The notes under the pieces: model-generated
Seen by the model: the letters and a program-made list of their open reading frames with translations, nothing else
What the model was told of the DNA's origin: nothing
Database searches by the model: none
In this document: piece by piece, positions 1 through 50,343 of the stretch
Numbering within the stretch: the stretch's first letter is position 1
Layout: every line of letters begins with the position of its first letter
Source of the DNA: Escherichia phage vB_Eco_mar001J1
Sequence record: NC_048204.1
Length of the DNA: 50,343 nt
Reading direction: 5' to 3' (one strand)
Made by a program: the position numbers and the translations under genes

Positions 1-127
1 AAAATTATGTCCAGCAAGTTTTTAGTAGTTCGCGTATATAATCATGACAACGAATCTTCTTCTGAAATCCCGACAATTTATGACAGGGATTTTGGATGGA
101 GTGAGCAATCGGCTGTTGAAAATGAGC
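1..127. repeat. Terminal direct duplication: 1-127 is identical to 50217-50343 (circular permutation or assembly overlap)
   Basis: Exact match of window start and end read directly from the sequence. Confidence 0.9.
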
Positions 128-231
128 GCAAGATTGCAGAACTGTACGGCGACACTTGCAGCATTGAAGTAAGGCAGTACGACGAATCGAACAAGCCAAC
201 AAACGAAACTTATATGTGGCCAGACGCATAA
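7..231 (+). CDS. Hypothetical protein (74 aa); its 5' end is duplicated at 50223-50343
   Basis: ATG with AAGG spacer upstream; cassette promoter 50143-50186 lies upstream across the circular junction. Confidence 0.6.
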   Translation: MSSKFLVVRVYNHDNESSSEIPTIYDRDFGWSEQSAVENERKIAELYGDTCSIEVRQYDESNKPTNETYMWPDA

Positions 232-234
232 AAA

Positions 235-266
235 TAAAGGAGGCATTAAGCCTCCTTTTTCTTTTC
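235..266. terminator. Bidirectional stem-loop terminator (AGGAGGC/GCCTCCT stem, T-run)
   Basis: 7-bp GC stem 238-256 followed by TTTT; sits between convergent genes. Confidence 0.6.
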
Positions 267-641
267 TCTCCAGTAAAGACAAATCAGCACAATTAACACA
301 ACCACGCATATGATTATTGGATCGTACCATCTGCCGTTATTACCCTGCACAACCTGAATTTTGTCTGCCTTGATGGTATTGGCCTGAATGGTTGATGTTG
401 TGAAATCCTTCTTGCTTGAAGTGTCCACCTTGTCAACCGCAGATTCCTTTATTGTGGTTTCCTGTTTTGTGCTGACGTCCTGCTTTGCTGTAATGCCAAC
501 TGTCTGCTTCACGTTCTCAGCGCCAGCCTGGGCTGTTATTTCCGGCTTACTGCCGATTAATCCGGTCAGTGGCGTAACGCTTGAACATCCAGACAAGATC
601 ACCGCCATTGCGATTGGTGTAAGTAAAAATTTCTTCATCAT
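246..641 (-). CDS. Unimolecular spanin (lipoprotein signal with lipobox LSGC plus C-terminal transmembrane domain)
   Basis: N-terminal [19 protein letters not shown] and C-terminal [15 protein letters not shown]; same architecture as T1 gp11 u-spanin; start overlaps endolysin stop. Confidence 0.7.
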
Positions 642-1129
642 TTCAGATCCATTGTGCAATATTTGTATTCGACCTTGCGCCTGTTAAGTAAGCCTTTAGA
701 CTTCTCGCGCTTTCCTGTTTTGGGGTTATGGTAATACGTCCAACGATAAAGCTGATCGCAAGCCTCGTTTAATTTCCCCTGGTTGATGAGTTTCAGCATT
801 GTTGAATTTCTGAAAGCTCCCACACCTGCATTGTAAGTGAATGAGTACATTGCTGCACGCATACTATCAGGAATGTCAACCTTAACTTGCTTGTCAACTT
901 CCTTTTTAGCAACCTGGATATGCTTAGCCAACAAAGCATCACACTCTTTTTTAGTGTACGTTTTCCCCAGGATAACATCTGGTCCGGTGATTCCTGCGCA
1001 AACCGTCCATACTCCCGCAATATCTTTGTATGGCTTGTATCTTACCCCTTCGATCTCTTCAAGAAGTGGAGAAGTCAAGGCAACCGCAACGCCAAAGGCC
1101 GCAGCCGCTACCCTGTTCTTTATGCTCAT
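638..1129 (-). CDS. SAR endolysin (phage P21 R-type lysozyme)
   Basis: N-terminal signal-anchor [13 protein letters not shown] then [23 protein letters not shown] and CDQLYRWTY, closely matching P21 R. Confidence 0.85.
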
Positions 1130-1344
1130 TACTTGCCCCTGATCTCAATAGCTTTTTGAATATCACCTTTTTCGATCGCCTCGTGGAATTTTTTACTATC
1201 ACGCCAGCGAAGGTAAGCACCCCACGCACCGAATGCAGCCATTAAAACAAAGCTGGCAATAGCAATGGTTAACTGACCTGTAGCGGCGCTTGCGATAGAT
1301 GAACCGCCAGATCCGGCTGTAGCTGCGTTAATAAAATCTTTCAT
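1129..1344 (-). CDS. Holin (pinholin-like, two transmembrane segments)
   Basis: 71 aa, two hydrophobic helices and charged C-terminus; stop overlaps endolysin start; GGAG RBS. Confidence 0.7.
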
Positions 1345-1419
1345 TTTTAATGCTCCATATTAATTAAAGTCAATATATTAACCGCATAATAAACGCACAT
1401 GATAAAAATTTAAACAAAA

Positions 1420-1447
1420 AAAAGAGGCGACAAACGCCGCCCCTTTG
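1420..1447 (-). terminator. Possible terminator between phosphoesterase gene and lysis cassette
   Basis: Short GC stem followed by a 9-nt T-run on the minus strand. Confidence 0.35.
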
Positions 1448-1490
1448 CAAGTTTTTGATTTAATTTGTCATTGATTTAAATAAAAATTCA

Positions 1491-2606
1491 TCAATTCATC
1501 ATTTCTGGATAGTGAACAAATCGCCCAACTTCTCCATGCTCTTTGTCGTAAATGATAACCGCTGCACGGCGTCGAGATCTCCAGCCACCGCGCGCGGCGT
1601 ATGCGTCTTTTGCCGCCAGGGTGCTATGCACCTCAACGATGCCAAGCGACGTTTCCGTCACGGTCTGGTGATGCCAGTGCCCTACGTGCGCATACATAGT
1701 TTTTGAGTTTCCGAAGTCCTCCCGCCAATCTGACGCGCACATCATTAGCAAAGTCTCCGGTTTACGCACTGTGTGCCCGTGATGGTACGCAAGGAAAGTT
1801 TTTCCGTATTGCGTGTGGTGAACAACGCGAGGAGAAACATCAACGTAAACGCGCGGCTCGTTCTCATATGCTGCCGCCATTGCTGCGCGTAGCCAAATCA
1901 TTCCTGATTGGTCGTGATTGCCCTCTACGATCTGGACCTCAACATGTTTATGCTTTAACAGCATTTTATCAATTGCGCGACGCATTGCACGGATTGCAAC
2001 GTAAACCAATTTTGCATATCGGCTATCTTGATCAAGTACGTGACCGCTTGCAGGTGTCACAGCCTCCAGGCCATCGCTATGAAGCATATCGCCACCAATC
2101 AGGATAACAGCCTTTTCGCTGTCCGGCGCGCACATCAAAGCATAGTCGATAAAGTTATTCATAACGCGCTCTGCCGTCGCAGTATCCCAATTTTCGCCGC
2201 ATTCGTGCTTATGGGCCATAGCGCCTAAGTGCATGTCAAAGATCGGATACAATGAAAGCGTTTCATTATAATTACGCTCCTGCAATGGAACTGGATCTAA
2301 TCGCGGCACTTCCTCGCTAAACGCCTCCATAGCTGCGCGCATCAGTGCCTCTAATTGCTCTTTATCCTTGCTGGTTTTGGTCCACTTGAGGATTATATTT
2401 CCTTCTTTGTCAGTCATTACTGACTCACCATGAACACCAAAACCAGGCGCTCCGATGGTCGATAACTGTCCTTGCTTTGCAAGACGCGCCGCGCGACGCT
2501 CGACGCTTCTCACATTCATTCCGTACTCTTGAGCGATCTGTTTATATGTCTTACCTGCCGCCCGTTCGATCTTGAATTGCTCATCTGTAATTTTTACATT
2601 TTTCAT
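1491..2606 (-). CDS. Helix-turn-helix domain fused to calcineurin-like metallophosphoesterase
   Basis: N-terminal KTYKQIAQEYGMNVRSVERRAARLAKQ; phosphoesterase motifs GGDMLHSDG, EGNHD, HHGH; start chosen at Met28 of the track ORF. Confidence 0.65.
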   Translation of the reverse strand: MKNVKITDEQFKIERAAGKTYKQIAQEYGMNVRSVERRAARLAKQGQLSTIGAPGFGVHGESVMTDKEGNIILKWTKTSKDKEQLEALMRAAMEAFSEEVPRLDPVPLQERNYNETLSLYPIFDMHLGAMAHKHECGENWDTATAERVMNNFIDYALMCAPDSEKAVILIGGDMLHSDGLEAVTPASGHVLDQDSRYAKLVYVAIRAMRRAIDKMLLKHKHVEVQIVEGNHDQSGMIWLRAAMAAAYENEPRVYVDVSPRVVHHTQYGKTFLAYHHGHTVRKPETLLMMCASDWREDFGNSKTMYAHVGHWHHQTVTETSLGIVEVHSTLAAKDAYAARGGWRSRRRAAVIIYDKEHGEVGRFVHYPEMMN

Positions 2607-2700
2607 TCTGCTACCTATCTCATCACTATATGGTACATAACTGTAACAGCGATGATAACGGGTAACGGTAGAACAAACAAGCGCCACATGATAACTATCC

Positions 2701-3186
2701 TCATTTTATGTATTCTGATTCCCAAATCATCCTCTGATTTATAGCATCATCCATTGATTTGAATGATTTTGATATTCTATTTGAGTTTACGCATATTGAA
2801 GCTACCCATAGATCATCTCTTTTATTATACATAACGCCAGTTATTCCGCTTGTATTGCTTTTTCTAACTCTACCGCAACCTTTTCTAAGGTTGTCTGAAT
2901 GACGTATTATTCTAAGGTTGTCGATATTGTCATTAGCCTCCTCGCCATCACAAACTGGGTTTTTATGATCTATGACAAATCCTTCTGGAATCTTACCGTT
3001 GTGCATTTCCCAAACTATTGAATGTCTGTAGTGCAGTTTTCCATTAAATCCTATTAAAACATATCCATATTCATTTTTGCACCCTGCAAAGTCTCCAGGT
3101 TTGACTCCTCCATTTCTCCCATTTCTCCTTACTTTCCAGTAAAGTATTCCATTTCTATATTCAAAATAATCACTCCAATTTATCAT
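2701..3186 (-). CDS. HNH homing endonuclease with AP2-like DNA-binding domain
   Basis: IDHKNPVCDGEEANDNIDNLR HNH motif and C-terminal SGITGV...W AP2-like segment. Confidence 0.8.
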   Translation of the reverse strand: MINWSDYFEYRNGILYWKVRRNGRNGGVKPGDFAGCKNEYGYVLIGFNGKLHYRHSIVWEMHNGKIPEGFVIDHKNPVCDGEEANDNIDNLRIIRHSDNLRKGCGRVRKSNTSGITGVMYNKRDDLWVASICVNSNRISKSFKSMDDAINQRMIWESEYIK

Positions 3187-3425
3187 TTAAATCTTTTTCT
3201 TTGCTCTCTGCTGCTGTCGATTACAGATTTGAAATCAATTTTTGTTGGAACTGCTGGAACTCTTACCATTTTTCGCGGCCTTTCCTTGAGGAAAGTCATC
3301 TTGTCGCCGCTAATTATGCTCACATCTGCAATATCAAAGTATTGCGCGATCTTCTTTATATCGTCGGCAATACCGCATTCTTTAGCGTGATTCCATACCG
3401 CATCTCTTCCTTGCTCAACCTTCAT
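3183..3425 (-). CDS. Hypothetical protein (80 aa)
   Basis: GGAGG RBS before ATG at 3425; 4-nt overlap with downstream HNH gene. Confidence 0.5.
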   Translation of the reverse strand: MKVEQGRDAVWNHAKECGIADDIKKIAQYFDIADVSIISGDKMTFLKERPRKMVRVPAVPTKIDFKSVIDSSREQRKRFK

Positions 3426-3594
3426 GCTTATAATATGCCTCCGCTTGTTCAATTGGTGCGTGACCGTATGCAACTTTCAGTAAAAACATTGCGATCTCCC
3501 AATCAAACTGGAATCCTTCCTTTGAACCGCCATCCACTGAACCTTTTGCTACTTCTTGAGCAAGATTAAAAGCGCGTTTATCGAATACCACCAT
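3415..3594 (-). CDS. Hypothetical small protein (59 aa, below the ORF-track cutoff)
   Basis: Manual translation MVVFDKRAFNLAQEV...; GAGGA RBS 9 nt upstream; stop overlaps next gene start. Confidence 0.5.
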   Translation of the reverse strand: MVVFDKRAFNLAQEVAKGSVDGGSKEGFQFDWEIAMFLLKVAYGHAPIEQAEAYYKHEG

Positions 3595-3626
3595 TTTTAT
3601 TTCCTCATGTTTGCTTCGTTGAAATA

Positions 3627-3670
3627 ATTATGCCCGACACTAGGCCGGGCGTTTTAACAAAAAGTGCTAT
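3627..3670 (-). promoter_or_regulatory. Cassette promoter candidate: 20-mer ATAGCACTTTTTGTTAAAAC + 18 bp (GC hairpin) + CATAAT
   Basis: Motif overlaps stop of 3670..3927; 22 bp from TTGTTA to the hexamer; almost identical to inverted copy at 50143-50186. Confidence 0.55.
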
Positions 3671-3927
3671 TAGTGGATCATTCCGTGCTGAAAATTCCAC
3701 GAATCGACAAACTCTTGCATGTCATTTCTGATTTGTTCGTGCCATTTTTCAAGCGGGAGTTTTCTTGTCTCCTCAAAGCTCATATCTAATGCGCTTGAAA
3801 ATTCCCACGGATCGCAATCAATCATCTTTTTCACGTTAGGATTTTTATCAAGTGCATCGCACACCATAGAGCGAAATAACAACCATTCGCCAGTTTCATT
3901 TAAATAAACGCTTCTCTCTTTTTTCAT
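3670..3927 (-). CDS. Hypothetical protein (85 aa)
   Basis: Track ORF with ATG start; compact spacing to Dam gene. Confidence 0.55.
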   Translation of the reverse strand: MKKERSVYLNETGEWLLFRSMVCDALDKNPNVKKMIDCDPWEFSSALDMSFEETRKLPLEKWHEQIRNDMQEFVDSWNFQHGMIH

Positions 3928-3931
3928 CGTG

Positions 3932-4657
3932 TTAGCTCCGTTTGCGTGCGCGACGTTCGGTTACAGAAGGGCAAATATCGCTGATCTTAACGTATCGCGT
4001 TTTCTGCTCCTCGCCTTCTTTAAGTTTGCGCATGACAAAAATCACGCTTCCCTTGTTGTTGCCCTGCACAGGCTCACCAGTCAATCCAGACACAAAGGCA
4101 ATTCTTCCGGTGCGGGAGTATTCTACTCCACCCTCTTCGTAAACCTCACCAGTGATCCAGATGATTTCAGCCGCGTTTTTCTGCGCCTCATAAAACCATG
4201 CTGTAGAGTTGTCGGCTGGCAACAAAACATCAATTTGGTTGTTGTGCTCCATTTGCTCAATTGCTTTCTTGATAAATGGAGTTGGGTTGCTGTACGGCGG
4301 GTTAAGCCATACGTGCTTGTTGCTACCCCACCAACGCTTTAAGCAGTTTGTTTCCTTGCTATAGAACTTCTCGCAAACTGCGTTTTCCTGGCTTGCTGCC
4401 GCGTCTAGATCGTATTCACCAAATTCTGATTCCATCCACTCCACGATCTCTTGAGGCGTGCTCCACATATCTCGCACAACGTCCGGCGTAGTGCTTCCAG
4501 CGTATCGGTTTCCGCTTACCTTATAATATTGATTTGGCTTTACTGCCTGGTAATGGCCTCCAGTTGCAAGGGCATTCCCTATAAACGTTTCTCTCTCCAA
4601 CTGCTCAAAGCTAACGAATGCGTCATGGGTGTCTTTATCTAAAATATCTTTAGCCAT
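3932..4657 (-). CDS. dam: DNA N6-adenine methyltransferase (phage Dam-like)
   Basis: NPPY catalytic motif (WLNPPYSNP); start placed at MAKDIL after GGAGA RBS, alternative ATG at 4684. Confidence 0.8.
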   Translation of the reverse strand: MAKDILDKDTHDAFVSFEQLERETFIGNALATGGHYQAVKPNQYYKVSGNRYAGSTTPDVVRDMWSTPQEIVEWMESEFGEYDLDAAASQENAVCEKFYSKETNCLKRWWGSNKHVWLNPPYSNPTPFIKKAIEQMEHNNQIDVLLPADNSTAWFYEAQKNAAEIIWITGEVYEEGGVEYSRTGRIAFVSGLTGEPVQGNNKGSVIFVMRKLKEGEEQKTRYVKISDICPSVTERRARKRS

Positions 4658-4697
4658 TTTCATTTCTCCGCTATTAAAAGCCATCTCGTGTTATTGA

Positions 4698-4741
4698 ATT
4701 ATGGCGCAATCCATCGCGCCAGTTTTAACAAAAAGTGCTAT
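4698..4741 (-). promoter_or_regulatory. Cassette promoter candidate (20-mer, hairpin GGCGCGATGGATTGCGCC, CATAAT)
   Basis: Same geometry as other copies; overlaps stop of 4738..5157. Confidence 0.55.
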
Positions 4742-5157
4742 TTAAGCATGTATTCAATAGCCAACTTAAACTGATTGAATCCGTAGGCTACCGCAGCGAA
4801 TCCTCCTAAGCTGCGAACGCGACGCAAAAAAGCCTTTTGTTCATCGCTGACTGGTGATGCTTTCCCCTTGCCTGATTTATTCACTCGTTTGATCTCAATC
4901 GCTGCAAAGGGGTATTTTCCGTTTAAACCAATCAGGATGATGAAATCGCTTACTCCCTTAACCAAGCCGGACTGCTGATCAATCATCGCCGTTGCTTTAG
5001 ACTTCTCATTCTCGTTTACCGTATGCCACGCCAGCAAATAAGGATGAGCATAAGTCAACCACTGAAAACTATCTATCTGGTGATTAACTTCCCTTCTCGT
5101 GTCGGTTGGATCCCTTTCGTAAAACTCAAGATAATCGCCTTTATCAGTTATAGCCAT
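4738..5157 (-). CDS. VRR-NUC domain nuclease
   Basis: PD-(D/E)XK-like segment GVSDFIILIG...AAIEIK in a 139-aa protein. Confidence 0.6.
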   Translation of the reverse strand: MAITDKGDYLEFYERDPTDTRREVNHQIDSFQWLTYAHPYLLAWHTVNENEKSKATAMIDQQSGLVKGVSDFIILIGLNGKYPFAAIEIKRVNKSGKGKASPVSDEQKAFLRRVRSLGGFAAVAYGFNQFKLAIEYMLK

Positions 5158-7154
5158 TAAACAAACTCCCGTTTTGCAATGTTATCCTCACCTTTGCCGT
5201 TTTTGCGATGCGTTACGCGTACAGGAGGCATGATGTGATGAGCGTATGACATTATTTTACGCGCATTTCTATAGCTCGCCACCATACCAGCAATCTTGCG
5301 ATCCGGTATGTGCTGCAATGCTATTTTTCTCCATATCGTCCGGCAAATGTTGCTTTCTGACTCAGGGAAAAATCTTTCGTATGCCTTGAATGTGTCGCCG
5401 TTGGCCTCAAGCTCATAGCAAAAAACAATTCCTTTCTGGTTTTTCGTCATATCAACGCGGAAAGATTTAACGTTGCACCAATCGTTTTTGGTGTAGTGCT
5501 TGCCGCTTAACTTCTCGTTAGGATCGACAAGAGAAATATCGCAACAACGGCATACTCTCGCCACTACGTCGTTTTTTGTTCCGCAACCGCGCTTGATTAT
5601 CTTTTTCGTTCTCGGATCTACATGGTCCTCGCAAATTCTGTAAGTCCAAAAATGCTCGCATCTCTTTCCGTTATCGTCTACGTGCATACATCGGCGAGCG
5701 TAAAAGCTGTTTAGCGTTCCACATATCGGGCAAGTCTTAGGCTCTTTCCCGTTTGTAAATCTCTTTTGAAATTGCGCTTGCTCAAGAATTGGATCGAAAT
5801 ACAAATCCCCTAACTCATCCATAGTACCTGCAAAATCCAATACAAGATGATCTTTTTTCTTGAATCCCTGCTCAATGTGCCATTGCTTAAGCAGTCGCAT
5901 ACCGCGCCCCAAAAGCTGGATAAGCAATGTTAGAGATCCTATCTTTCTCAGTATTACCGAAGTATCCCAAAACGGAACGTTAACGCCAGTGGTAAGCGCC
6001 TGTACCTGGAAGATGTATTTTACTTTTCCCTCGTATGCCTCCCTCAGCCACTCTTTACGCTGATTGTCTCCAGTCTTGCCAGTTATGATCCTGTATTCGA
6101 CGCCTGGCGGAAGTGCGGCGGCGGCCTCCTTGCAGTGTCTTTCCCCTGCGCATGTAACTAAAACTCCGTTCCTGTCTTTGCATATCTCATGGACTTTAGC
6201 CATGATTTTCTGTGTCATTGTTGCGTCTTGATGGATCTTTTCTTCCATCTTGCGCAATGTTTTAGCGTCAAAGTCTGAAACGCCATCCTCGCTACTTGCT
6301 TCGAACTCTGAAAGGTCATACCCCAGGTCGCCTACGTCGCCGAAATTTGTTGGCACTACAGAACCGAATTTGATTAAGTAGTTTGTGTCTATGTTAGTCA
6401 CCTGCTCACGCCAGAATCCCTTTTTGTTCTTATCTTCAACCAGTATTGGAACCACGCCGCGAAACTCAGATCCAGTCATACCGAATATTCGCAATTCGTG
6501 CCCGTATGCCTCGCGACACCTGCGCATCATTTCCATGATTATTACGGTGTACTGTGTGCGCCCTGTTCCGAACATTGGATCGCCATTGGAATCAAATTGC
6601 TGTTCTTCTCCAATCAGTACAGGCAAATCCTTCTTAGTGGTCATCTGCTGGTAAGATTCATTATTTTCTATCGCATCAGCGAGATCCTCCCAATCCACCT
6701 GGTGACATTCATCAATACCGATAACGTGCGGAACATAATCACCTAACGACTTAAACAATCCGTTTACTACAGTGCCCTCAGAACCGACTACGATCGGAAA
6801 GTATGCGCTTTTTGTTTTCAGTCCGGCGCAATAGATTGAGTTTGGCACGCCAAGATTGCTGATCTCTTCCGAATCCTGATCAACAATTTCAGCCTGGCGA
6901 GCAAGGACCATCATTTTCAATCCCATTTTGCGGCATTGCGCAGCAACCATCGCAAACATCAAAGTTTTGCCAGCCGACACAGAAGCCTTAACGAAGAAAG
7001 GATGCTCATATTTTTTCATGCGCTTTGCGATCTCGGCATACGCAACGCACTGATAAGGATAAGGCACTATATTGCCAACCGTGAATCGCTCTTGGATGCT
7101 TTTTATTACTGCCTCGCCTAACGCTGATATTTGTTTTTCGATATTTGGGATCAT
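5157..7154 (-). CDS. SF2 ATP-dependent DNA helicase with C-terminal zinc-ribbon region
   Basis: Walker A SVSAGKTLMFAMVAA, DECH box, C-terminal CPICG...CRCC cysteine cluster. Confidence 0.8.
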   Translation of the reverse strand: MIPNIEKQISALGEAVIKSIQERFTVGNIVPYPYQCVAYAEIAKRMKKYEHPFFVKASVSAGKTLMFAMVAAQCRKMGLKMMVLARQAEIVDQDSEEISNLGVPNSIYCAGLKTKSAYFPIVVGSEGTVVNGLFKSLGDYVPHVIGIDECHQVDWEDLADAIENNESYQQMTTKKDLPVLIGEEQQFDSNGDPMFGTGRTQYTVIIMEMMRRCREAYGHELRIFGMTGSEFRGVVPILVEDKNKKGFWREQVTNIDTNYLIKFGSVVPTNFGDVGDLGYDLSEFEASSEDGVSDFDAKTLRKMEEKIHQDATMTQKIMAKVHEICKDRNGVLVTCAGERHCKEAAAALPPGVEYRIITGKTGDNQRKEWLREAYEGKVKYIFQVQALTTGVNVPFWDTSVILRKIGSLTLLIQLLGRGMRLLKQWHIEQGFKKKDHLVLDFAGTMDELGDLYFDPILEQAQFQKRFTNGKEPKTCPICGTLNSFYARRCMHVDDNGKRCEHFWTYRICEDHVDPRTKKIIKRGCGTKNDVVARVCRCCDISLVDPNEKLSGKHYTKNDWCNVKSFRVDMTKNQKGIVFCYELEANGDTFKAYERFFPESESNICRTIWRKIALQHIPDRKIAGMVASYRNARKIMSYAHHIMPPVRVTHRKNGKGEDNIAKREFV

Positions 7155-7186
7155 CTTAAACCTTTAAAAAATGCCATTTAGAGTAT

Positions 7187-7230
7187 ATAATAGACTCATT
7201 ACAATAAACTGTTTTAACAAAAAATGCTAT
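7187..7230 (-). promoter_or_regulatory. Cassette promoter candidate upstream of helicase gene (20-mer + 18 bp + TATTAT)
   Basis: ATAGCATTTTTTGTTAAAAC on coding strand, 22 bp from TTGTTA to TATTAT; divergent region also holds a plus-strand TATAAT at 7186-7191. Confidence 0.5.
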
Positions 7231-7241
7231 GAGGTGACTAG

Positions 7242-7718
7242 ATGAAAGATGCACGAATTGCAGTGTCTACGGGTGAGATCGACAAGCGCACTATTAACGG
7301 TAACAACGGAACGCGACGAGGTAAAGACAAAAAGCCACGAAAACACCGAACCGGATTTCTTATCCTGCGAGATGAGGTAAAAGCAAGCCTGAAATCTCGC
7401 CTTGACATTCTGATCGAGTATTACGGCGGTGTTCCTGCTATGGCTCGACGTCTACGCGTATCTCAGCAAGTCGTTAACCAGTGGCGAAAGCGTGGCATGA
7501 TTTCAGCCGCTGGAGCACAAAAGGTGCATAACGACTACAAATATAATGGGTGCAAAGGATACCGCGCATCATTTTGTCGTCCAGATCTGCGGTTTGATTC
7601 TAACGGCAAGCCTCTTACTACCCGTTGCGACAAATACGAAATGTTGCGCGTAGTCAAAAATTCAGACTACGAACCAGGCGGACGATTCTACAAAGGTGAT
7701 AACAGCACGAATAGCTAA
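7242..7718 (+). CDS. Cro/YdaS-family helix-turn-helix DNA-binding protein
   Basis: YGGVPAMARRLRVSQQVVNQWRKRGMIS segment; GAGGTGA RBS. Confidence 0.55.
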   Translation: MKDARIAVSTGEIDKRTINGNNGTRRGKDKKPRKHRTGFLILRDEVKASLKSRLDILIEYYGGVPAMARRLRVSQQVVNQWRKRGMISAAGAQKVHNDYKYNGCKGYRASFCRPDLRFDSNGKPLTTRCDKYEMLRVVKNSDYEPGGRFYKGDNSTNS

Positions 7719-7725
7719 TGATAAG

Positions 7726-7761
7726 GCCCAGCGAAATGATAATATTTGCTGGGCTTTTTTA
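7726..7761 (+). terminator. Rho-independent terminator
   Basis: GCCCAGC...GCTGGGC stem followed by TTTTTT. Confidence 0.7.
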
Positions 7762-7773
7762 TTGAGGTTTGCC

Positions 7774-8703
7774 ATGAATACTGAAAACTTTATGACCTAT
7801 CAGAAAGAAGATGTTTTGCCATATATGAAGGGGTTATGGCGTGAAGCACTACAAAGCATTTGCGGGCTGCATAGCGATGTTTTCAACAAAAAGCATCAGC
7901 CTTGCCCACACTGCGGCGGTAAGGATCGTTTTAGGTGGACTGATAAGCTAAATGAAGAGGGCGACGGCGGCGCTATCTGCAACGTGTGCGGTAACGACAC
8001 GGGGATCGGTTGGTTAATGAAATTAACTGGCGAACCTTACAGCGAGTCCATCAACATTTTGGGCCGCTTCCTCGGAAAAGTTCCACAGGATTACAGGATC
8101 AGAGCAAACAAACGCGCTTCACGTTCTTCTGGCTACTCGTTCGGGAAACAGGCAAGTCATGAATGCTGCGAAAAAGTGATGGCAAAAACATTAAAATTCG
8201 ATCGCACACCTTTAAGCGTTTTTGAGGGGATATATCCGCCGGAAGGTTGTCATTATGATTGCGGCGTCAATGATGGTCGATACATTCACGCGCTACCTTG
8301 TCACCTGGTGCATGATGACGGGCTTGATGATGAAATGTGTAACGTGCTTTTCATTGATGAGGATGGAAAGGATTGGTTTTTAGCTCGCGACTACACGCGC
8401 GGATCTGTTGTTAAAACAGGTAGCACAGATAAGACGATCTATTTGTGCCTTGATTGGGTTGATTCCCAGCATGTTCATTTATCAACTGGTCAAGAAGTGT
8501 GGGCTTGCTTTACTCCTTCAAATCTTGAAATGGTTGCGCATAGATATAAAGGAGAAAGAAGAATGCGCGTAATCTGCCGGAAAGATGATCGTGATGTGAT
8601 AATCGCGGCAGAGGAAAGAGGTCTTGACATAATGATGCCTGTTAACGATAATTTTAAACAGGGCGTAGAAAGAAAACTCTACAAGCCCGAATCACTGCTA
8701 TAA
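7774..8703 (+). CDS. Primase-like protein with zinc-binding motif
   Basis: CPHCGGKDRFRW...CNVCGN zinc finger; lies next to helicase in the replication region; start at Met27 after terminator. Confidence 0.5.
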   Translation: MNTENFMTYQKEDVLPYMKGLWREALQSICGLHSDVFNKKHQPCPHCGGKDRFRWTDKLNEEGDGGAICNVCGNDTGIGWLMKLTGEPYSESINILGRFLGKVPQDYRIRANKRASRSSGYSFGKQASHECCEKVMAKTLKFDRTPLSVFEGIYPPEGCHYDCGVNDGRYIHALPCHLVHDDGLDDEMCNVLFIDEDGKDWFLARDYTRGSVVKTGSTDKTIYLCLDWVDSQHVHLSTGQEVWACFTPSNLEMVAHRYKGERRMRVICRKDDRDVIIAAEERGLDIMMPVNDNFKQGVERKLYKPESLL

Positions 8704-8719
8704 AACTCCGCTAGTATTG

Positions 8720-8744
8720 CCCCGCTTATGCGGGGTTTTTTTTT
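8720..8744 (+). terminator. Rho-independent terminator
   Basis: CCCCGC ttat GCGGGG followed by a 9-nt T-run. Confidence 0.8.
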
Positions 8745-8777
8745 GCATTTGAAAATGCTATTATCTGCATTGTCATT

Positions 8778-8792
8778 AGCAAAAAGTGCTAT
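8778..8792 (+). repeat. Partial inverted copy of cassette 20-mer (AGCAAAAAGTGCTAT) directly 5' of tail-fibre RBS
   Basis: Reverse complement of the ATAGCACTTTTTG core, abutting AGGAGG. Confidence 0.45.
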
Positions 8793-8809
8793 TTAGGAGG
8801 ATTTTACAA

Positions 8810-11419
8810 ATGGCAATTTACAGACAAGGCCAAGCGTCTATGGACGCGCAAGGTTATGTAACTGGTTACGACACAAAATGGCGTGAGCAATTAACCTTGA
8901 TTCGCCCAGGTGCGACAATATTTTTTATTGACGCCCCTTTTCAGGCGGCGGTAATCAGTGAGGTTATTAGTGATACGCAAATCCGCGCCATCACAACTGG
9001 CGGATCTGAAATTGCGCGAAGCAATTACATCATTTTACTGCATGACTCGATCACTGTTGACGGTCTGGCGCAAGATGTAGCTGAAACGCTGCGCTACTAT
9101 CAAAGCAAGGAAACGCAGATAGAGGAAGCAATTGAATTTTTCAGGAACTTTGATCTGCAAAAGCTGATTGACTTACGTGATGAAACAGTGAGAAATGCGG
9201 CATCAGCAGCACAAAGCGAACAAAACGCGCAAACATGGGCTGGTCAATCTTTTAATCATGCTGAATCAGCAAAAGGCTACATGCAACAAACGCAACAGAT
9301 CAAAGATTCAGCGGTAGCTGAAATTAACTCGGCGCGAGATAAGGGTGTGCTGACTGTAAACCAGACTAAAGATCAAGCTGTTGTTGAAATGAATCAGATT
9401 AAAAGCGACACATCGTCGCTAAAAAATCAGGCGATTGAGGCTAAAACAGGCGCAGAAAGTGCGCGAGATCAGGCTGCTAACCATTCAGCCAACGCATTGC
9501 AGCAAGCAAACCGCGCCGAAATGGAAGCTGATAGAGCGCATCAAGCGGTTGTAGGTTATCAGGGCTGGAAATACGAAAGAACTGTAAACGCTCCAGCGGG
9601 TGCGGAAGATGCAAAATATTACCCTGTGATCTTCCAAGAAAAGAACGTTGGTGATATGACTAAATTAGGCGTTTTCTTCCAGATCTCAACTAGTAATAGG
9701 AATGGTGATTATCCTTATAATTCAGCGTCATTTGCTGGCTATGCTCGTACTTCTGGATGGTCTGACGGCGTTGATAGCGTTTATGGTAATTTCACCATCT
9801 ATCAGAAAGATGAAAGAACTATTGATTCTATTTTGATGCCAGCGAAAGCAACACAAAAGGCGTTTGCAGTTTACATTCGAGGCGGCGCATTTCCTGTTAG
9901 CATTCACTGTGAAAGCAATGTTGATGTTGTTGTCCCAACATCAGATTATGCGCCAGATGGTTTTGTTGAAAACGCAACAGTTTTTAAGTTTGGTGCGACA
10001 GATCCTGCCGCTGAATGTACAGAAGTAAGGGCAATGGTTTTAACTAACACAGGATTCTATGCGATTAATGATTATGTTATCCGCGATATTCTTTTGTTTA
10101 GGGATGGTCTTGGATTGGGTGAGAGACAAACACCAAGATTTTCCGAACTAGATCTTGTTCGTCAATATGCTGGAGCTGCTGAGCTTAGTGGAATCTTGAA
10201 TTTACACGCAAAGGGTGATGATGGTGTTTCTCGGGGTTATTCTCGGGTATACGCTGAAAAGCAAGGCGGATTATGGAAAACAATAATACATACAGCAAAC
10301 AATGAAGGAGACAAGCACGGATACCTGCAATTTGATGAAAACTCAAAGTTATCAGGTCTAAATCATGTTGAAATCAATGGAACTGGTGGGCTTTACTCTA
10401 ACGGGTGGATTACTGCAAAACAGGCAATGCGAGTTGGCTGCGGAACTGCCGAAGGAGGTAATAAAGATATTTACCTGACAAACGCATCAGGAGATGGTGG
10501 AGCTTATGGATGGGTAAACCTTCTACAAGGCAACTGGTACGGTGGATTCTGGCAATTTGGCGCTGTAAGAGGCGGCGCTGCTGATATAGCCCATGTAAAA
10601 GTATTGATTAATAATCAAGGATCTGACGTTAAAGAGTTTAGATTCCACAATGATTACGGTGGATACATGACTGCGCAGCGTGGTTTTAATGGTCAGTGTG
10701 TACAAGGCGCATGGGGTCTTGAATGGGATCACATGGGGGCGCCATACTACGCAAACTCAGTTACAAACAATGACTCTGGTTGGAGTCCTGTTGTTTCTGG
10801 TGGCTCTTTATCAACTGGCGGTTATCATATGCGAGTTGGGCTTGGTGTTGCATCAAACGGAAATGCCGCGTGGCCTGATGTAGCGCTAAAGTTAAATGGT
10901 GATGGTCGTTCTCATCGTGCTTATCATTTTACATATGATGGTGACATTACTACATGGGAGCAAGGTTTCGGCGGAGGTGCTTTTATTTTCGCAAAAAACC
11001 CAACGTCCGATCGTGATTTGAAACACGACATTAAATACACAGACGGAAAGGAAAGCTACGATCGCGTAATGCAATGGTTGCCTGCTATGTTTAAATATAA
11101 CGGATCTGATGTTCAACGTTTTGGCCTGATAGCTCAAGATCTGTTAAAAATCGATCCACAATATGTAAAGCTAGTTCCAGGCTCGCCGGTATTTGAGGAT
11201 GTGATTGGAGTTGATGAAAATGGTGAGGAATACATTGATCGTCAGATTGAAACTGACAGAAATGATGACACATTGGCGCTAGATAGCAATGTTATGCTAA
11301 CAGATATGGCTTGCGCTATGGTCTACATGGGGGGAAAAATTGAGAAAATGGAGAAAGAGATAGATGATCTAAGAAAAGCGGTAGCGAAATTAATCAACAA
11401 TCCAACAGATACAGACTAA
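8810..11419 (+). CDS. Side tail fibre with C-terminal intramolecular chaperone (peptidase S74-like) domain
   Basis: Gln/Ala-rich coiled N-terminal region, long fibre-like body, C-terminal segment typical of autocleaving chaperone domains; AGGAGG RBS. Confidence 0.7.
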   Translation: MAIYRQGQASMDAQGYVTGYDTKWREQLTLIRPGATIFFIDAPFQAAVISEVISDTQIRAITTGGSEIARSNYIILLHDSITVDGLAQDVAETLRYYQSKETQIEEAIEFFRNFDLQKLIDLRDETVRNAASAAQSEQNAQTWAGQSFNHAESAKGYMQQTQQIKDSAVAEINSARDKGVLTVNQTKDQAVVEMNQIKSDTSSLKNQAIEAKTGAESARDQAANHSANALQQANRAEMEADRAHQAVVGYQGWKYERTVNAPAGAEDAKYYPVIFQEKNVGDMTKLGVFFQISTSNRNGDYPYNSASFAGYARTSGWSDGVDSVYGNFTIYQKDERTIDSILMPAKATQKAFAVYIRGGAFPVSIHCESNVDVVVPTSDYAPDGFVENATVFKFGATDPAAECTEVRAMVLTNTGFYAINDYVIRDILLFRDGLGLGERQTPRFSELDLVRQYAGAAELSGILNLHAKGDDGVSRGYSRVYAEKQGGLWKTIIHTANNEGDKHGYLQFDENSKLSGLNHVEINGTGGLYSNGWITAKQAMRVGCGTAEGGNKDIYLTNASGDGGAYGWVNLLQGNWYGGFWQFGAVRGGAADIAHVKVLINNQGSDVKEFRFHNDYGGYMTAQRGFNGQCVQGAWGLEWDHMGAPYYANSVTNNDSGWSPVVSGGSLSTGGYHMRVGLGVASNGNAAWPDVALKLNGDGRSHRAYHFTYDGDITTWEQGFGGGAFIFAKNPTSDRDLKHDIKYTDGKESYDRVMQWLPAMFKYNGSDVQRFGLIAQDLLKIDPQYVKLVPGSPVFEDVIGVDENGEEYIDRQIETDRNDDTLALDSNVMLTDMACAMVYMGGKIEKMEKEIDDLRKAVAKLINNPTDTD

Positions 11420-11450
11420 AAAAAAAGCCCCGCACATGCGGGGCTTTTTA
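11419..11450. terminator. Bidirectional terminator between convergent tail-fibre and SSB genes
   Basis: AGCCCCGC acat GCGGGGCT flanked by A-run and T-run. Confidence 0.8.
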
Positions 11451-11897
11451 TCAGAAAGGTATATCATCATCAAAGTCAATCGGCGGCTGATTGCTTTGCT
11501 GTGGTTGCTGTTGAGGGATTTGTTGCTGTTGTGGCTGCCCCCATCCACCTTGAGTGCGCTGCTGATATTGTTGCTGGCTTTCCCCACGCTGGCTAAATAG
11601 CAAATTTGCAAATCCGACAGGCTGCACGGTGCTGTAAATCTTTCCGTTGTATTCTCGCGTTTCAACTCGCAAGGTATCGCAGGAAACAGAAATAACCTTG
11701 CCTACCTGGAACGCATCAGCATACCAACCATTCAGGCCGTCTGTTTTCGCGTTAAAGAAAAATACATAGTTTGTATACTGCCAATTGCCTTCACGGTCTT
11801 TATATCGTTCGGAAAGCTCAACAACATATAGCGTGCTTCCGTTAGGCATTTGCTTTACTTTTGGCTCTTTTCGAATCTCACCTGTAATAACGTGCAT
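11451..11897 (-). CDS. ssb: Single-stranded DNA-binding protein
   Basis: Gln/Pro-rich linker and acidic tail DFDDDIPF identical in type to E. coli SSB tip; AGGAGA RBS. Confidence 0.85.
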   Translation of the reverse strand: MHVITGEIRKEPKVKQMPNGSTLYVVELSERYKDREGNWQYTNYVFFFNAKTDGLNGWYADAFQVGKVISVSCDTLRVETREYNGKIYSTVQPVGFANLLFSQRGESQQQYQQRTQGGWGQPQQQQIPQQQPQQSNQPPIDFDDDIPF

Positions 11898-11911
11898 TTT
11901 GTTTTCTCCTA

Positions 11912-11939
11912 TGACAAAAGGGGCGCAAGCGCCCCGTTT
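11912..11939 (-). terminator. Stem-loop or attenuator between erf and ssb
   Basis: GGGGCGC aa GCGCCCC followed by TTTT on minus strand. Confidence 0.5.
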
Positions 11940-11940
11940 A

Positions 11941-12609
<669 letters not shown>

Positions 12610-12639
12610 TTATCTGGTTGGCGAATTATATCACCAACC

Positions 12640-12662
12640 ATTATAAAAGTTTAGCTATTTGT
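12640..12662 (-). repeat. Degenerate cassette copy (AAATAGCTAAACTTTTATAATGG) upstream of erf
   Basis: Shares the AAATAGC head and contains TATAAT; spacing differs from the canonical cassette. Confidence 0.35.
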
Positions 12663-12670
12663 TTAGTTTG

Positions 12671-13726
12671 TCATAGATACTGCCTGAATTGAGCGCGCAC
12701 CCAATCAGGAGTATCAAGATCAATTTCTGGTTGCCCGTTTGCATACGAAGGCCATTCATCTAACTGTTGGCAAACGTTGAACTTGTTGATCACGCTCATG
12801 TACTGGATGCGCCCGATCTTCAATTGCTCAATGTTCATGCGGAATGCGAGCGGCAAGTAAGGCTCTTTCTTCTCTTGAGCAAGCAATCTCACAATTACTG
12901 GCCTTTCCTCGTCTGGATACGCCTTTTTGAATAAATCATGCTGCAAAGCCATTTTGAGATAATAGCCGTGATTGTAAGCCAGGCGCTGGAAGTCAACCGG
13001 ATTTGCGCTAACCGTTGTTTTATAGTCAGTGATAATCACAGCTTCTGGATAGATGACTTCTTCATAAATCGGTCTGCCTTTTTCGTCGTAACCGTTAATG
13101 ATTGTGGCCTTTACATCCTTGTTTACGTCAACGTGATCAAGGCGCACTTTAACTTTTACGCCATTGATGATCCCGAATATTGACATTTCACGCTGCGCGG
13201 TTGGGCTATTCATGCAAGCATTATGCTCAGGTATTGCCTCAAGTACGCGCCGCATCGCTACACAGGCATCGTAATCTTTCGCGTCGATTAACTGCACTCC
13301 GTCCGCTGCGGCCTGGCATTCTGCCATCATTTCGATAAGCCACCATACATTGAGATCCTCACCGCACTTGTACAGCATTTCCAGCAATTCAGGGTACTGC
13401 TTACCAGTCGTACCTTTCAGGCCAAAAGATTTCAGCTTTGAGGCCAACGCCGTTTGACTTGTGATCAGATCTTTAAAGTCATCCTGCGACGGTGCGCGGC
13501 GATATGTTTTTTCGAATAACTCCTTGCTTTCAAAATTGGTATGCGACTGCGTACCGAAAACAAGTGCCTTAGTTTCCTGGCGAGGCTTGTACTTCCAGTA
13601 CGCCGGGCAAGTGCTGTAAATCTCCGCCAAGCTGGAACCGCTGACGTATTCAGCCGTCCACGCGTTAGGATCATGATAAAGCTCATTGCTCATTTCTTCG
13701 CTAGTGTAGGCGTTAAAATCACTCAT
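12671..13726 (-). CDS. PD-(D/E)XK recombination exonuclease (RecB/Cas4-like fold)
   Basis: ITDYKTT and QRLAYNHGYYLK motifs; AAGGAG RBS. Confidence 0.65.
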   Translation of the reverse strand: MSDFNAYTSEEMSNELYHDPNAWTAEYVSGSSLAEIYSTCPAYWKYKPRQETKALVFGTQSHTNFESKELFEKTYRRAPSQDDFKDLITSQTALASKLKSFGLKGTTGKQYPELLEMLYKCGEDLNVWWLIEMMAECQAAADGVQLIDAKDYDACVAMRRVLEAIPEHNACMNSPTAQREMSIFGIINGVKVKVRLDHVDVNKDVKATIINGYDEKGRPIYEEVIYPEAVIITDYKTTVSANPVDFQRLAYNHGYYLKMALQHDLFKKAYPDEERPVIVRLLAQEKKEPYLPLAFRMNIEQLKIGRIQYMSVINKFNVCQQLDEWPSYANGQPEIDLDTPDWVRAQFRQYL

Positions 13727-13756
13727 CTTTGATGCTCCTTGTTGCTTTGTGTGTGC

Positions 13757-13784
13757 ATTGTAGCCATTTGGTTGATTTAGTCAA
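13757..13784 (-). promoter_or_regulatory. Sigma70-type promoter for the exo-erf-ssb operon (TTGACT, 16-bp spacer, TACAAT)
   Basis: Near-consensus hexamers read on minus strand about 30 bp upstream of exonuclease ATG. Confidence 0.55.
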
Positions 13785-14070
13785 TAGTTGTTTTGTTTTT
13801 TCTGTTTTCTAAACGTTCTTAGATTGCAAGAAAACAAATTTGAAACGTAAGTCAATGATTAATATGTGTTATTTTTCTTGCTCCCTTGTTCTCTCAGATA
13901 CGCCGGATTATATACATACACATGAATGATGGCACATACAGATGCTCATAAAGAAAATCACCACAAACAACCAAAACCACAAGAAACACAGATAACAAGA
14001 AAAAACAAATATACATACATAAATAAATAAACTATTGATTTTATATGTATATATCTATTTTATTGATTGC
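13757..14070. repeat. Divergent control region A, homologous to 42893-43200
   Basis: Shared blocks in the same order: AGCYATTTGGT..GTCAAT, CGCCGGA..TATATACATA, CAACCA..AACA..TAAATAAATAA..TTTTAT. Confidence 0.6.
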
Positions 14071-14152
14071 TTATTGCCCTTATTTTGGCTAAAATTTGCG
14101 CTAAATTTACGCCGTCTTAAATTCGATAACACCGAAAAACAAAAAATAACAA

Positions 14153-14195
14153 GTAGCACTTTTTGCTAAACGCCGCTTGTCGGATCGTGTATAGT
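14153..14195 (+). promoter_or_regulatory. Cassette promoter variant (TAGCACTTTTTGCTAAAC, TATAGT)
   Basis: One-base shorter A-run; TATAGT 21 bp after TTGCTA; upstream of lipoprotein gene. Confidence 0.45.
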
Positions 14196-14226
14196 TACAG
14201 GCAACGACAACTAAGGAGTATTGAAG

Positions 14227-14496
14227 ATGAAAAAATTAATCGCAGTTATCGCCACCGTAGCCGCTCTGACCGGGTGCGCAGCGTCTCCTACTGGCAACTT
14301 CAATGAGATCGACTGCACGGCAAAATTTAACGTTAAAACATTCCCTGTTAACGGATTCCATGAAGTTAAAATTAATGCAGTACGCGAAAACAGATTCAGC
14401 CAAAAGCAATACAGGTTGAGCGTTGACAATAAAGAAGTTAAATTTATCAACCGTTGGCAAAATGAAAGTAAATTTATTGATTTGAGGTGTAATTAA
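14227..14496 (+). CDS. Small lipoprotein, candidate Cor/Llp-type superinfection-exclusion protein
   Basis: Signal peptide with lipobox ALTGC; AAGGAG RBS; locus is convergent with tail gene J. Confidence 0.5.
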   Translation: MKKLIAVIATVAALTGCAASPTGNFNEIDCTAKFNVKTFPVNGFHEVKINAVRENRFSQKQYRLSVDNKEVKFINRWQNESKFIDLRCN

Positions 14497-14774
14497 TGGC
14501 GCAATATGGTTATGCAATATATGACGATCGAGGAAGGGAAGTTACAGGACTTTTAACGCCTGTTTTCTTCCTTGATAAATTCACTCAGCCATCAGGTAGC
14601 AAGACTTACCAAAACAGGCCGCCAGGTAAATCATTGAAAGCAATATATGTTGGCATGAATTCCTGGCGTGGTGGCGACCCTGGAGCACCAAACTTAGGGG
14701 TAAGTGGCGACACCGTTACATGGAGTGGGCTTTATGGATCTGATTCAAGATATATATATACTTTTTGGGGGTGA
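14496..14774 (+). CDS. Hypothetical protein (92 aa), possible receptor-binding locus component
   Basis: GAGGTG RBS, start overlaps lipoprotein stop. Confidence 0.45.
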   Translation: MAQYGYAIYDDRGREVTGLLTPVFFLDKFTQPSGSKTYQNRPPGKSLKAIYVGMNSWRGGDPGAPNLGVSGDTVTWSGLYGSDSRYIYTFWG

Positions 14775-14776
14775 TA

Positions 14777-15391
14777 ATGTACGGGATGAGTATAAAAAAA
14801 TCAGACGGATCGTTATGGTTAAGTCCAGATTTCACTCCAGTTAATCTAATTGATCGGGCAGTAATATCTGCTAATACCGGAACCGTTTTTACTTCGTCAA
14901 TTCCTGTTGATAGGGTATGTTTTTTCTTTGTTAGATTGACTGCTAAATCATACATATCATTTACGCAATTTAACAATGGTGGAAGGCACGCAATAAGAAT
15001 TGATAGATCTGATAATCAAGGGGAGGTTATTGTTTATGCTTTTAGTAACATGGTGACTCCTCCAGGTAGTCACGGCATAGCGTTTTATAACGCTCATGGT
15101 GAAATGGTTTATCATGGAAAAATGAGGCCGCTTGATGCAAAGCAAGTTGGTGTGAGCGGGATCGCGTTTGATGTTAACCTGGGCTACCCTTGCGCAATAA
15201 TGCCATCACTAACAGCGTTAAACTCTGTACCTAATCCGGCTTTAGGTGGATTTATGATTTTTGAGTCTCAAGCTGCCGCGTATGGTAACGGGATCTACTC
15301 TTTTTCCAGGCAGGTTGCACAAACCCCTGGACCTGTTGGTATTTACACCGCCTCATCTGTTTTGGTTATAAATGCATCACACTATGATTAA
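14777..15391 (+). CDS. Hypothetical protein (204 aa), possible receptor-binding protein
   Basis: Track ORF starts at TTG; first ATG is 14777; position next to J and lipoprotein. Confidence 0.4.
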   Translation: MYGMSIKKSDGSLWLSPDFTPVNLIDRAVISANTGTVFTSSIPVDRVCFFFVRLTAKSYISFTQFNNGGRHAIRIDRSDNQGEVIVYAFSNMVTPPGSHGIAFYNAHGEMVYHGKMRPLDAKQVGVSGIAFDVNLGYPCAIMPSLTALNSVPNPALGGFMIFESQAAAYGNGIYSFSRQVAQTPGPVGIYTASSVLVINASHYD

Positions 15392-15424
15392 AATTAAAGG
15401 GGGCTATGCCCCCCCTTTTTTTTA
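15392..15424. terminator. Bidirectional terminator between convergent genes
   Basis: GGGGGC tat GCCCCC followed by an 8-nt T-run. Confidence 0.8.
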
Positions 15425-18400
15425 CCAGCTTCCCGTAATCCTTCCGACTTCAACCCTCAATACTCCGTTTGCATCTTTTACCTTCAATCCTTCGTTGGTG
15501 AATTTAGTAGCTCCCTCTCCTGGAGTTGATCCGTAGTTTTCAAATATTCCGTTTTTATCAAGCCTCCAACCTTGCTGATTTTGAACAAAATTGTTTGACT
15601 GAATAACATTTCCAATCATGGCATTCGTTATGGACCCGTTTTTCACTAACAAGCTGTTAATGAAAACTTGGTTGTTTTCAACAACGAAAGGCAATGTAAA
15701 CGTACCGCCCGTAGAGCTAGTCATGATCGCGAACCTGTTAGCATCGAACAAGATTTGCGAGATCAGGCCTTGAGAAGATTGCGACAACTGCATGATCATG
15801 CCTGCGCTGTACTTCTGCCCCTTGTAAGTAAGGCCCAATTTCATAGCGTACTTAGCGCCAACCGAATCAACGTTGGCCCACGAATCAAGTTTTTGAGCTA
15901 ATGCAGATTCAACGTCTCCAAATTTGGCTGTTAAAGCCTGGTCAGCCTGAACCCTTGCCTCTGTCTCATTGGCGATCGCCTGTTTCACTTCTGAGATGTC
16001 AGCCTCGACTTCTGTTTTGATAACTCCGTCAAGGTCGTTTATCTCTTTCGTGAACTTAGCGTCAAGCTGCTGAACGGCCTGAGCGCGCGCTTCTGATTCA
16101 TTGGCAATGGTTTGCCTTACCTCGCCAATACTTGCAGCCGTATCTCGTTTTACGCCGTCTATTTCCTTCGTAAATTTAGAATCAAGCTGCTGAACTTGAG
16201 TAGCTCGCGTCTCTGATTCGTTGGCAATCGCTTCCTGAACGGTTTTGATACTTGAAACTATATCTTCATCAATTGACGCCCTTAACTCTTCGATTTGAGT
16301 TACGCGCGCCTCCGTTTCGGTAGCAATAAGCTCCAGTGCATGACCATATTCAGCCTTACGCTTTCCGTTTTGTACTCGCGTCCACTTCACATCAGCATCG
16401 TTTGCCAATGCGTTCTGGATGATTGATTGCGCCTGGTCTTTGATTTTGTTTGCACTGTCTATGGCGTTCTCTTTGATTTCTTGGCCCGCTTCGGTATCAA
16501 AAATCTTGTCCAGAATGTCGCCTAAAACAGATTCAACATCATCTGACGCCATGCCGCGAACAAAGTCAGTCCAGCCGGAAACGTTGCCGATCCTGTCAAC
16601 GCTACGGATTCTATACCATACAACTTGACCAGCTGGTAACGTGCTATGCCAATACTCATATTGAGGATATGGAATCAGCGTAAGCAGGCTTGAGTTTTCA
16701 ACCGTTCCGTCTGGAGATTGGTGAAGCTCAATGTAAGCCGTATCGCCTGATCCTTCCGGCATACCCCATTTGACACGAATGCCAAAAACTTCATTATCAG
16801 AAGCTGTAAGATTAATCGGCGCTCCTGGCTCGCCAACTTTACCTGTCAAGGTGGCGGTTGCAATCTTTGACCACGGGGAGGTGTTACCGCTTGCAGAAAC
16901 AGATCTAACCCTTACTTGATAGTTCCCTGAATAAATTCCTTCTACCTCTATCTCTTTGTTAGCTGTCTGCGGCGTATTCAGCCAGTTGCCATCACCTTTT
17001 CGCCACTGCATTTCATAAAGAGATGCGTAAGGAACCTTATCCCATGAAACAACCATAGTCTCAACGCTAACGCCCTGCACGACGCGAGAATAAGATGAGA
17101 TCTGCACGTTCTCAGGCGCTACCATCATGTCAGGCTGAACAATTGAAGTTGGTCTGTCATCAATGTTTACGCCATAATCAATCTCGTCGTATTTGTTCGG
17201 ATCGTACTCTACAGCCGTGATTGAATAGGTAAACTCGTTTTCGTCATCACCCTTGCTGATAGTTGTCACAACGTATTGCTGCAACGCAAGGTCAGTACGG
17301 TCAATCGCAAAAACAGTGTCAGGCTTAACATCAAAACCAAATCCAATATTTAACTCAATGGTTTTTCCGTCTGCGCTAACCTTTGAGATCGTGCGCTTAA
17401 CTGGCTTGCCGTCCGGCTTGTTGATGATAATAAAATCACCAGGACGAGCATCAACCTTAAACGGAACGAAAACCTGCAATCCTGAAACTTCCATCACTCG
17501 GCCCGATAGGTTTAACGTTAGGTTGCTGCTCTGAAAATTATCAGCGATAGCAATCACATCACCTATTGATGGAATCATCCCCTCTAGTCCGGTAGCAAAG
17601 TTTACAGTAGTGCTTCTAAGGTTTGTTTTCAAAACCCACCTACCGCGACGATTCGCTTCGCTCCTGCGTGTGCACCCGATCGCTGTAATGCTTGTTGGAT
17701 TGTATCCAAATCGTAATGCAGCCTCAGTATCAAAAACCCCCTCTACGTCCTGCTGATACATGTTTTGTTCGTCGTCAAACGTCACGTTACACTGCGTGTA
17801 CATGCTTTTTTCGCTTGCGGTTGTGTACTGAAAATCACCGTTGATGACGTTTTCATTAGTAAACACGTATGATGGATCGCGCGGCTTATCAATCACGATT
17901 GATAAACTCTCACCATTCCAAAAGCTCATTCCGCGAAAGATTGAGCAAATGTCACGGATTAGCTGATAAGCCTCAACCTGATTCTGGATCACCACATCGC
18001 ATAGGTAGCGAGGCTCTGTACCGCCCTTACCGTCTGGAACTTTCTGATCACAGTAAACGCCTGCTTCGTATAAGCTCCACTTGTCGATCTGTATTCCTAA
18101 CTCTCGCTGGTCAAGCCCATAACGCTGATTCGTCACCAGATCATAAAGAACCCATGCAGGATTATTTGACCACGCTTTTTTAAAAGTCCCATCCCATGAC
18201 CCGTGATATTCTCTTGATATTGGATCATAGTTGCTTGGCACATTAATAATCTTCCATTTCTTTTTTATAGAAATGTTAGGGATTTGTGTAGGAAACAATT
18301 CGCTGTCAAATTCTACAAATACAAGGCCAGTCAGAGGATAACGGAATTTTGCATCCACAACCTCAGCGTAACTTTGCAGTTTGATTTTATCAGTCACCTT

Positions 18401-19000
18401 TGAAGATGTGCTATCTGGAGTCAGTCGCTTGACTCTGATTAAAACGCGCTCCTCAAACTTAGGAAGATCAATCCTTCTGCTGCGGTCATATCCTGATCTC
18501 GTCTTGCCGTCAATTACATCTCTCATAACCTCGTTATAAGAACCGCCATCAACAGCCATATCTACGGCATATTGAACCCTTACGCCAACAAGATCGCCGT
18601 TATCCTCCTGCTTCATGCCAACTGGCATCAGAATCTTGATTCTGATTGCAGAAAGATTTTTGTTTGTCACAGATATAACATAAGGATTGTCTGCTGTAAT
18701 ATCTCGCGAAACTGTCACCTCGCTTGATGTGTCAGTAAACCCCTGGATGTAATCTTGCGTCTGCGTACCTGGTCGATATTCAGCCGTAACTCCCTCGTAG
18801 TTAACAGTGCCATCGCTGGCAATAACCGGAACATCATCAAGATAAAGATCGCGCAACGTGAAATTTGGATCGCACTCGCCATCAGATACAGCAAGCAAAA
18901 CTTTAATCTTATTTATCGAGATCAGGTTATCTTCCATCTCTTTTGGCACGTAGGGCTTTTGACCGCCCCCTTTACTGCCACTTATCATATATTTAGCCAT
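15422..19000 (-). CDS. J: Central tail fibre / host specificity protein J
   Basis: N-terminal and body similarity to lambda gpJ (SGSKGGG..., VPSNYDP...SWDGTFK), fibronectin-like region; start set at MAKY. Confidence 0.85.
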   Translation of the reverse strand: MAKYMISGSKGGGQKPYVPKEMEDNLISINKIKVLLAVSDGECDPNFTLRDLYLDDVPVIASDGTVNYEGVTAEYRPGTQTQDYIQGFTDTSSEVTVSRDITADNPYVISVTNKNLSAIRIKILMPVGMKQEDNGDLVGVRVQYAVDMAVDGGSYNEVMRDVIDGKTRSGYDRSRRIDLPKFEERVLIRVKRLTPDSTSSKVTDKIKLQSYAEVVDAKFRYPLTGLVFVEFDSELFPTQIPNISIKKKWKIINVPSNYDPISREYHGSWDGTFKKAWSNNPAWVLYDLVTNQRYGLDQRELGIQIDKWSLYEAGVYCDQKVPDGKGGTEPRYLCDVVIQNQVEAYQLIRDICSIFRGMSFWNGESLSIVIDKPRDPSYVFTNENVINGDFQYTTASEKSMYTQCNVTFDDEQNMYQQDVEGVFDTEAALRFGYNPTSITAIGCTRRSEANRRGRWVLKTNLRSTTVNFATGLEGMIPSIGDVIAIADNFQSSNLTLNLSGRVMEVSGLQVFVPFKVDARPGDFIIINKPDGKPVKRTISKVSADGKTIELNIGFGFDVKPDTVFAIDRTDLALQQYVVTTISKGDDENEFTYSITAVEYDPNKYDEIDYGVNIDDRPTSIVQPDMMVAPENVQISSYSRVVQGVSVETMVVSWDKVPYASLYEMQWRKGDGNWLNTPQTANKEIEVEGIYSGNYQVRVRSVSASGNTSPWSKIATATLTGKVGEPGAPINLTASDNEVFGIRVKWGMPEGSGDTAYIELHQSPDGTVENSSLLTLIPYPQYEYWHSTLPAGQVVWYRIRSVDRIGNVSGWTDFVRGMASDDVESVLGDILDKIFDTEAGQEIKENAIDSANKIKDQAQSIIQNALANDADVKWTRVQNGKRKAEYGHALELIATETEARVTQIEELRASIDEDIVSSIKTVQEAIANESETRATQVQQLDSKFTKEIDGVKRDTAASIGEVRQTIANESEARAQAVQQLDAKFTKEINDLDGVIKTEVEADISEVKQAIANETEARVQADQALTAKFGDVESALAQKLDSWANVDSVGAKYAMKLGLTYKGQKYSAGMIMQLSQSSQGLISQILFDANRFAIMTSSTGGTFTLPFVVENNQVFINSLLVKNGSITNAMIGNVIQSNNFVQNQQGWRLDKNGIFENYGSTPGEGATKFTNEGLKVKDANGVLRVEVGRITGSW

Positions 19001-19036
19001 GACTTTTAACCTTTTGTGCTGTTTCTTGGTTTGCAC

Positions 19037-19065
19037 ATTATAAAGGCACAAAAAAACCAGCGCAA
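19037..19065 (-). promoter_or_regulatory. Sigma70-type promoter candidate for J (TTGCGC, 17-bp spacer, TATAAT)
   Basis: Perfect TATAAT; -35 lies in the 3' arm of the upstream terminator hairpin. Confidence 0.4.
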
Positions 19066-19071
19066 TGCTGG
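19049..19071 (-). terminator. Rho-independent terminator between HNH gene and J
   Basis: CCAGC...GCTGG stem followed by a 7-nt T-run on minus strand. Confidence 0.65.
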
Positions 19072-19077
19072 TTAAAT

Positions 19078-19554
19078 CTACTTTCCGTGGTTTATGTGGA
19101 ATTTGTTTAAAACTTCAATCTCTATCCTCTTTTCTGCCGCATCCTGAAATGAATCAAAGTAAAATTCATGCCTAACACCATCAATCTTTGCTCTTGCAAT
19201 CCATTTTCCGCGACTAAAGTTTACCCCAGTAATTCCCGTCTTGCTGTTCCTGTAAAGCGACTTATTCTTGTTGTTAACACTCATTCTAACAAGTCTTAAG
19301 TTTGAAATATTGTCGTTCATTGTGTTGTGATCTATGTGATCAACTTGCATTCCATGCGGTATTTCTCCATTATGAATTTCCCAAACTATCCTGCTCCTGT
19401 AGTATCTTTCTACATCAATTGATATTCTAACCCTTTCTCCACTCTTCTTGCTTTTGCTTACGCTTCCTGCCTCACTTCCTTTCTTTATCCTTCTTCCTAC
19501 GTCTACAGCCCAAAATAACTTACCGTCATTATAATAAAAAATATCACGCCACAT
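19078..19554 (-). CDS. HNH-AP2 homing endonuclease inserted between tail genes I and J
   Basis: HNH motif MQVDHIDHNTMNDNISNLR; AP2-like TGITGV..W; start at MWRDIFYY with AAGGA RBS. Confidence 0.75.
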   Translation of the reverse strand: MWRDIFYYNDGKLFWAVDVGRRIKKGSEAGSVSKSKKSGERVRISIDVERYYRSRIVWEIHNGEIPHGMQVDHIDHNTMNDNISNLRLVRMSVNNKNKSLYRNSKTGITGVNFSRGKWIARAKIDGVRHEFYFDSFQDAAEKRIEIEVLNKFHINHGK

Positions 19555-19571
19555 GATCACATCCTTAATTA

Positions 19572-19615
19572 ATTGTAAAGCGAAAATCCGTTTTCGCTTT
19601 AACATATTGTGCTAT
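19572..19615 (-). promoter_or_regulatory. Cassette promoter variant (AAATAGCACAATATGTTAAAG, TACAAT)
   Basis: 22 bp between ATGTTA and TACAAT; overlaps stop of tail gene I. Confidence 0.45.
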
Positions 19616-20212
19616 TTATGCTTTGTCCTCTGCGTAGCTGCCAGCCGACCAGATCGCTCCGCCTACTGTCCTATATCCATATGGCAAAGGAACCGGATAA
19701 CCTGCCGCCGTGGTATTTACTGCGCCGCCGAAAGCGTAAGAAGGCTTGTTTTCTGCTGATTGGCTTTGTAGTTTCATTCCGCCATGCTGCGGCGAGATCA
19801 TTTGCATGACACCGCCAAGCGCGATAGCACCACCCATCATAAATGCGGAAGATGCAAAAGCGCCCATAGCCGCCAGGCTTGCACCGCCAGTAATGAACGC
19901 AGTAGCCATAATTACAGCACCAAAAACAACATTGAACAGGCCGCCGGACTTAGAACCAGTTGGAACAGGAACTATTCTAACCTCTCGCGCGCACTTCCAT
20001 GATTTTTCATCATGCTGACCAATGTTTTTACCGTCAACGAATATAGCATACTTCATGCGCGATCCTACTTCGCTTTGCATGTAGTCTTTGAACCCTTCAA
20101 CCTGGGAAGACAACGCGCGTATTGCTTCTGGGTATGAGTCAACCGCCATTTTGTGAAAGACGCCAAATCTACGCCCCAGGGAACCAGATAGCTTAATTAC
20201 TTTCAATGTCAT
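19616..20212 (-). CDS. Tail assembly protein I-like
   Basis: Gly/Ala-rich C-terminal hydrophobic region; lambda order K-I-J. Confidence 0.7.
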   Translation of the reverse strand: MTLKVIKLSGSLGRRFGVFHKMAVDSYPEAIRALSSQVEGFKDYMQSEVGSRMKYAIFVDGKNIGQHDEKSWKCAREVRIVPVPTGSKSGGLFNVVFGAVIMATAFITGGASLAAMGAFASSAFMMGGAIALGGVMQMISPQHGGMKLQSQSAENKPSYAFGGAVNTTAAGYPVPLPYGYRTVGGAIWSAGSYAEDKA

Positions 20213-20924
20213 ATTTCAGATCCTTATGTCGGCAAATTTTTACAGTGTGCTCCTGATACCATCCAGAATACAAGTCAATGCGAGATAGCTTTCCAAACGC
20301 ATGATGTAATAGCTGATTGTTACCCAAATAAATCCCCGCATGATTCCAGACTGGCGATGATAGCTGCATAATCACCATATCACCAGGTTTTGGAGGCTCG
20401 TTAGTTTCAACAAATCCCTCTTTCAAATAATTATCCTGGTAAAGATTTTCACCATATTCTGACTTCCACCACTCGTAAGGCTTTCGGAAGTCATTCAATA
20501 CTACTCCGTGCTGTTTATGCCACGCCATGATAAGACCCCAGCAATCGAACGACCCCAGCGACCACGGGCGACCGATAAGCGGCCTCTCCTGCGGCTCGAC
20601 AATTCTCATATCACCTTCGGGCCATGAAACTATAATCCACGATACACCCATTTCATCGCACATACATGAGTCGTGCGCGCTCGGTATCGTACTAGCACCA
20701 TCCCCGCAATGGGAATGCACCACAGCGATTAATTCGCCTTTGTCGAGCGATTCAGCGTATTCTACGGCGTCCATTTCAAAATGATTTTCTGGATCGTCAT
20801 GCACGTTGGTTATGCGGTGATATTTCTGTACCCGTGACTTTTGAGTTATGACGCCGCAAGCCTCTTTAGGGTATTCCTCTTTAACGTGCTGCATTATTTC
20901 AAGTTTAATTTTTGCACTAATCAT
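20193..20924 (-). CDS. Tail protein K-like (JAB/MPN metalloprotease plus NlpC/P60 domain)
   Basis: EACG...HSHCGDGASTIPSAHD JAMM motif; start at MISAKIKL with GGAGG RBS. Confidence 0.8.
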   Translation of the reverse strand: MISAKIKLEIMQHVKEEYPKEACGVITQKSRVQKYHRITNVHDDPENHFEMDAVEYAESLDKGELIAVVHSHCGDGASTIPSAHDSCMCDEMGVSWIIVSWPEGDMRIVEPQERPLIGRPWSLGSFDCWGLIMAWHKQHGVVLNDFRKPYEWWKSEYGENLYQDNYLKEGFVETNEPPKPGDMVIMQLSSPVWNHAGIYLGNNQLLHHAFGKLSRIDLYSGWYQEHTVKICRHKDLKYDIESN

Positions 20925-21685
20925 TATTGATTCCTCCGTAGCAGTGACGCCACCGCGCAACCGCCGAAATCCAACTCGTTTTGCTGACCGAATCTCAATT
21001 TGCAAGCCGTTACAGTTCCTGCGCAATAGTCTTGCGATGGATCTGTTACTGGCTTATTGTCTTTATCGAACATTGCCGATCCGTTATAAGAGCAACCCTT
21101 TCCGCTCCTGTACCACCCCCTTTGCGCCCAATAGCAAACGCTTTGAGTGATGCGCGGCGGGATCATCAGTCCATCCATATCGTAAGGCGACGTCAGATCA
21201 AATTTCGCCACCTCTCTATTATACTGGCTTGGGCGCTCAATGTAATAAACCAATTTTCTGTAAGCGCCATCTTTGATTGCCCCGCCTTCTCCGATAAATT
21301 CCTTTGCCGTGATCCAGAAAGTCACCTTTGCTTGCATCATGCCATTGTAATTTCTGATCATGGCGCTAACCCTGCTGTCAAGGTTTGACACTATAAGCTG
21401 AGGCTTATCTGCCCTGCCGTTACTTGTGAAGTTAATCCCGCTCACACCGAAAGGCCGCGCTCCGTAAACCTCACCCTGGAAAATAATATCTTTCGGCGGC
21501 AAGATTCCAGTTTGCTGCGCTTGCATTAATTCTTCGGCAGTATAAGAGATGTTTTCATTGTGAAATCGGTAAATATTTGCTCCGAACTTCGTCCCGTCAA
21601 TCTCTACAAGCGTTATAATTTCGCCTGGGTACAAACTTTGTAGGCAGTTCTCAAACTCAACTCTACCTGATTCTTTATTAGCCAT
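20924..21685 (-). CDS. Minor tail protein L-like
   Basis: Synteny and C-terminal cysteine cluster as in lambda gpL; AGGAGG RBS. Confidence 0.75.
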   Translation of the reverse strand: MANKESGRVEFENCLQSLYPGEIITLVEIDGTKFGANIYRFHNENISYTAEELMQAQQTGILPPKDIIFQGEVYGARPFGVSGINFTSNGRADKPQLIVSNLDSRVSAMIRNYNGMMQAKVTFWITAKEFIGEGGAIKDGAYRKLVYYIERPSQYNREVAKFDLTSPYDMDGLMIPPRITQSVCYWAQRGWYRSGKGCSYNGSAMFDKDNKPVTDPSQDYCAGTVTACKLRFGQQNELDFGGCAVASLLRRNQ

Positions 21686-21714
21686 TTTCTACCTCCTTTT
21701 TGCTCATTGTAACA

Positions 21715-21742
21715 TCAATAAAAAAGCCGCACAAAGGCGGCT
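21715..21742 (-). terminator. Intra-operon terminator/attenuator between M and L
   Basis: AGCCGC...GCGGCT stem followed by TTTTTATT. Confidence 0.6.
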
Positions 21743-21747
21743 TTAAA

Positions 21748-22098
21748 TTACTGCATTGATGTAAATTGCTCCGTAAAAGTGGCTTTTACTTCCTGAACGG
21801 TTGGCGACAATGGGGTAAGCCCGACGCTACCGCTTTTAACCCTAAACAATCCAGGGCTTCCATCTGGCATGATCCACAAGAAAGGTTTTAGCCTGTGCTC
21901 ATTCAGGAACTTGACAACATCTCTGTAATCAAGCCCAGCGTAAACAATGCTAAACTCTCGCCGGATTGTGTTAAAACCTCCAGATGCTACCTGTGTGTAT
22001 CCGTTACCGAATGCAATCTCTCGATCGTTATTCGATGACGTCATGGCCCCGCCGCCATTCTGAACCTGCGTACACCACTTAAACTGATCCAGCTTCAT
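21748..22098 (-). CDS. Minor tail protein M-like
   Basis: Size and position after tape measure gene; GAGGT RBS; start overlaps tape measure stop. Confidence 0.65.
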   Translation of the reverse strand: MKLDQFKWCTQVQNGGGAMTSSNNDREIAFGNGYTQVASGGFNTIRREFSIVYAGLDYRDVVKFLNEHRLKPFLWIMPDGSPGLFRVKSGSVGLTPLSPTVQEVKATFTEQFTSMQ

Positions 22099-22100
22099 TA

Positions 22101-24782
22101 TCAACCTCGCTTGCTCATAACAAATTCGTAAACCTCCCCACCCTGCATACAGGAACGTTTAATCATATCAGTAAAGATCATCTTAACGCCAGTTTCGATG
22201 CCCTTCGGATCGTTGCCGTTAGTGATGCTAACATCAATCCCGCCGATGTTAAATTGAGGTGCTCCACCAGTTACAGCGCCACCGCCAGTATAGCCGGAAC
22301 TACCAACAACGCCGCCGTTAGCATAGCCTCGCATCATGCGGTACAAGTTGCCTACCCCGATACGCTGCGTCGCCTCCTTCGTCATGACAAATTCACCTTT
22401 ATGGACAATTCCGGCTGGCTCATACTTCCCGCCGTCGCCAGTGTATCCACCGCCAGCAAATCCGCCAATGTTCTTAAGCAAGCTCCCCATCGTCCAGGTT
22501 TGACCACCCATCAGGCCAGATAACGCATTAAAGACAACCATTTTCGTGATCATCTGAATAATCATTTTGATGATAGCCGTCGAGAAGTCTTTAAAGTTTG
22601 CCTTGCCAGTAGCGATAAAATTCGCTAATTGGTTTGTAAGGCCGTTTAACGCCTCGCTTGCGATCTGCTGAACATTGCCATAGGCATTGTTTGCATCTTC
22701 CGCGAATAGCTCCCATGCGTTTTTTGCTCCTGCCAACCAGTTGCCTTGAACCTCATCCTGTGTCTGATAATACTGCTTAAGTTTCGCCTCCATTTGCTGA
22801 AAAACTTCATCGCTAACGCTTCCTCCTTGCGCCTCGTAGTCGGTGCGCAGCTTGCGTAACTCTAGCTCACGCTCGATCTGCTTTTCAGTGTAGCCAAGTT
22901 GCTTAAGGCCAAGCACATCAATAGCCGCCTGCGTTTCACGGATAAACTTAATGCTATCTTGCTCCAGCTTGTTTTTGCGCTCCTGCAAAACAATCTGATC
23001 CCCTAATTCAGCCTTTTGCCTTGCCATTTCCAAAACGGATTTTTGCTCATTTAGTAGCGCCTGTTCCGCTCCGGTCAATTTACGCTTGCTCTGCGCATCC
23101 TCCAGGATCTCGATCTGCTTTTCGATGCTCCATAAAGATTTACGCTGGCGAGAAATAACATCATTAACAGTGCGATGCTCTTTAAGCGTTTCCAGTTGCG
23201 CTTTTAAAACGTACAACTCTTTATCAAGCTGCTCAGTCGGGCCGCGAACTATTCCGCCTTTAGCCTCTTTCTTTTTCTGCTCCTGCTTCTTGATCTCCTC
23301 AAGCTCTTTGCGTCTGAACTCCACGTTTTCAGCCGCACGCTTTTTCAGTTCTTCATCAGCCGAACGCGCCACGCCCTTCTGATCTTCAATGGCTTTGTTT
23401 AAAGCCTCCTGTGCTGCTCTCACTCTGTTCAAGGCCAGGTTTTCTTTGTCGATGCGCTCCGCTCGTTCAGCCATGTCCTTATTAGCATCTTTTACGACCT
23501 TTCCAATGTCTTCATAAGTGTTAAGTGCAAACTTAAGCATAGGATTAACATAGCCAAGCTCTTTACCTAACAGGCCGCCGGACGGGGAAGCGTAATCACG
23601 CTTCGCTTTCAAAACTTCATACCACGACTCGCCCAACTCAAGGATTTTATTTTTGTGGTTTGCAATGTCGTTATTCAGGCCAACAAAGCTAGATGCGCCT
23701 TTGTACTCGTTGACTTTCTTTTTTGCGTCATCATAAGTCATGCCAACGTCAACCAGTTTTTTAATCGCCTCGCTCGCGCCGTCTTTCGTGGTGATGTAAG
23801 CCTTTGCCAGATCTTCGGCGCTTTCGCCTGTCTTGTCGGAAAGCTCCTGGATTCCGGTAGCAATCTTTTCGGCAAAATCACCAGTCAAGCCAGTTGTTTC
23901 CTGAATGGTTTTTTTAATTGCCTCAAACTCTGTCTGTGTTTTGTAGGCATTATATGCAGCAATTGCCAGCGTGCCGGAAAGCAAGCCAAACGCAACGTTT
24001 ACCGGATTAAGGAAAGATAGCAACGCTTTTAAAGCATTGGATGCGCCACCAAAAGAATCCTTAATCTGTCCGCCCTGCTGGATTGCAACCAGCCAAACAG
24101 GCATACCAGAAGCAAGTGAAGTCACCACGTCTGTGATCTGCATTGGCAATAGCTTCATTGCTTGATTGTATTGGCCTGTAGAAATCCCAAGTTTTTGGAT
24201 CTGCTTTTCCTGCTCTTTCAGTCTTGCGATGTAAGGTGCTGCCTCCTGGCTAACTCCAAGCTGTGCCGCTTTCATTTCCAGCAATTCAGACTTGCTTTTT
24301 CCGGCTGCTTCTTCCTGCTCACGCAAAGCCTGGATGAATTTTTTAGCCTCTTCCGCTGCACGCGCTTTGTTCTTTGATTCCTCAAGCGCCGCGCGGCCTT
24401 CCTCTGTCATCGCTTTTTTGGTTGCGATCAGCTTGTTTTGCTGTGTCTCAAGAATTGCCCCAAGCTCAAAAAAAGTCTCATCAGGAACAATGCCCTTTTT
24501 CCATAGCGCATCAAGCTGTGTCGCTGCCTTTCGCAGCTTATCCATCTTTGATGCGGTGGGATCAATTGACTCCTGGATTTTCTTAAATTCTGCTTTCTGG
24601 CGCGCCAATTCTTCGGCAAACTGTTTAGCTTGCTGTCGCGCCACAACCTCAGAATCAACAAATTCATTAACGCTTTTTTTTGCGTCGTCGTTTGCCTTCT
24701 TGAATTGCTGCAATGATTTAACAGCATTATTGACCTGCGACACGTCAACGCCTAGCGTTAGGCCAGCGTATTTCTCAGCCAT
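22101..24782 (-). CDS. Tail tape measure protein
   Basis: 893 aa, extended coiled-coil (Ala/Glu/Lys/Gln-rich), Gly-rich C-terminal segment; GGAGG RBS. Confidence 0.85.
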   Translation of the reverse strand: MAEKYAGLTLGVDVSQVNNAVKSLQQFKKANDDAKKSVNEFVDSEVVARQQAKQFAEELARQKAEFKKIQESIDPTASKMDKLRKAATQLDALWKKGIVPDETFFELGAILETQQNKLIATKKAMTEEGRAALEESKNKARAAEEAKKFIQALREQEEAAGKSKSELLEMKAAQLGVSQEAAPYIARLKEQEKQIQKLGISTGQYNQAMKLLPMQITDVVTSLASGMPVWLVAIQQGGQIKDSFGGASNALKALLSFLNPVNVAFGLLSGTLAIAAYNAYKTQTEFEAIKKTIQETTGLTGDFAEKIATGIQELSDKTGESAEDLAKAYITTKDGASEAIKKLVDVGMTYDDAKKKVNEYKGASSFVGLNNDIANHKNKILELGESWYEVLKAKRDYASPSGGLLGKELGYVNPMLKFALNTYEDIGKVVKDANKDMAERAERIDKENLALNRVRAAQEALNKAIEDQKGVARSADEELKKRAAENVEFRRKELEEIKKQEQKKKEAKGGIVRGPTEQLDKELYVLKAQLETLKEHRTVNDVISRQRKSLWSIEKQIEILEDAQSKRKLTGAEQALLNEQKSVLEMARQKAELGDQIVLQERKNKLEQDSIKFIRETQAAIDVLGLKQLGYTEKQIERELELRKLRTDYEAQGGSVSDEVFQQMEAKLKQYYQTQDEVQGNWLAGAKNAWELFAEDANNAYGNVQQIASEALNGLTNQLANFIATGKANFKDFSTAIIKMIIQMITKMVVFNALSGLMGGQTWTMGSLLKNIGGFAGGGYTGDGGKYEPAGIVHKGEFVMTKEATQRIGVGNLYRMMRGYANGGVVGSSGYTGGGAVTGGAPQFNIGGIDVSITNGNDPKGIETGVKMIFTDMIKRSCMQGGEVYEFVMSKRG

Positions 24783-24799
24783 TTTAAAACCTCCAGATA

Positions 24800-24822
24800 T
24801 TAAAAAAGCGCCTTTCGGCGCT
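24800..24822 (-). terminator. Stem-loop terminator/attenuator directly upstream of tape measure RBS
   Basis: AGCGCC tttc GGCGCT followed by TTTTTT. Confidence 0.6.
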
Positions 24823-25456
24823 TATGTTTTGTTTGAATGAATCATTTCTAGCGCCTTTTGTTCCATGATGCGCAAATCATTTAGCGCCATCTCCCGATCC
24901 TCAATCTTGTAAATGTCAAAAAGCATAGGCAAAACGTTATAGTCGAACCCATACACGCTGCCGCTAGTCGATCTCCATTGCGTCTGCATAGCGCAAAACA
25001 GATCCCAAGATTGAAACATTGATTCATCAAAAATTACCTCCGGCGGATCCTCCCCTTCGTAGTCTGAACGGGATAGGCCGACGGCCTCTAATTGTGCGTC
25101 AGTTGGCGGCTTGAGGTAAAACAGGTAAACCGCCCGCTTTAGTTTTTTACCCGCTGCCCCGCAAGTGCTTTCATATAATGACCAGTCAGCGATAATGACG
25201 CAGAAGGGTAATAATCCAGCAATTTAGCAACGTTTTCCTCGTTAAATTCATCTTCCAGATCCCAACCGGAAGCAAGGAAGGTGATCATTTCTACGTCGCT
25301 CATCGGCTTTTCTGCCGTGTATCGTTCGTGAATCTCGCTTGCCTTCTTGTGGCGCACGGTAAAAACAATAACTTGCTCATCACCATTTGGAAGCACAAAA
25401 GAAACAGGTAGCTTAAAATCAGGCAGTGGGCCTAACGTTAGTTTCATCTTTGCCAT
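24822..25456 (-). CDS. Tail assembly chaperone GT fusion made by -1 ribosomal frameshift
   Basis: Downstream -1 frame is open from the slippery site to 24822; standard G/GT arrangement before the tape measure gene. Confidence 0.6.
25139..25456 (-). CDS. Tail assembly chaperone G
   Basis: 105 aa, acidic; AAGGAG RBS; ends at the slippery site. Confidence 0.7.
   Translation of the reverse strand: MAKMKLTLGPLPDFKLPVSFVLPNGDEQVIVFTVRHKKASEIHERYTAEKPMSDVEMITFLASGWDLEDEFNEENVAKLLDYYPSASLSLTGHYMKALAGQRVKN
25142..25148 (-). other. Programmed -1 frameshift slippery heptamer A AAA AAC
   Basis: Heptamer sits immediately before the G stop codon. Confidence 0.6.
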
Positions 25457-25470
25457 CTCAAGATCTCCTT

Positions 25471-25490
25471 ATAGCACTTTTTGTTAAAAG
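25471..25490 (+). repeat. Inverted cassette 20-mer immediately 5' of the chaperone G RBS
   Basis: ATAGCACTTTTTGTTAAAAG reads on plus strand while flanking genes are on minus; TAGATT lies 22 bp downstream on plus. Confidence 0.5.
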
Positions 25491-25532
25491 TGGAATTGAT
25501 TTATTTGATAGATTGATTTTACAGGAATGAAA

Positions 25533-25557
25533 AAAGGGGCGCAACGCCCCTTGTTTT
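25533..25557. terminator. Bidirectional stem-loop after the tail tube gene
   Basis: GGGGCGC a ACGCCCC flanked by A-run and T-run. Confidence 0.65.
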
Positions 25558-26218
25558 AATTGATGTCGGAAGATAAGAACGTAAATCGACCTTTCAGAGA
25601 TACGGAAAGGGAAACAGTTTCCATTTCGTTCATAGTGGTTTGCGGAATGTCATTAAAAGACAATACGCCAGCCCAGCAACGCATCTCTTTAGCTTTCGGC
25701 ACGTACATACGCAAAGCGGTTACGTCGCCGGATTCCTCAGCCTCGCGCAAGATCGGATAAATCGGATTATCATATTCATGTGCGAAAGTATAGGTAAGAG
25801 AAACGGCGCTCTTGTAGGTCGGCAACTGCTGCTCCTGGTCATCAGCCAAACACTGATAAGTGTAATACTGTTGCTCGCCGCCGTCCTGCGCAAGATCCTG
25901 TACGCAAGGAATCTCTACCCATGATTTTACTTCTCGGAAGGTTGCTGTATTTTCGCCAACAGGAAACACGTTAGTATCAGTAGTATCAACCCCTTCAAGG
26001 GTAACATTTTCATTATCGGTAACAGCCTTAACGCGCAACACACGGCTAACCAACTTACCCCACGAAGACGTCTCAATCAGAACATAAGCGCCCTTCTTGA
26101 TATTTTTTGTGTCGCTCGCTGTAAATACAGGCTCCTTAGCGTTAGTGATAGCCGTAGCCTGAATCGGATCGCCCATATTAACGCCGATGAAAATTTGAGA
26201 ACCATTAGGCAAGTGCAT
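25556..26218 (-). CDS. Major tail (tube) protein
   Basis: Position immediately upstream of G/GT; 220 aa. Confidence 0.6.
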   Translation of the reverse strand: MHLPNGSQIFIGVNMGDPIQATAITNAKEPVFTASDTKNIKKGAYVLIETSSWGKLVSRVLRVKAVTDNENVTLEGVDTTDTNVFPVGENTATFREVKSWVEIPCVQDLAQDGGEQQYYTYQCLADDQEQQLPTYKSAVSLTYTFAHEYDNPIYPILREAEESGDVTALRMYVPKAKEMRCWAGVLSFNDIPQTTMNEMETVSLSVSLKGRFTFLSSDIN

Positions 26219-26220
26219 GA

Positions 26221-26622
26221 TTATTCCTCCTTTGTATCAAGCCTAACACTGAAACGGATCGGCAATAACCAACCTGTTTCACTTTTTAGTAACGTGTGGA
26301 CGTTTGCCCCCTCGCTAATATAGCCAGTTTCAAGCATTCTACCATCATAGAAAAATCTCGCAATCTCTTTAGCCAGCAAACGCGCTTTATCAGTGCCACC
26401 GCCAGGAGGAATGACAATTCCAACCTGAACCAAACCGATATAAGAAACACATTTTCTATCAAGAGATATGCGATCCGTGTCTGCTTCCATGTAGTTAAAT
26501 TTTAACCACATAGAACCATCTCCAGGCGGCACAAAATCAACGTTTTCATAGGCTATCTTAAATCGTGATTCATATTCAGCCGCCAGCGCCTTTCTTGCCG
26601 CCAACATTAAATCATAGTGCAT
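26221..26622 (-). CDS. Putative tail terminator/completion protein
   Basis: Synteny only. Confidence 0.4.
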   Translation of the reverse strand: MHYDLMLAARKALAAEYESRFKIAYENVDFVPPGDGSMWLKFNYMEADTDRISLDRKCVSYIGLVQVGIVIPPGGGTDKARLLAKEIARFFYDGRMLETGYISEGANVHTLLKSETGWLLPIRFSVRLDTKEE

Positions 26623-27064
26623 TTTTTGCCCTCGAATCCTTTATTGCCTTAGCCATATAAGATCGCAGCTTTACCGCCACGATTCCAAGTACGCCGGACG
26701 GCGCTTGTTTTGAATGCCCGTATTCAAGCGCGTTGGCGTAAATGAGCATGTTTGAAAAATAGATTGACCGCACCGCGCCACCGCCACGCATGATTGCATA
26801 TATTGCTCGCTTACCTTCTGCAATGGTTTTACCACCATCGCGATCGTATTGGTTGAGCGCATATAGCGGCGGCTTGTTTGCTGTTATCTGCCAGTTTGCT
26901 TTATATCGGCCCGTATCAACTGGCGAGCGATTTACAAGATCCTCGTGGACGTTTGTCGCGAACATTTCAACGCAATCAACAAGGCCGCTGCTTACTGAAT
27001 CAATCCACCTGCTTATATCACCGTGAAATTCCCTGATCTTATAATTATCAGCCATGCACAGCAA
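26612..27064 (-). CDS. Putative neck protein (HK97 gp10-like)
   Basis: YANALEYGHS segment and synteny. Confidence 0.4.
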   Translation of the reverse strand: MLCMADNYKIREFHGDISRWIDSVSSGLVDCVEMFATNVHEDLVNRSPVDTGRYKANWQITANKPPLYALNQYDRDGGKTIAEGKRAIYAIMRGGGAVRSIYFSNMLIYANALEYGHSKQAPSGVLGIVAVKLRSYMAKAIKDSRAKNAL

Positions 27065-27428
27065 TCCTCCTTAATATCGGACGATAAGCCGCCGTGATGT
27101 TAGTCTGCCTGACTGGCCTTGCTTCAACGACAACATAACGTTCGCCATCAATTTCAATCTGATAACCATTTTTGATCTCAGTTTCATTAGTGAATATCCC
27201 CAGCTTGTCGGTTACTCGGATTGTTTCACCGTCAACCTCTCTAGTCTTCGGAGATCTAACAAGCCCCTTTATCATCACTGAAATCTCCGGCTTGGTAACT
27301 TCCTCTCCGCCGATAATCTCAACCCCTCCCTGCTGCGTGATGCACTTAAACATACCGTTAGCGTCGCTGAAAAAGTTAATCCCAGCCGTAGCCATTCTTG
27401 CAATCTCATTGTAGTTCATCGGCAGCAT
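27048..27428 (-). CDS. Putative head closure protein
   Basis: Synteny and size. Confidence 0.4.
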
Positions 27429-27835
27429 CTCCGGCGCAATCCAGTCACAAGGCCAAAGCCGCCACCGTGCTTACGGTTTAACACTTCGTACATTTTGCCC
27501 CACGGCGTTTGTCGGATCTGCTTTCCGCTTGTATCGGAAGAAATTCGATCAAACGTCTGACTAAACTCACCAGTCAGAGTGAACGAGGCAACGCGGCGGG
27601 AGTAGTTTTCTACGCTTTCACCTTCCTGTTTCATTGCCCCGTCTAAGGTCATAAGGTGAAGAGTGTAAAGCGCAACCGCTTTCGGGTATGAGTTTTTAAA
27701 CCGCTTTTTGCAAACAAACTCTTTAGCAAGCTCAATCCATGCCACAATTAAATCGGGATCAACTTGTTGCATTGGCGGCGCTAACTTTACGATTTGCTGA
27801 ACGATTTCAGCGTCTGTGTAAAATTCATCTACCAT
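27416..27835 (-). CDS. Putative head-tail connector protein
   Basis: Synteny; preceded by stem-loop 27859-27876. Confidence 0.4.
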
Positions 27836-27881
27836 TTTGTTTTCTCCAGATGCGACAAGGGGCGCATAAGCGCCCCAATTA

Positions 27882-28148
27882 TTAATATTCGCCGCCGTCC
27901 TCTAGCTCTTTGCGGCTCTTACCCTCGGTAGGATCTTTTTTGCGCTTCTTCTCCGCTTTCGCCTTGATTTGCTCGTTAATTTCGGAATTGTCTTTAACTT
28001 CCACATCACCGCGAGCGATCAGGTATTCAACTGCGGAATCATTAATGCGATCGGATTCAATTTCAATTTCATCACCAGGATGATAACGCTTACCGTCCAT
28101 AATAATCATGCAAACGCCAGTTACTTTAAGTTTTAAAGTTTTGCTCAT
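27882..28148 (-). CDS. Hypothetical protein (88 aa) downstream of capsid gene
   Basis: Track ORF with Lys/Glu-rich C-terminus. Confidence 0.45.
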
Positions 28149-28160
28149 TTTGTGTACTCC

Positions 28161-28195
28161 ATAAATAAAAAAAAGGGGAACCCTTAAGGCTCCCC
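28161..28195 (-). terminator. Strong terminator directly after the major capsid gene
   Basis: GGGGAGCC ttaa GGGTTCCCC followed by an 8-nt T-run. Confidence 0.65.
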
Positions 28196-28206
28196 ATGTT
28201 ATCTAA

Positions 28207-29178
28207 TTACTCAGCTTTTTTCAAGCCGGTAATGAGCACCATCGTAAACGGACGATAAATCGTAAGGCCAGTACACTTGGAAGTGCAAGGAACCTTGAAA
28301 TGTAGGTCTTTTGGCTGCGCCGGAAGCATGTTAAACGCTTCTGGAATCTCAATGCTCATGTTCATTGGATCTTTTTCGTAAACCAAGCAACCTTTCGTAC
28401 CTTTGCCGTCAATATCCTCAAGCTCTGCGATAGAGTCGATAGTGATACCGCCGTTTTGCTTCTGGAAGTATTCCAGATAACTTTCAGTGGTATTTTCCAT
28501 TCGAACCGTCAGGACTTTGCGCATGGACGGCGGGATCAGGATGTTAGTCGCGCGGTGCTGGCCTTTGGTCACTTCCTCGATCGTTTCGATTGCAGCCTCC
28601 AGTTCATCGCTTGCTACCTGCGGGAATTTGGTATTGCCGTCATTGCTCATCCAGCCTTTAGAAACAATTTTCGTAAGGTTAGGATGATCGAAAACGGAAA
28701 CGATCTTGTGAGGCTTGGAACCCTTGAACACCAGGAAGTTAATCAACTGATCATGTGCATTTTGCGCAGCGTTAGCCTTGCGAGTTGACAGGCTCTTGCC
28801 AGTTCGCTGACCTGTTTTAATCTCATCAATGGAGATCAGATAAGCGTTACCCAGGCGGAACACTTTGCCAAACTCAGAAGTCATCAACGCGTCCACAGTC
28901 GGCAGATCATCGGTGTAGTCGGCGATAATTTTCGCATAGCCAACCTTATCAAAAGTCTGATATTCGAAAGTCTTGTCAGTATCAGAAAGCTCGTTTGTTA
29001 CAGGGAATACACGAAGCGCGGAACCTGCCGGATACTCTTTCTCGTATGCGTTAGAGCGGATCTTGTGTAGCTCTTGAGCGGTCCAAATACCCATATCAGA
29101 AGCGTCGGACTTAACACCCTGAATCTGCAAATGATTTGCTACAATAGTAGCATCTAATTCATCATATTTTTTAGCCAT
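28207..29178 (-). CDS. Major capsid protein
   Basis: 323 aa in the expected position; strong GGAGG RBS; own promoter and downstream terminator. Confidence 0.7.
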   Translation of the reverse strand: MAKKYDELDATIVANHLQIQGVKSDASDMGIWTAQELHKIRSNAYEKEYPAGSALRVFPVTNELSDTDKTFEYQTFDKVGYAKIIADYTDDLPTVDALMTSEFGKVFRLGNAYLISIDEIKTGQRTGKSLSTRKANAAQNAHDQLINFLVFKGSKPHKIVSVFDHPNLTKIVSKGWMSNDGNTKFPQVASDELEAAIETIEEVTKGQHRATNILIPPSMRKVLTVRMENTTESYLEYFQKQNGGITIDSIAELEDIDGKGTKGCLVYEKDPMNMSIEIPEAFNMLPAQPKDLHFKVPCTSKCTGLTIYRPFTMVLITGLKKAE

Positions 29179-29219
29179 TTTGTTTCCTCCATAAAAGGCC
29201 GTTACATTTAACGGCCTAG

Positions 29220-29247
29220 ATGATAGCACTTTTTGTTAAAGCGTCAA
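29220..29247 (-). promoter_or_regulatory. Sigma70-type promoter for capsid gene (TTGACG, 16-bp spacer, extended -10 TGcTATCAT)
   Basis: The spacer and extended -10 are the inverted cassette 20-mer (plus 29223-29241); 5'-UTR hairpin GGCCGTTAAATGTAACGGCC follows. Confidence 0.55.
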
Positions 29248-29259
29248 AGCGTTTTTATG

Positions 29260-30273
29260 TTATTCAGGATCGGTGATGGTTAGTCTTTGCTGACCTTTAA
29301 CGCCAGAACCATCAGCAGCGGTCCAGATAACATCAACCTCGCCAGCGGCGATAGTAGTTACTAGTCCAGTACCAGGATCTACAGATGCAAAATCACCACT
29401 TGACAAAGACCAAGAACCGGATTTATTTGTAGCACCTTCTGGAGCAACGACAACGCTCGCCTGAACGGCTTCACCAACAAGTGCAGAATTTTTCTCAAGG
29501 CTTACGGTTGCACTAGCGACGCTAACAACAGCTTTTTCGAATTGATAAACAATCGTGGCCTTAGTCTTGCTTCCATCGTTAGCAGTCCAATTTACGTTTA
29601 CACTACCGAATGCATCACTACCAACAGGAGTTAGAATACCTGTATCGGCATCAATAGTCGCAATGTTTACAGCATCAACAGACCAAACACCAGTTTTATC
29701 GGTGGCGTTGCCAGGCTCTACTGTGATACTGCATTTTACAGGAGCATTGTTTGGCTGCGGACTCTCCTTGTCAGTGTTAATTGTTGCAGACTCTACCAGC
29801 ACCACAGGAGGCGGAGGGGGTGGAACGATGAGAGCATTTTGCTTCACCTGAACCTCAATAATGTGACCGTCTTCGTGCTTAACAAAGCCACCAGCAAAGG
29901 TCCAGCCAACATAATCATCTACGCCAGTTACTACTCCTCCAACACCGATTTTTAGTTTTGAGAATGATTTCGGGGCTTCACTAAGAGAAGTAAGCGCCCA
30001 CACCCGACCGTGAGAAACGACGTTACACACCTCTCCGTCGAGAATTTTACCGCTCAGGTGCTCATATTGGGAACGAAAAGCGATGCCGTAAGGAGTTTCA
30101 CCATCAGAAATCGCCGTCACAACCCTCATTCCATCCACTATTCCGACAACCCGAACCGCTGATCCAAACTCAATATCACCTTGAGCAACACAAGCGCCAT
30201 CAATGTTATAGGTTGAAGTATCAGAGAGATTGCCAGGACATGCATAGTGCAGCATTAAATTTTCATAAGCCAT
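29260..30273 (-). CDS. Head decoration protein paralogue with C-terminal Ig-like extension
   Basis: N-terminal region paralogous to 30334..30813 (TYNIDGACV, PYGIAFRS, HGRVWALTS, AGGFVKH), then PPPPPP linker and beta-rich repeats. Confidence 0.55.
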   Translation of the reverse strand: MAYENLMLHYACPGNLSDTSTYNIDGACVAQGDIEFGSAVRVVGIVDGMRVVTAISDGETPYGIAFRSQYEHLSGKILDGEVCNVVSHGRVWALTSLSEAPKSFSKLKIGVGGVVTGVDDYVGWTFAGGFVKHEDGHIIEVQVKQNALIVPPPPPPVVLVESATINTDKESPQPNNAPVKCSITVEPGNATDKTGVWSVDAVNIATIDADTGILTPVGSDAFGSVNVNWTANDGSKTKATIVYQFEKAVVSVASATVSLEKNSALVGEAVQASVVVAPEGATNKSGSWSLSSGDFASVDPGTGLVTTIAAGEVDVIWTAADGSGVKGQQRLTITDPE

Positions 30274-30282
30274 AATAATTTC

Positions 30283-30318
30283 TCCATAAAAAAAAGGACC
30301 ATCCAAAAGGATGGCCCC
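30283..30318 (-). terminator. Terminator/attenuator between the two decoration paralogues
   Basis: GGCCATCC tttt GGATGGTCC followed by a 9-nt T-run. Confidence 0.65.
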
Positions 30319-30333
30319 AATATTAAACTCTAA

Positions 30334-30813
30334 TTACAGTTGCTGCAACTGAACTTCTACAAGCTTAATATCTTTATATTTGACAAAGCCGCCAGCGTAG
30401 GTCCAGTTAGTAGTGATTGCGCCGTCTGATTTTTCATGACCATCAACATCAAGCTTGACAGCAGTGCCGAAGACTGGTGCTGCGCTGGACTTTGAAAGAA
30501 TCCAAACTCTGCCAGATGTCATTACGTTGATTGCGCTTCCTTCTTCATAAACCATCTGTCCTTGAGAGTTAACAGTTTGCCAGTGAGAACGAATTGCCAC
30601 ACCGTAAGGATATTTTCCTGTTTCCATGCGCTTAATAAGTTTATGACCTTCAACCGCTTGCACTGCGACAACCTGCACGGCAGTACCAACAAGAATTTCT
30701 CCACCTTCACTAACGACGCAAGCGCCGTCAATGTTGTATTTAGAAGTGTCAGCAACCATGCCAGGTAGTGCGATCGCCATAGTGTCAAAATAACTTGCTC
30801 CAATTTTAGCCAT
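30334..30813 (-). CDS. Head decoration protein (lambda gpD-like)
   Basis: 159 aa; DTSKYNIDGACVV resembles gpD; AAGGAG RBS. Confidence 0.5.
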   Translation of the reverse strand: MAKIGASYFDTMAIALPGMVADTSKYNIDGACVVSEGGEILVGTAVQVVAVQAVEGHKLIKRMETGKYPYGVAIRSHWQTVNSQGQMVYEEGSAINVMTSGRVWILSKSSAAPVFGTAVKLDVDGHEKSDGAITTNWTYAGGFVKYKDIKLVEVQLQQL

Positions 30814-30825
30814 TTTAATTACTCC

Positions 30826-31941
30826 TTATTTCAGTTTCTCAAAACGAGCGTTAGGATTCAGCTTAGAACCTGCGTCATCCTGTTTTTCATTAGCGAAAGA
30901 GTCACCTTTAATGCTCTTACGCTGCGCCGCCATTTTATCAGAGTTTTTGGCGATGTCGAAAGCTGTTTCGATATAGGCATCAGTTTTATCGGAAACGTCA
31001 TTGCCCATAACTTCTTTGATGTATGCAACCTTGATTGCTTTAGCATCCAGGCCGTCGCACTTGATGCCTAACTCTTTAGCGTCTGCCACTAATTGAGCAT
31101 ATTGCTCGGCATCTTCTTTGGCCTTCTTGACTGCGGCATCAATCTGATCCTGAATGCCATCTACTTTGGATTGCAGCGCATCGCGCTCAGCTTCCAAGCC
31201 GTCCGCCTTTTCTTTCTGTGCTTTGGCATCAGCTTTCAGTGATTCAATGTGATCCGCAACTGCTTTCGGAACATCAAATTCTACAGCGCCATCCAGTTTA
31301 ATTTTTACAGTCATGATTTGATCCTCTTTGTTGTTAATAACTTCGTCACTATACGGAAAATCTTGCTGACTATCAAGGTTTAATTTTGCGATACCAGCAC
31401 GGCCTCTGAAAACTAACGCGATGTGGTTTACCTTGATTTCAGTCTGGATTGCATCAAACTTAACCCAATCAGGAGAATCAGGTTTCCAGTCTTCGCTAAC
31501 ATCCTCATCGAAAACGTACTCACCAGTTTTATTATTGCCCCAGCCTGGTTTATCAATATCAACCGATGTATAACCAACTGAAATTTCCGCCGTGTCTCGC
31601 TTCTTCGCGCTTTCGATTGCTCGTTTTGAGTAAATGCTTAACGGAACCTCTACGCCGATCCCGTTCGGCACGCCAGCGCCAGCACAAGAACCAACCACAA
31701 CCTTTTCGGCGTTTTCTGGCGTTACCGTGACGTGACCAACCGTGACTGGCTTACCTGCGAAGGTGGCGAGCGAGTCGGCCTTGAATACTTCGGACGCCGG
31801 ACGAAATTCTCTGCGCTCACCGAAAGGAGTCTGATAGACTTGTAAACCAATTCGCGCCACGATAGGGCGATCAACTAAAAACCCGTTATCATCAAAGTGC
31901 GCCTTTACTTTGGCGCTATCAAATCTTTGTTTTGCCTTCAT
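30826..31941 (-). CDS. Putative scaffolding protein / prohead protease
   Basis: Position between head morphogenesis and decoration genes; C-terminal coiled-coil (KADAKAQKEKADGLEAERDALQSK). Confidence 0.4.
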   Translation of the reverse strand: MKAKQRFDSAKVKAHFDDNGFLVDRPIVARIGLQVYQTPFGERREFRPASEVFKADSLATFAGKPVTVGHVTVTPENAEKVVVGSCAGAGVPNGIGVEVPLSIYSKRAIESAKKRDTAEISVGYTSVDIDKPGWGNNKTGEYVFDEDVSEDWKPDSPDWVKFDAIQTEIKVNHIALVFRGRAGIAKLNLDSQQDFPYSDEVINNKEDQIMTVKIKLDGAVEFDVPKAVADHIESLKADAKAQKEKADGLEAERDALQSKVDGIQDQIDAAVKKAKEDAEQYAQLVADAKELGIKCDGLDAKAIKVAYIKEVMGNDVSDKTDAYIETAFDIAKNSDKMAAQRKSIKGDSFANEKQDDAGSKLNPNARFEKLK

Positions 31942-31951
31942 TTAACACCTC

Positions 31952-32707
31952 TTAACTGTTCCAATCTGGTATGGCCCAACAACGACAACCGAAAGGCTCA
32001 CCAGGAAAATCATGTTCAGAATCTAGCGCAATGCGCTTACCCTCCCATTGTACATGCTGCAATCGTTCTCTGTCATCAAGCATACCATGCCAAAAATAAT
32101 GAGTTACTTTTGCATCATAAAGACGCTGGCGCATGAGTCTACTATTCCAAGCGCCTATGATATTTTCAGCCCTTGTCTTACCCCAAGAGCTATACACTGC
32201 AAATCTCTTACCAGCCAATTCATTAACCTGACTATCTCTCATTCCGCGAAAGTTTGCCGATCTAATATTGGTTGACCAGTCAGACACGATGTTTCCAAAT
32301 AGCTTTTGAAGAGATGCGATCGTCATGTCATGCCATTGACCGTATAGCGTCCTATACCAACTCTCATTCGCATTGGCCCCAATAGCCATAAGAATGATAA
32401 CAGCGGAATTTGACTTACCTCCCGTTGATTTCGCTACGTTAATAAATTGCTTTGCGTTGAATTTATAAACAGCAAGGCCGATAGCCGGAAGTGATGCGGC
32501 GATGCCAGCTATTAGCTTTAACGCGAAGCTACTAATCTCATCCTCTGCGGCGTTGATTTCTTCGGTGTCCGCGTCAAATTTCATTTCCTTTGTTTTGCTG
32601 CGCATCAGCACAACAAGATCCCTTATCGCCTCCTGAATTGAGCGGCGCAATTGCCGCTCGCTTGCTTCAGGAAAGCGCCATTGTTTAACGACGCCTTTCA
32701 CTATCAT
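31952..32707 (-). CDS. Head morphogenesis protein (minor capsid, SPP1 gp7-like)
   Basis: Position immediately after portal, start overlapping portal stop. Confidence 0.5.
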   Translation of the reverse strand: MIVKGVVKQWRFPEASERQLRRSIQEAIRDLVVLMRSKTKEMKFDADTEEINAAEDEISSFALKLIAGIAASLPAIGLAVYKFNAKQFINVAKSTGGKSNSAVIILMAIGANANESWYRTLYGQWHDMTIASLQKLFGNIVSDWSTNIRSANFRGMRDSQVNELAGKRFAVYSSWGKTRAENIIGAWNSRLMRQRLYDAKVTHYFWHGMLDDRERLQHVQWEGKRIALDSEHDFPGEPFGCRCWAIPDWNS

Positions 32708-33996
32708 TGATTGCTACCCTCGGTTGTTCCTGGCTCCGGCTCTACGTCCTGCTCAGGTAATTTAATGTTATTGCCGTCTTTTAGTTTAACGTTAGGCGCA
32801 ATGGCTCGCAATGTGTCGCGCGCCTCCTCTGTATCCATGAATTGACCGTCAATAGCCTTGCTCAAAGAATCAATATTCTTGTTCAAGATCTCGGCCTGGT
32901 CCTTTTCGCTGGGAACGCTTAACGGCGCAAAGTGAATACTCCATTCTTCCTCTTGAATCAGGAACGGGATCAGAAATTCAAGGATTGGTTTGTATTCTTC
33001 CTTTCGCTTTCTGTCGATCAGCTTGTAGAAGGTTTCAAGCGCCGTGTTTTGGCTCGCGCTAACACCGCCAACGTTCTTGTTTTTGAGGATGATTTCATGG
33101 ATGCCGGAAAGAGATACAATGCGATCCATCTTCTTTTCCAGAAATGAATCGACGCCGGAAATATCAGAATTTAAAACATCATATTCCTCATCTTCCGCAT
33201 CAATGCCGATCGCACGGCCAACTCCACCCTCATCATCAACTTGAGCAAGGCGCAAACGTGCGGCGTTAACACCATCATCATCATCACAAAGATCGGCAAG
33301 TCCTTTAGCTTTCCATACTGCCTGTTGCTTACGTCGCAACAATTGAGTTGCTAAGTTTTCGCAGTAGTTGTAATCACAAATAGCCTCAACCAATCGCTTA
33401 TTCAGGATTGACTCACCCCAACCATCATTTGACTGACGTCGCTGATTTGGTAGCCGCTCACCGTCGATAATACAGACTCGCGAATAGTGAACCTGATATT
33501 CTGGCAAGTCCGCACCAGGTGAAATGGTGTAAATTAATGGCTCACCATATCGCACCTTACGTGGATTAGTTTCGCGCTTTTCTACGCGAACCTGAAAGCG
33601 ATCGTAAACGCGAACATCTTCAAGGATTGCACCAAGCGCTACAGGTGACTTTAATGCCCTGCCATCCTGAACGATTGCCACGATTGCAGCGCCACCAAAA
33701 AGACGCGACCAGCAAAGCGCATCAATGATTTTATCGTTTAGTCGCTTCTCATCCCACAAAGATCTAAAACTCTCCTCATCTTCCACGCCATCAATATTAA
33801 ATCCAGGTGTCACCATTTCTTCTGGAACAACGTCGATAATTCGTTTTGCTAGGCCGTCGCGAATGTAAAAATCAGCGTGCGTGGTGTATTCGAACCCTTG
33901 CATAAAGAAAGGCAACTCCACACGCCCATTGCCCTTGCTGCCCTTGAAAATCTCGTTGTATCCATCGGCCTTAACTAGCCTTGTTTTTTCACTCAT
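32704..33996 (-). CDS. Portal protein
   Basis: 430 aa directly downstream of large terminase; acidic C-terminus; start at MSEKTRL. Confidence 0.7.
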   Translation of the reverse strand: MSEKTRLVKADGYNEIFKGSKGNGRVELPFFMQGFEYTTHADFYIRDGLAKRIIDVVPEEMVTPGFNIDGVEDEESFRSLWDEKRLNDKIIDALCWSRLFGGAAIVAIVQDGRALKSPVALGAILEDVRVYDRFQVRVEKRETNPRKVRYGEPLIYTISPGADLPEYQVHYSRVCIIDGERLPNQRRQSNDGWGESILNKRLVEAICDYNYCENLATQLLRRKQQAVWKAKGLADLCDDDDGVNAARLRLAQVDDEGGVGRAIGIDAEDEEYDVLNSDISGVDSFLEKKMDRIVSLSGIHEIILKNKNVGGVSASQNTALETFYKLIDRKRKEEYKPILEFLIPFLIQEEEWSIHFAPLSVPSEKDQAEILNKNIDSLSKAIDGQFMDTEEARDTLRAIAPNVKLKDGNNIKLPEQDVEPEPGTTEGSNQ

Positions 33997-34007
33997 CGTC
34001 AAATCTC

Positions 34008-34037
34008 CATAATAAAAAGGCTGGAAAAATCCAGCCT
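34008..34037 (-). terminator. Stem-loop between large terminase and portal genes
   Basis: AAGGCTGGA...TCCAGCCTT followed by TTTTATT. Confidence 0.55.
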
Positions 34038-34047
34038 TGATTATATA

Positions 34048-34069
34048 ACTTTTTAGCAATTAGTGCTAT
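34048..34069 (-). repeat. Degenerate cassette copy (TAAATAGCACTAATTGCTAAAAAG) with adjacent TATAAT
   Basis: Overlaps the large terminase stop codon; spacing unlike the canonical cassette. Confidence 0.35.
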
Positions 34070-35637
34070 TTATTGCGTAGACCAGCCAGCTTTTTCATCC
34101 TTGCCACCGGATCATCTGCCAAGTTCATTTCGACGTTAACAGCATCAACTATATTATCGACAATATCATCATGGGGATGAGAATCATCAAAAGTGAATGC
34201 TGCAACCTCTGCCAGTATCTCAGGCAGCATGGGGTGATTTTCTGGCAGCGCCACACGTCCGGCCCTCATTACTGGCGCGGCGTCCATTGCTCGCGTCACC
34301 TTGTCATTGCTTCGCTGAACGGGATTTATATCAATCGGGATCTTCTTTTTGGCCCCCTGAATCAAACCCGTGCCGCTGGCCTTATCCTCAATATGGATAC
34401 GTCGCAAGCTGCCACACTCCTTATTGCGCTTCCAGCACTGGTTAACGAAGGCAATAAAATTTAATTCAAGATCCGGCGCTTCCCACTTTCCGCGAATGCC
34501 ATCAATGAAGTAAACGCGATTCTTATACATACCCCAATAACAAAAAACTGAATAGTCATTAAGCTCTCCGGCCTTCTGCGCGGTATCTCCAGTGATAAAT
34601 GTGTATTCAAAGCGATCCGGTTTAGGAAGTGCGCATTTTTCGCCGCTGCCGTAATACTGGAACCACTCTGTTTTAAACACATTCCCGCCCAGCGCGATTG
34701 GTTGCTGTTGGTATTGGCTGGCGAACGTGTAAGGATCTGCATTGCGCAATGCAAGCAATTCCTCCGCGCTTTCCTTTGCAGGCCAAAATGAATAATGAGC
34801 AACGCCATCTATCATCACTGGCTTACTGGACAAAACATCGCGATCAAACTCTGGCTTTAACCAATCAGGAAGCGTTTCCCGATAATCCTCGGTAACGAGC
34901 GCCGGAATGCTCACGACCTTAAATTTGATGCCGCCCATACCGCCATTCGTCATAAACCAAGTCGAATCATTGACGTGTAGCCGCTGCTGAACCATTACAA
35001 TGGGCGTGGTGTCTTTCATTCGACGAGATCGCACGGTGTTTTTTAGGCGCATGTGTCCGGCTTCGCGCTTCGTCTTTGATAGCTGATCGTCTGGTTTGTC
35101 TGGATCGTCGAGAACCAGCATACCAGTGAAGCCATCATCCATGTAACCACCACGTAATCCCGTTACCTGTCCGCCAATGGATCGTGAATTGAGTTGCAGC
35201 CAGACTTTACCATCACGATTAAGCACAGCTATATCTTTTGCGCTGGCCTTTGCCATCTTGCAAGGCCATAGCTCTTGCCATTCCGGCGAACCGATAATCT
35301 CCCTTACTCGAATGCTGTTTTGCTGCACAAGTCCATCACTAAACGAAAGGTTTAAATTTCGCACCTTCTTGCTTTTCAGCATTGCGTAAACTGGCATGTG
35401 GATCGAGAATATTTCCGTTTTTGACGAACCAGGAGCAACGTTGAAAATCACGTTCTGCTCCTTGCCACTAATCACATCCTCAAGGCATCGGCAGATATAT
35501 GATAAATGCCAGTTACCTAAAAACTTTTGCCCCTGTAGCAAGCTAAACCAAATGCGGATCATCTTTTCGAATGAGTGGGCGCTCATTTCTTTAATGGCGC
35601 GTTTCTGCGCCGCTGTTAAGTCCTCCCAAATAATCAT
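34066..35637 (-). CDS. Terminase large subunit
   Basis: 523 aa with ATPase-like N-terminal region; position between small terminase and portal. Confidence 0.75.
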   Translation of the reverse strand: MIIWEDLTAAQKRAIKEMSAHSFEKMIRIWFSLLQGQKFLGNWHLSYICRCLEDVISGKEQNVIFNVAPGSSKTEIFSIHMPVYAMLKSKKVRNLNLSFSDGLVQQNSIRVREIIGSPEWQELWPCKMAKASAKDIAVLNRDGKVWLQLNSRSIGGQVTGLRGGYMDDGFTGMLVLDDPDKPDDQLSKTKREAGHMRLKNTVRSRRMKDTTPIVMVQQRLHVNDSTWFMTNGGMGGIKFKVVSIPALVTEDYRETLPDWLKPEFDRDVLSSKPVMIDGVAHYSFWPAKESAEELLALRNADPYTFASQYQQQPIALGGNVFKTEWFQYYGSGEKCALPKPDRFEYTFITGDTAQKAGELNDYSVFCYWGMYKNRVYFIDGIRGKWEAPDLELNFIAFVNQCWKRNKECGSLRRIHIEDKASGTGLIQGAKKKIPIDINPVQRSNDKVTRAMDAAPVMRAGRVALPENHPMLPEILAEVAAFTFDDSHPHDDIVDNIVDAVNVEMNLADDPVARMKKLAGLRNK

Positions 35638-36179
35638 TGTAATAACCTCTCTATTTCATCTTTTGAAAAACTACGATCTACACAATGGGTATGCAGCTTA
35701 ACTTTTGCTTTTGCGTATGCTGCGCGGCATTCCTCCTTCGTGTCGAAAAATCCAAGAAAGAAAACCATCCCGTTAACCTTGATTCGCGAATGCCATTTAC
35801 CCACTCTCTTCTCAAAGTATCCGCCAGTTATTTCGCTATATTCCCTGTTTTGCTGATTCTCAGATCCTGAAACATCGCTTAAGTTATCGGCCTTATTGTT
35901 TAGCTTATTGCCATCATTGTGATCTACAAATTCAGGCCAATAGCCATACACCAAAAACCAAACAACACTATGCGCCATAAATCGCCTACCGCCTTTTAAC
36001 TGGCCTCGGAAGTATCCATCTTTTGTTATTTCAACAAAAGCCTCTTTTCCGTTCTTTTTGGCGTGATACATGTTCTTAAATCTAAGGCATGTTGACGATG
36101 ACTCATCGTAATAAACATGCTTTAAAATCAGTTCTTCTTCCTCTTTCGTGACTGGTTTTGCTTTTCCGTTTACATGCAT
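35634..36179 (-). CDS. HNH-AP2 homing endonuclease inserted between the terminase subunit genes
   Basis: VDHNDGNKLNNKADNL HNH motif; C-terminal AP2-like segment; start at MHVNGK. Confidence 0.75.
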   Translation of the reverse strand: MHVNGKAKPVTKEEEELILKHVYYDESSSTCLRFKNMYHAKKNGKEAFVEITKDGYFRGQLKGGRRFMAHSVVWFLVYGYWPEFVDHNDGNKLNNKADNLSDVSGSENQQNREYSEITGGYFEKRVGKWHSRIKVNGMVFFLGFFDTKEECRAAYAKAKVKLHTHCVDRSFSKDEIERLLQ

Positions 36180-36220
36180 AATAAAAACCCCCAACATTAC
36201 GCCAGGGGTAAATTTTAGAG

Positions 36221-36754
36221 TTATTGGTTTAGCATGTCCAGAACATCATGCACAGCCTCTTTCACCTCATCGGCAGTTACTGCGTCAATGCTTGCATTAG
36301 CTGCCGCGCTCGCTTCAACGCTCACTGTTGCTGGCTTCTCTACTCCGATCTCTTTACCGATAAATCCAGCATTAATCATGTTATTTGCCGCAAGCTGGAA
36401 TTTTTGCTCGTAAATTACTTTATCAACAAACTCCATCACATCGCAGAATCCAGGCTCTTTACGCCATTTGCTTACAGCAGCCTCAGTCACGCCGAGATAC
36501 AAGCTGAATCCGTTAACCGTGAAAACGCGAGGCTTGTAAACTCTGCTCTCGTACACGTCACCCTGAAAGGAAGCAGTTTCAGCCGCCTGGATGTGATTCT
36601 CTTCGGCCCAAGTGAAATAGCGGATCGCCATATCAAAAACCTGTTCCGGCGTGTACTTGTGGCGGTTGTTTAGCGTAACAATATCGCCATAGGTTTTATT
36701 ATATAACTCTTTGAAATTTAATGCCTTTACAGCAGGCTCAACGTTTTTAGCCAT
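36221..36754 (-). CDS. Terminase small subunit (putative)
   Basis: Position upstream of large terminase; strong AGGAGG RBS at MAKNVEP. Confidence 0.5.
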   Translation of the reverse strand: MAKNVEPAVKALNFKELYNKTYGDIVTLNNRHKYTPEQVFDMAIRYFTWAEENHIQAAETASFQGDVYESRVYKPRVFTVNGFSLYLGVTEAAVSKWRKEPGFCDVMEFVDKVIYEQKFQLAANNMINAGFIGKEIGVEKPATVSVEASAAANASIDAVTADEVKEAVHDVLDMLNQ

Positions 36755-36800
36755 TGTTAATCCTCCTTTGGTTAGATGCCTGATTATACCAAACAACGGG

Positions 36801-36833
36801 CAATAAAAAACCCGCCGTGCGGCGGGTGATTTT
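36801..36833. terminator. Stem-loop upstream of the packaging genes
   Basis: CCCGCCG tgc GGCGGG flanked by A-run and T-run. Confidence 0.6.
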
Positions 36834-37057
36834 TAAGCTGTATATTTTACTTTCCCATCTTTGGCTCGAATGGAATTTAGGATCTTGCTACCGATCATCA
36901 GGTATTGACCACGTACAAGCCATTTCTTTTGTTTTTCGCTCCAGATTGCAGAAGCGCACCAACCTTTATTAATCACGAACTTATAAGCAAAGCGCATGAC
37001 AACGGAAAAGATAATGATAGCCATGATAAAACCAATGCAGAAAGATAATGCGATCAT
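36833..37057 (-). CDS. Small membrane protein
   Basis: Hydrophobic N-terminal helix; GAGGG RBS. Confidence 0.5.
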   Translation of the reverse strand: MIALSFCIGFIMAIIIFSVVMRFAYKFVINKGWCASAIWSEKQKKWLVRGQYLMIGSKILNSIRAKDGKVKYTA

Positions 37058-37221
37058 TGTAAAGCCCTCACAAGGTTAATCGAAAATTGATGTGTTTCAG
37101 GATTAGCGCCCGATTGCTCTTTTGCTTTTGCTACTGCTTCCAGTTCATCAAGAGCATCAACTACGCATTCATATTCCTGTTTGCATGATTGGCAATTACG
37201 CCCCATTCTCCGGATCGTCAT
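37054..37221 (-). CDS. Small Cys-containing protein (55 aa)
   Basis: Stop overlaps start of next gene (ATGA); start codon uncertain. Confidence 0.35.
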   Translation of the reverse strand: MTIRRMGRNCQSCKQEYECVVDALDELEAVAKAKEQSGANPETHQFSINLVRALQ

Positions 37222-37429
37222 CTTCACTTTGTAATTCATCAGCGACAACCTCACGCTTAATGCTGGTAATATTGTGAATCGGGTAAGCAACATTTCCAAT
37301 AGAAATGTAAGTTTCGTCACCGTCCAGCTGATCCTCTGTCGCTTCTACTGTAAAGCATTTAACAAAGCTCTTGAGAAAAGGATGGATAACGGTATCACGG
37401 AAAGAAACGGTTAATTTGTATTTAATCAT
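37196..37429 (-). CDS. Hypothetical acidic protein (77 aa)
   Basis: Track ORF; acidic C-terminus DDDPENGA. Confidence 0.5.
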   Translation of the reverse strand: MIKYKLTVSFRDTVIHPFLKSFVKCFTVEATEDQLDGDETYISIGNVAYPIHNITSIKREVVADELQSEDDDPENGA

Positions 37430-37591
37430 TTTGGATCTCCATTAAAAAAGGCGATACGTCTTACGGATTATTTTGCATTGCAAAAACCTCCTGCATATCG
37501 CCGTTGTTGTGTGACTATCGCGTCACGCGTTCGGGCTAAGCCGCTCTTATGTAAACGACGCCATGCTAACCAATCAGGAAACAGTTGTCAA

Positions 37592-37822
37592 TCATTCCCT
37601 GTCGAAAGCGTTCCCCCACCGTCCACGCAAGTAACCACATAGCCAAATGAATTGAGTGATCGTCAACATTGGCGCGATTGGCTGGTAGTGTTCTGCAATG
37701 ATGCCCTTCATTACTTCATCAACATACTTCCCGCGCTTTTCCACATCCGCTTTCATCGCCTCGCCGCACTTTTTAGCCTGGCGTTTAGCTGCGTTGAATT
37801 GCGCCTCATTCATGCCGAACAT
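37592..37822 (-). CDS. Hypothetical protein (76 aa)
   Basis: Start at MFGMNEAQF overlapping stop of the preceding small ORF. Confidence 0.4.
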   Translation of the reverse strand: MFGMNEAQFNAAKRQAKKCGEAMKADVEKRGKYVDEVMKGIIAEHYQPIAPMLTITQFIWLCGYLRGRWGNAFDRE

Positions 37823-37950
37823 CAGTACCCTCTCCCCTTCCATTCTTCCGCAAGTTTGAAATAGTTCATAGCTTCTTCCACATCTCCGCGCTCCAGTGCC
37901 TCTTCTTGCTTCTCTTTGCACCACTGCGAAGGTTGTTTGCACTCATCCAT
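37822..37950 (-). CDS. Hypothetical small protein (42 aa)
   Basis: Manual translation MDECKQPSQWCKEK...; AAGGTGA RBS. Confidence 0.35.
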   Translation of the reverse strand: MDECKQPSQWCKEKQEEALERGDVEEAMNYFKLAEEWKGRGY

Positions 37951-38020
37951 TAAATCACCTTACCAGAAAAATAGCTAGTTAGAATGCGATTGAGGCGCTC
38001 TAACGGCTATGAGTTTTTAA

Positions 38021-38335
38021 TTAAAAACCGTCGAGAATCTCTCGAAAGTTGTTTAGCGTCTTAACTTTGGCCTTATCCCACGTTACAGATCCTGCATCTT
38101 CCCACGGGGAACCAGGGGCGTGATTTGTCATATCATCAATCAAGCAAGAGATCTCATCAATAACAACATCTTTTAAATGCTCGCGGTACTCAATATCTTC
38201 CACAGGCTCAAAAGCCTGAATGACGCCTCCTAAAACCTGTTGCTGGGCATTTGCCTTGTCCAAATCATCGTGGATGAAACGATGCTCTTTTTTGTTCTCG
38301 TTAGTTCCGATTTGGTAGTAGTGAATGTAAATCAT
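38021..38335 (-). CDS. Hypothetical acidic protein (104 aa)
   Basis: Start at MIYIHYYQ overlapping upstream stop; strongly acidic. Confidence 0.5.
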   Translation of the reverse strand: MIYIHYYQIGTNENKKEHRFIHDDLDKANAQQQVLGGVIQAFEPVEDIEYREHLKDVVIDEISCLIDDMTNHAPGSPWEDAGSVTWDKAKVKTLNNFREILDGF

Positions 38336-38595
38336 AAACCTGATTCCTCCATAGTCTCGTTTATGCGCTTCCAGTTTTCGACTTGCTGATCTCTGTATCC
38401 GTTCTCTCCGAACCATGCGGCAGTTTCCGATTGCTCAGTCACAACAGGATCAAATGCGTGTTCTAGCTGGCTGAAAACTTCACGCGCCACTGGCTCAGGA
38501 ATTTTAACCGTTGCCTGGATGCCGTCATCATCTCGCCATCCAAAGGCCGCTAACATAATGCGCGCTTGCTGCTCTGACAGGTTAATCGTGATCAT
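38332..38595 (-). CDS. Hypothetical protein (87 aa)
   Basis: GAGGTAG RBS; ATGA overlap with upstream gene. Confidence 0.5.
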   Translation of the reverse strand: MITINLSEQQARIMLAAFGWRDDDGIQATVKIPEPVAREVFSQLEHAFDPVVTEQSETAAWFGENGYRDQQVENWKRINETMEESGL

Positions 38596-38804
38596 TCTTC
38601 CACTACCTCGCATTCGTCATGGTTAACACTAATATTGTCGCCAGCCTTGATAAACTCGCTGTTACGCTGCGCAATAACACAATAAGATCCGTCGCTGAAA
38701 TGTCCGTCAACTTCCAGCACATCACCAACAACCAAACCGCATTGCTCAAGAGTTATTGATCCGTCGCCGTTGATAGTGTCGATTTTGGTGATTTTGATTT
38801 TCAT
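38592..38804 (-). CDS. Hypothetical acidic protein (70 aa)
   Basis: First gene after cassette promoter 38837-38880. Confidence 0.55.
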   Translation of the reverse strand: MKIKITKIDTINGDGSITLEQCGLVVGDVLEVDGHFSDGSYCVIAQRNSEFIKAGDNISVNHDECEVVEE

Positions 38805-38836
38805 TGCGCTTTCCTCTGTTTCGCTTCAATAAGGGC

Positions 38837-38880
38837 ACTTTATCAAATGCCCTTGCGGAAGTTTTAACAAAAAGTGCTAT
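38837..38880 (-). promoter_or_regulatory. Cassette promoter candidate (20-mer, hairpin, TAAAGT)
   Basis: Overlaps stop of 38880..39170; 22-bp spacing. Confidence 0.5.
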
Positions 38881-39170
38881 TAGCTCAGATAGTAAAGCTC
38901 ATCGCGCGCGAAGTCATCAAAATCTCGCTGTGTCAACGGTCGATCCTCTCGCGCAGCCTCCTCTATCATGTTGATCAAAAAGTCGTTCATCGCTCCTAGT
39001 CCACCATCCGGCATATAGAAAGCTGCGAAAGCCCGCGCCCATGAACGAGCATTTTTGAATCCGACGCGCTTCATTGTGACTGGCGAGTGTTTAGAGTCGT
39101 TCCACTTGTTAGACTGCGCGATGTTTTCAAAAGCGTTAACCAGTAGTTTGCGGTAAGTTTTGTTTGCCAT
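38880..39170 (-). CDS. Hypothetical protein (96 aa)
   Basis: AAGGGGA RBS. Confidence 0.55.
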   Translation of the reverse strand: MANKTYRKLLVNAFENIAQSNKWNDSKHSPVTMKRVGFKNARSWARAFAAFYMPDGGLGAMNDFLINMIEEAAREDRPLTQRDFDDFARDELYYLS

Positions 39171-39181
39171 TTCAGATCCCC

Positions 39182-39364
39182 TTATTTTTGTTTAAGTCCC
39201 ATCAGCATCTTGCGAACGCCGTCCTTTTTCCCGTCAGAGTAGCCAGTAATTGAACCAGCGGCAAAAACCATCAAGTTACCCCAAAAGGCCATAATGCCCT
39301 CATAGTTAATGGTTAAATGGCTGCCGAAAAGGATCAGGAAAAGAACAATAATACCAGTTTTCAT
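39182..39364 (-). CDS. Small membrane protein (60 aa)
   Basis: Two hydrophobic helices; start at MKTGIIVL with GAGGTG RBS. Confidence 0.5.
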   Translation of the reverse strand: MKTGIIVLFLILFGSHLTINYEGIMAFWGNLMVFAAGSITGYSDGKKDGVRKMLMGLKQK

Positions 39365-39371
39365 TTTCACC

Positions 39372-39620
39372 TCAGTAACAATCATTAACGTGAATCAGTA
39401 CGGAAAAACGACACTTGCGTAAGCGGTGGCGCTTCTTGACGTACATATAAGCATCACTGTAATACTTAAATTCAGTGGCAATGATGACGAAAAAGTCGTC
39501 TGTAACATAGCGCCAATTGCCGCCTAAGCTGCGTCGCTGCACATGATAAGTAGAACAGTCGCGGCAAAATACGATCCGGTATTCCGGCTTAAACAGTCGT
39601 TTCAATGCGTTAAAAACCAT
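39372..39620 (-). CDS. Hypothetical basic Cys-containing protein (82 aa)
   Basis: GAGGG RBS. Confidence 0.5.
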   Translation of the reverse strand: MVFNALKRLFKPEYRIVFCRDCSTYHVQRRSLGGNWRYVTDDFFVIIATEFKYYSDAYMYVKKRHRLRKCRFSVLIHVNDCY

Positions 39621-39719
39621 AGTAGCGCCCTCATGCTATAAAGAAAAAGTAGCATTGATAATACCGCAATCATTGCGGAATGAAAATCAAAAGGTGGCTT
39701 AGGATTCGTTGCGTTATTG

Positions 39720-40100
39720 TTATTTCCCAGCATTGCGCGCAATCCTCTTGTATCCATAGTAGAAATCATCGCCTACGCCACGGAATTTTAACGCGTTACG
39801 CGCCAGGCGGCGGATTCGACGATTATCCAGTTTGCCGTAATTTACTGGCGCTTTAATCGTCTTGATTGGGCAGCCGCGATGATTAGTGATTCGTTTAAGA
39901 GTGGCAACAATACCCTCAAGCGCACGGATAGCGAATCCGTCGAATCCAAGATCTCTATTGATTAGATAGCCATTGATACCATGGATTCCGAACCTTTTGC
40001 TATCAACCTTAACAATCTGGCCCTTCTTCATTCCGCTCTCTGGAATTGCGTAAGTAACTAAGAATTTAGTGCCGACGCGGATTTTTCTGATGTTAACCAT
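39720..40100 (-). CDS. Hypothetical basic protein (126 aa)
   Basis: First gene after cassette promoter 40131-40174. Confidence 0.55.
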   Translation of the reverse strand: MVNIRKIRVGTKFLVTYAIPESGMKKGQIVKVDSKRFGIHGINGYLINRDLGFDGFAIRALEGIVATLKRITNHRGCPIKTIKAPVNYGKLDNRRIRRLARNALKFRGVGDDFYYGYKRIARNAGK

Positions 40101-40130
40101 TGCGATTTCCTATTGCTTGTTGATGTGAGC

Positions 40131-40174
40131 ATTATAGCGGGGCCGATAACCCCGCGTTTAGCAATTCGTGCTAT
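40131..40174 (-). promoter_or_regulatory. Cassette promoter variant (AAATAGCACGAATTGCTAAAC, hairpin, perfect TATAAT)
   Basis: 22 bp between TTGCTA and TATAAT; overlaps stop of kinase-like gene. Confidence 0.5.
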
Positions 40175-40761
40175 TTAATCTGTGTGTGTTTCCATTTGAC
40201 AGTATTGACGATCTCGTTTACAGCAAGTTCCTGCTTGCCGTCCTGCAAGTGGAAATCATAGTGATGGATTCGATAGTGATAACCGCTCAGGTCAATATAG
40301 TTTCGCGAATCGCCAGCAAACGTGAAGCCGTCGCGATGCAATCGGCAAATATGCACTTCATGCCCTGCCTTAACAAGCGGCTTGATTTCTTCGGGGAATC
40401 CGCCATCACTGATCACAACCGCCAAATCTCGGTACATATCGTGAATCTCTTCAACCATTCGACGCCCGAAATAGTGATCCCCAAAAACTGGCTTCATTAC
40501 ATCCTCGCTAATCCAGATCATGAATTGTCGAGGTGACTTGCCGCCTAAGATAACTTGAGGCTTTTCTTTTTGCTCTCTGTCGTTGTACAGGTCCATAAAT
40601 TCATCGTATCGAGTCGGGCCAAGCATAGAAAAAGCAATGTCGAACATAGGTTGCTTGAATGATGCCTTAACCGCTGGGTAACGATGGCCCGTTAGGTAAG
40701 CTGCAATAGTGTCCTTCCCGCAACCTGGAGGCCCATTAAGGATGATAATGTCTCGTTTCAT
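40171..40761 (-). CDS. P-loop nucleotide kinase-like protein
   Basis: Walker A ILNGPPGCGKDT near N-terminus; 196 aa. Confidence 0.55.
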   Translation of the reverse strand: MKRDIIILNGPPGCGKDTIAAYLTGHRYPAVKASFKQPMFDIAFSMLGPTRYDEFMDLYNDREQKEKPQVILGGKSPRQFMIWISEDVMKPVFGDHYFGRRMVEEIHDMYRDLAVVISDGGFPEEIKPLVKAGHEVHICRLHRDGFTFAGDSRNYIDLSGYHYRIHHYDFHLQDGKQELAVNEIVNTVKWKHTQIK

Positions 40762-40933
40762 GATTACTCTCCCCTTGCTTTCAAGACGGTAATTTCTGTT
40801 GTCTCGCTTAAAACCTTGAAATTTCTATTCTCGCTTTTGATCGTCATATTGACAATCATAACCTTACCGCGCTCTATCATGTCGGCAAGCTCTCGAAGGT
40901 GACATGCAGTTTTGGCAATCTCTTCGCTTTTTT

Positions 40934-41098
40934 GTCAAATGGTGGCAATTGCATTTATTTTTCTCCATAGTGTGAGTTGATATTATGCAGCATTTCGCGT
41001 CTATGGCGCTTCTTGCGTTGCTTGTTCACAAACTCTACATGCTCATCGTATCCGCGACGCTTCTTTTTGGTAACGATTTTTTCAAAGTTACGCATCAT
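40934..41098 (-). CDS. Small basic protein (54 aa)
   Basis: Manual translation MMRNFEKIVTKKKRRGY...; AAGGGGGA RBS. Confidence 0.35.
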
Positions 41099-41154
41099 TT
41101 CCCCCTTTAGGTTTTCTCAACATGGCGCACTGCATGAATGCGCCATAGCAAGAA

Positions 41155-41337
41155 TCACCAATCAAATTTCTGTTTGTCTCTGATGATCTCGTAAATTGCT
41201 AACCACACCCAAACAAACCAGAAAGCGAGAACTATTTTATCGTCCTTGTCTGTCGCGTCAGAATATTTCACCAATGCTCGGAACGCAAACAGGCCTGAAA
41301 TGTAAAGAAAAACAACCAAAAAAAAGCAAGTAACCAA
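41155..41337 (-). CDS. Small membrane protein (60 aa), apparent TTG start
   Basis: Two hydrophobic helices; no in-frame ATG; a 24-codon ATG ORF with better RBS spacing overlaps in another frame. Confidence 0.35.
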   Translation of the reverse strand: MVTCFFLVVFLYISGLFAFRALVKYSDATDKDDKIVLAFWFVWVWLAIYEIIRDKQKFDW

Positions 41338-41338
41338 A

Positions 41339-41602
41339 TCATTTATTTTCTCCTTCTACTACCAGCGTGTAAAGCAGAACAGGCTCTACCATGTCGCGGC
41401 GGCGTGGCTCTCGTGGCGAATCGCGACACATACATTTAACGTTTGCCACAATAACACGCACAAGATCGCTAAGTTTTAAGATTCCTTTACATCTAATAAC
41501 TTTGTATGCAACGTCTTCACCGTCGATGGAATGGATGGCAAAGTAACTTTGCGTGCCATCAATAATGTCTACAGCTTTAAAAAACTCGATCTTGTTAGCC
41601 AT
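41339..41602 (-). CDS. Hypothetical protein (87 aa)
   Basis: First gene after cassette promoter 41634-41677; GAGGA RBS. Confidence 0.55.
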   Translation of the reverse strand: MANKIEFFKAVDIIDGTQSYFAIHSIDGEDVAYKVIRCKGILKLSDLVRVIVANVKCMCRDSPREPRRRDMVEPVLLYTLVVEGENK

Positions 41603-41633
41603 AATTTAATCCTCGTTTGTTGTTGATGGGCTT

Positions 41634-41677
41634 ACTATACCGCAAGCCCGTTGAGACGTTTTAACAAAAAGTGCTAT
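41634..41677 (-). promoter_or_regulatory. Cassette promoter candidate (20-mer, hairpin GGGCTTGCGGTATAGTAAGCCC, TATAGT)
   Basis: 22-bp spacing; overlaps stop of 41678..41863. Confidence 0.5.
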
Positions 41678-41863
41678 TTAGAATTTTACCTCTTCCACAA
41701 GCTCAACCATCTTGTAACCAAGACGATAAGAGTCACCGAACAACAAGATCCCCATAAATTCATCGTGGCTTATTGACTCTTTGCCAACCGTTCTAAGCTC
41801 TCCGTTGTGAATCACAGTATCGCCGATCTTGATTTCTGATTTATGGACTAATTTCGTTTTCAT
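41678..41863 (-). CDS. Hypothetical protein (61 aa)
   Basis: AGGTGA RBS. Confidence 0.5.
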   Translation of the reverse strand: MKTKLVHKSEIKIGDTVIHNGELRTVGKESISHDEFMGILLFGDSYRLGYKMVELVEEVKF

Positions 41864-41878
41864 TTATTCACCTGCTAA

Positions 41879-42064
41879 TTAAAAGAAAGCTACATAGTTT
41901 GCAATGCCTTTGGCGTCGTCGTTTGGCATTGCTTTTACAGCCAAGTCATAACCCGCCTCTACCTTCTGCTTTGCTGTTTCTTCGTTGTAGCCCCAGATAA
42001 CCAGGATTTTAACTACGTTTTCTTTGTTCAGGACTTTAAGGTCTTTGGTGATGCGACGTGCCAT
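41879..42064 (-). CDS. Hypothetical protein (61 aa)
   Basis: First gene after cassette promoter 42097-42140; GAGGAAA RBS. Confidence 0.55.
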   Translation of the reverse strand: MARRITKDLKVLNKENVVKILVIWGYNEETAKQKVEAGYDLAVKAMPNDDAKGIANYVAFF

Positions 42065-42096
42065 TTTTGTTTCCTCAATCTCGTTTCGATGAGGCT

Positions 42097-42140
42097 ATTA
42101 TGCCAGGCTTTGCGCCTGGCGTTTTAACAAAAAGTGCTAT
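42097..42140 (-). promoter_or_regulatory. Cassette promoter candidate (20-mer, hairpin CCAGGCGCAAAGCCTGG, CATAAT, TCGAAACGA leader)
   Basis: Consensus copy; overlaps stop of lipoprotein gene. Confidence 0.55.
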
Positions 42141-42397
42141 TTAATATCTGTTGTGACTTGCTGGTGCATTACGTTCTTTCCGCTGTTGTACGTGCTATCC
42201 GTTGCGCCTTTGCAATTGGTGTAATAGATCGCGCGACCGTTATCATAGAATCTGTATGCTGTGCATCCGTCAACAGTGAACAGGCGACCGACTTTGAAAT
42301 CTGACTCCACGCCTACGACAACCGTTGATTCTGATGCCTTTTCGCATCCGGTCAGGAGTGTCATTGCCGCCAAAACGCCTATTAATGCCTTTTTCAT
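42137..42397 (-). CDS. Small lipoprotein (second Cor/Llp-like candidate)
   Basis: Signal peptide with lipobox LLTGC; strong GAGGAGG RBS. Confidence 0.55.
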   Translation of the reverse strand: MKKALIGVLAAMTLLTGCEKASESTVVVGVESDFKVGRLFTVDGCTAYRFYDNGRAIYYTNCKGATDSTYNSGKNVMHQQVTTDIK

Positions 42398-42861
42398 TAT
42401 TGCTCCTCCTCTTTGATGATTTCGCGGATCATATCCTGGTAGCGGCTTACGCCCTCACAAGCCCCAGCCAGCTTATCCCCTTCCAGGTCCACGATATTCG
42501 GGATTGTTGCCAGTAAGCGATCGGCAAGCTTTTTGATCGCCCTTGCCTTGATGGCTGGCAATTCTTCGGGCGTGATGATTTTCCTTTTCGATTCGCGGAC
42601 CATGCGGAAAACGTAAAATTTATCATCTTCCGTTTCCTCTACCTTGATGCTTACCCGACCTGCGGCCCTTACTTCTGGAACGCGGTTGATAATGGTCCGG
42701 CTGTAGGATGAACTGCGCGTGATCTTGTAACAGTCGTCACCGCTTAACATTCCGGCCAGGTCAATTAGTGACATTTTATACTCTTCAATATCGCCACTGG
42801 CCAGGCGGCGACCAAGCTCGCGAAGCCAATCGCAATAGTCCTTAGTGGTCTTCTGTTCCAT
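42397..42861 (-). CDS. Hypothetical protein (154 aa), first gene of the leftward early operon
   Basis: Start at MEQKTTKDY with GGAGG RBS; consensus promoter upstream. Confidence 0.55.
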   Translation of the reverse strand: MEQKTTKDYCDWLRELGRRLASGDIEEYKMSLIDLAGMLSGDDCYKITRSSSYSRTIINRVPEVRAAGRVSIKVEETEDDKFYVFRMVRESKRKIITPEELPAIKARAIKKLADRLLATIPNIVDLEGDKLAGACEGVSRYQDMIREIIKEEEQ

Positions 42862-42892
42862 TTCCTTTCCTCCAGTTGTTGACTGTTGGCGC

Positions 42893-42920
42893 ATTATAAA
42901 AGCTATTTGGTGCGTGTCAA
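42893..42920 (-). promoter_or_regulatory. Consensus sigma70 promoter (TTGACA, 16-bp spacer, TATAAT) for the leftward early operon
   Basis: Both hexamers match consensus exactly, about 30 bp upstream of the 42861 start. Confidence 0.65.
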
Positions 42921-43200
42921 TGTTTTTGTTGTATTCAAAACGTTACCAATATCGAAAAACTACAAAATCATGCGCAAGTTGTTGATTTCAGGGCTGTTAT
43001 TTTTCTGTTCACGCTGTTAACGCAATCCGCCGGAAAAAGTATATATACATATGCAATCCGCCGCGCGCGCAACTATCCATATATGCCCACACACAACCAC
43101 ACCATAGCCAACAAAAAGCACTGTAACAGTGAGAACAAAAAGAAAACATTATAGATATATATAAATAAATAATCTTTATTTTCAATGTATTATAGAGGAT
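42893..43200. repeat. Divergent control region B, homologous to 13757-14070
   Basis: Same ordered blocks as region A, including the AT-rich TATAGATATATATAAATAAATAAT tract. Confidence 0.6.
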
Positions 43201-43408
43201 TTTCTTTGTTTTTTCCGTTTTCGCTACACCGGAAAACCGCGCGGAAACACGCCGCCTGAAATCGGTAACAGGGGTGAACAAAAGACAACAACCACTGACA
43301 GCCAGGCGGAAAAGTGAGGCAAGAGGGGAAGGTTTCACTATCTCCCCTGCAACCAATGATTAAGCGTGATTACTTTTCTCATCAAATTTGCAAAGGCAAT
43401 CATCATTT

Positions 43409-43448
43409 TGACGTGATTTGATTACGAATGATTACTTCTGATTATTTC
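43409..43448. repeat. Tandem 10-bp direct repeats TGATTAC(N3), iteron-like
   Basis: TGATTACGAA, TGATTACTTC, TGATTATTTC in register, partial copy upstream and another GTGATTAC at 43365. Confidence 0.5.
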
Positions 43449-43475
43449 GATCACAATCCTGGCGCTAACCGTCAA

Positions 43476-43519
43476 ATAGCACTTTTTGTTAAAACTCAGG
43501 CCGTCTGATCGGGTACATT
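43476..43519 (+). promoter_or_regulatory. Cassette promoter candidate for the rightward early operon (20-mer, TACATT, TCGAAACGAA leader)
   Basis: 22 bp between TTGTTA and TACATT. Confidence 0.55.
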
Positions 43520-43553
43520 ACACACATCGAAACGAACCGCTCAGGAGATAGCA

Positions 43554-43826
43554 ATGAACATCAGCAAAACCACTTTCAACTTCTCTAAGCGTCACGGTCT
43601 GGATCTGACTGTTGAAGATTTTGGCGATGTTCTGCAACTCTGCATTTGGGAAGCAGATAACGATTGCGAGTGGCTTTGCTCTTATCGTATCAACTACGAT
43701 TGCTTGACCTGGCACGGCAATATCTATCTGCCGCAAGAAGTGAAGGAAGAATTGCCAGCGACTATCAACAACGAGGTTTTCTTGCGTCAGGTGCTGAAAT
43801 TTATCAGTGAGGAGATCAAGAAGTAA
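43554..43826 (+). CDS. Hypothetical protein (90 aa)
   Basis: GGAG RBS. Confidence 0.55.
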   Translation: MNISKTTFNFSKRHGLDLTVEDFGDVLQLCIWEADNDCEWLCSYRINYDCLTWHGNIYLPQEVKEELPATINNEVFLRQVLKFISEEIKK

Positions 43827-44092
43827 TGGCGGTGATTACCGAAAATGATTTGGATCTGGCGGAGGCATTTTGCAGGGCCGCCAGGGCTAACCTGGATGTG
43901 GCTACTAAATTTCTTCCGGTGCGCCCACTCTTTTCGTGTGCGCCCGTGAATAAACCGACTCGCGTAATGATCGTGATTGAAGGTGATGGCCTGTACGCTG
44001 AAAAGACGTTCCACATCAGCAACATTAAGGGTCGTGCTGATTTTATCAATGATGTTTGCTTATTGCAGGAGAAGAAAAAATGTTGGATGTGA
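43826..44092 (+). CDS. Hypothetical protein (88 aa)
   Basis: TAATG start/stop overlap. Confidence 0.5.
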   Translation: MAVITENDLDLAEAFCRAARANLDVATKFLPVRPLFSCAPVNKPTRVMIVIEGDGLYAEKTFHISNIKGRADFINDVCLLQEKKKCWM

Positions 44093-44289
44093 TCAAGAAA
44101 GCACATGAGATGGGTATGGATGTTTCAATCTGCGACGCTTCCGCGCGTCACCCGTCAGCACCTGAAAATATGGTTGTTGTCATCGTGCATAATCACCGCT
44201 ATGAGTGCCGTGCGATGTTTGAGAAGCAGGATAAAGAGTCTCAACGCCGCTTTATCAACGAAGCCTGTGAACTGTATGGGCGTATCTGA
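44080..44289 (+). CDS. Hypothetical protein (69 aa)
   Basis: Start at MLDVIKK with AGGAGAAG RBS. Confidence 0.5.
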   Translation: MLDVIKKAHEMGMDVSICDASARHPSAPENMVVVIVHNHRYECRAMFEKQDKESQRRFINEACELYGRI

Positions 44290-44503
44290 AATGTTCAAGA
44301 AATTGTTATGGCTGTACCGTTCCAGGCGCAACAAGGGATATTGCAGGGGCACGGAAAGTAATCTTGATCGCGCTTATAAATACTGCCTGTTGTTGCTCGC
44401 CAGTCTGCCGGAAAACAGGAAGGAATATATTGCACTGCGAGAAATAACAATGCGGATATATAGTTACCGCAATAAACTATACGTCTTTAAATCTTTACGA
44501 TAA
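44276..44503 (+). CDS. Hypothetical basic protein (about 70 aa), start uncertain (44276 or 44291)
   Basis: Track ORF 44105..44503 trimmed to the first ATG beyond the upstream gene; weak RBS. Confidence 0.35.
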   Translation: MGVSEMFKKLLWLYRSRRNKGYCRGTESNLDRAYKYCLLLLASLPENRKEYIALREITMRIYSYRNKLYVFKSLR

Positions 44504-44515
44504 GGAGTAATAACC

Positions 44516-44779
44516 ATGAAAATTAATGCACCTATTCCAGTTAAGCGCAAAGCACGTTTGCTCAACAACGGATGTTACGCCCTGCGGCCTGCATTTAAGG
44601 ATCGCACATTTCCGGTTATCGTTAACGTGTCTCACGTAAGCCGTAGCGGAAATCTGGTATTCGTTAAAGGTGAAGATCTGGCGGAGCTTGTATTCTATGG
44701 CGGTGCTAACGGCGAACCGCTCGGATTCTGGCTTGTAGATCCGTTAACTGGAGAGCGTGAAATCGAATTTCTGGACTAA
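44516..44779 (+). CDS. Hypothetical protein (87 aa)
   Basis: AAGGAG RBS. Confidence 0.55.
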   Translation: MKINAPIPVKRKARLLNNGCYALRPAFKDRTFPVIVNVSHVSRSGNLVFVKGEDLAELVFYGGANGEPLGFWLVDPLTGEREIEFLD

Positions 44780-44823
44780 ATAGCACTTTTTGTTAAAAAC
44801 GATGCGCTGCTGATTGTTATAGT
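44780..44823 (+). promoter_or_regulatory. Cassette promoter candidate (20-mer + TGtTATAGT)
   Basis: 22-bp spacing; the TATAGT has an upstream TG (extended -10). Confidence 0.5.
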
Positions 44824-44854
44824 TATCGCATCTACAACAAACGAGTATTTAAAA

Positions 44855-45052
44855 ATGGAAAATCAGGTTGATGTTAAAGTTGTTAAGCGCGACAAGTCTC
44901 ACGAAAAAGGTTTGTTTAAGAAAGGTGCTGAAATCACAATTGACCTTGATGATATGGAGGCGTACCACTCAGGGCTAACTTGGAACGTGCGCAAATGTGA
45001 AAACGGACTGTTCAAGTTAAATGGCTTTGAAACATACATGGAGATCATTTAA
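44855..45052 (+). CDS. Hypothetical protein (65 aa)
   Basis: Track ORF, ATG start. Confidence 0.5.
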   Translation: MENQVDVKVVKRDKSHEKGLFKKGAEITIDLDDMEAYHSGLTWNVRKCENGLFKLNGFETYMEII

Positions 45053-45333
45053 TGGCATACGAAAAGAATGATTTCAATAGCGCAAGAGAAAAAATCAAGG
45101 CGGCGCGAATTAAACAGCGCGCCTTTAGATTCTGGCTTGACTATCGCGATCTAAGAAAAGAGATGGATATGCTTATTAAGACTGGTAGCGCATTCTGCTC
45201 TAATAGAACGGTTTGGCGAAATATGAATGCGCAGTACGGCCAGGGTAAAATTCGTGTATTTGGCGGCGCTGTTGATGCTTATGTATTTAGCGCAACAAGG
45301 GCTGTAAGTTTTAACGTAACTGGGATCGCATAA
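45052..45333 (+). CDS. Hypothetical protein (93 aa)
   Basis: TAATG overlap. Confidence 0.5.
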   Translation: MAYEKNDFNSAREKIKAARIKQRAFRFWLDYRDLRKEMDMLIKTGSAFCSNRTVWRNMNAQYGQGKIRVFGGAVDAYVFSATRAVSFNVTGIA

Positions 45334-45545
45334 TGGCAAAGCAATTAAAACTTAAATGCGTAGAAACCTATAACTCAACATGGACATTTACGCCAGGAAA
45401 AGAATATCCGCTAATGGGTTATCTCAAAGACGACCCTCATGTAATTTCAGATAATGGCTTTTACCTTTATTTAAAGAAATACAAAGATGGATATGTTGGT
45501 ACTGGTTTTCCAGGCCATAAATTCAAGATGAAAAATAAGAAATGA
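45333..45545 (+). CDS. Hypothetical protein (70 aa)
   Basis: TAATG overlap. Confidence 0.5.
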   Translation: MAKQLKLKCVETYNSTWTFTPGKEYPLMGYLKDDPHVISDNGFYLYLKKYKDGYVGTGFPGHKFKMKNKK

Positions 45546-45653
45546 GGCTTTTTATATTCAAAAATGCCTGGATGGTGGCGGTTGCAAATGACCATTACGG
45601 CGGCGACGGAAAAAGAGCGCCACGACACTCTTACTTTAACTGAGGAATATAGA

Positions 45654-45890
45654 ATGACTGCAAAATCAATCAAAGTTGAAAATATTATGGCGGCTGTTAC
45701 GGCACATCACCGCGTTATTGTTCGACTTGATAAATCTAGCGGAATCAACCAGTTAACCATCACAGAATGTAAGGGCGGTTACACTGTCGGTATTCATCCT
45801 GGCGGTAAGTTGCGTAAATTCAGCGAGGCTGGATTAAAAGAAATGCTGAATGAATACTCATTCTATATTCAAAATTGGAAGGCTGCATAA
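45654..45890 (+). CDS. Hypothetical protein (78 aa)
   Basis: Start at MTAKSIKV with GAGGA RBS. Confidence 0.45.
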   Translation: MTAKSIKVENIMAAVTAHHRVIVRLDKSSGINQLTITECKGGYTVGIHPGGKLRKFSEAGLKEMLNEYSFYIQNWKAA

Positions 45891-45936
45891 TAAATTGATG
45901 GGCGCTAATGCGCGCCCTTAAATATAGGAATGAACG

Positions 45937-46047
45937 ATGAATAAAATTACTTATATTACTCTTTCTGTTGTTGTTTTTATGCTTGGAGTCACTATTGCGG
46001 CGTCATGTGTGGCATTAATTTATATTATGTTTAAGGTGATGATCTGA
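45937..46047 (+). CDS. Small membrane peptide (36 aa, below the ORF-track cutoff)
   Basis: Manual translation MNKITYITLSVVVFMLGVTIAASCVALIYIMFKVMI; AGGAATGA RBS. Confidence 0.4.
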   Translation: MNKITYITLSVVVFMLGVTIAASCVALIYIMFKVMI

Positions 46048-46271
46048 TGAGTCAAGACGGTTTTTTTGAGCGCCTTCAAATGGCAGAAGATTCCGGACTA
46101 AATAAAGAGGCGGCGCTTGAAGTTGCATATAAAATTAAGACTCTTGATGAGGCTTTAGGTGATATGGATATGGATCTTGAATCAAGCGCAATATTTGCAG
46201 ATCCCACTATGATTGTTAATGATTGTGGATGCGATTTCGATCCTGGTTGTCCGCGCTGTTTTCCGTTTTGA
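46047..46271 (+). CDS. Acidic protein with C-terminal Cys cluster (CGCDFDPGCPRC)
   Basis: Track ORF; directly upstream of the methyltransferase-like gene. Confidence 0.5.
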   Translation: MSQDGFFERLQMAEDSGLNKEAALEVAYKIKTLDEALGDMDMDLESSAIFADPTMIVNDCGCDFDPGCPRCFPF

Positions 46272-46281
46272 GGTAATGACG

Positions 46282-46992
46282 ATGTATAAAGGTTTAATAT
46301 TCTCACTATTTGATGGATCTGGTAAGGCCGTTAAAGACTGGGCTGATAATGGCTATAAGTGCATTTGCTTTAATGCTGACGGTGGCGATCACGGTGATTA
46401 CCAGTCAGTGCGCATACAGCATGAGAATATCGAATACGTTAACGTCTGGATTGATGATGCTTTTTATGTTAAGGCAATCAATAATGAGTGGGGCAATCCT
46501 GATTTTATTATGGCCTTCCCACCATGCACCGACCTTGCAAATAGCGGATCTCGCCATTGGGCCAAAAAACGCCTTGAGAATCCATCGTTCCAGGATGAGG
46601 CCGCCGACACTTGCAGAATAGCGGCTGATATAGGTGATTATTTCGGTGTTCCTTACATGATCGAAAATCCGGTTGGCAAGTTGTCAACGTTATGGCGTAA
46701 GCCTAATTATACGTTCCATCCGTGCGATTACGCTGGCTATCTGCCGGAAGATGATAAACACCCCGACTTCCCTGATATTATTCCGGCGCGGGATCGCTAC
46801 TTTAAGAAAACGTGTCTCTGGACTGGCAACGGCTTTGTTATTCCTCCACGCGCTTTAATCCTGCCGAAAGAGGAAGACAAAGATAATCCAGGCTGGGCCA
46901 AAACTGGCGGCAAGTCATCGCGCACAAAGATGATCCGCTCCCTCACTCCGCGCGGCTTTGCTCGCGCCGTCTTTGAGTCAAACTCAAAATAG
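46282..46992 (+). CDS. DNA cytosine-C5 methyltransferase-like protein, unusually short with PCT in place of PCQ
   Basis: Motif I LFDGSG, motif IV AFPPCTDLA, motif VI ENPVGK; only 236 aa, no obvious target-recognition domain. Confidence 0.55.
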   Translation: MYKGLIFSLFDGSGKAVKDWADNGYKCICFNADGGDHGDYQSVRIQHENIEYVNVWIDDAFYVKAINNEWGNPDFIMAFPPCTDLANSGSRHWAKKRLENPSFQDEAADTCRIAADIGDYFGVPYMIENPVGKLSTLWRKPNYTFHPCDYAGYLPEDDKHPDFPDIIPARDRYFKKTCLWTGNGFVIPPRALILPKEEDKDNPGWAKTGGKSSRTKMIRSLTPRGFARAVFESNSK

Positions 46993-47032
46993 CACTTTTT
47001 GTTAAAAGCCAGGTGTAAAAACCTGGCATAAT
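46989..47032 (+). promoter_or_regulatory. Cassette promoter candidate (20-mer, hairpin CCAGGTGTAAAAACCTGG, CATAAT, CCGAAACGAAAGGAG leader)
   Basis: 22-bp spacing; overlaps TAG stop of the methyltransferase-like gene. Confidence 0.55.
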
Positions 47033-47063
47033 CACTTCACCGAAACGAAAGGAGAAATAAACG

Positions 47064-47291
47064 ATGACAAAGAAGAGAACAATAAAATGCACAAAAGTTT
47101 ACCACCACATGAACAGCGTAAAGCCAGGTCAGCATTTTAAGGAAGGGAAACGCTATGAGATAATTATGGGAAGGGTTTTAGGCGCTGTAGCTGGTTACGT
47201 TGTTGATGCTCAAGGTGAGCAATGGACTCTTGAAAGACGCGAGGTGGGATTTAAATGTGCAATAGCGGAATTTCAAGGCAAGTACTTCTAA
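47064..47291 (+). CDS. Hypothetical protein (75 aa)
   Basis: AAGGAGA RBS. Confidence 0.55.
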   Translation: MTKKRTIKCTKVYHHMNSVKPGQHFKEGKRYEIIMGRVLGAVAGYVVDAQGEQWTLERREVGFKCAIAEFQGKYF

Positions 47292-47776
47292 ATTTATTTA
47301 TATATGAAAATGGTCGTCTATTATGGAAAAGCCCATCAGGAAGACGGGCAAAAATTGGCGATGAGGCAGGTTATATAACTAAAAACGGATATAGACGTAT
47401 AGGTATTGGTGGCAGAGAGTATCCGGCGCATTGGATTGTTTGGTGGATGCATGGAAAAACAATACCAAAAGGAATGGAGATAGATCACGTGAATCACATA
47501 AGAGATGACAATAGAATCGAAAACCTCCGGCTTGTCACAAGAAAACAAAACTCACAAAACCACACAAGGAGATCGACAAATAAATCTGGTTATACTGGCG
47601 TGATGTGGAATAAGAGGGTGTCTAAATGGTGCGTACAAGTAACTGTTGATGGCAGGTGTATTTCTGGTGGTTATCATGCATCAATTGATAGCGCTGTATC
47701 ATCAAGAGATGCTATTTGGAAAAAGTACGGATTCCACGAAAACCACGGAAGCGAGAAGCCTTATGATCAAGACTGA
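47255..47776 (+). CDS. HNH-AP2 homing endonuclease
   Basis: MEIDHVNHIRDDNRIENLR HNH motif; SGYTGV...W AP2-like segment. Confidence 0.75.
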   Translation: MCNSGISRQVLLNLFIYENGRLLWKSPSGRRAKIGDEAGYITKNGYRRIGIGGREYPAHWIVWWMHGKTIPKGMEIDHVNHIRDDNRIENLRLVTRKQNSQNHTRRSTNKSGYTGVMWNKRVSKWCVQVTVDGRCISGGYHASIDSAVSSRDAIWKKYGFHENHGSEKPYDQD

Positions 47777-47984
47777 ATATCGCTATAAGGTTACTAATTC
47801 AGCAACAAAAACCTTCAAGCCTGGCGATATAGTCAGGCCCATCAAAAAAACTGCGGTAGGTTGGCTGATTGGTTTTTCATATCATAAGGCGCTTTACTTT
47901 ACGTTTAAGGATGGGATTGCAGGAGAATGCTACAGCGACAGCCAGCCTGATCGACTTCTGGTTGCAATAGAGCGGATCAAATAG
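47763..47984 (+). CDS. Hypothetical protein (73 aa)
   Basis: Start at MIKTEYRYK overlapping the HNH gene stop. Confidence 0.45.
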   Translation: MIKTEYRYKVTNSATKTFKPGDIVRPIKKTAVGWLIGFSYHKALYFTFKDGIAGECYSDSQPDRLLVAIERIK

Positions 47985-48024
47985 CACTTTTTGACAAAAC
48001 GGGGTAGTATTGGGCAGTTAAAAT
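47981..48024 (+). promoter_or_regulatory. Cassette promoter variant (ATAGCACTTTTTGACAAAAC, TAAAAT)
   Basis: TTGACA replaces TTGTTA; same 22-bp spacing. Confidence 0.5.
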
Positions 48025-48052
48025 TTACGGCCCACAAAGGAGAAGCTAACGA

Positions 48053-49633
48053 ATGTTTTCATTAGAAACGAACAAATTAACTCCACAGCAAATAATCGCT
48101 ATGGCTGAAAGCCAGAACCTTTCGCCAGTTCGCGTATCAATTCAGGCTAACGGCTATCGCCAGTCGTCAAGCTTTTGGGGCGACGTGAAGGATGTAAATA
48201 GCGGTCACGATCGCTACCCCGTAATTTCTCTTGGTAATGATATTGATGTTGTCGGCAAGTTATCACGCAGTATTGCGCGATCAGTTCAATTCCCTGAATC
48301 ATCGGCTTACATGCACTTTATCGGCTGCATTTCTGCCTCTATGCTTGGACGCTTTACAGTTGACTATCACGGAACCGATCAGCCGACTGCGCTTTACGTC
48401 GTTACAAGCCAGCCGCCGTCAACTGGTAAATCTGCGATCAACAGTATGGCTATTGCTCCGATGATTGCGGAAGTTGAGAAGATCAACGAGCAACGCCGCA
48501 AGGAAAGAAAGAAAATACAGGCAAAGTTGGCAGGTCTTGCAAAGGAGATGAAAAGCGAAAGATCAGGCGCTGATATGGAATCTCTATACCAGGAAAAAGA
48601 GGATCTGGAGGAGAAGCTGGAAAAGATGTGTGATATAACTTTCCCTGTTTCAGATACCACTCCAGAAGGATTGGCGAAAATCAACAACAAGCAAGGTAAC
48701 TTTGCCGTAATATCTGACGAAGCAACAAGTATTAACAGCCTGTTAGGCTTGACCTATGCCAATAGCGAAAGGAAGACTAACAGCGAGCTAGTGCTTAAGG
48801 CGTGGGATAATGGTCACGTATCAATTGCCCGTGCTAATGCTGACAATAACATGAGTTTTCGCGCGCTTGGATGTATGAGCGTTATAGCCCAGGATGAAAC
48901 GATAAGCGGAATCATGGACGCTGGATCGCGCGGTATCGGTGTGAGTGAGCGCTTTTTGTTGGTCCGCGAAGAATCATTCTTAGGCCGTCGCTCATTCATT
49001 GATGAAAATGGTGATTCTACCTATGAGGCGGTGGATTCTGAATTGAAAGCCCAATATTATCAATTGGTGCATAACATCATGAGCGAATCAAATATATCGC
49101 TGAAAATAAGCCGTTCAGCTATGCGAGTGCTCAACATTGCTCGTCAGGATATGGAACCGCATCTTGCAGACGGCGGAAAGTATTCTCATACAATGTTGCG
49201 CGGTGCGCTGGGTAAAATGGATAAACAGGTGATCAGGCTTGCTTCCGTCCTGCATGTTATCCGTAACTGGTTTAATCCTGCCGGATACCCGCAGAAGTCG
49301 AAAGAGATCGGCGTGGAAACAATGCAAGAGGCGTTGATAATGTTTCAGGAATTGAGCAAAACATACATTAGCGCCGCCAATGCTTCTGGTTATGCTGGTG
49401 ATGATGCTGAAATGGGTAAATTGATTGAATTGATCACGAGGCACGGCAAGGCTAACAAAGGGATCCTGAATATTCGCGCCCTGTACGAATCAGCGAGAAA
49501 GGTAAAACCTTTCGTTGGTCAGGCTGGCGTAATGAAGAGGATAGAAGGGCACTTGCTGCCAATGCTGGAAGAAAGAAATTATGTTTGTGTGATTAATGGT
49601 GTTATTTTTGTCAATCCAATACTGCTGGGATGA
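48053..49633 (+). CDS. P-loop NTPase of unknown role (possibly replication-associated)
   Basis: Walker A-like SQPPSTGKSA and Walker B-like AVISDEAT; 526 aa; central coiled-coil. Confidence 0.4.
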   Translation: MFSLETNKLTPQQIIAMAESQNLSPVRVSIQANGYRQSSSFWGDVKDVNSGHDRYPVISLGNDIDVVGKLSRSIARSVQFPESSAYMHFIGCISASMLGRFTVDYHGTDQPTALYVVTSQPPSTGKSAINSMAIAPMIAEVEKINEQRRKERKKIQAKLAGLAKEMKSERSGADMESLYQEKEDLEEKLEKMCDITFPVSDTTPEGLAKINNKQGNFAVISDEATSINSLLGLTYANSERKTNSELVLKAWDNGHVSIARANADNNMSFRALGCMSVIAQDETISGIMDAGSRGIGVSERFLLVREESFLGRRSFIDENGDSTYEAVDSELKAQYYQLVHNIMSESNISLKISRSAMRVLNIARQDMEPHLADGGKYSHTMLRGALGKMDKQVIRLASVLHVIRNWFNPAGYPQKSKEIGVETMQEALIMFQELSKTYISAANASGYAGDDAEMGKLIELITRHGKANKGILNIRALYESARKVKPFVGQAGVMKRIEGHLLPMLEERNYVCVINGVIFVNPILLG

Positions 49634-50025
49634 TTATGTTTTTGCTTGATCTGTATAAATGGTGTGAGTCATACGACTGGTTTAACAGGCAGCACATAGC
49701 CAAATTTATCTATAAGCATAGAGAATGTGAGCGGCTCGCACGGGCCGCCGGACTTACGCCGCGAATGTTCGCCAGCCTTACATCTAAGGAATTTTGCGCA
49801 AGAATGATGACGGCTGGCTATATAGATGGGGTCTGCGGTAAATACTGGTCCAAAGGATCGTCAAAGCGGCCTTTCGGATTCGAGTTGTATAGCTTGGATG
49901 GTATGCGCAACGACTGGATCAGGGATATGGCTAGAATAGGGGAGATGGGCGATGATGAATTGTTCCAGGCAAAAGCTAATAGACAAGTTCTTGAAGCACT
50001 GCGCCGTAAATTCAATATCACATGA
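49630..50025 (+). CDS. Hypothetical protein (131 aa)
   Basis: ATGA overlap with upstream gene. Confidence 0.5.
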   Translation: MIMFLLDLYKWCESYDWFNRQHIAKFIYKHRECERLARAAGLTPRMFASLTSKEFCARMMTAGYIDGVCGKYWSKGSSKRPFGFELYSLDGMRNDWIRDMARIGEMGDDELFQAKANRQVLEALRRKFNIT

Positions 50026-50146
50026 GGATTTTATTCATGCTTTACTTACGCTACTTTATTCAGATATGCGCGCTTTTAGCACCACTGAACATGTTTTATG
50101 CAATGATGATGGTGTATTACTGGTTACGGTAAAGCGTATGGAATAG
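49952..50146 (+). CDS. Hypothetical protein (64 aa) overlapping the preceding gene in another frame
   Basis: TAG stop is embedded in the cassette 20-mer like other cassette-preceding genes. Confidence 0.4.
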   Translation: MMNCSRQKLIDKFLKHCAVNSISHEDFIHALLTLLYSDMRAFSTTEHVLCNDDGVLLVTVKRME

Positions 50147-50186
50147 CATTTTTTGTTAAAACGCCCGGCCTAGTGTCGGGTATATT
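50143..50186 (+). promoter_or_regulatory. Cassette promoter candidate (20-mer, hairpin GCCCGGCCTAGTGTCGGG, TATATT, TCGAAACGAAAC leader)
   Basis: Drives the gene at 7..231 across the circular junction; near-identical to the inverted copy at 3627-3670. Confidence 0.55.
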
Positions 50187-50343
50187 TGTTTCATCGAAAC
50201 GAAACAACCAAAAGGTAAAATTATGTCCAGCAAGTTTTTAGTAGTTCGCGTATATAATCATGACAACGAATCTTCTTCTGAAATCCCGACAATTTATGAC
50301 AGGGATTTTGGATGGAGTGAGCAATCGGCTGTTGAAAATGAGC

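What the first reader, a model, noticed from the sequence alone, without database searches (positions are those of the whole stretch)
1491..2606. Helix-turn-helix domain fused to a metallophosphoesterase
A 371-aa protein combines an N-terminal HTH resembling resolvase/Cro-type DNA-binding domains with a calcineurin-like phosphoesterase core (GDxxH, GNHD, HHGH). A DNA-targeted phosphoesterase could be a nuclease or phosphatase acting in DNA metabolism or host takeover, or a protein phosphatase recruited to DNA.
Basis: partly seen in the sequence, partly recalled or inferred. Interest (0 to 1): 0.4.

Follow-up and report, generated by a model that had tools for sequence, protein, structure and literature searches.

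The report
Phage DNA-binding domain fused to phosphoesterase
The gene is real and is a DNA-binding helix-turn-helix joined to an intact two-metal phosphoesterase, most likely a stand-alone DNA nuclease of the phage replication module, but it belongs to a very common, already catalogued phage family that nobody has tested biochemically.

Summary
The window is the complete genome of the T1-like coliphage vB_Eco_mar001J1 (Drexlerviridae). The 371-aa ORF lies on the minus strand at 1491-2606. RefSeq calls it gp58, "DNA repair exonuclease", from a GTG 81 nt upstream that homologues do not support.

Both halves of the observation hold:
- **N-terminal domain.** Residues 8-44 form a basic three-helix HTH of the sigma-70 region 4 / LuxR kind, not the Cro kind.
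- **Core.** Residues 114-365 form a metallophosphoesterase core. All metal-ligand motifs (DMH, GDMLH, GNHD, HHGH, GHWHH) are about 100% conserved across 148 divergent representatives.

The family is PHROG 704. It has about 4,600 clusters at 50% identity and occurs in more than 2,000 phage records.

Structure search confirms the fold. Mre11 ranks first but only marginally, so the subfamily is unresolved. The protein has no capping domain and the genome encodes no Rad50/SbcC partner.

The gene always sits in replication or nucleotide-metabolism modules. It is the last gene of the helicase-Dam operon in T1-like phages, and it lies between the initiator and the DnaB helicase in 38 of 38 temperate E. 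coli phage loci.

Best reading: a DNA-tethered, Rad50-independent nuclease, which is inferred and not shown. I found no experimental work on it. This is an ordinary, already annotated feature of modest interest.

The parts
1491..2606 (-). Coding sequence of the 371-aa HTH-metallophosphoesterase (RefSeq HOV63_gp58, T1 ST16 orthologue), stop codon included
   Evidence: ORF list. 100% identical to NC_048206.1 gp58. Full-length PHROG 704 match, E 4e-149. Start confirmed by homologue alignment.
2607..2687 (-). 5' extension used by the RefSeq annotation (GTG start, 27 extra residues); probably not translated as part of this protein
   Evidence: The extension is absent from all homologues outside the closest cluster. 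Sequence read.
2475..2585 (-). N-terminal three-helix helix-turn-helix (residues 8-44), basic (pI of residues 1-50 = 10.2)
   Evidence: AlphaFold helices 8-16, 21-28 and 32-44, pLDDT about 90. Pfam HTH hits in this protein are weak and in relatives strong. The family profile hits GerE 1fse at E 0.03. Coordinates and pI.
2436..2474 (-). Flexible linker (residues 45-57) between the HTH and the rest of the protein
   Evidence: pLDDT below 50 for residues 51-57 in the better model. Length is variable among relatives.
2316..2435 (-). Family-specific beta-hairpin plus helix (residues 58-97) with conserved G69 and W75
   Evidence: Strands 58-65 and 71-78, helix 80-97. G69 is 93% and W75 94% conserved in 148 representatives.
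1512..2267 (-). Metallophosphoesterase catalytic core (residues 114-365)
   Evidence: Alternating strand/helix pattern with pLDDT mostly above 90. Foldseek probability 1.00 to Mre11, Rv0805, PolD DP1, Vps29 and GpdQ. Pfam Metallophos hit at E 0.011 here and in 19 of 87 relatives.
2229..2237 (-). Motif I, D124-M-H126 (within YPIFDMHLG)
   Evidence: 100% conserved. Translation checked.
2079..2093 (-). Motif II, G172-D173-M-L-H176
   Evidence: D173 100%, H176 96% conserved..
2019..2060 (-). Family-specific conserved loop VTPASGHVLDQDSR (residues 183-196) after motif II
   Evidence: T184 invariant; L191, D192 and R196 95% conserved, D194 89% conserved; P185 at least 90% conserved in alignment A3. 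The model is poorly defined here.
1911..1922 (-). Motif III, G229-N230-H231-D232
   Evidence: N230 and H231 100% conserved..
1773..1784 (-). Motif IV, H275-H276-G277-H278
   Evidence: H276 and G277 100%, H278 89% conserved..
1668..1682 (-). Motif V, G309-H310-W-H312-H313
   Evidence: G309 98%, H310 95%, H312 99% conserved..
1421..1446 (-). Intrinsic-terminator-like hairpin (11-bp stem followed by a T run) 45 nt after the stop codon; marks the end of the transcription unit
   Evidence: Terminator scan. T1 has an annotated terminator at the same place, after ST16.
40171..40761 (-). dNMP kinase gene (gp31), located elsewhere in this genome. Its orthologue follows the phosphoesterase gene directly or one gene away in Kagunavirus and many Drexlerviridae. 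A possible functional associate, inferred only.
   Evidence: phrog_139, E 6e-51. 49% identical to Golestan gp19 and 45% to T1 ST62. Gene order and PMC13164509.

Best explanation
The gene encodes a catalytically competent two-metal phosphodiesterase that acts on DNA. It is a stand-alone nuclease that works like Mre11/SbcD but without a Rad50/SbcC ATPase and without a capping domain. A basic three-helix HTH at the N-terminus, joined by a flexible linker, holds the enzyme on duplex DNA. The catalytic core then cuts or trims DNA ends, hairpins or branched intermediates. The gene is the last one in the phage's replication/DNA-metabolism operon (helicase, VRR-NUC, Dam ... phosphoesterase, terminator). 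I therefore place its action in phage DNA replication and recombination-dependent concatemer formation. In virulent lineages it may have a secondary role feeding DNA breakdown products to the phage dNMP kinase. Shown: the ORF, the HTH fold, the phosphoesterase fold, the complete and conserved metal site, the absence of a partner ATPase, and the operon position. Inferred: DNA as the substrate, DNA binding by the HTH, and the biological role.
For: 1. All five metallophosphoesterase motifs are present and the ligand residues are 95-100% conserved in 148 representatives at 33-55% identity, so the site is under selection.
2. The motif spelling is the nuclease-type one (DxHLG, GDxxH, GNHD, GHxH). 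It aligns in register with T4 gp47 over 185 columns.
3. Mre11 is the top Foldseek hit for both models: 4tug at E 1.2e-6 and 4o43 at E 1.6e-7.
4. The N-terminal HTH is basic and family-wide.
5. Gene context is consistent. Of 80 IMG/VR loci, 41 of the 42 T1-like loci have helicase, VRR-NUC and/or Dam upstream and/or SH3-holin-endolysin downstream of the gene (two cut loci show only the downstream side, one only the upstream side, and one T1-like locus has no holin or endolysin hit). In all 38 temperate E. coli phage loci a DnaB helicase follows the gene, 31-34 bp downstream in 35 and after an inserted HNH gene in 3; a Lin1244_N initiator lies upstream in 36 of them.
6. Other lineages place it next to a primase (VAP7), a thymidylate synthase (N4-like roseophage) or DNA polymerase A.
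7. A terminator directly follows the gene, and a separate promoter-like site precedes the holin gene.
8. In Kagunavirus the order is phosphoesterase, HAD 3'-phosphatase, dNMP kinase. PMC13164509 reports the same kinds of neighbours as the most frequent ones in Drexlerviridae lacking SH3, and the exonuclease-holin-endolysin-spanin module in 508 of 522 genomes.
9. Precedents: T4 gp46/47 is required for recombination and host-DNA degradation (record note), and a mycobacteriophage metallophosphoesterase degrades host DNA (PMC12287305).
Against: - No biochemical or genetic data exist for any member in the searchable literature.
- Structural similarity does not single out nucleases. Rv0805 (a cyclic-nucleotide phosphodiesterase), Vps29, SMPDL3A, PolD DP1, acid sphingomyelinase and GpdQ score within tenfold of Mre11, and TM-scores are only 0.4-0.45.
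- Curated Mre11/SbcD models do not match, and hhalign E-values are only 0.03 and 0.014.
- There is no capping domain and no Rad50/SbcC partner, both of which govern DNA handling in true Mre11/SbcD.
- This phage already has a RecE-like exonuclease, Erf and SSB for recombination.
- Neighbouring genes differ widely between distant lineages, and no conserved partner was found.
Confidence: 0.5

Rival explanations
1. The enzyme is a small-molecule or end-group phosphoesterase rather than a DNA-backbone nuclease. It would hydrolyse nucleotides, cyclic or oligo-nucleotide signals, or 2',3'-cyclic or 3'-phosphate ends. It would act in nucleotide-pool management or counter-defence together with the HAD phosphatase and dNMP kinase that neighbour it in some phages.
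For: Foldseek scores for the cyclic-nucleotide phosphodiesterase Rv0805, for YfcE/MJ0936-type diesterases, for SMPDL3A (a nucleotide phosphodiesterase) and for GpdQ are as good as for Mre11. It is adjacent to a PNKP-type HAD 3'-phosphatase and a dNMP kinase in Kagunavirus and many Drexlerviridae. It lies next to a dGTP-diphosphohydrolase-like gene in L102 and near RtcB in L103. A bacterial calcineurin-like enzyme paired with a HAD phosphatase acts on dNTPs (bioRxiv 2026.01.15.699771).
Against: A family-wide DNA-binding HTH has no obvious use for a small-molecule enzyme. The 3'-phosphatase function is already supplied by the separate HAD protein, so an end-healing role is redundant. The window phage lacks the HAD gene altogether. 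The most constant neighbours are helicases and initiators, not nucleotide enzymes. There is no match to any defence or counter-defence model in PADLOC.
Confidence: 0.2
2. The protein is a structural or accessory component of the phage replisome. It would be a helicase-associated factor occupying the slot of a helicase loader, or a proofreading or primer-trimming exonuclease analogous to the PolD DP1 / polymerase B-subunit class of phosphoesterase-fold proteins. The HTH would position it at the origin or on the template.
For: In all 38 temperate E. coli phage loci a DnaB-family helicase gene follows it, 31-34 bp downstream in 35 and after an inserted HNH gene in 3; a replication initiator lies upstream in 36 of them. 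This is the initiator-loader-helicase order. It lies next to the primase in VAP7. PolD DP1 is among the best structural matches at E 4e-7, and metagenome annotators named homologues 'DNA polymerase II small subunit'.
Against: There is no OB fold, and this phage encodes no polymerase. In T1-like phages the gene is about 2 kb from the helicase, with Dam and small genes in between. In several distant lineages it follows tail or lysis genes with no replication gene nearby. No interaction evidence exists.
Confidence: 0.12
3. The protein is primarily a transcription regulator. The HTH binds operators, and the phosphoesterase domain serves as a ligand-sensing or signal-degrading module that tunes the switch from replication to late or lysis gene expression.
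For: The HTH resembles sigma-70 region 4, LuxR/GerE, LysR and Fis-type regulators. The gene lies at the boundary of the replication and lysis modules in T1-like phages and in L102. Some records annotate homologues as 'transcriptional regulator' or 'DNA binding protein'.
Against: The HTH is the least conserved part of the protein (mean column identity about 0.3-0.4 against 0.5-0.7 in the core), whereas the catalytic site is invariant. This points to catalysis as the selected function. A terminator separates the gene from the lysis cassette. Some relatives lack the HTH entirely (4 of 148 representatives; Vibrio, Campylobacter and Flavobacterium phage homologues match only from residue 62-84 onwards).
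Confidence: 0.1
4. The protein is a Ser/Thr/Tyr protein phosphatase of the lambda NinI (PPP) kind, recruited to DNA.
For: It belongs to the same superfamily. One phage record annotates a homologue as 'putative serine/threonine protein phosphatase'.
Against: The PPP signature motifs GDxxDRG and GNHE are replaced by GDMLHSDG and GNHD. hhalign against lambda NinI gives no meaningful alignment, with probability 0.2%. No PPP-family structure appears among the 50 Foldseek matches listed in either search.
Confidence: 0.03

Closest known systems
Mre11 / SbcD / T4 gp47 nucleases (with Rad50 / SbcC / gp46)
   Same: Same fold and same binuclear metal site. The motif spelling is the same (DxHLG, GDxxH, GNHD, GHxH) and aligns in register with T4 gp47. 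Mre11 is the top structural hit. Like gp47, it is encoded among phage replication and recombination genes, and gp46/47 is needed for recombination and host-DNA breakdown.
   Different: No C-terminal capping domain. No ATPase partner anywhere in the genome. No match to curated Mre11/SbcD models. It has an N-terminal HTH, a beta-hairpin module and a conserved VTPxSGHxLDxDxR loop that those proteins lack. TM-scores are only about 0.4-0.45.
Mycobacteriophage A10ZJ24 Gp48 (cluster A phage metallophosphoesterase; PMC12287305)
   Same: A phage-encoded stand-alone metallophosphoesterase with the five motifs. It is reported to have phosphodiesterase activity and to damage host genomic DNA early in infection.
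   Different: I did not compare the sequences. That paper does not describe an HTH fusion. Its role is counter-defence in mycobacteria, and any homology beyond the superfamily level is untested.
PolD small subunit DP1 (archaeal proofreading exonuclease) and eukaryotic polymerase B-subunits
   Same: A phosphoesterase-fold protein acting within a replisome. Foldseek E 4e-7, comparable to Mre11. Homologues carry this name in metagenome annotations.
   Different: No OB fold, no DP2-type polymerase partner, and no polymerase gene in this phage.
Lambda NinI protein phosphatase
   Same: A phage-encoded member of the same superfamily, located in the early-right operon of a temperate phage.
   Different: Different motif spelling, no HTH, and no detectable profile similarity.
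Ligase-associated nuclease MPE / PdeM (Pseudomonas; PDB 6nvo)
   Same: A small stand-alone bacterial metallophosphoesterase that is a DNA nuclease working without Rad50. There is weak similarity around GNHD (NCBIfam TIGR04123 at E 0.0038; PDB 6nvo at E 2.9).
   Different: The similarity is confined to about 25 residues and falls far below the family cut-off (16.7 against 150 bits). No HTH, and a different gene context.

Membership tests
Calcineurin-like metallophosphoesterase superfamily | Five motifs supplying the binuclear metal ligands (DxH, GD, GNH[DE], H, GHxH) | tested here: met
   DMH 124-126, GDMLH 172-176, GNHD 229-232, HHGH 275-278 and GHWHH 309-313. Ligand residues are 95-100% conserved in 148 representatives.
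Calcineurin-like metallophosphoesterase superfamily | Four-layer alpha/beta-beta/alpha sandwich fold | tested here: met
   AlphaFold model with pLDDT 85.6. Foldseek probability 1.00 to many solved superfamily members.
Calcineurin-like metallophosphoesterase superfamily | Score above the Pfam PF00149 gathering threshold | tested here: not met
   16.6 bits against a cut-off of 21.5. Among relatives, 19 of 87 hit PF00149 and 16 of 87 hit PF12850 at E <= 0.01. The clade is divergent.
PHROG 704 ('DNA repair exonuclease') | Full-length profile match | tested here: met
   E 4.1e-149, residues 5-370 on profile positions 3-389 of 390.
Mre11/SbcD nuclease family | Nuclease-type motif spelling (DxHLG, GDxxH, GNHD, GHxH) | tested here: met
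   Read directly from the sequence. Aligned in register with T4 gp47.
Mre11/SbcD nuclease family | Capping (DNA-specificity) domain C-terminal to the phosphoesterase core | tested here: not met
   The protein ends at residue 371, directly after the last core strands and a 4-residue helix. Only the core aligns with Mre11 (TMt about 0.44).
Mre11/SbcD nuclease family | Rad50/SbcC-type ATPase partner encoded with it | tested here: not met
   None among the 78 annotated genes. No such partner stood out in the gene lists of the other lineages inspected; in the 80 related loci only a fixed set of query proteins, none of them SbcC/Rad50-like, was searched.
Mre11/SbcD nuclease family | Significant match to curated family models or profiles | tested here: not met
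   No Mre11/SbcD model in NCBIfam at E <= 1. hhalign E 0.03 against gp47 and 0.014 against SbcD. Foldseek does not separate Mre11 from other subfamilies.
Mre11/SbcD nuclease family | Mn2+-dependent exo/endonuclease activity on DNA | not testable with these tools
   Requires purified protein.
PPP-type protein phosphatases (lambda NinI) | GDxxDRG and GNHE motifs, and profile similarity | tested here: not met
   The motifs read GDMLHSDG and GNHD. hhalign probability is 0.2%.
PolD DP1 / polymerase B-subunit | OB fold preceding the phosphoesterase domain, and a cognate polymerase catalytic subunit | tested here: not met
   The N-terminal part is an HTH plus a hairpin and helix. No polymerase gene is present in the genome.
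Tri-helical HTH DNA-binding domains (sigma-70 region 4 / LuxR-GerE / HTH_23-28 kind) | Three-helix bundle with a recognisable profile match | tested here: met
   Helices 8-16, 21-28 and 32-44. This protein's own hits are sub-threshold. At family level, Sigma70_r4_2 reaches 1.5e-9 and GerE 2.4e-8, and 12-14 of the 87 members hit each of HTH_1, HTH_8 and Sigma70_r4_2.
Tri-helical HTH DNA-binding domains | Actual DNA binding | not testable with these tools
   There is only indirect support: pI 10.2 for residues 1-50.

The most novel reading that the evidence does not exclude
The family is a previously unrecognised core replisome component of thousands of phages. It would be an active phosphoesterase-fold exonuclease, guided by its own HTH, that works physically with the replicative helicase (occupying the initiator-'loader'-DnaB slot in temperate coliphages). 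It would be a bacterial-virus counterpart of the archaeal and eukaryotic DP1 / B-subunit class, rather than a repair nuclease.
Probability: 0.12. Interest if true: 0.65.

Novelty: new member of a known kind. Interest (0 to 1): 0.27.

Why it matters
The protein is one of the persistent genes of T1-like phages: the exonuclease-holin-endolysin-spanin module it belongs to was reported in 508 of 522 Drexlerviridae genomes. It recurs in Guernseyvirinae, Dhillonvirus, Ackermannviridae, N4-like and temperate coliphages, yet no member has been characterised.

Knowing what it cuts would clarify two things. The first is how phages that lack their own polymerase and any Rad50-type partner process replication and recombination intermediates or recycle DNA. 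The second is whether the database label 'DNA repair exonuclease', which rests only on superfamily resemblance, is justified.

For this particular window the finding adds nothing beyond existing annotation, apart from a corrected start codon.

Tried and rejected
- **Sequence searches of the PDB** with the protein and with two family profiles gave no phosphoesterase hit. Only fold comparison worked.
- **Two structure models and two PDB fold searches** could not assign a subfamily.
- **hhalign against single sequences** of gp47, SbcD and NinI has little power.
- **PADLOC** gave no hit.
- **The search for related loci with diverse alignments** failed for lack of a conserved 7-10 residue stretch, so distant contexts were sampled one by one instead.
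- **A conserved partner downstream** in distant lineages, where proteins of 657-698 aa follow the gene, was not found: there were no informative matches.
- **An RNA/DNA end-healing role with an adjacent 'polynucleotide kinase'** was weakened. That neighbour turned out to be only the HAD 3'-phosphatase domain, so it already supplies that activity. The next gene is a dNMP kinase.
- **Reading the gene as part of the lysis cassette** is rejected because a terminator and a promoter-like site separate them.
- **Seven literature searches** found no functional study of the family. The anti-Tmn paper was irrelevant to this protein, and the PUA-Cal-HAD paper gave only an analogy for the small-molecule rival.
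- **Assignment to classical T1 genes** (1, 2, 2.5) could not be checked, because the relevant papers are not in the library.
Full report
**What the window is.** The 50,343-base window is the whole genome of Escherichia phage vB_Eco_mar001J1 (NC_048206.1 / LR027388.1; Drexlerviridae, Tempevirinae, Warwickvirus), rotated relative to the database record. It is an ordinary T1-like virulent coliphage. It has a terminase, head and tail genes, a primase, two helicases, Dam and Dcm-type methylases, a RecE-like exonuclease, Erf, SSB and a holin-endolysin-spanin cassette. It has no DNA polymerase and no SbcC/Rad50-like ATPase.

**Checking the observation: the ORF and its start.**
- The ORF is on the minus strand. 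It runs from GTG 2687 or ATG 2606 down to the stop codon at 1491-1493.
- RefSeq annotates the 398-aa GTG version as gp58, 'DNA repair exonuclease'.
- Aligned homologues at 60-92% identity from other genera all begin at the ATG position, with MxxxKI(T/S)DEQ.
- The PHROG 704 profile aligns from residue 5 of the 371-aa form.

| Motif | Sequence | Residues |
|---|---|---|
| I | DMH | 124-126 |
| II | GDMLH | 172-176 |
| III | GNHD | 229-232 |
| IV | HHGH | 275-278 |
| V | GHWHH | 309-313 |

**Is it more than chance?**
- An exhaustive HMMER search of 1.84 billion cluster representatives found 4,630 clusters at E <= 1e-3 and 1,057 at E <= 1e-30. Most are 370-420 aa long.
- tblastn found the protein in 2,046 phage records.
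- In an alignment of 148 representatives at only 33-55% identity, D124, H126, D173, N230, H231, H276 and G277 are invariant. H312 is 99%, H176 96%, H310 95% and H278 89% conserved (the same picture appears).
- The metal site is therefore intact and under strong purifying selection. This is not a degenerate scaffold of the Vps29 or polymerase B-subunit kind.

**Structure of the core.**
- A first AlphaFold model from a shallow alignment had pLDDT 75.6. A second, from 80 diverse sequences, reached 85.6, with the core mostly above 90.
- Foldseek against the PDB gave probability 1.00 for many metallophosphoesterases.
- Mre11 ranked first both times: M. jannaschii Mre11 (4tug) at E 1.2e-6, and the MRE11 entry 4o43 at E 1.6e-7.
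- However, Rv0805, Vps29, SMPDL3A, PolD DP1, acid sphingomyelinase and GpdQ follow within about tenfold, and TM-scores are only 0.4-0.45.
- The fold is therefore certain and the subfamily is not.

**Sequence-level placement.**
- Pfam Metallophos scores 16.6 bits, below its 21.5-bit cut-off.
- NCBIfam gives only a 29-residue sub-threshold touch to PdeM.
- PDB sequence and profile searches find no phosphoesterase.
- hhalign against T4 gp47 is weak (E 0.03) but puts all motifs in register over 185 columns.
- hhalign against E. coli SbcD aligns only the GNHD region.
- hhalign against the lambda NinI phosphatase aligns nothing sensible.

**The N-terminal part.**
- The model has three helices (8-16, 21-28, 32-44) at pLDDT about 90.
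- These are followed by a disordered linker (residues 51-57, pLDDT below 50).
- Next comes a beta-hairpin (58-65, 71-78) with the conserved G69 and W75, then a helix (80-97).
- Residues 1-50 have pI 10.2.
- This protein's own Pfam HTH hits are sub-threshold: Sigma70_r4_2 at 0.0018, HTH_28 at 0.0097 and HTH_23 at 0.022.
- Scanning 87 family members individually gives clear HTH matches: Sigma70_r4_2 best at 1.5e-9 (12 members), GerE at 2.4e-8, HTH_1 (14 members), HTH_8 (12 members), and HTH_28, HTH_23 and HTH_38.
- The family profile touches GerE 1fse at E 0.03.
- Of the 148 representatives, 144 have room for this domain.
- The HTH is the least conserved part of the protein.
- A few lineages lack it: Vibrio, Campylobacter and Flavobacterium phage homologues match only from residue 62-84 onwards.
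- So the HTH is real, is of the sigma-70 region 4 / LuxR / homeodomain-like kind rather than the Cro kind, and is an accessory module on a conserved hairpin-plus-phosphoesterase core.

**Transcription unit.** On the minus strand the order is: helicase (5157-7154), VRR-NUC (4738-5157; Pfam 4.8e-10), Dam (3932-4684), small ORFs, an HNH homing endonuclease (2701-3186), and then the phosphoesterase. An 11-bp-stem terminator with a T run lies 45 nt after its stop (1446-1421), and a promoter-like site (1414-1386) precedes the holin gene. T1 carries an annotated terminator in the same place after its orthologue ST16. The gene therefore closes the replication/DNA-metabolism operon. Its constant adjacency to the lysis cassette (508 of 522 Drexlerviridae; PMC13164509) is positional rather than co-transcriptional.

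**Context in relatives: the two groups among 80 IMG/VR loci.**
- Of the 42 T1-like loci, 41 show helicase, VRR-NUC and/or Dam upstream and/or optional SH3, holin and endolysin downstream of the phosphoesterase gene; two cut loci show only the downstream side, one only the upstream side, and one T1-like locus has no holin or endolysin hit.
- In all 38 temperate E. coli phage loci a DnaB-family helicase gene follows the phosphoesterase gene, 31-34 bp downstream in 35 and after an inserted HNH gene in 3; a Lin1244_N replication initiator lies upstream in 36, often with a variable antirepressor in between. This arrangement sits to the right of cI/cro.
- 35 of 5,426 complete E. coli genomes carry this prophage form.

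**Context in relatives: other lineages.**
- It lies next to a primase in the Ackermannviridae phage VAP7.
- It lies next to thymidylate synthase in an N4-like roseophage.
- It lies downstream of DNA polymerase A and upstream of a dGTP-diphosphohydrolase-like gene in L102.
- In several alphaproteobacterial-type phages it simply follows tail or lysis genes.
- In Kagunavirus it sits in a small island: superinfection-immunity gene, phosphoesterase, 'polynucleotide kinase', P-loop protein.
- No ATPase of the SbcC/Rad50 kind stood out in the gene lists I inspected. The larger genes following it in distant lineages gave no informative matches.

**The kinase neighbours.**
- The Kagunavirus 'polynucleotide kinase' and T1 ST64 contain only the HAD-type 3'-phosphatase domain of PNKP (PF25109, E 4.5e-20 and 6.9e-17).
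- The next gene is a dNMP kinase (phrog_139). It is homologous to T1 ST62 and to the window's gp31 at 40171-40761.
- The window phage has no HAD gene.
- PMC13164509 independently reports 'polynucleotide kinase' and dNMP kinase as the most frequent genes directly after the exonuclease in Drexlerviridae that lack the SH3 gene.
- This recurrent linkage fits a nuclease whose products enter nucleotide salvage. It also removes the need for the phosphoesterase itself to be an end-healing phosphatase.

**Most likely mechanism.** Four lines point to a DNA-directed phosphodiesterase that works like Mre11/SbcD/gp47 but on its own, with the tethered HTH replacing the DNA-handling functions of the capping domain and of Rad50:
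- the invariant binuclear site;
- the nuclease-type motif spelling;
- Mre11 as the top, if narrow, structural match;
- a basic family-wide HTH and the replication-module context.

Its presence in the early replication operon of temperate phages argues against wholesale host-DNA destruction as the general role, since that would kill prospective lysogens. I therefore favour processing of ends, hairpins or branched intermediates during replication and recombination-dependent concatemer formation. Salvage would be a secondary benefit in virulent phages. Precedents are T4 gp46/47 (recombination and host-DNA degradation) and the mycobacteriophage Gp48 metallophosphoesterase that damages host DNA (PMC12287305). 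I put this at about 0.5. Substrate, DNA binding and role are all inferred.

**Rivals.**
- **Small-molecule or end-group phosphoesterase (0.2).** This is kept alive by the equal structural scores of Rv0805, YfcE, SMPDL3A and GpdQ and by the nucleotide-enzyme neighbours. The HTH counts against it.
- **Helicase-associated replisome factor or DP1-like exonuclease (0.12).** This rests on the initiator-X-DnaB gene order and the DP1 structural match.
- **Regulator with a sensory phosphoesterase domain (0.1).** This is disfavoured because the catalytic site, not the HTH, is the conserved part.
- **Protein phosphatase (0.03).** This fails the motif and profile tests.

**Comparison with what is known, and verdict.**
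- The protein is a member of the metallophosphoesterase superfamily and of PHROG 704.
- It fails three of the four testable defining features of Mre11/SbcD: the capping domain, the ATPase partner and a curated-model match. It should not be filed as 'SbcD/Mre11' or as a demonstrated 'DNA repair exonuclease'.
- Homologues are already annotated in public records as phosphoesterase, metallophosphoesterase, winged-HTH protein or DNA repair exonuclease.
- The two-domain observation is therefore not new. What is missing is any experiment.
- Seven literature searches found none.
- The finding is correct but ordinary: a new member of a known kind, with modest interest only because the family is so widespread and untested.

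Noticed in passing
window 2607-2687 (minus strand): RefSeq (HOV63_gp58) starts this gene at GTG 2687, giving 398 aa. Homologues from other genera all start at the ATG at 2606, so the 27-residue extension is probably an annotation artefact of choosing the longest ORF.
   Followed up: yes
window 2615-2689 (minus strand): A 24-codon ORF in another frame (MWRLFVLPLPVIIAVTVMYHIVMR, hydrophobic) starts 8 nt after a GAGGA Shine-Dalgarno-like sequence, between the HNH gene and the phosphoesterase start. It could be a small membrane peptide or chance. Conservation was not examined.
   Followed up: no
window 1-127 and 50217-50343: The first and last 127 bases of the window are identical, and the database record has the same 127-base overlap at its own ends. 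This looks like the terminal overlap left by a k=127 assembler on a circularly permuted genome, not a biological terminal repeat.
   Followed up: partly
window 2701-3186 (minus strand); also T1 ST15 (L012 42028-42510), VSe103 gp23 (L005 6171-6671), L014 8148-8852, L085/L088/L099: Homing-endonuclease genes (HNH, or GIY-YIG in one case) sit immediately next to the phosphoesterase gene in many unrelated lineages, sometimes upstream and sometimes downstream. In three temperate phages one is wedged between it and the DnaB helicase gene. The gene appears to be a favoured landing site for mobile endonucleases.
   Followed up: partly
L012 (phage T1) 4948-5478 and L002 (phage Golestan) 8128-8616: Genes annotated 'polynucleotide kinase' contain only the HAD-type 3'-phosphatase domain of PNKP (PF25109) and no kinase domain. 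The neighbouring P-loop gene is a dNMP kinase (phrog_139). The product name is therefore misleading.
   Followed up: yes
window 40171-40761 (minus strand): gp31, annotated 'ATP-binding protein', is a dNMP kinase (phrog_139, E 6e-51). Unlike T1 and Kagunavirus, this phage has no HAD phosphatase gene beside it or anywhere else.
   Followed up: yes
public records MG065657.1 (Campylobacter phage C4) and 14 similar records; P0050 (Streptococcus phage MBBL140): About 50-kb genomes labelled as Campylobacter or Streptococcus phages carry a copy of this gene 77-85% identical to the coliphage one and look like T1-like coliphages. The host labels are probably wrong (contaminant phages).
   Followed up: no
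window 1386-1446 (minus strand): A strong intrinsic-terminator-like hairpin (1446-1421) is followed by a sigma-70-like promoter match (1414-1386) just upstream of the holin gene. This suggests the lysis cassette is a separate transcription unit.
   Followed up: partly
L103 6723-7898 (metagenome phage contig): An RtcB RNA ligase gene lies on the opposite strand, one small gene away from a distant homologue of the phosphoesterase. This was seen only once and its significance is unknown.
   Followed up: no

Follow-up and report, generated by a model that had tools for sequence, protein, structure and literature searches.

Four free-standing genes predicted to encode HNH-AP2 homing endonucleases in the T1-like coliphage vB_Eco_mar001J1

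Introduction

Homing endonucleases that combine an HNH (HNN) nuclease with an AP2 domain occur in phages, cyanobacteria and protists (Magnani et al. 2004, as cited in PMC2248197). In T1, Rtp, T5 and Xanthomonas phages, HNN-AP2 homing endonuclease genes (HEGs) are present in multiple copies that show both gain and decay (PMC2248197), while HNH-AP2 HEGs have been found at boundaries of genetic exchange, close to terminase and further essential genes (PMC10448857); the "IPA-HNH" HEGs of Barth et al. 2023 belong to this same HNH-AP2 class (PMC10448857). The genus Warwickvirus lies outside the analyses of both studies, as do the four genes of Escherichia phage vB_Eco_mar001J1 described here (HEG1 to HEG4). 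These share with the HNH(HNN)-AP2 or IPA-HNH genes a two-domain architecture, a multi-copy free-standing arrangement and the occurrence of decayed copies, and they likewise lie beside terminase, tail and replication genes, in association with genetic-exchange boundaries. However, Pfam HNH_3 fails to capture the ICP1 IPA-HNH proteins owing to their divergence, whereas HEG1 to HEG4 match this family strongly.

With I-HmuI of phage SPO1 (PDB 1U3E) the four proteins have in common an N-terminal beta-hairpin region and an HNH_3-type beta-beta-alpha-metal core with the residues D-H...N...N; I-HmuI is, however, a nicking enzyme whose gene lies within a group I intron, and it carries a C-terminal helix-turn-helix, whereas HEG1 to HEG4 are free-standing and have a C-terminal domain of AP2 type. 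The seg and mob genes of T4 and the HEGs of T-odd phages (T5) are intergenic selfish genes, situated by essential genes, whose spread during mixed infection entails co-conversion and marker exclusion of the sequence around them. The T4 seg genes encode GIY-YIG enzymes and the mob genes other HNH subtypes devoid of AP2, and their homing has been experimentally demonstrated; HEG1 to HEG4, in contrast, are AP2-bearing and only predicted to home; they are likewise intergenic by essential genes. HNH packaging factors of the HK97 gp74 type, finally, belong to the packaging module as conserved members and lack AP2. Like them HEG3 is an HNH-motif gene adjoining terminase genes, but it bears HNH_3 and AP2 and is absent from all the other warwickvirus records that, among the matches listed, cover both of its flanks.

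Results

Four HEG copies in a Warwickvirus genome

The window, i.e., the whole stretch of 50,343 nucleotides analysed, corresponds to Escherichia phage vB_Eco_mar001J1 (hereafter mar001J1), a published T1-like coliphage (Drexlerviridae, Warwickvirus). All four ORFs listed in the original prediction are present among the ORF calls and match exactly the coordinates of CDSs annotated as "HNH endonuclease" in NC_048206.1, one of which (gp17) was already labelled "putative homing endonuclease" in GenBank LR027388:

2701 to 3186, minus strand: HEG1 (gp59), gene for a 161-residue HNH_3 and AP2-like endonuclease (HNH_3 E=2.4e-11)
19078 to 19554, minus strand: HEG2 (gp76), gene for a 158-residue HNH_3 and AP2-like endonuclease, with its own Shine-Dalgarno sequence AAGGATG
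35634 to 36179, minus strand: HEG3 (gp17), gene for a 181-residue HNH_3 and AP2-like endonuclease
47255 to 47776, plus strand: HEG4 (gp50, "endY"), gene for a 173-residue HNH_3 and AP2-like endonuclease (HNH_3 E=7e-18)

An HMM built from these sequences recovers exactly four copies in the six-frame translation, the next match having E=0.9. All four ORFs are full length, oriented as their flanking genes, and lower in GC (34-40%) than the genome (44.4%). They are free-standing, i.e., separate ORFs without intron or intein, inserted at gene ends between neighbours that are complete and collinear with those of HEG-less relatives. As proposed, HEG2 lies between tail genes I (19616-20212) and J (15422-19000) and HEG3 between the small and large terminase genes (TerS, 36221-36754; TerL, 34066-35637), while HEG1 is located upstream of a DNA-repair exonuclease and HEG4 upstream of a DUF3987 helicase. 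The sites are gene boundaries within functional modules, and not the module boundaries initially supposed. The four genes had also been called paralogous; they are distant members of one family with a pairwise identity of only 30-38%, and three of them have closer same-site orthologues elsewhere, so that they are best read as independent acquisitions and not as within-genome duplications. Each HEG is a separate lineage tied to one intergenic site beside a conserved gene.

Domain architecture and catalytic residues

All four proteins score above the curated cut-off of Pfam HNH_3 (PF13392, 24.8 bits), with 42.4-64.4 bits and E-values of 5.5e-11 to 7e-18, and all match PHROG 99 (E 1e-42 to 1e-62). 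An HNH core is thus shared as predicted, but its motif is the H-N-N variant (D-H...N...N) and not H-N-H: the catalytic residues of I-HmuI are aligned and kept in all four, D77, H78, N90 and N99 being invariant in a 76-sequence family alignment, and HEG1 displays a 9-residue insertion within the motif. The N-terminal Y..NG.L.W motif, also thought to be common to the four, is found in three of them, but the corresponding position of HEG3 reads YYDESSSTCLRF.

Pfam AP2 (PF00847, gathering score 33.3 bits) remains below its cut-off on all four proteins, with HEG1 scoring best (20.2 bits, E=8e-4) and no match in the other three; 39 of the 76 family members match it at E<0.01. The AP2-like C-terminus is therefore assigned from family-profile and structural evidence, and not from Pfam AP2. 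The family profile matches I-HmuI (1U3E, E=1.6e-10) and, at positions 100-155, the AP2 domains of WRI1 (7WQ5, E=4.6e-6) and TEM1 (7ET4, E=3e-3). In the AlphaFold model of HEG4, the sole protein modelled (pLDDT 87), the C-terminal part forms a three-strand-plus-helix unit (strands 116-119, 124-131 and 134-141, helix 144-158, pLDDT there ~89-96), i.e., the three-stranded antiparallel sheet packed on one helix of the AP2-type fold. A Foldseek search of this model against the PDB gave I-HmuI 1U3E on top (probability 1.00, 30% identity over 89 aligned columns), followed by the AP2 domains 7ET5, 3IGM, 7WQ5 and 1GCC, the last with an rmsd of 1.3 Å over 50 aligned columns. In each protein a beta-hairpin region leads into an I-HmuI-like beta-beta-alpha-metal nuclease domain, and a DNA-binding domain of AP2 type makes up the C-terminus.

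Sporadic distribution at fixed sites

Relatives are polymorphic for the presence of the gene at all four sites, and at one of these (HEG2) a degraded copy occurs as well. The closest genome examined, NorthRox, which is 97.9% identical over 94% of the tested half of the window (1-25000), has no HEG copy in the 50 of its 51.1 kb examined, while more distant genomes have single copies, and the empty sites are identical across many lineages. The predicted HEGs are thus sporadic and site-specific in their distribution, with one copy evidently decayed. The most widely shared within the genus is HEG2:

19073 to 19609, minus strand: HEG2 cassette, an insert of 537 bp (mapped by aligning mar001J1 with atuna, tonn, EcoS-95 and BEK12A)
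19055 to 19073, minus strand: terminator-like hairpin with T-run between HEG2 and J (pattern scan and alignment; a pattern match only)

The cassette is inserted 6 nt past the stop codon of tail gene I and ahead of the I/J intergenic hairpin, which is the same in the empty-site allele, with compensatory stem changes. In record-level presence/absence, HEG2 was found in seven other warwickviruses at 99.4% amino-acid identity, most relatives being without the cassette; beyond the genus no orthologue was found at this site, and after the seven the phage collection offers at best a match of 47% identity. Phage tonn carries a HEG2 remnant with an internal deletion of 323 bp (window 19138-19460) that the family HMM still recognizes (E=5e-7), and ityhuna, which gives the same two-piece match at 89% coverage, probably carries the same remnant. 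The near-identity of HEG2 across carriers whose locus DNA is ~97% identical points to recent spread.

These data also bear on whether the intact ORFs might be something other than nucleases, either domesticated AP2-type DNA-binding regulators or decaying hitch-hiking relics. AP2 domains bind DNA alone, the co-option of HEG DNA-binding domains as regulators is discussed in PMC10448857, and the insertion in HEG1 falls within its HNH motif; however, all four proteins are full length and retain D-H...N...N, HEG2 shows the signs of recent spread noted above, and the truly decayed copy in tonn is recognizable as such, making a non-nuclease role improbable.

The remaining two loci besides the terminase junction show short replaced patches:

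2707 to 3227, minus strand: HEG1 cassette, 521 bp in place of 39 bp of the HEG-less NorthRox allele (BLAST breakpoints and junction alignment)
47056 to 47763, plus strand: HEG4 cassette, 708 bp comprising gp49 and HEG4 in place of 391 bp (breakpoints relative to tonijn)

The start of HEG1 overlaps the stop of the upstream gp60 (ATGA), and its cassette re-encodes the final 14 residues of gp60 with altered codons; the replaced patch here measures 41 bp. HEG1 has a GC content of 34.4% (against 44.4% for the genome) and its flanks are 99-100% identical to NorthRox up to the junctions. Only one other deposited phage, EC167, has it (99.4% amino-acid identity), and an orthologue of 71% is present at the same site in the Tlsvirus LL5. 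HEG4 overlaps the upstream gp49 by 37 nt and the downstream gp51 by 14 nt. The 391 bp of HEG-less relatives hold a 128-residue ORF, of which gp49 (47064-47291) is a shortened, 51%-identical allele by protein comparison; the replaced patch, a divergent upstream ORF, amounts to ~200 bp. A repeated promoter-like element (46988-47049) adjoins the left edge of this cassette. HEG4 was confirmed in JK16 and EC167 and, from the same match pattern, we infer its presence in BEK12A and BEK26; 53-kb metagenome contigs hold a 76% orthologue at the same site.

HEG3 and co-conversion at the terminase junction

The terminase junction holds the longest tract of foreign DNA:

35639 to 36236, minus strand: HEG3 cassette, 598 bp in place of 8 bp (BLAST breakpoints relative to tiwna and A121)
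34790 to 35638, minus strand: co-conversion tract, the 5' ~850 bp of TerL, foreign to the Warwickvirus backbone (identity bins)
36187 to 36209, minus strand: ten-pair terminator-like hairpin within the cassette (pattern scan and sequence)

The cassette occupies the overlap of TerS stop and TerL start found in HEG-less relatives and includes the last 16 nt of TerS. The stop codon of HEG3 and the start codon of TerL overlap in ATGA, and the final codons of HEG3 form a GAGAGG Shine-Dalgarno sequence for TerL. The T-run of the hairpin adjoins the HEG3 start codon, and the hairpin may attenuate or mask HEG3 expression. HEG3 was found in no other record of a 50,697-record phage collection. Among the matches listed, every other warwickvirus record covering the two flanks is 593 bp shorter at this locus, with TerS abutting TerL, the two overlapping directly in tiwna. 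Metagenome contigs hold orthologues of 98% and 78% identity, each time arranged as TerS, HEG, TerL, and one of 56% is present at the same site in the Tunavirus S2_02.

In 250-bp bins, the TerL tract is 64-85% identical to tiwna and 74-86% to NorthRox, as opposed to 97-100% further along the gene; conversely, it is 92-100% identical to A121-type Tempevirinae, down to 87% in the bin adjoining HEG3, against ~75% elsewhere. These A121-type phages have the "foreign" TerL allele without HEG3. Compared with the HEG3-carrying contig L014, TerL identity falls from 97% beside the gene to 70% farther away, and in the metagenome contigs HEG3 is 95-100% identical within a backbone of ~70% identity, TerS reaching only 67-79%. 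A near-identical gene in such a divergent backbone, together with the decay along TerL, is the signature of homing with co-conversion, and strongly argues that HEG3 moved horizontally, leaving a textbook co-conversion gradient. The notion that the HEGs mark mosaic junctions is strongly true of HEG3 only; the patches of HEG1 and HEG4 are short, and at HEG2 flank identity to HEG-less relatives reveals no imported tract. The flanks of HEG1 and HEG2 resemble HEG-less relatives just as closely as other parts of the genome do, so that ordinary recombination could have transferred these two genes.

That the HEGs are instead ancestral to the group, their patchiness arising by repeated precise deletion in relatives, agrees with the lack of imported tracts around HEG1 and HEG2 and with the internal loss in tonn, which shows that deletion occurs. 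This reading is nevertheless very improbable given the disparity between HEG3 and TerS, the fall of TerL identity away from the gene, the low GC of all four genes, the lack of all four in the 50 kb of NorthRox examined when more distant genomes have single copies, and HEG-less junctions that are identical across many lineages, intact and compact (e.g., the tiwna overlap). Hardly credible is a non-selfish HEG3 acting, like HK97 gp74, as an accessory HNH nuclease that helps the terminase to package DNA. Such a role would account for a place between TerS and TerL, within the packaging operon and translationally coupled to TerL, and terminase-adjacent HNH packaging factors of some phages offer a precedent (discussed in PMC10448857). 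Against it, all the other listed warwickvirus records covering both flanks lack the gene and were deposited as isolated phage genomes, TerS and TerL of tiwna overlap directly, the HNH_3 and AP2 architecture recurs in three copies at unrelated loci, and the gene moves between backbones ~70% identical.

Discussion

The sporadic fixed-site distribution, together with same-site orthologues across genera, subfamilies and metagenomic phages for three of the four genes, upholds the original prediction of mobile homing endonucleases. We conclude, with a probability of roughly 0.85, that mar001J1 carries four separately acquired, selfish, free-standing HNH(HNN)-AP2 homing endonuclease genes encoding predicted nucleases. 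As mobile phage genes they are clean but ordinary instances of a type that is well described. Their nuclease activity, target sites and expression control are inferred.

In such a system, coinfection of a HEG-carrying phage and a HEG-less relative would allow the enzyme to cut or nick the HEG-less allele near the empty site, and recombination templated on the HEG-carrying genome would then mend the break. For this step mar001J1 is annotated with an Erf annealing protein and an exonuclease VIII of its own. Repair would copy in the HEG along with more or less of the flanking DNA, while the resident allele would escape cutting because its sequence differs at the insertion or close to it. The cassettes seem adapted to limit harm to their host phage. 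Three overlap the start or stop codons of their neighbours, and HEG3 supplies a ribosome-binding site for TerL.

More tentatively, and with some doubt on our part, all four enzymes may be active, making mar001J1 a natural "super-donor" that, when infections are mixed, would overwrite HEG-less warwickviruses at four loci, the 5' third of the large terminase gene among them. As mar001J1 (four HEGs) and NorthRox (none found) form a near-isogenic pair, this possibility is directly testable. If true, competitive fitness and the turnover of terminase alleles in co-circulating T1-like coliphages would depend measurably on HEG load.

Four annotated endonuclease genes at gene boundaries

The first 25 kb of the window are 100% identical to Escherichia phage vB_Eco_mar001J1 (LR027388.1/NC_048206.1, 50,343 bp; Drexlerviridae, Tempevirinae, Warwickvirus), the window being a rotated version of this record. 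Record positions from 28976 onwards convert to window positions by subtracting 28975, earlier ones by adding 21241. The four open reading frames predicted to encode HNH-AP2 homing endonucleases (HEG1 to HEG4) all translate cleanly and coincide with RefSeq/GenBank coding sequences, hence they are real genes that had been annotated before, each under the RefSeq label 'HNH endonuclease':

2701-3186, minus strand: HEG1, gp59, annotated CDS
19078-19554, minus strand: HEG2, gp76, annotated CDS
35634-36179, minus strand: HEG3, gp17, annotated CDS, GenBank label 'putative homing endonuclease'
47255-47776, plus strand: HEG4, gp50 'endY', annotated CDS

The neighbours claimed for two of them are confirmed: HEG2 is flanked by tail assembly gene I and by J, and HEG3 by the small and large terminase genes (TerS and TerL). 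HEG1 has a small ORF on one side and a DNA-repair exonuclease on the other; HEG4 is bordered by two small ORFs, one following dcm and the other preceding a DUF3987 helicase. All are gene boundaries inside modules, and not the module boundaries of the original prediction.

The ends of the window (1-127 and 50217-50343, the same positions as in NC_048206.1) are exact 127-bp duplicates, with one copy only at the matching place in phage EC167. The duplication resembles an overlap left untrimmed in a circular assembly, 127 being a frequent choice of maximum k-mer; the unique genome length would then be 50,216 bp.

Family and domain architecture

All four proteins score well over the curated cut-off of Pfam HNH_3 (E 5.5e-11 to 7e-18) and match PHROG 99 'HNH endonuclease' (E 1e-42 to 1e-62). 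An HMM built from them and run against the six-frame translation of the window recovers exactly four copies and no extra or fragmentary ones, nothing else falling below E=0.9. The shared N-terminal Y..NG.L.W motif holds for three of the proteins and fails for HEG3. The claimed HNH core is right as to nuclease family, the signature itself being the HNN variant (D-H...N...N). The residues D77, H78, N90 and N99 (HEG4 numbering) are invariant across an alignment of 76 homologues, and it is unlikely that the four genes are domesticated DNA binders or decaying relics.

The profile of the four proteins matches 1U3E, the solved structure of the HNH homing endonuclease I-HmuI, over the N-terminal and HNH parts (E=3e-10; 1.6e-10 with the 76-sequence profile), and weakly a Plasmodium AP2 domain. 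The C-terminal 55 positions of the 76-sequence profile match the Arabidopsis AP2 domains of WRI1 (E=4.6e-6) and TEM1 (E=3e-3), and 39 of the 76 family members hit Pfam AP2 at E<0.01. Direct Pfam AP2 assignment failed on three of the four window proteins, and profile and structure evidence was used instead. An AlphaFold2 model of HEG4 (mean pLDDT 87) ends in a three-stranded sheet followed by a helix; its best Foldseek match in the PDB is I-HmuI, followed by the AP2 domains of TEM1, PF14_0633, WRI1 and AtERF1, the last (1GCC) superposing with an rmsd of 1.3 A over 50 columns. The predicted AP2-like C-terminus is thus borne out, although Pfam AP2 stays below cut-off for all four window proteins, and the 'HNH-AP2' label holds because of this family-level profile and structural evidence.

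Separate origin of the four copies

The four proteins are 30-38% identical to one another and their genes share no meaningful DNA similarity (matches of 27 nt or less), so that a recent duplication inside this genome is rejected. With a GC content of 34-40%, the genes lie below the genome value of 44.4%. An orthologue of HEG1, 71% identical, occupies the equivalent site of Tlsvirus LL5, directly upstream of the DNA-repair exonuclease. HEG3 has orthologues in the order TerS, HEG, TerL in metagenome contigs (78%) and, from another subfamily, in Tunavirus S2_02 (56%). For HEG4, 53-kb metagenome contigs carry a 76% orthologue that overlaps the upstream ORF by 37 nt and is followed, as in the window, by a small ORF and the DUF3987 helicase. 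HEG2 recurs at 99.4% identity in seven carriers; the nearest match after these in the phage collection is 47% identical and lies at a different locus. Since the external relatives of HEG1, HEG3 and HEG4 are far closer than the copies are to each other, these sequence relationships indicate four separate acquisitions; the genes are 'paralogous' in the sense of family kinship, and not of duplication within the genome.

Distribution among relatives and structure of the insertions

Each gene was searched with approximately 1 kb of flank per side against 50,697 phage records. The original prediction had made presence/absence polymorphism the test of mobility, and such polymorphism was found at all four sites. 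HEG1 occurs elsewhere only in EC167 among the matches listed, other records being 482 bp shorter. HEG2 is intact in atuna, Kalemo, brachmannus, JLBYU01, JLBYU10, orkinos and Phunderstruck, partial in tonn and ityhuna, and absent from the remaining relatives among the matches listed, where the locus is 537 bp shorter. HEG4 is found in JK16 and EC167; BEK12A and BEK26 give the same pattern of matches and so probably carry it too. In other relatives the site holds a different 391-bp segment. NorthRox, 97.9% identical to the window across 94% of its first 25 kb, has no member of the family within the 50 kb examined. That all four genes are ancestral and were lost repeatedly in relatives is unlikely. 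Among the phage records, HEG3 is carried by mar001J1 only, and the site is 593 bp shorter in all other records matching both flanks, among the matches listed; this gap in its distribution leads us to reject the reading of HEG3 as a packaging factor like HK97 gp74, an unlikely one.

The inserted or exchanged DNA (cassette) was delimited against alleles lacking the gene:

2707-3227, 521 bp: HEG1 cassette, replaces 39 bp of NorthRox
19073-19609, 537 bp: HEG2 cassette, 6 nt past the gene I stop, just before a terminator-like hairpin
35639-36236, 598 bp: HEG3 cassette, replaces 8 bp of the TerS-stop/TerL-start overlap in tiwna
47056-47763, 708 bp: HEG4 cassette with gp49, replaces a 391-bp segment of tonijn and NorthRox

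In the HEG1 cassette the final 14 codons of gp60, the ORF upstream, are rewritten, and the HEG1 start overlaps the stop of that ORF. The hairpin beside HEG2 is present in the empty allele too. HEG3 stops and TerL starts within a shared ATGA, and the last HEG3 codons supply the GAGAGG upstream of the TerL start; a terminator-like hairpin of 10 pairs (36187-36209) runs up to the HEG3 start codon. At HEG4, the replaced segment encodes a 128-aa ORF, of whose C-terminal half gp49 is a shortened, 51%-identical version. In tonn, HEG2 has kept both gene ends and lost 323 bp internally, the remnant still matching the family HMM (E=5e-7); ityhuna shows a similar partial match.

At the HEG2 insertion site, BEK12A (L007 3473-3686, I/J spacer) and BEK26 exceed the empty allele by approximately 107 bp of unrelated sequence, in which no HNH-AP2 homology was found.

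A repeated element consisting of AATAGCACTTTTTGTTAAAA, a GC-rich hairpin and then ATCGAAACGAA is present in about nine copies:

43475-43536, 44779-44840, 46988-47049, 50142-50203, plus strand: repeated element
3591-3671, 4698-4742, 38801-38881, 41634-41678, 42061-42141, minus strand: repeated element

Every copy is oriented with the genes downstream, so the element probably serves as a promoter or operator of the phage. One of the copies stops precisely where the HEG4 cassette has its left edge, and the gp61-gp60-HEG1 operon is headed by another.

Transfer of HEG3 together with adjacent TerL sequence

On the TerS side of HEG3, identity to tiwna is 97-100% right to the junction, whereas on the TerL side it falls to 64-85% across approximately 850 bp (window ~34790-35638) before returning to 98-100%; the dip is also seen against NorthRox. 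A121-type Tempevirinae match this TerL patch at 92-100% identity (87% in the bin next to HEG3); these phages lack HEG3 and are approximately 75% identical to the window elsewhere. Deposited phages were rejected as donors of gene and patch, since A121-type and BEK7-type phages share the patch (91-95%) but not HEG3. The two occur together only in metagenome contigs. On two of these contigs, L014 and L015, a gene between TerS and TerL encodes a protein 98% identical to HEG3; the contig DNA is 95-100% identical to the window in the endonuclease gene and only 67-79% in TerS, and in TerL identity drops from 97% to ~70% with distance from the gene. This pattern provides direct evidence that HEG3 has moved between diverged phage backbones, dragging adjacent TerL along.

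No comparable tract exists at HEG1, HEG2 or HEG4, whose flanks are as close to relatives lacking the gene as the rest of the genome. The claim that the genes mark mosaic junctions therefore stands firmly for HEG3 only, extending at two others over just tens to hundreds of bases. Identity dips against NorthRox were rejected as a general marker of these genes, only the one adjoining HEG3 coinciding with any; the others, in the J C-terminal part, block 25751-26250 and the early-gene region, are unrelated to them. The C-terminal part of tail protein J (15500-16500) is the most divergent block against NorthRox (72-87% identity, partly unalignable) and contains a 93-nt imperfect direct repeat with 120 nt spacing (16021-16233); its divergence probably reflects host-range variation unrelated to the endonuclease genes.

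In EC167 (L011 2781-3308 and 3298-3984), an additional HNH-AP2 gene immediately precedes dcm. The first ~630 bp of this dcm do not align with the window, and look like another endonuclease-linked replacement patch.

In other Tempevirinae, TerL is closely followed by an HNH-AP2 gene (A121, L003 2991-3407; L014 3870-4376), which in A121 separates TerL from the portal gene, contig L014 ending before any portal gene; TerL can therefore carry such sites at both ends. Approximately 20 UNVERIFIED 'Campylobacter phage' records in GenBank (MG0656xx, e.g., MG065670.1 for A121) are T1-like Tempevirinae 75-95% identical to mar001J1, and their host attribution looks doubtful.

Probable mechanism and significance

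The analysis itself demonstrates the domain architecture, the distribution among relatives, the decay of one copy and the identity gradient at HEG3. The mechanism is drawn from established knowledge of free-standing homing endonucleases: most likely, the enzyme would cut or nick the empty allele of a co-infecting relative, recombination would repair the break with the endonuclease-carrying genome as template, and flanking DNA would be co-converted in the course of repair. For such repair, mar001J1 has its own genes for an Erf-like annealing protein and for exonuclease VIII. We infer cleavage, target sites and expression control for the four enzymes.

Multiple free-standing HNN-AP2 endonuclease genes, with gain and decay, are known from T1, Rtp, T5 and Xanthomonas phages (PMC2248197, citing Magnani et al. 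2004); Barth et al. analysed HNH-AP2 genes near terminase, tail and replication genes, at genetic-exchange boundaries (PMC10448857), and the BASEL study regards infestation by homing endonucleases, and the gene conversion that goes with it, as routine for phage genomes (PMC8594841). Neither HNH nor homing endonucleases are mentioned in the papers on mar001J1 and on the Danish warwickviruses. The four genes thus add a well-documented case to a kind of element already known, and reveal no new kind.

Phylogenies and taxonomy of the Drexlerviridae that rely on terminase or on whole-genome identity are distorted by the four genes, and above all by the 850-bp foreign TerL patch. On account of such distortion, the BASEL authors already keep clear of infested regions (PMC8594841). 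Homing has been tested less thoroughly for the HNH-AP2 class than for the T4 enzymes, and this set of loci constitutes well-defined natural substrates for such tests, with carrying, empty and decayed versions of matched alleles in phages for which E. coli K-12 is a host.

Follow-up and report, generated by a model that had tools for sequence, protein, structure and literature searches.

Intergenic repeats of a T1-like coliphage resemble Escherichia coli marboxes in class II promoter geometry

The stress activators MarA, SoxS and Rob of E. coli bind a site known as the marbox, and class II promoters are defined by a marbox in the forward orientation that overlaps the −35 region. RamA occupies such a site at micF, centered near −41 on CACT-7X-AAA. 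The class II marbox promoters of E. coli (micF, sodA, nfo, inaA, and fumC) have a forward, asymmetric 20-bp marbox over −35, centered near −41 and 18 bp from the −10 hexamer, with no usable −35; the phage cassettes in this report share all of these properties. Intergenic direct repeats of 21 nt have been described in phage TLS by DeGiulio, Ramsey, Kropinski, and Misra in 2024 (PMC11447400), who reported the repeat in T1, Rtp, and Rogue1 as well. Those authors recognized only three σ70-like promoters and left the repeat unexplained, offering three possible roles for it: stoperator, enhancer site, or UP element. The TLS repeat, aaATAGCACnnnTTGnTAAAA, as presented there, is the same element as ours: it is intergenic, directed with transcription, and ~76 nt from start codons. 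The consulted passages of the TLS account contain no −10 at a fixed 18 bp, no marbox match, no reversed copies at late promoters, and no RNA-level hairpins. What is new here is the marbox identity of a repeat already published with its function stated as unknown, and the marbox reading is a testable answer to that published question.

The window analyzed is the complete 50,343-nucleotide genome of Escherichia phage vB_Eco_mar001J1, a T1-like coliphage of the Drexlerviridae. The 20-mer ATAGCACTTTTTGTTAAAAC occurs 13 times in it at up to three mismatches, compared to 0.02 occurrences expected, and 0 of 100 shuffled sequences gave 13. A first-pass annotation had reported 14 promoter-like cassettes, and every one is present where it had placed them, although the 20-mer is degenerate in three (19572−, 40131−, and 14153+). 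Each cassette consists of the 20-mer, 18 bp (17 bp at 14153+), and a hexamer with A2 and T6; the 22 and 21 bp previously counted from TTGTTA are these same distances. The description of the hexamer as TAnnnT holds for A2 and T6 but not for all copies, with CATAAT in 5 of the 14. As had been noted, the 20-mer usually sits at the stop codon of the upstream gene, with an overlap of up to 4 nt, and the TAG in aTAG is often the stop itself. From the start of the 20-mer to the start codon there are 72 to 84 nt in 13 of the 14 cassettes and 61 nt at 19572−. Enrichment outside coding DNA, on which the earlier proposal depended, was confirmed: coding DNA makes up 88.7% of the genome, yet all 18 copies with at least 13 matches to the 14 positions of ATAGCACnnnTTGnTAAA lie between genes. 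The count of 14 was too low, however, with four strong copies overlooked, at 25471-25490 (+), 29223-29242 (+), 8773-8792 (−), and 34050-34069 (−), along with about three weak ones, at 7702 (+), 12648 (−), and 19003 (−).

On the minus strand, the class II-type cassette upstream of gp61 (3627-3670; 20-mer at 3651-3670) has a GC hairpin inside the 18-bp spacer and −10 CATAAT at 3627-3632. The cassette upstream of dam (gp63; 4698-4741) also has a spacer hairpin, which shows covariation at the orthologous site in eight phages, and −10 CATAAT; the TAG of its 20-mer is the gp64 stop codon. Upstream of the helicase gene gp65 (7187-7230; TATTAT) there is no hairpin, and the cassette faces the gp66 promoter TTTAAA-17-TATAAT (7163-7191, +). 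The variant 20-mer ATAGCACAATATGTTAAAGC precedes the HNH gene gp76, followed by the tail J gene (19572-19615; TACAAT). Hairpins extend across the −10 at gp26 (38837-38880; TAAAGT, with TG at −15/−14) and gp34 (41634-41677; TATAGT) and occupy the spacer at gp36 (42097-42140; CATAAT); the 20-mer of the gp30 cassette (40131-40174; TATAAT), ATAGCACGAATTGCTAAACG, matches 14 of 14 marbox consensus positions. On the plus strand, cassettes lie upstream of gp72-74 (14153-14195; GTAGCACTTTTTGCTAAACG, 17-bp gap, TATAGT), of gp39, with which the rightward early arm begins (43476-43519; TACATT), of gp43, which belongs to Pfam Gp54, an antiviral trigger family (44780-44823; TATAGT), of gp49 (46989-47032; spacer hairpin, CATAAT), where the dcm stop codon is the TAG of the 20-mer, of the helicase gene gp52 (47981-48024; a TTGACA variant, TAAAAT), and of gp54 (50143-50186; TATATT), whose ATG at 50223 corresponds to window position 7 because the ends overlap by 127 bp.

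Among the weak copies, the cassette upstream of primase gene gp67 (7702-7745, +) has an 18-bp gap, hexamer TAATAT, and the 20-mer ACAGCACGAATAGCTAATGA, which matches 12 of 14 positions of the marbox consensus and 11 of 14 of the phage consensus; its −10 is spanned by a hairpin plus a T-run. The cassette upstream of the Erf gene gp70 (12625-12667, −), with ACTAAACAAATAGCTAAACT, a 17-bp gap, and TATAAT, has orthologous sites in T1 and KP36. A marbox-like 20-mer, ACAGCACAAAAGGTTAAAAG (19003-19022, −), ends 2 nt 5′ of the tail J start codon and is kept in T1, Rtp, and Rogue1.

The cassette is kept in eight Drexlerviridae genomes. In six genomes drawn from five subfamilies or genera, 85 of 112 copies have the exact 18-bp gap, compared to ~6% in controls. 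This fixed −10 distance argues for the earlier view that the element is promoter-like and that its block lies too far upstream for a σ70 −35, and a factor bound near −40 is probably needed. The seventh base 3′ of the −10 is A in 71 of the 85 copies, consistent with a leader beginning ~7 nt past the hexamer, as had been proposed. G is found at −14 in 79% of copies and TG at −15/−14 in 39%. These frequencies, the near-consensus −10 sequences, the T5 and A4 tracts in the block, and the UP-like role suggested by the TLS authors (PMC11447400) are what one would expect of factor-independent promoters firing through the −10 or extended −10, with the 20-mer acting by intrinsic DNA properties such as α-CTD contact, as in a UP element, or T5/A4-tract curvature, and such promoters would function in any host. 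We nonetheless consider this improbable. Positions G4, C5, A6, C7, and G13 of the 20-mer are near-invariant across the eight genomes, and the block spans −50 to −31, whereas the A/T tracts of UP elements occupy −59 to −38; for these two reasons the UP-like alternative raised in the first-pass annotation fails. Furthermore, an asymmetric layout of 20 bp, with one turn between its two sub-sites, is what protein sites typically show, and a UP-type role would not account for the reversed copies over late promoters.

The 20-mer matches the published marbox consensus, AYNGCACNNWNNRYYAAAYN, at 13 to 14 of 14 specified positions and the Grainger-lab form gcannwwntgnnaaa at 10 of 10. For a random 20-mer the probability of 13/14 to the marbox consensus is 9.4e-6, and the window contains 17 sites with at least 13/14, compared to 0.93 expected. 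The K-12 micF marbox, ACAGCACTGAATGTCAAAAC, is identical to the phage block at 15 of 20 positions, with all mismatches at degenerate positions, and lies 18 bp from its −10, as do those of sodA, nfo, and inaA. When a matrix was built from the 112 phage sites, with host sites left out, the marboxes of micF, marRAB, and the rob promoter ranked first, second, and third of 35,512 E. coli positions, and that of fumC ranked seventh. Dyad symmetry is absent (8/20), and one helical turn separates the conserved sub-blocks GCAC and TAAA, the layout expected of a monomer with two HTH motifs. Judged by sequence, the 20-mer is thus a marbox, near-perfect and placed with class II geometry, which allows the class of the factor to be named. 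Phage sites vary less than the marbox consensus allows: A3, T11, and T12 are near-invariant, which could reflect a different reader.

We lean toward the interpretation that the forward cassettes are host-activator-dependent class II promoters of the MarA/SoxS/Rob type. Each would be a compact activator-dependent σ70 promoter, with the 20-mer as a high-affinity forward marbox at about −50 to −31 (center −40.5) in place of the −35 hexamer, a transcription start 7 nt 3′ of the −10, on the A that is conserved in CAtc, and a transcript that passes through a conserved A/C-rich leader and a Shine-Dalgarno sequence to the ATG. A pre-existing host monomeric two-HTH activator, likely the constitutive Rob or, upon induction, MarA or SoxS, would occupy the marbox and recruit RNA polymerase by contacts with σ70 region 4 and the α-CTD, as at micF. 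When six phages were translated in six frames, no MarA/SoxS/Rob homolog was found (best E 0.08), and Pfam scans likewise gave no MarA-like protein. Counting against a host activator, Rob is mostly sequestered in unstressed cells, and MarA and SoxS are scarce. Many copies have a good −10 or extended −10, and these might fire unaided. The host-activator interpretation suggests that the phage runs most of its early genes via a host stress regulator.

The main caveat to this interpretation comes from relatives with non-enteric hosts and from a phage-encoded rival. The T1-like Pseudomonas phage Motto has 18 intact cassettes and Vibrio phage Vc1 has 15, hosts as recorded; if those host records are right, the cassette would function without enteric MarA, SoxS, or Rob. 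Its retention in these phages favors a class II-type promoter whose 20-mer is read by a phage protein, of the gp66 family or gp38, a possibility that we regard as unlikely but worth weighing. The product of gp66 (7242-7718, +), an all-α Cro-like HTH regulator, is kept in 8 of 8 genomes, with homologs 50 to 56% identical and always divergent from the helicase cassette. Its N-terminal arm, DKRxxNGNNGTRRGxD, is invariant and basic and could perhaps read the 20-mer, with gp66 or gp38 then acting near −42 like λ cI at PRM. Only 10 nt separate the gp66 start codon from the 20-mer, which is the sole conserved non-core element of the gp66 regulatory region, as expected for autoregulation. The other candidate, gp38 (42397-42861, −), is a DUF7174 protein, not AraC-type, with a weak winged-helix-like domain in its model; it lies behind the only perfect σ70 consensus promoter in the scanned 36000-50343 region, TTGACA-16-TATAAT (42893-42920, −), which probably drives gp38-gp37 as immediate-early genes. 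However, the gp66 core is an all-α Cro fold (3bd1 TM 0.72 to 0.74; N15 Cro-DNA), and proteins of this fold bind (pseudo)palindromes as dimers, whereas the 20-mer has no dyad; the recognition-helix region also differs between lineages while the 20-mer is constant. Any phage reader would make the marbox match and the 18-bp geometry a coincidence (P ~1e-5 before geometry), would be made late for cassettes that precede the earliest genes, and would leave site-bearing late promoters unrepressed at time zero.

The hairpins had been described as filling the gap. They are real, but family-wide they lie more often across the −10. They are absent from 11 of 85 copies and favor the sense strand, 67 versus 16, a bias indicating that their action is on sense RNA and can be separated from the 20-mer; selection on the spacer hairpins operates at the RNA level. 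With an activator binding the marbox, the spacer would be free to encode an RNA hairpin because a −35 is unnecessary, and the hairpin would form only in read-through transcripts from the upstream gene, as a terminator or 3′-end protector. On the reverse complement a T-run follows the hairpin, and several adjacent hairpins in T1 were annotated as rho-independent terminators. Both observations, and the stoperator idea of the TLS authors (PMC11447400), would suit a non-promoter repeat, whether a roadblock, part of a terminator, or a replication, packaging, or recombination signal. That explanation is very hard to credit given the fixed 18-bp −10 distance, the conserved start-site context, the constant 72 to 84 nt to start codons, and the copies that lack a hairpin altogether; moreover, the phage is virulent, with no repressor identified.

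The claim that all copies precede early or non-structural genes is not fully right, since four of the overlooked copies are at late structural genes, in non-class-II positions within the start regions of these genes. Three overlap apparent core promoters. The predicted σ70 promoter of the major capsid gene (29220-29247, −) has TTGACG (29247-29242), a 16-bp spacer, and TGcTATCAT with the −10 at 29225-29220, and its spacer is a reversed 20-mer (29223-29242, + strand); in KP36 a promoter has been annotated at the corresponding site. In the tail-fiber (gp68) promoter region (8756-8792), an extended −10, TGcTATTAT (8756-8764, +), is accompanied by a reversed 20-mer at 8773-8792 (minus-strand copy), at ~+2 to +21, and the arrangement is the same in T1. 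Upstream of the portal gene, a forward 20-mer (34050-34069, −) matches the phage consensus at 14 of 14 positions, and because TATAAT is only 4 bp downstream, this marbox lies over the −35/spacer; the portal leader has a hairpin plus a T-run. The fourth copy is a full cassette in antisense orientation (25471-25514, +; 18 bp, TAGATT), located ahead of the tail chaperone gene in the interval that separates it from the major tail gene. This cassette faces a bidirectional terminator ~35 nt off and is conserved in T1. The overlap with three late core promoters suggests repression. The factor that activates the forward cassettes would keep the capsid, tail-fiber, and portal promoters off early through these reversed or displaced sites, and repression at time zero would call for a pre-existing factor.

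Several other systems invite comparison. The L5 stoperators of mycobacteriophages resemble the 20-mer in having many oriented, asymmetric, intergenic copies but have no fixed −10 distance and need the repressor of a temperate phage. λ cI at PRM and CII at PRE are activators bound near −40 that touch σ region 4. They provide the model for a phage-encoded factor, but their sites are dyad or direct repeats, and the phage 20-mer is neither. At T4 middle promoters, an upstream MotA box takes the place of the −35 and works together with a TAnnnT −10, with σ appropriation by AsiA. A conserved upstream box in place of −35 is common to both, but the MotA box is centered at −30, 11 to 13 bp from the −10, and depends on the phage proteins MotA and AsiA, whereas our box is centered at −40.5, 18 bp from the −10, and MotA/AsiA-type phage proteins were not found.

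The late-gene sites have a close parallel in MarA-repressed host promoters. The K-12 rob promoter has a marbox-like site 12 bp from its −10, TGcTATTAT, so that the marbox covers core elements, and the phage capsid, portal, and tail-fiber sites likewise lie in the spacer or start region. The MarA-repressed purA and hdeA promoters also have a marbox over core elements. The same is true of pbpG (PMC12052159). Relative to these, the phage uses both orientations, and repression is predicted. Compared with the class II promoters of E. coli, the phage sites approach the consensus more closely than most host sites do and are almost the same sequence throughout, and, unlike those of the host, they number 15 to 22 per 50-kb genome and are fused to an upstream stop codon, a spacer RNA hairpin, and a conserved leader.

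All 14 cassettes listed in the first-pass annotation were found by direct sequence check, and their layout is as it described: the conserved 20-mer, a gap of 18 bp (17 bp in one copy), and a hexamer whose second base is A and whose sixth is T. The sequence ATAGCACTTTTTGTTAAAAC occurs 13 times in the window at ≤3 mismatches, against 0.02 expected, and the 20-mer starts 72 to 84 nt ahead of the start codon in 13 of the 14 cassettes and 61 nt ahead in the one at 19572 (−). The intergenic placement also held: the genome is 88.7% coding, all 18 copies that match ATAGCACnnnTTGnTAAA at 13 or more of 14 positions are intergenic, and they overlap the upstream gene in its stop codon only. The count of 14 was too low, with strong copies overlooked at 25471 (+), 29223 (+), 8773 (−), and 34050 (−) and weak ones at 7702 (+), 12648 (−), and 19003 (−). 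Nor do all copies precede early or nonstructural genes, since the start regions of late structural genes hold four of them.

The window spans the complete genome of phage vB_Eco_mar001J1 (Drexlerviridae, Tempevirinae, Warwickvirus) and is 100% identical to NC_048206.1. Positions 1-127 are identical to 50217-50343, a 127-bp circular-assembly overlap that leaves a unique genome of 50,216 bp. The window is a rotated form of the GenBank record, its position 1 being record position 28976, and gp54 is divided between the two window ends. Immediately downstream of one cassette, gp43 (44855-45052, +) encodes a small early protein that matches PF25180, “phage antiviral trigger protein Gp54” (E = 1.7e-38).

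By sequence and geometry, the 20-mer is a class II marbox, a forward-oriented site for the E. coli activators MarA, SoxS, and Rob placed over the −35 position. It agrees at 13 of 14 specified positions with the marbox/soxbox consensus AYNGCACNNWNNRYYAAAYN, as quoted in PMC2064960, and at 10 of 10 with the ChIP-derived form gcannwwntgnnaaa (PMC12052159). The copy ATAGCACGAATTGCTAAACG at 40155-40174 matches the consensus at 14 of 14 positions, as do other copies. Among 112 sites from the window and phages T1, TLS, Rtp, Rogue1, and KP36, 108 match at 12 to 14 positions (14 of 14 in 14 sites, 13 of 14 in 77). A random 20-mer reaches 13 of 14 with a chance of 9.4e-6, and the window has 17 such sites compared to 0.93 expected. 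At the variable positions of the phage block, 8 to 10 and 14, the marbox consensus itself has N, W, or Y, and the block lacks dyad symmetry. The micF marbox of E. coli K-12, ACAGCACTGAATGTCAAAAC, is identical to the phage block at 15 of 20 positions, and all the differences fall at degenerate consensus positions. Run across 35,512 positions of E. coli DNA, a weight matrix made solely from the 112 phage sites ranked the micF marbox first, marRAB second, a site in the promoter of rob (a listed MarA target) third, and fumC seventh, ranks that hold within the scanned regions, picked for containing marboxes, and not genome-wide.

In a class II promoter a forward marbox overlaps the −35 position (PMC12052159), and our positional test was a marbox centre between −36 and −55. 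The cassettes have GCAC distal and AAA proximal to the −10 hexamer on the strand of the downstream gene, as micF does, and the marbox centre falls at −40.5, assuming a transcript start 7 nt past the −10. In the K-12 sequence, 18 bp separate the micF marbox from its −10, TAGAAT, and the same gap is present at sodA, nfo, and inaA. Because the gap and the forward orientation are those of the host promoters, we assign class II geometry to the phage cassette. The motif search in other T1-like genomes that had been proposed at first pass showed that the cassette is kept, with 16 to 22 copies each in T1, TLS, Rtp, Rogue1, and Klebsiella phage KP36. Of the 112 copies in the six genomes, 85 have a gap of exactly 18 bp, 6 one of 17 bp, and 8 one of 19 bp, compared to ∼6% per gap in controls. 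The consensus reads aAATAGCAC(nnn)TTG(y)TAAAAc, N12, tGn, TATAAT, ..cC.CAtc.AAAc.AAa.AaGGAa, with G at −14 in 79% of copies, TG at −15/−14 in 39%, and A as the seventh base past the −10 in 84%. On these sequence patterns, the cassette is real and very probably a promoter. When IMG/VR was scanned with the cassette pattern for occurrences beyond the Drexlerviridae, the matches listed were almost only T1-like contigs of 44 to 52 kb.

A leader, CAtCgAAACgAAAc, lies ∼7 to 30 nt past each cassette and begins at the predicted transcript start (for example, 42070-42090 on the minus strand and 43526-43545 on the plus strand). It is A/C-rich and unstructured, is kept in all eight genomes (the six plus phages Motto and Vc1), and might enhance translation or act as an initial-transcribed-sequence signal. 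An Rfam scan of the window, leader included, matched no family.

The repeat itself has already been published (PMC11447400); what is new here, from the sequence comparison, is its reading as a class II marbox. That 2024 re-annotation of phage TLS describes 18 intergenic 21-nt repeats, aaATAGCACnnnTTGnTAAAA, ∼76 nt ahead of start codons, with others in T1, Rtp, and Rogue1; its authors found only three sigma70-like promoters, offered three possible roles for the repeat (stoperator, enhancer site, or UP element), and named its function an open question. The window cassettes are repeats of this type, having the consensus aaATAGCACnnnTTGnTAAAA in an intergenic position, co-oriented with the downstream gene and ∼76 nt from its start codon. 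Our search of the openly readable literature found no link of the 20-mer to a known protein site or marbox, no transcript map for the Drexlerviridae, and no transcript-start, binding, or genetic data on the cassette.

Several other readings of the block fit poorly. A UP-like element, also offered at first pass, would be an A/T-only tract from −59 to −38, whereas the block spans −50 to −31 and has a near-invariant GCAC and G13. A sigma54 promoter (TGGCAC-N5-TTGC, in which 10 bp separate GG from GC and the start lies 12 bp downstream) was rejected, as the block reads TAGCAC-N3-TTG, with spacing 2 bp short, AG in place of GG, and a conserved −10 a further 18 bp away. Taking TTGTTA as a −35 leaves no −10 17 bp away. 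In a middle promoter of the T4 MotA type, the box is centred at −30 and lies 11 to 13 bp from the −10, compared to the 18-bp gap here; MotA and AsiA Pfam families were absent from the best 25 families listed for the 78 coding sequences and from the 10 early proteins scanned.

The spacers often fold. In 85 cassettes, folding of the 36 nt between the 20-mer and about +2 gave an average energy of −10.2 kcal/mol (average z-score, −3.2); of the hairpins, 48 span the −10 (3′ arm at −6 to −1), 20 lie inside the spacer, 6 end within the −10, and 11 are weak. Folds of the sense strand are the more stable in 67 cassettes and those of the antisense strand in 16 (p = 3e-9), sense folds contain 90 G-U pairs compared to 39 in antisense folds, and one orthologous site compared across eight phages has compensatory changes in four of six pairs, which together argue that the hairpins are selected in RNA. 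Since RNA initiated at the cassette begins just 3′ of them, they would form only in RNA reading through from the upstream gene, and they are probably terminators or 3′-end protectors. Three of them were called terminators by the T1 annotators; a terminator consensus scan called one spacer hairpin, and a T-rich −10/discriminator directly follows the hairpin only where the latter is wholly in the spacer. A class II promoter does not need a −35, so that the spacer is free to carry such a signal.

As to the protein that reads the site, a hidden Markov model of the three E. coli proteins MarA, SoxS, and Rob found no homologue in six-frame translations of the six phages (best E values, 0.08 to 0.16), and Pfam searches gave no MarA/SoxS/Rob family among the best 25 families listed for the 78 coding sequences or in 10 small early proteins. 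The genes marA, soxS, and rob are present in the E. coli K-12 sequence. Host activators exist before infection, and with no MarA-type protein found in the phage, they are the most economical candidates; dependence of the cassette on host MarA/SoxS/Rob is the best-supported mechanism, and we lean modestly toward it. The cassettes are also intact in Pseudomonas phage Motto (18 copies; 45% GC), which reportedly infects 32 of 50 P. aeruginosa isolates, and in Vibrio phage Vc1 (15 copies), recorded on V. cholerae. Either an activator equivalent to MarA/SoxS/Rob is present in these hosts, or the recorded hosts are unreliable, or the cassette works without need of those proteins. Factor-independent action of the cassette seems to us very improbable. 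T1-like genomes of ∼45% GC are recorded on Vibrio, Pseudomonas, and Campylobacter, including 20 “Campylobacter phage” records. T1-like phages are notorious contaminants, and so these host assignments deserve re-checking.

The 20-mer could instead be read by a phage-encoded protein, which we think unlikely. The Cro-like regulator gp66 (7242-7718, +) is kept alongside the motif in all eight genomes, and the 20-mer is the sole conserved noncore element of its control region, where no separate palindromic gp66 operator is conserved. However, the structure of gp66, which is the only regulator annotated, is an all-alpha Cro fold preceded by an invariant N-terminal arm predicted to be disordered; it is not the two-HTH fold, which led us to reject gp66 as a MarA-type reader, and the recognition-helix region of gp66 differs between lineages while the 20-mer is constant. 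A second candidate, the DUF7174 protein gp38 (42397-42861, −), has only a weak winged-helix-like domain in its predicted structure.

The gp66 promoter, TTTAAA-17-TATAAT (+), and the helicase cassette (−) share a palindromic −10, TATTATA (7163-7230), so that the two should exclude each other, and the marbox of that cassette lies within the gp66 leader at about +13 to +32, an arrangement kept in eight genomes. Residues 11 to 34 of gp66 hold a motif, DKRxxNGNNGTRRGxDKKxRK, that 35 homologues share without change; this stretch, which lies ahead of the Cro-fold core and is predicted to be disordered, might serve as an arm for the DNA minor groove or as a site of protein contact. A perfect sigma70 promoter, TTGACA-16-TATAAT, at 42893-42920 (−), the sole 12/12 match in the scanned region 36000-50343, drives gp38 and gp37; the gp38 counterpart is also first behind a promoter in KP36, and gp38-gp37 is thus probably an immediate-early unit. 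The ∼600 bp of noncoding DNA between the divergent early arms (42862-43475) carries AT-rich runs, tatatatacatatg and tatagatatatataaataaataatc, as well as GC-rich blocks, and might serve as an origin or pac region; similar noncoding gaps are present in T1, TLS, and Motto.

The four copies outside class II use are all in late structural gene start regions, three of them over an apparent core promoter and one in antisense orientation. The major capsid promoter (29220-29247, −) is TTGACG, 16 bp, TGcTATCAT, and its spacer is a reversed 20-mer; the arrangement is kept in T1 and TLS, degenerate in KP36, and missing from Rtp and Rogue1, and the KP36 annotators marked a promoter at the equivalent site. 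At the tail-fibre gene (8756-8792), a terminator precedes an extended −10, TGcTATTAT, with a reversed 20-mer after it at about +2 to +21, as in T1. The portal gene copy (34050, −) is a forward 20-mer just 4 bp from TATAAT. The tail chaperone copy (25471, +), kept in T1 (18850-), has full class II geometry but is antisense and faces the bidirectional terminator of the major tail gene. Placement of a marbox over core promoter elements defines a recognised regulatory class (PMC12052159), and we infer from these positions that one factor may activate early promoters and repress late ones; repression at time zero would favour a factor already present, i.e., a host factor.

In the region 25491-25550 (+), the predicted start of the antisense cassette at 25471 (+) is ∼35 nt ahead of that terminator, which predicts either a very short antisense RNA or a convergent promoter reinforcing termination. 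The predicted 5′ end of the capsid mRNA (29195-29218, −) has a stable hairpin, GGCCGTTAAATGTAACGGCC, followed by UUUUAUGGAGG; this hairpin may be a 5′ stabiliser or attenuator of the most abundant late message, and T1 and TLS have its equivalent. A marbox-like 20-mer at 19003-19022 (−) ends 2 nt ahead of the tail J start codon, with no space for a −10, and is kept in T1 (25021+), Rtp (23313+), and Rogue1 (21764+).

T1-like phages are among the commonest coliphages and are therapy candidates, and to our knowledge they encode no RNA polymerase or sigma factor of their own. Their annotators found almost no sigma70 promoters. A wider reading, which we hold to be quite unlikely as a whole, is that the expression programme of this entire virulent-phage family is wired to one host stress-activator family. 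Rob, MarA, or SoxS already present in the cell would act at ∼15 to 20 class II marbox promoters per genome to turn on early and middle genes at DNA entry, while late genes would be kept off by the same site over core elements of the capsid, portal, and tail-fibre promoters and by the antisense copy ahead of the tail chaperone gene. Loss of the activator would bring about the early-to-late switch, MarA and SoxS being short-lived Lon substrates once host transcription stops; alternatively, hundreds of replicated marbox-rich genomes would titrate it. Salicylate, oxidants, and bile salts would then tune phage growth.

The class II marbox reading is itself a specific, cheaply testable mechanism that names the proteins to test. 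It predicts that phage expression responds to salicylate, redox-cycling drugs, bile salts, and decanoate, and as these inducers also raise antibiotic efflux, phage susceptibility would be linked to an antibiotic-resistance regulon. It would also make these lytic phages an unusually clear instance of genome-wide use of a host stress activator. The cassette is a compact, portable, inducible promoter-plus-terminator unit that may be of use in engineering.

Among known systems, micF is bound by RamA near −41 on CACT-7X-AAA, a pattern that the phage block reproduces exactly. The marbox of K-12 marRAB is reversed, as expected of a class I promoter. The K-12 rob promoter, with its marbox over core elements, resembles the phage copies at late genes.

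What the first reader, a model, noticed from the sequence alone, without database searches (positions are those of the whole stretch)
13757..14070. Two homologous ~300-bp divergent control regions, each with a near-consensus sigma70 promoter
The two largest intergenic regions (13727-14226 and 42862-43553) share, in the same order and orientation, blocks AGCYATTTGGT..GTCAAT, TTTTCTGTT, CGCCGGA..TATATACATA and CAACCA..AACA..TAAATAAATAA..TTTTAT. Both separate a leftward minus-strand operon from a rightward plus-strand operon. The left block of each holds a promoter for the leftward operon: TTGACT-16-TACAAT at 13757-13784 and a perfect TTGACA-16-TATAAT at 42893-42920. The conserved AT-rich centre with alternating TA tracts may be a shared factor-binding or DNA-unwinding element, such as an origin, enhancer or nucleoid-protein site.
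Basis: seen in the sequence. Interest (0 to 1): 0.65.

Follow-up and report, generated by a model that had tools for sequence, protein, structure and literature searches.

The report
Paired origin-like control regions, T1-like phage
This T1-like coliphage has two related ~400-bp non-coding modules, each with phased short repeats around the genome's most easily melted DNA and an outward host-type promoter, which makes them the first concrete candidates for the unmapped replication origins of T1-like phages, though no experiment here shows replication.

Summary
The window is Escherichia phage vB_Eco_mar001J1 (Drexlerviridae, Warwickvirus). Its two largest intergenic regions, IG1 (13727-14226) and IG2 (42862-43553), share a colinear ~360-bp core (local alignment z about 35). 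Both leftward sigma-70 promoters are confirmed, and their TLS counterparts were already predicted in print.

The cores are more than AT-rich promoter spacers. Each holds helically phased triplets of a 5-8-bp box (D-AACA, best copies GTGAACA) in opposite orientations around a (TA)n centre. All four such triplets in the 50-kb genome lie in IG1 or IG2. The centres are the two least stable duplex segments of this genome, and likewise in T1 and TLS. Each core also has IHF-consensus sites and a second box (TACGCCGG) present twice. The box sequence differs between phage lineages at the same position, which points to a phage-encoded binder.

The design matches phage P4 ori/crr (GGTGAACA repeats). The phage primase is homologous to the P4 alpha primase domain, and its DUF3987 helicase has a predicted C-terminal winged helix.

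Best reading (about 0.45): two origin-type assembly sites that also sit in early-promoter regions. Main rival (about 0.3): purely transcriptional operator regions. The right-end similarity is a known genome-wide 21-nt repeat. IG2's extra insert aligns with the mapped pac end.

The parts
13757..13784 (-). P_L1, the leftward sigma-70 promoter (TTGACT-16-TACAAT) for the exoVIII-erf-ssb operon. The gene start is at 13726.
   Evidence: The homologous promoter P51 is predicted in TLS.
13788..13812 (-). T-rich TGTT boxes directly upstream of the P_L1 -35 element. On the promoter strand this reads GAAAACAGAAAAAACAAAACAA. It could serve as an UP-like element or as an operator array.
   Evidence: inverted repeats I4, I5, I9. 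T1 has ATTACAC/GATTACA boxes at the same place.
13848..13860 (-). IHF-consensus site with one mismatch (AATCATTGACTTA), at the position homologous to the perfect site in IG2.
   Evidence: Perfect matches occur at the same place in relatives (sequences).
13868..13892 (-). Left array of TGTT(A/C) boxes (TGTTATTTTTCTTGCTCCCTTGTTC).
   Evidence: I3.
13899..13925 (+). Box B copy 1 (TACGCCGGAT) followed by the first TA tract (TATATACATACA).
   Evidence: D3, D6; conserved columns.
13926..13983 (+). Strand-asymmetric A+C-rich tract made of AAA(T)CAC-type units. Its length varies between relatives.
13984..14007 (+). Central phased triplet AAACAC-AGATAACAA-GAAAAAACA, abutting the AT centre.
   Evidence: all 4 triplets in the genome lie in IG1 or IG2; shuffles give 0.03. 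Also (D1).
14008..14067 (.). AT/(TA)n centre. It ranks first or second among the least stable duplex segments of the genome, is flanked by 27-nt inverted arms, and contains a perfect IHF core at 14028-14040.
   Evidence: (I1).
14106..14122 (+). Box B copy 2 (TTTACGCCGTCT...).
   Evidence: D3.
14127..14151 (+). Right phased triplet TAACAC-CGAAAAACAA-AAAATAACA.
   Evidence: D1: 84% identical to the central array.
14153..14195 (+). P_R1, a copy of the genome-wide repeat (GTAGCACTTTTTGCTAAAC) followed by a -10-like TATAGT at 14190-14195. The cor-like lipoprotein gene starts at 14227.
   Evidence: The repeat is described in TLS.
42893..42920 (-). P_L2, a perfect TTGACA-16-TATAAT promoter for the leftward early genes (gp38 starts at 42861).
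   Evidence: The homologous promoter P01 is predicted in TLS.
42975..42987 (-). Perfect IHF core consensus (AATCAACAACTTG).
   Evidence: 7 perfect sites in the genome, 2 of them in the two intergenic regions.
42995..43019 (-). Left phased triplet (TGTTATTTTTCTGTTCACGCTGTTA).
   Evidence: D2.
43026..43053 (+). Box B copy 1 (TCCGCCGGAA) followed by the first TA tract (TATATATACATATG).
   Evidence: D4, D7.
43124..43148 (+). Central phased triplet TAACAG-TGAGAACAA-AAAGAAAACA.
   Evidence: D3.
43149..43213 (.). AT/(TA)n centre. It ranks first or second among the least stable duplex segments of the genome and is flanked by inverted arms 43131-43146 and 43200-43215.
   Evidence: (I2, I5). This is the part of the region most widely conserved across Drexlerviridae.
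43246..43291 (+). Box B copy 2 (ACACGCCGCCTG) and the right array (GTAACAGGGGTGAACAAAAGACAACA).
   Evidence: D3.
43292..43475 (.). IG2-only insert with GATTA(C/T) repeats at 43352-43447. It is not part of the shared core. It aligns with the point where the T1 and TLS GenBank records begin, which is the mapped pac end.
   Evidence: D1.
43476..43519 (+). P_R2, a copy of the genome-wide repeat (ATAGCACTTTTTGTTAAAA) followed by a -10-like TACATT at 43514-43519. gp39 starts at 43554.
48053..49633 (+). DUF3987 replicative helicase with a predicted C-terminal winged helix. It is the candidate box-binding initiator, by inference only.
   Evidence: (separate PHROG for residues 441-525).
7774..8703 (+). 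DNA primase homologous to the primase domain of P4 alpha.
   Evidence: E 4e-15 over alpha residues 20-263.

Best explanation
Each region is most likely a replication-origin-type assembly site sandwiched between outward-firing promoters. The genome carries two paralogous copies.

Proposed mechanism:
1. A phage-encoded DNA-binding protein binds the helically phased boxes (spacing 9-11 bp). These form oppositely oriented arrays on either side of the (TA)n centre and again next to each promoter. The best candidate binder is the winged-helix tail of the DUF3987 helicase.
2. Host IHF bends the DNA at its consensus sites.
3. The (TA)n centre melts. It is the least stable duplex in the genome.
4. The helicase is loaded, and the P4-alpha-type primase primes synthesis.
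5. Transcription leaving from P_L and P_R may help opening. The arrays that touch the promoters may feed back on early transcription.

Shown here: the homology, the promoters, the arrays and their confinement to the two regions, the stability minima, the IHF consensus matches, the lineage-specific box sequences, the primase homology and the winged-helix prediction.

Inferred: who binds the boxes, that unwinding and initiation happen here, and whether one or both copies are used.
For: 1. D-AACA triplets spaced 9-11 bp occur 4 times in 50 kb, all in IG1 or IG2. Shuffles give 0.03. T1 shows 4 of 4 with its own boxes.
2. An independent repeat finder recovers the array duplications (84% and 73% identity), box B present twice, and inverted arms bracketing each AT centre.
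3. The two AT centres are the two least stable 40- and 80-bp segments in this genome, in T1 and in TLS. They lie more than 4 sd from the mean and are clearly separated from the third-ranked site. ATATATA heptamers are nearly confined to the two regions: 18 of 20 in T1 and 9 of 13 in TLS.
4. In a 28-sequence alignment of both regions from 14 Tempevirinae genomes, the arrays, box B, the TA tracts and TTATATAG are the conserved islands, while the A/C tract varies in length.
5. The box differs by lineage at the same position next to the AT centre. It is G(A/G)AACA in Tempevirinae, GTTACAC/ATAGACA in T1-like phages, GATTACA in L033 and CGGAGGAT in L093/L094. These lineages include phages of the same host (T1, TLS and this phage all infect E. 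coli), so a phage protein is the likelier binder.
6. Perfect IHF cores lie at 42975-42987 and 14028-14040.
7. In Tlsvirus the IG1 equivalent has no rightward operon, yet it keeps the whole core including the right array.
8. P4's annotated ori and crr carry TGTTCACC (= GGTGAACA) repeats in arrays of 2-3 spaced 9-11 bp, in both orientations, next to AT-rich DNA. The window's primase is homologous to the P4 alpha primase domain.
9. The helicase C-terminus is predicted with pLDDT above 90 as a winged helix and forms a separate PHROG.
10. Two distant phages with a DUF3987 helicase (36-39% identity) have a 560-620-bp intergenic region just upstream of the helicase-exonuclease-SSB replication module (with a DnaG-type primase in L102 only). 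Each has its own boxes around a TA-rich segment, which in L101 is the clear stability minimum of the locus (4.8 sd); in L102 it only marginally tops four near-equal sites.
11. The (TA)n centre contains no TAnnnT hexamer, so it is not itself a sigma-70 -10 element (direct reading).
12. The published literature that could be searched states that the origin of T1-like phages is unknown and that no iterons were found.
Against: - There is no functional or marker-frequency evidence.
- The regions contain no DnaA boxes.
- The helicase and its winged helix show no detectable similarity to the P4 alpha helicase or origin-binding domain. The Foldseek matches are generic winged helices, none significant.
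- In Tempevirinae the boxes are A-rich and could partly reflect A-tract bending or UP elements.
- Arrays abut both promoters, as operators would.
- The comparable regions in L101 and L102 are also divergent promoter regions.
- GC skew follows gene orientation and cannot discriminate.
- The correlation between winged-helix sequence and box type is confounded with phylogeny.
- No clear concerted evolution of the two copies was seen.
Confidence: 0.45

Rival explanations
1. The regions are purely transcriptional control regions. The arrays are operators for a phage repressor or activator, with IHF-assisted looping. Their job is to switch the strong early host-type promoters (P_L1, P_L2) off, or the rightward promoters on, much like the Mu O1-O3/IHF region between Pe and Pc. 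On this reading the AT centre is curved or flexible upstream DNA and has no role in replication.
For: - The two leftward promoters are part of the conserved homology. P_L2 is the only perfect sigma-70 consensus in the genome.
- In TLS the only three confident sigma-70 promoters are the two homologues of P_L plus the promoter of the regulator-primase genes.
- Boxes lie directly upstream of the -35 of P_L and directly upstream of the P_R repeat.
- IHF sites lie between arrays.
- The phage encodes a Cro-like HTH regulator.
- The comparable regions in L101 and L102 are divergent promoter regions.
Against: - The central array and AT centre lie about 220-300 bp from P_L, far for direct sigma-70 control.
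- Tlsvirus keeps the right-hand arrays although there is no rightward operon to control.
- This reading does not explain why the centres are the genome-wide stability minima in three lineages, or why (TA)n is almost confined to them.
- A Cro-like dimer fits the dyad TAGCA-N5-TG(C/T)TA of the genome-wide repeat better than phased direct repeats (inference).
- The regulator's own promoter region (7130-7241) contains no D-AACA array.
Confidence: 0.3
2. The shared core serves DNA packaging, genome ends or recombination. It could be accessory sites for terminase, or a recombination hot spot for the exoVIII/Erf system, because IG2 adjoins the pac end and IG1 adjoins the recombination genes.
For: - The T1 and TLS records begin inside the IG2-specific insert, next to the core. 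The TLS pac end was mapped by restriction analysis, and T1 carries its 2.8-kb terminal repeat from that point.
- IHF sites are also typical of cos and pac regions (established knowledge).
- IG1 lies directly upstream of exoVIII.
Against: - The stretch that aligns with the record starts (43292-43475) is exactly the part that IG1 lacks.
- A second pac-like site 29 kb away is not expected from the reported pac-initiated headful packaging and submolar pac fragment.
- The insert carries its own, different repeats (GATTAC here, TATTCC/GGAATA in relatives).
Confidence: 0.07
3. The homology is a neutral remnant of a duplicated promoter cassette. The core as such has no function beyond the promoters, and its composition is merely AT-rich.
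For: The two copies are only about 60-65% identical. No concerted evolution is evident.
Against: - Both copies are retained in every lineage examined, with the same order of elements, although the sequence between elements has diverged and changed length.
- The arrays are statistically confined to the two regions.
- The box identity changes in a coordinated way in both copies within a lineage.
Confidence: 0.05
4. The cores encode small RNAs or small proteins.
For: Some GenBank records annotate hypothetical proteins inside the regions. Short ORFs exist there.
Against: - Rfam gives no hit at E up to 1 apart from a chance snoRNA match.
- The alignments show indels in the ORF-bearing A/C tract that do not preserve reading frame.
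- No conserved sigma-70 promoter or terminator pair lies inside the cores.
Confidence: 0.03

Closest known systems
Phage P4 bipartite origin (ori plus crr) with the alpha primase-helicase
   Same: - Two separate cis regions in one genome.
- Each carries 8-bp repeats (TGTTCACC = GGTGAACA) in arrays of 2-3 spaced 9-11 bp, in both orientations, next to AT-rich DNA.
- The best-conserved Tempevirinae boxes are GTGAACA/GGAACA.
- The phage primase is homologous to the alpha primase domain.
   Different: - P4 ori and crr share only the repeats and are not homologous over 360 bp. They lie 4.5 kb apart, against 29 kb here.
- Here the helicase is a separate DUF3987 protein with no detectable similarity to the alpha helicase or its origin-binding domain.
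- A second box (TACGCCGG), IHF sites and flanking promoters are part of the module.
- The function is untested.
Iteron-plus-DUE origins of helicase-type initiators (SaPI Rep/ori, lambda ori, iteron plasmids such as pSC101). Recalled from established knowledge, not tested here.
   Same: Short repeats flank or abut an AT-rich unwinding element. An IHF site is present. The initiator's repeats also occur at promoters, allowing autoregulation. Specificity differs between lineages.
   Different: There are no DnaA boxes. The repeats are very short (5-8 bp) and phased at one helical turn. There are two paralogous copies. The initiator is unidentified.
The 21-nt direct repeat aaATAGCACnnnTTGnTAAAA of TLS, T1, Rtp and Rogue1 (PMC11447400)
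   Same: The right-end blocks 14153-14171 and 43476-43494 are copies of it. [quoted passage not shown]
   Different: This repeat is genome-wide (21 hits). It is not what makes IG1 and IG2 special, and the shared 360-bp core lies outside it.
Mu early operator/IHF region between Pe and Pc. Recalled from established knowledge.
   Same: Divergent promoters, multiple short protein-binding boxes in both orientations, and an IHF site in between.
   Different: Mu has a single copy, no (TA)n stability minimum, and a known repressor. Here there are two copies, and the module persists without divergent genes in Tlsvirus.
Predicted sigma-70 promoters P01 and P51 of phage TLS (PMC11447400, Supplementary Table S1)
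   Same: They are the homologues of P_L2 and P_L1, with the same position and orientation relative to gp01 and recE.
   Different: They were published as isolated promoter predictions. Neither the homology of their upstream regions nor the arrays were described in the papers that could be read.

Membership tests
Iteron-type replication origin | Clustered, regularly spaced short repeats (iterons) | tested here: met
   Triplets spaced 9-11 bp occur 4 of 4 in IG1/IG2, against 0.03 in shuffles. The duplicated arrays are recovered by the repeat finder and are conserved in 28 sequences.
Iteron-type replication origin | Adjacent AT-rich DNA-unwinding element | tested here: met
   By nearest-neighbour stability only. 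The two centres are the two least stable segments of the window, T1 and TLS. Actual unwinding was not tested.
Iteron-type replication origin | Initiator protein that binds the repeats | not testable with these tools
   The candidate is the predicted winged helix at the helicase C-terminus. Lineage-specific boxes argue for a phage-encoded binder. No binding data exist.
Iteron-type replication origin | Replication initiates there, or the element confers autonomous or helper-dependent replication | not testable with these tools
   No marker-frequency, 2D-gel or plasmid data are available. The literature read states that the origin is unknown.
Iteron-type replication origin | Host-factor sites (IHF, DnaA) | tested here: inconclusive
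   Perfect IHF cores lie at 14028-14040 and 42975-42987, and one-mismatch sites at homologous positions. No DnaA box is present.
P4-type replicon (alpha protein with ori/crr) | Alpha-type primase | tested here: met
   BLASTP E 4e-15 over alpha residues 20-263; shared Zn_Ribbon_Prim domain.
P4-type replicon (alpha protein with ori/crr) | Alpha-type (D5/SF3) helicase with a C-terminal origin-binding domain | tested here: not met
   The helicase is DUF3987. It shows no similarity to alpha by BLASTP or by profile comparison with the alpha C-terminus. The element is therefore not filed as a P4-family member, only as similar in design.
P4-type replicon (alpha protein with ori/crr) | Type-1 repeats TGTTCACC in two separate cis regions | tested here: inconclusive
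   A similar core (GTGAACA/TGTTCAC), the same spacing and two regions are present. The boxes are shorter and more degenerate, and they differ in other Drexlerviridae lineages.
Sigma-70 divergent promoter region | -35 and -10 hexamers with 16-18 bp spacing upstream of the flanking gene | tested here: met
   P_L1 scores 10/12 and P_L2 12/12. The rightward side has only the non-canonical repeat-type promoter.
Sigma-70 divergent promoter region | Genes diverging on both sides | tested here: inconclusive
   True in this phage and in T1. Not true for the IG1 equivalent in Tlsvirus.
TLS-type 21-nt direct repeat | Match to aaATAGCACnnnTTGnTAAAA, oriented with transcription, about 75 nt before the start codon | tested here: met
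   14153-14171 has 2 mismatches and lies 74 nt before the ATG. 43476-43494 has 0 mismatches and lies 78 nt before the ATG.
pac site | Coincides with the mapped first packaging cut | tested here: not met
   For the shared core. The T1 and TLS record starts align to the IG2-only insert at about 43380-43410, not to the core, and IG1 lacks that insert.
Known non-coding RNA family | Rfam covariance-model match | tested here: not met
   No credible hit at E up to 1.

The most novel reading that the evidence does not exclude
The two modules together form a bipartite origin comparable to P4 ori plus crr. The initiator is the DUF3987 helicase itself, which would recognise lineage-specific 5-8-bp boxes through its C-terminal winged helix. 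This would define a widespread, so far uncharacterised helicase-initiator/origin system in T1-like and other phages. The same protein-DNA complexes would shut down the early host-type promoters, coupling the start of replication to the early-to-middle transcription switch.
Probability: 0.2. Interest if true: 0.75.

Novelty: new member of a known kind. Interest (0 to 1): 0.6.

Why it matters
T1 is one of the seven classical T phages and a notorious laboratory and fermentation contaminant. Neither its replication origin nor its initiator has been mapped. A 2024 re-annotation of TLS reports that no iterons were found, and lists the function of the intergenic repeats among the open questions for T1-like phages.

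This analysis gives two precise, conserved loci, a defined set of boxes that differ between lineages, and a candidate binding domain. That makes the question testable with simple experiments: coverage profiling, origin-plasmid assays, footprinting and box-swap specificity tests. The result also separates three layers previously seen as 'large intergenic regions': the origin-like core, the genome-wide promoter repeat, and the pac-end insert. If confirmed, it would assign a function to the DUF3987 helicase family's C-terminal domain. It would also supply parts for engineering or blocking T1-like phages.

Tried and rejected
- Rfam scans of both regions gave nothing credible.
- GC-skew profile: the cumulative minimum falls at IG2 but simply follows gene orientation, so it is not informative.
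- Concerted evolution of the two copies: paralogue similarity within a genome is not consistently higher than between genomes.
- P4 alpha against the helicase (BLASTP), and against the helicase profile: no similarity.
- PDB sequence searches with the helicase and the regulator gave only weak Cro-like hits for the regulator.
- Foldseek with the helicase C-terminus gave a generic winged helix with no specific relative.
- DnaA boxes: none in the regions.
- The gp38 protein as a handle to collect IG2 from relatives returned only 2 loci. The helicase was used instead.
- The correlation between winged-helix recognition-helix sequence and box type is confounded by phylogeny.
- Enterobacter phage N5822 (78 kb), examined as a possible outgroup, turned out to be a Drexlerviridae record, probably a concatemeric assembly.
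- Literature searches for T1 transcription start sites, P4 iterons and the Rtp genome paper found nothing usable.
- I looked by eye, and with the consensus scan, for a canonical sigma-70 promoter inside the AT centre. None was found, because (TA)n cannot give TAnnnT.
Full report
**Identity and setting.** The window is the complete genome of Escherichia phage vB_Eco_mar001J1 (NC_048206/LR027388; Drexlerviridae, Tempevirinae, Warwickvirus). It is rotated relative to the record, and a 127-bp assembly overlap is repeated at both ends.
- IG1, 13727-14226 (500 bp), lies between the leftward exonuclease VIII-Erf-SSB genes and a short rightward block of cor-like lipoprotein and outer-membrane protein genes.
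- IG2, 42862-43553 (692 bp), lies between the leftward early small genes, which run on to the terminase, and the rightward early genes, which run on to dcm and the DUF3987 helicase.

- The local alignment of IG1 against IG2 scores 72. Dinucleotide shuffles give 12.8 +/- 1.7 (maximum 20), and the opposite strand scores 27.
- The alignment is colinear over about 360 bp.
- Both leftward promoters are found by the consensus scan: TTGACT-16-TACAAT at 13784..13757 and TTGACA-16-TATAAT at 42920..42893. The second is the only perfect 12/12 match in the genome.
- Their TLS homologues, P51 and P01, are two of only three sigma-70 promoters accepted in the 2024 TLS re-annotation. The third drives the regulator-primase genes.

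**Three layers must be separated.**
- *Right-end blocks.* 14153-14171 and 43476-43494 are copies of the known 21-nt repeat aaATAGCACnnnTTGnTAAAA (PMC11447400). The window has 21 matches against 2.9 expected. Aligning the copies shows a -10-like hexamer 18-19 nt downstream, with a GC hairpin in the spacer in most copies though not in the two IG copies, so the repeat looks like a promoter module of non-canonical geometry. It is not specific to IG1 and IG2.
- *IG2-only insert.* IG2 contains about 180 bp that IG1 lacks (43292-43475), with GATTA(C/T) repeats. The T1 and TLS GenBank records both begin inside the homologous stretch. T1 carries its 2.8-kb terminal repeat from there. The TLS start was set from restriction mapping of the pac end, and another paper places pac in this untranslated region in T1-like phages. 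This insert is therefore the likely pac region and is not part of the shared element.
- *Shared core.* What remains is the core of about 360 bp together with the leftward promoter.

**Anatomy of the core.** In window orientation each region reads as follows:
1. P_L, reading leftward.
2. T-rich TGTT boxes touching the -35 element.
3. An IHF-consensus site (perfect at 42975-42987; one mismatch at 13848-13860).
4. A leftward-pointing array of TGTT(A/C) boxes.
5. Box B (TACGCCGGAT / TCCGCCGGAA).
6. A TA tract.
7. An A+C-rich, strand-asymmetric tract of variable length.
8. A rightward-pointing triplet of D-AACA boxes.
9. A (TA)n/AT centre.
10. T-rich TGTT boxes.
11. A second box B.
12. A second rightward triplet.
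13. The rightward repeat-type promoter (in IG2 the IG2-only insert, the likely pac region, lies between this triplet and the promoter).

The triplets D-AACA-N4-6-D-AACA-N4-6-D-AACA occur four times in the whole genome: 13984-14007, 14127-14151, 42995-43019 and 43124-43148. Sixty shuffles give a mean of 0.03. The repeat finder independently recovers several features:
- the central/right array duplication (84% and 73% identity);
- box B present twice;
- the TA tract present twice;
- inverted arms bracketing each AT centre (13996-14022/14039-14065 and 43131-43146/43200-43215).

**The AT centres are exceptional.** By nearest-neighbour free energy, the segments around 14023 and 43155 are the two least stable 40-bp and 80-bp windows of the genome. 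They lie more than 4 sd from the mean and are well separated from the third-ranked site. The same holds for the two homologous regions of T1 and of TLS. ATATATA heptamers are nearly confined to the two regions: 18 of 20 in T1, 9 of 13 in TLS and 6 of 13 here. Because (TA)n cannot provide a TAnnnT hexamer, the centre is not itself a sigma-70 -10 element.

**Conservation and lineage-specific boxes.** Both regions exist across Drexlerviridae. An alignment of 28 cores (both regions from 14 Tempevirinae genomes) shows conserved islands exactly at the arrays, box B, the TA tracts and TTATATAG. The A/C tract changes in length and sequence.

The box differs between lineages while its position next to the AT centre is kept:
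- G(A/G)AACA (best copies GTGAACA) in Tempevirinae;
- GTTACAC/ATAGACA in T1-like phages, where all four triplets in T1 again lie in its two regions;
- GATTACA in the lineage of L033;
- CGGAGGAT-type repeats (related to box B) in L093 and L094.

T1, TLS and the present phage all infect E. coli. A host protein is therefore an unlikely reader of these boxes, and a phage-encoded, co-evolving protein is the economical explanation. This is an inference. In Tlsvirus the IG1 equivalent has no rightward operon and abuts the terminator of the tail gene, yet it keeps the full core including the right-hand array. The core is therefore not simply the control region of a rightward promoter.

**Comparison with known systems.**
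- The annotated P4 genome shows the closest design. Two separate cis regions, ori and crr, carry TGTTCACC (= GGTGAACA) repeats in arrays of two or three at 9-11-bp spacing, in both orientations, beside AT-rich DNA.
- The window's primase is homologous to the primase domain of P4 alpha (E 4e-15).
- The replicative helicase is a separate DUF3987 protein with no detectable similarity to the alpha helicase or origin-binding domain. The element is therefore not a member of the P4 family. It only resembles P4 in design.
- The last ~55 residues of the helicase (about 472-526) are predicted with pLDDT above 90 as a winged helix, preceded by a long lower-confidence helix. Residues 441-525 match a separate PHROG, and structural matches are generic winged-helix domains, none significant.
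- The Cro-like regulator next to the primase fits the dyad TAGCA-N5-TG(C/T)TA of the genome-wide repeat better than phased direct repeats. Its own promoter region has no D-AACA array. This is also an inference.
- Two distant phages whose DUF3987 helicases are 36-39% identical have a 560-620-bp intergenic region one small gene upstream of a helicase-exonuclease-SSB module (L102 also carries a DnaG-type primase). Each has its own short boxes (G5/C5, or CTTACA/TGTAAG) around a TA-rich segment. In L101 that segment is the clear stability minimum of the locus (4.8 sd); in L102 it only marginally tops four near-equal sites.

**Interpretation.** The best-supported reading is that each region is an origin-type assembly site placed between outward promoters. 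It combines phased binding sites for a phage protein, in opposite orientation around the most easily melted DNA of the genome, with IHF sites, and it is linked to a P4-alpha-type primase and a helicase with a winged helix. I put this at about 0.45.

The main rival, at about 0.3, is that the arrays are operators that time the early promoters. This is supported by boxes that touch both promoters and by the published finding that the two leftward promoters are among the very few host-type promoters in TLS. The two readings are not exclusive, because origins are often embedded in promoter regions. Packaging or recombination roles, a neutral duplication, and small RNAs or peptides are less likely, for the reasons given under rivals.

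**Limits.** Nothing here demonstrates binding, unwinding or initiation. In Tempevirinae the boxes are A-rich and short. No DnaA box is present. GC skew is uninformative. The two copies show no clear concerted evolution. I could not read Roberts et al. 2004 (T1) or Wietzorrek et al. 2006 (Rtp). The statement that this architecture is undescribed therefore rests on three sources: the T1 record, which has no origin or repeat features in these regions, the TLS paper ('no such repeats ... anywhere else in the genome'), and the SU57 paper ('origin ... not found').

Noticed in passing
window, 21 sites (e.g. 3652-3670, 4723-4741, 38862-38880, 42122-42140, 44780-44798, 46989-47007): The known ATAGCAC-N3-TTGNTAAAA repeat is followed 18-19 nt later by a -10-like hexamer ((C/T)ATAAT, TATAGT or TACATT). 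The spacer is usually a GC-rich hairpin. TTG lies 22 nt from the -10, which is non-canonical, and the dyad TAGCA-N5-TG(C/T)TA is centred near -42. This looks like an activator- or UP-dependent promoter module, possibly read by the Cro-like regulator at 7242-7718.
   Followed up: partly
window 25471-25489 (+) and 29223-29241 (+): Two copies of the same repeat point against the direction of the surrounding late (minus-strand) genes. The TLS paper reports all copies as co-oriented with transcription.
   Followed up: no
window 43292-43475: This IG2-only insert has GATTA(C/T) repeats at 43352-43447. The T1 and TLS GenBank records begin inside the homologous stretch, so it is probably the pac region. 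Relatives carry TATTCC/GGAATA repeats there instead.
   Followed up: partly
window 1-127 and 50217-50343: The first and last 127 bases of the window are identical. This is an assembly overlap inherited from record NC_048206, not a biological terminal repeat.
   Followed up: yes
whole window; cores 13793-14152 and 42920-43291: The genome has 301 GATC sites, one per 167 bp, and the phage encodes Dam and Dcm methylases. None lies inside either 360-bp core. The only GATC sites in the two intergenic regions sit in the rightward promoter or pac parts (14183, 43449, 43507).
   Followed up: no
L101 9060-9680 and L102 9203-9759: Distant phages with a DUF3987 helicase (36-39% identity) have a large intergenic region one small gene upstream of a helicase-ResIII helicase-DUF3799 exonuclease module (a DnaG-type primase in L102 only, an SSB in L101 only). 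Each has its own short boxes (G5/C5, or CTTACA/TGTAAG) around a TA-rich centre. In L102 a (CAA)12 tract sits in the centre.
   Followed up: partly
window 7163-7191 (+): A TTTAAA-17-TATAAT promoter lies upstream of the regulator-primase genes. It is the homologue of TLS P57, the third of only three host-type promoters accepted in TLS. This suggests a cascade in which host RNA polymerase makes the regulator, which then turns on the repeat-type promoters.
   Followed up: no
loci L008/L090 (IMG/VR contig 3300045988_025133) compared with the window: This is a mosaic relative. Its exonuclease, helicase and IG1 are 98-100% identical to the window, but its IG2 core is only about 80% identical over about 110 nt. 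IG2 is exchanged or diverges much faster than IG1 across the family. IG2-IG2 scores between genera are often lower than IG1-IG2 scores.
   Followed up: partly
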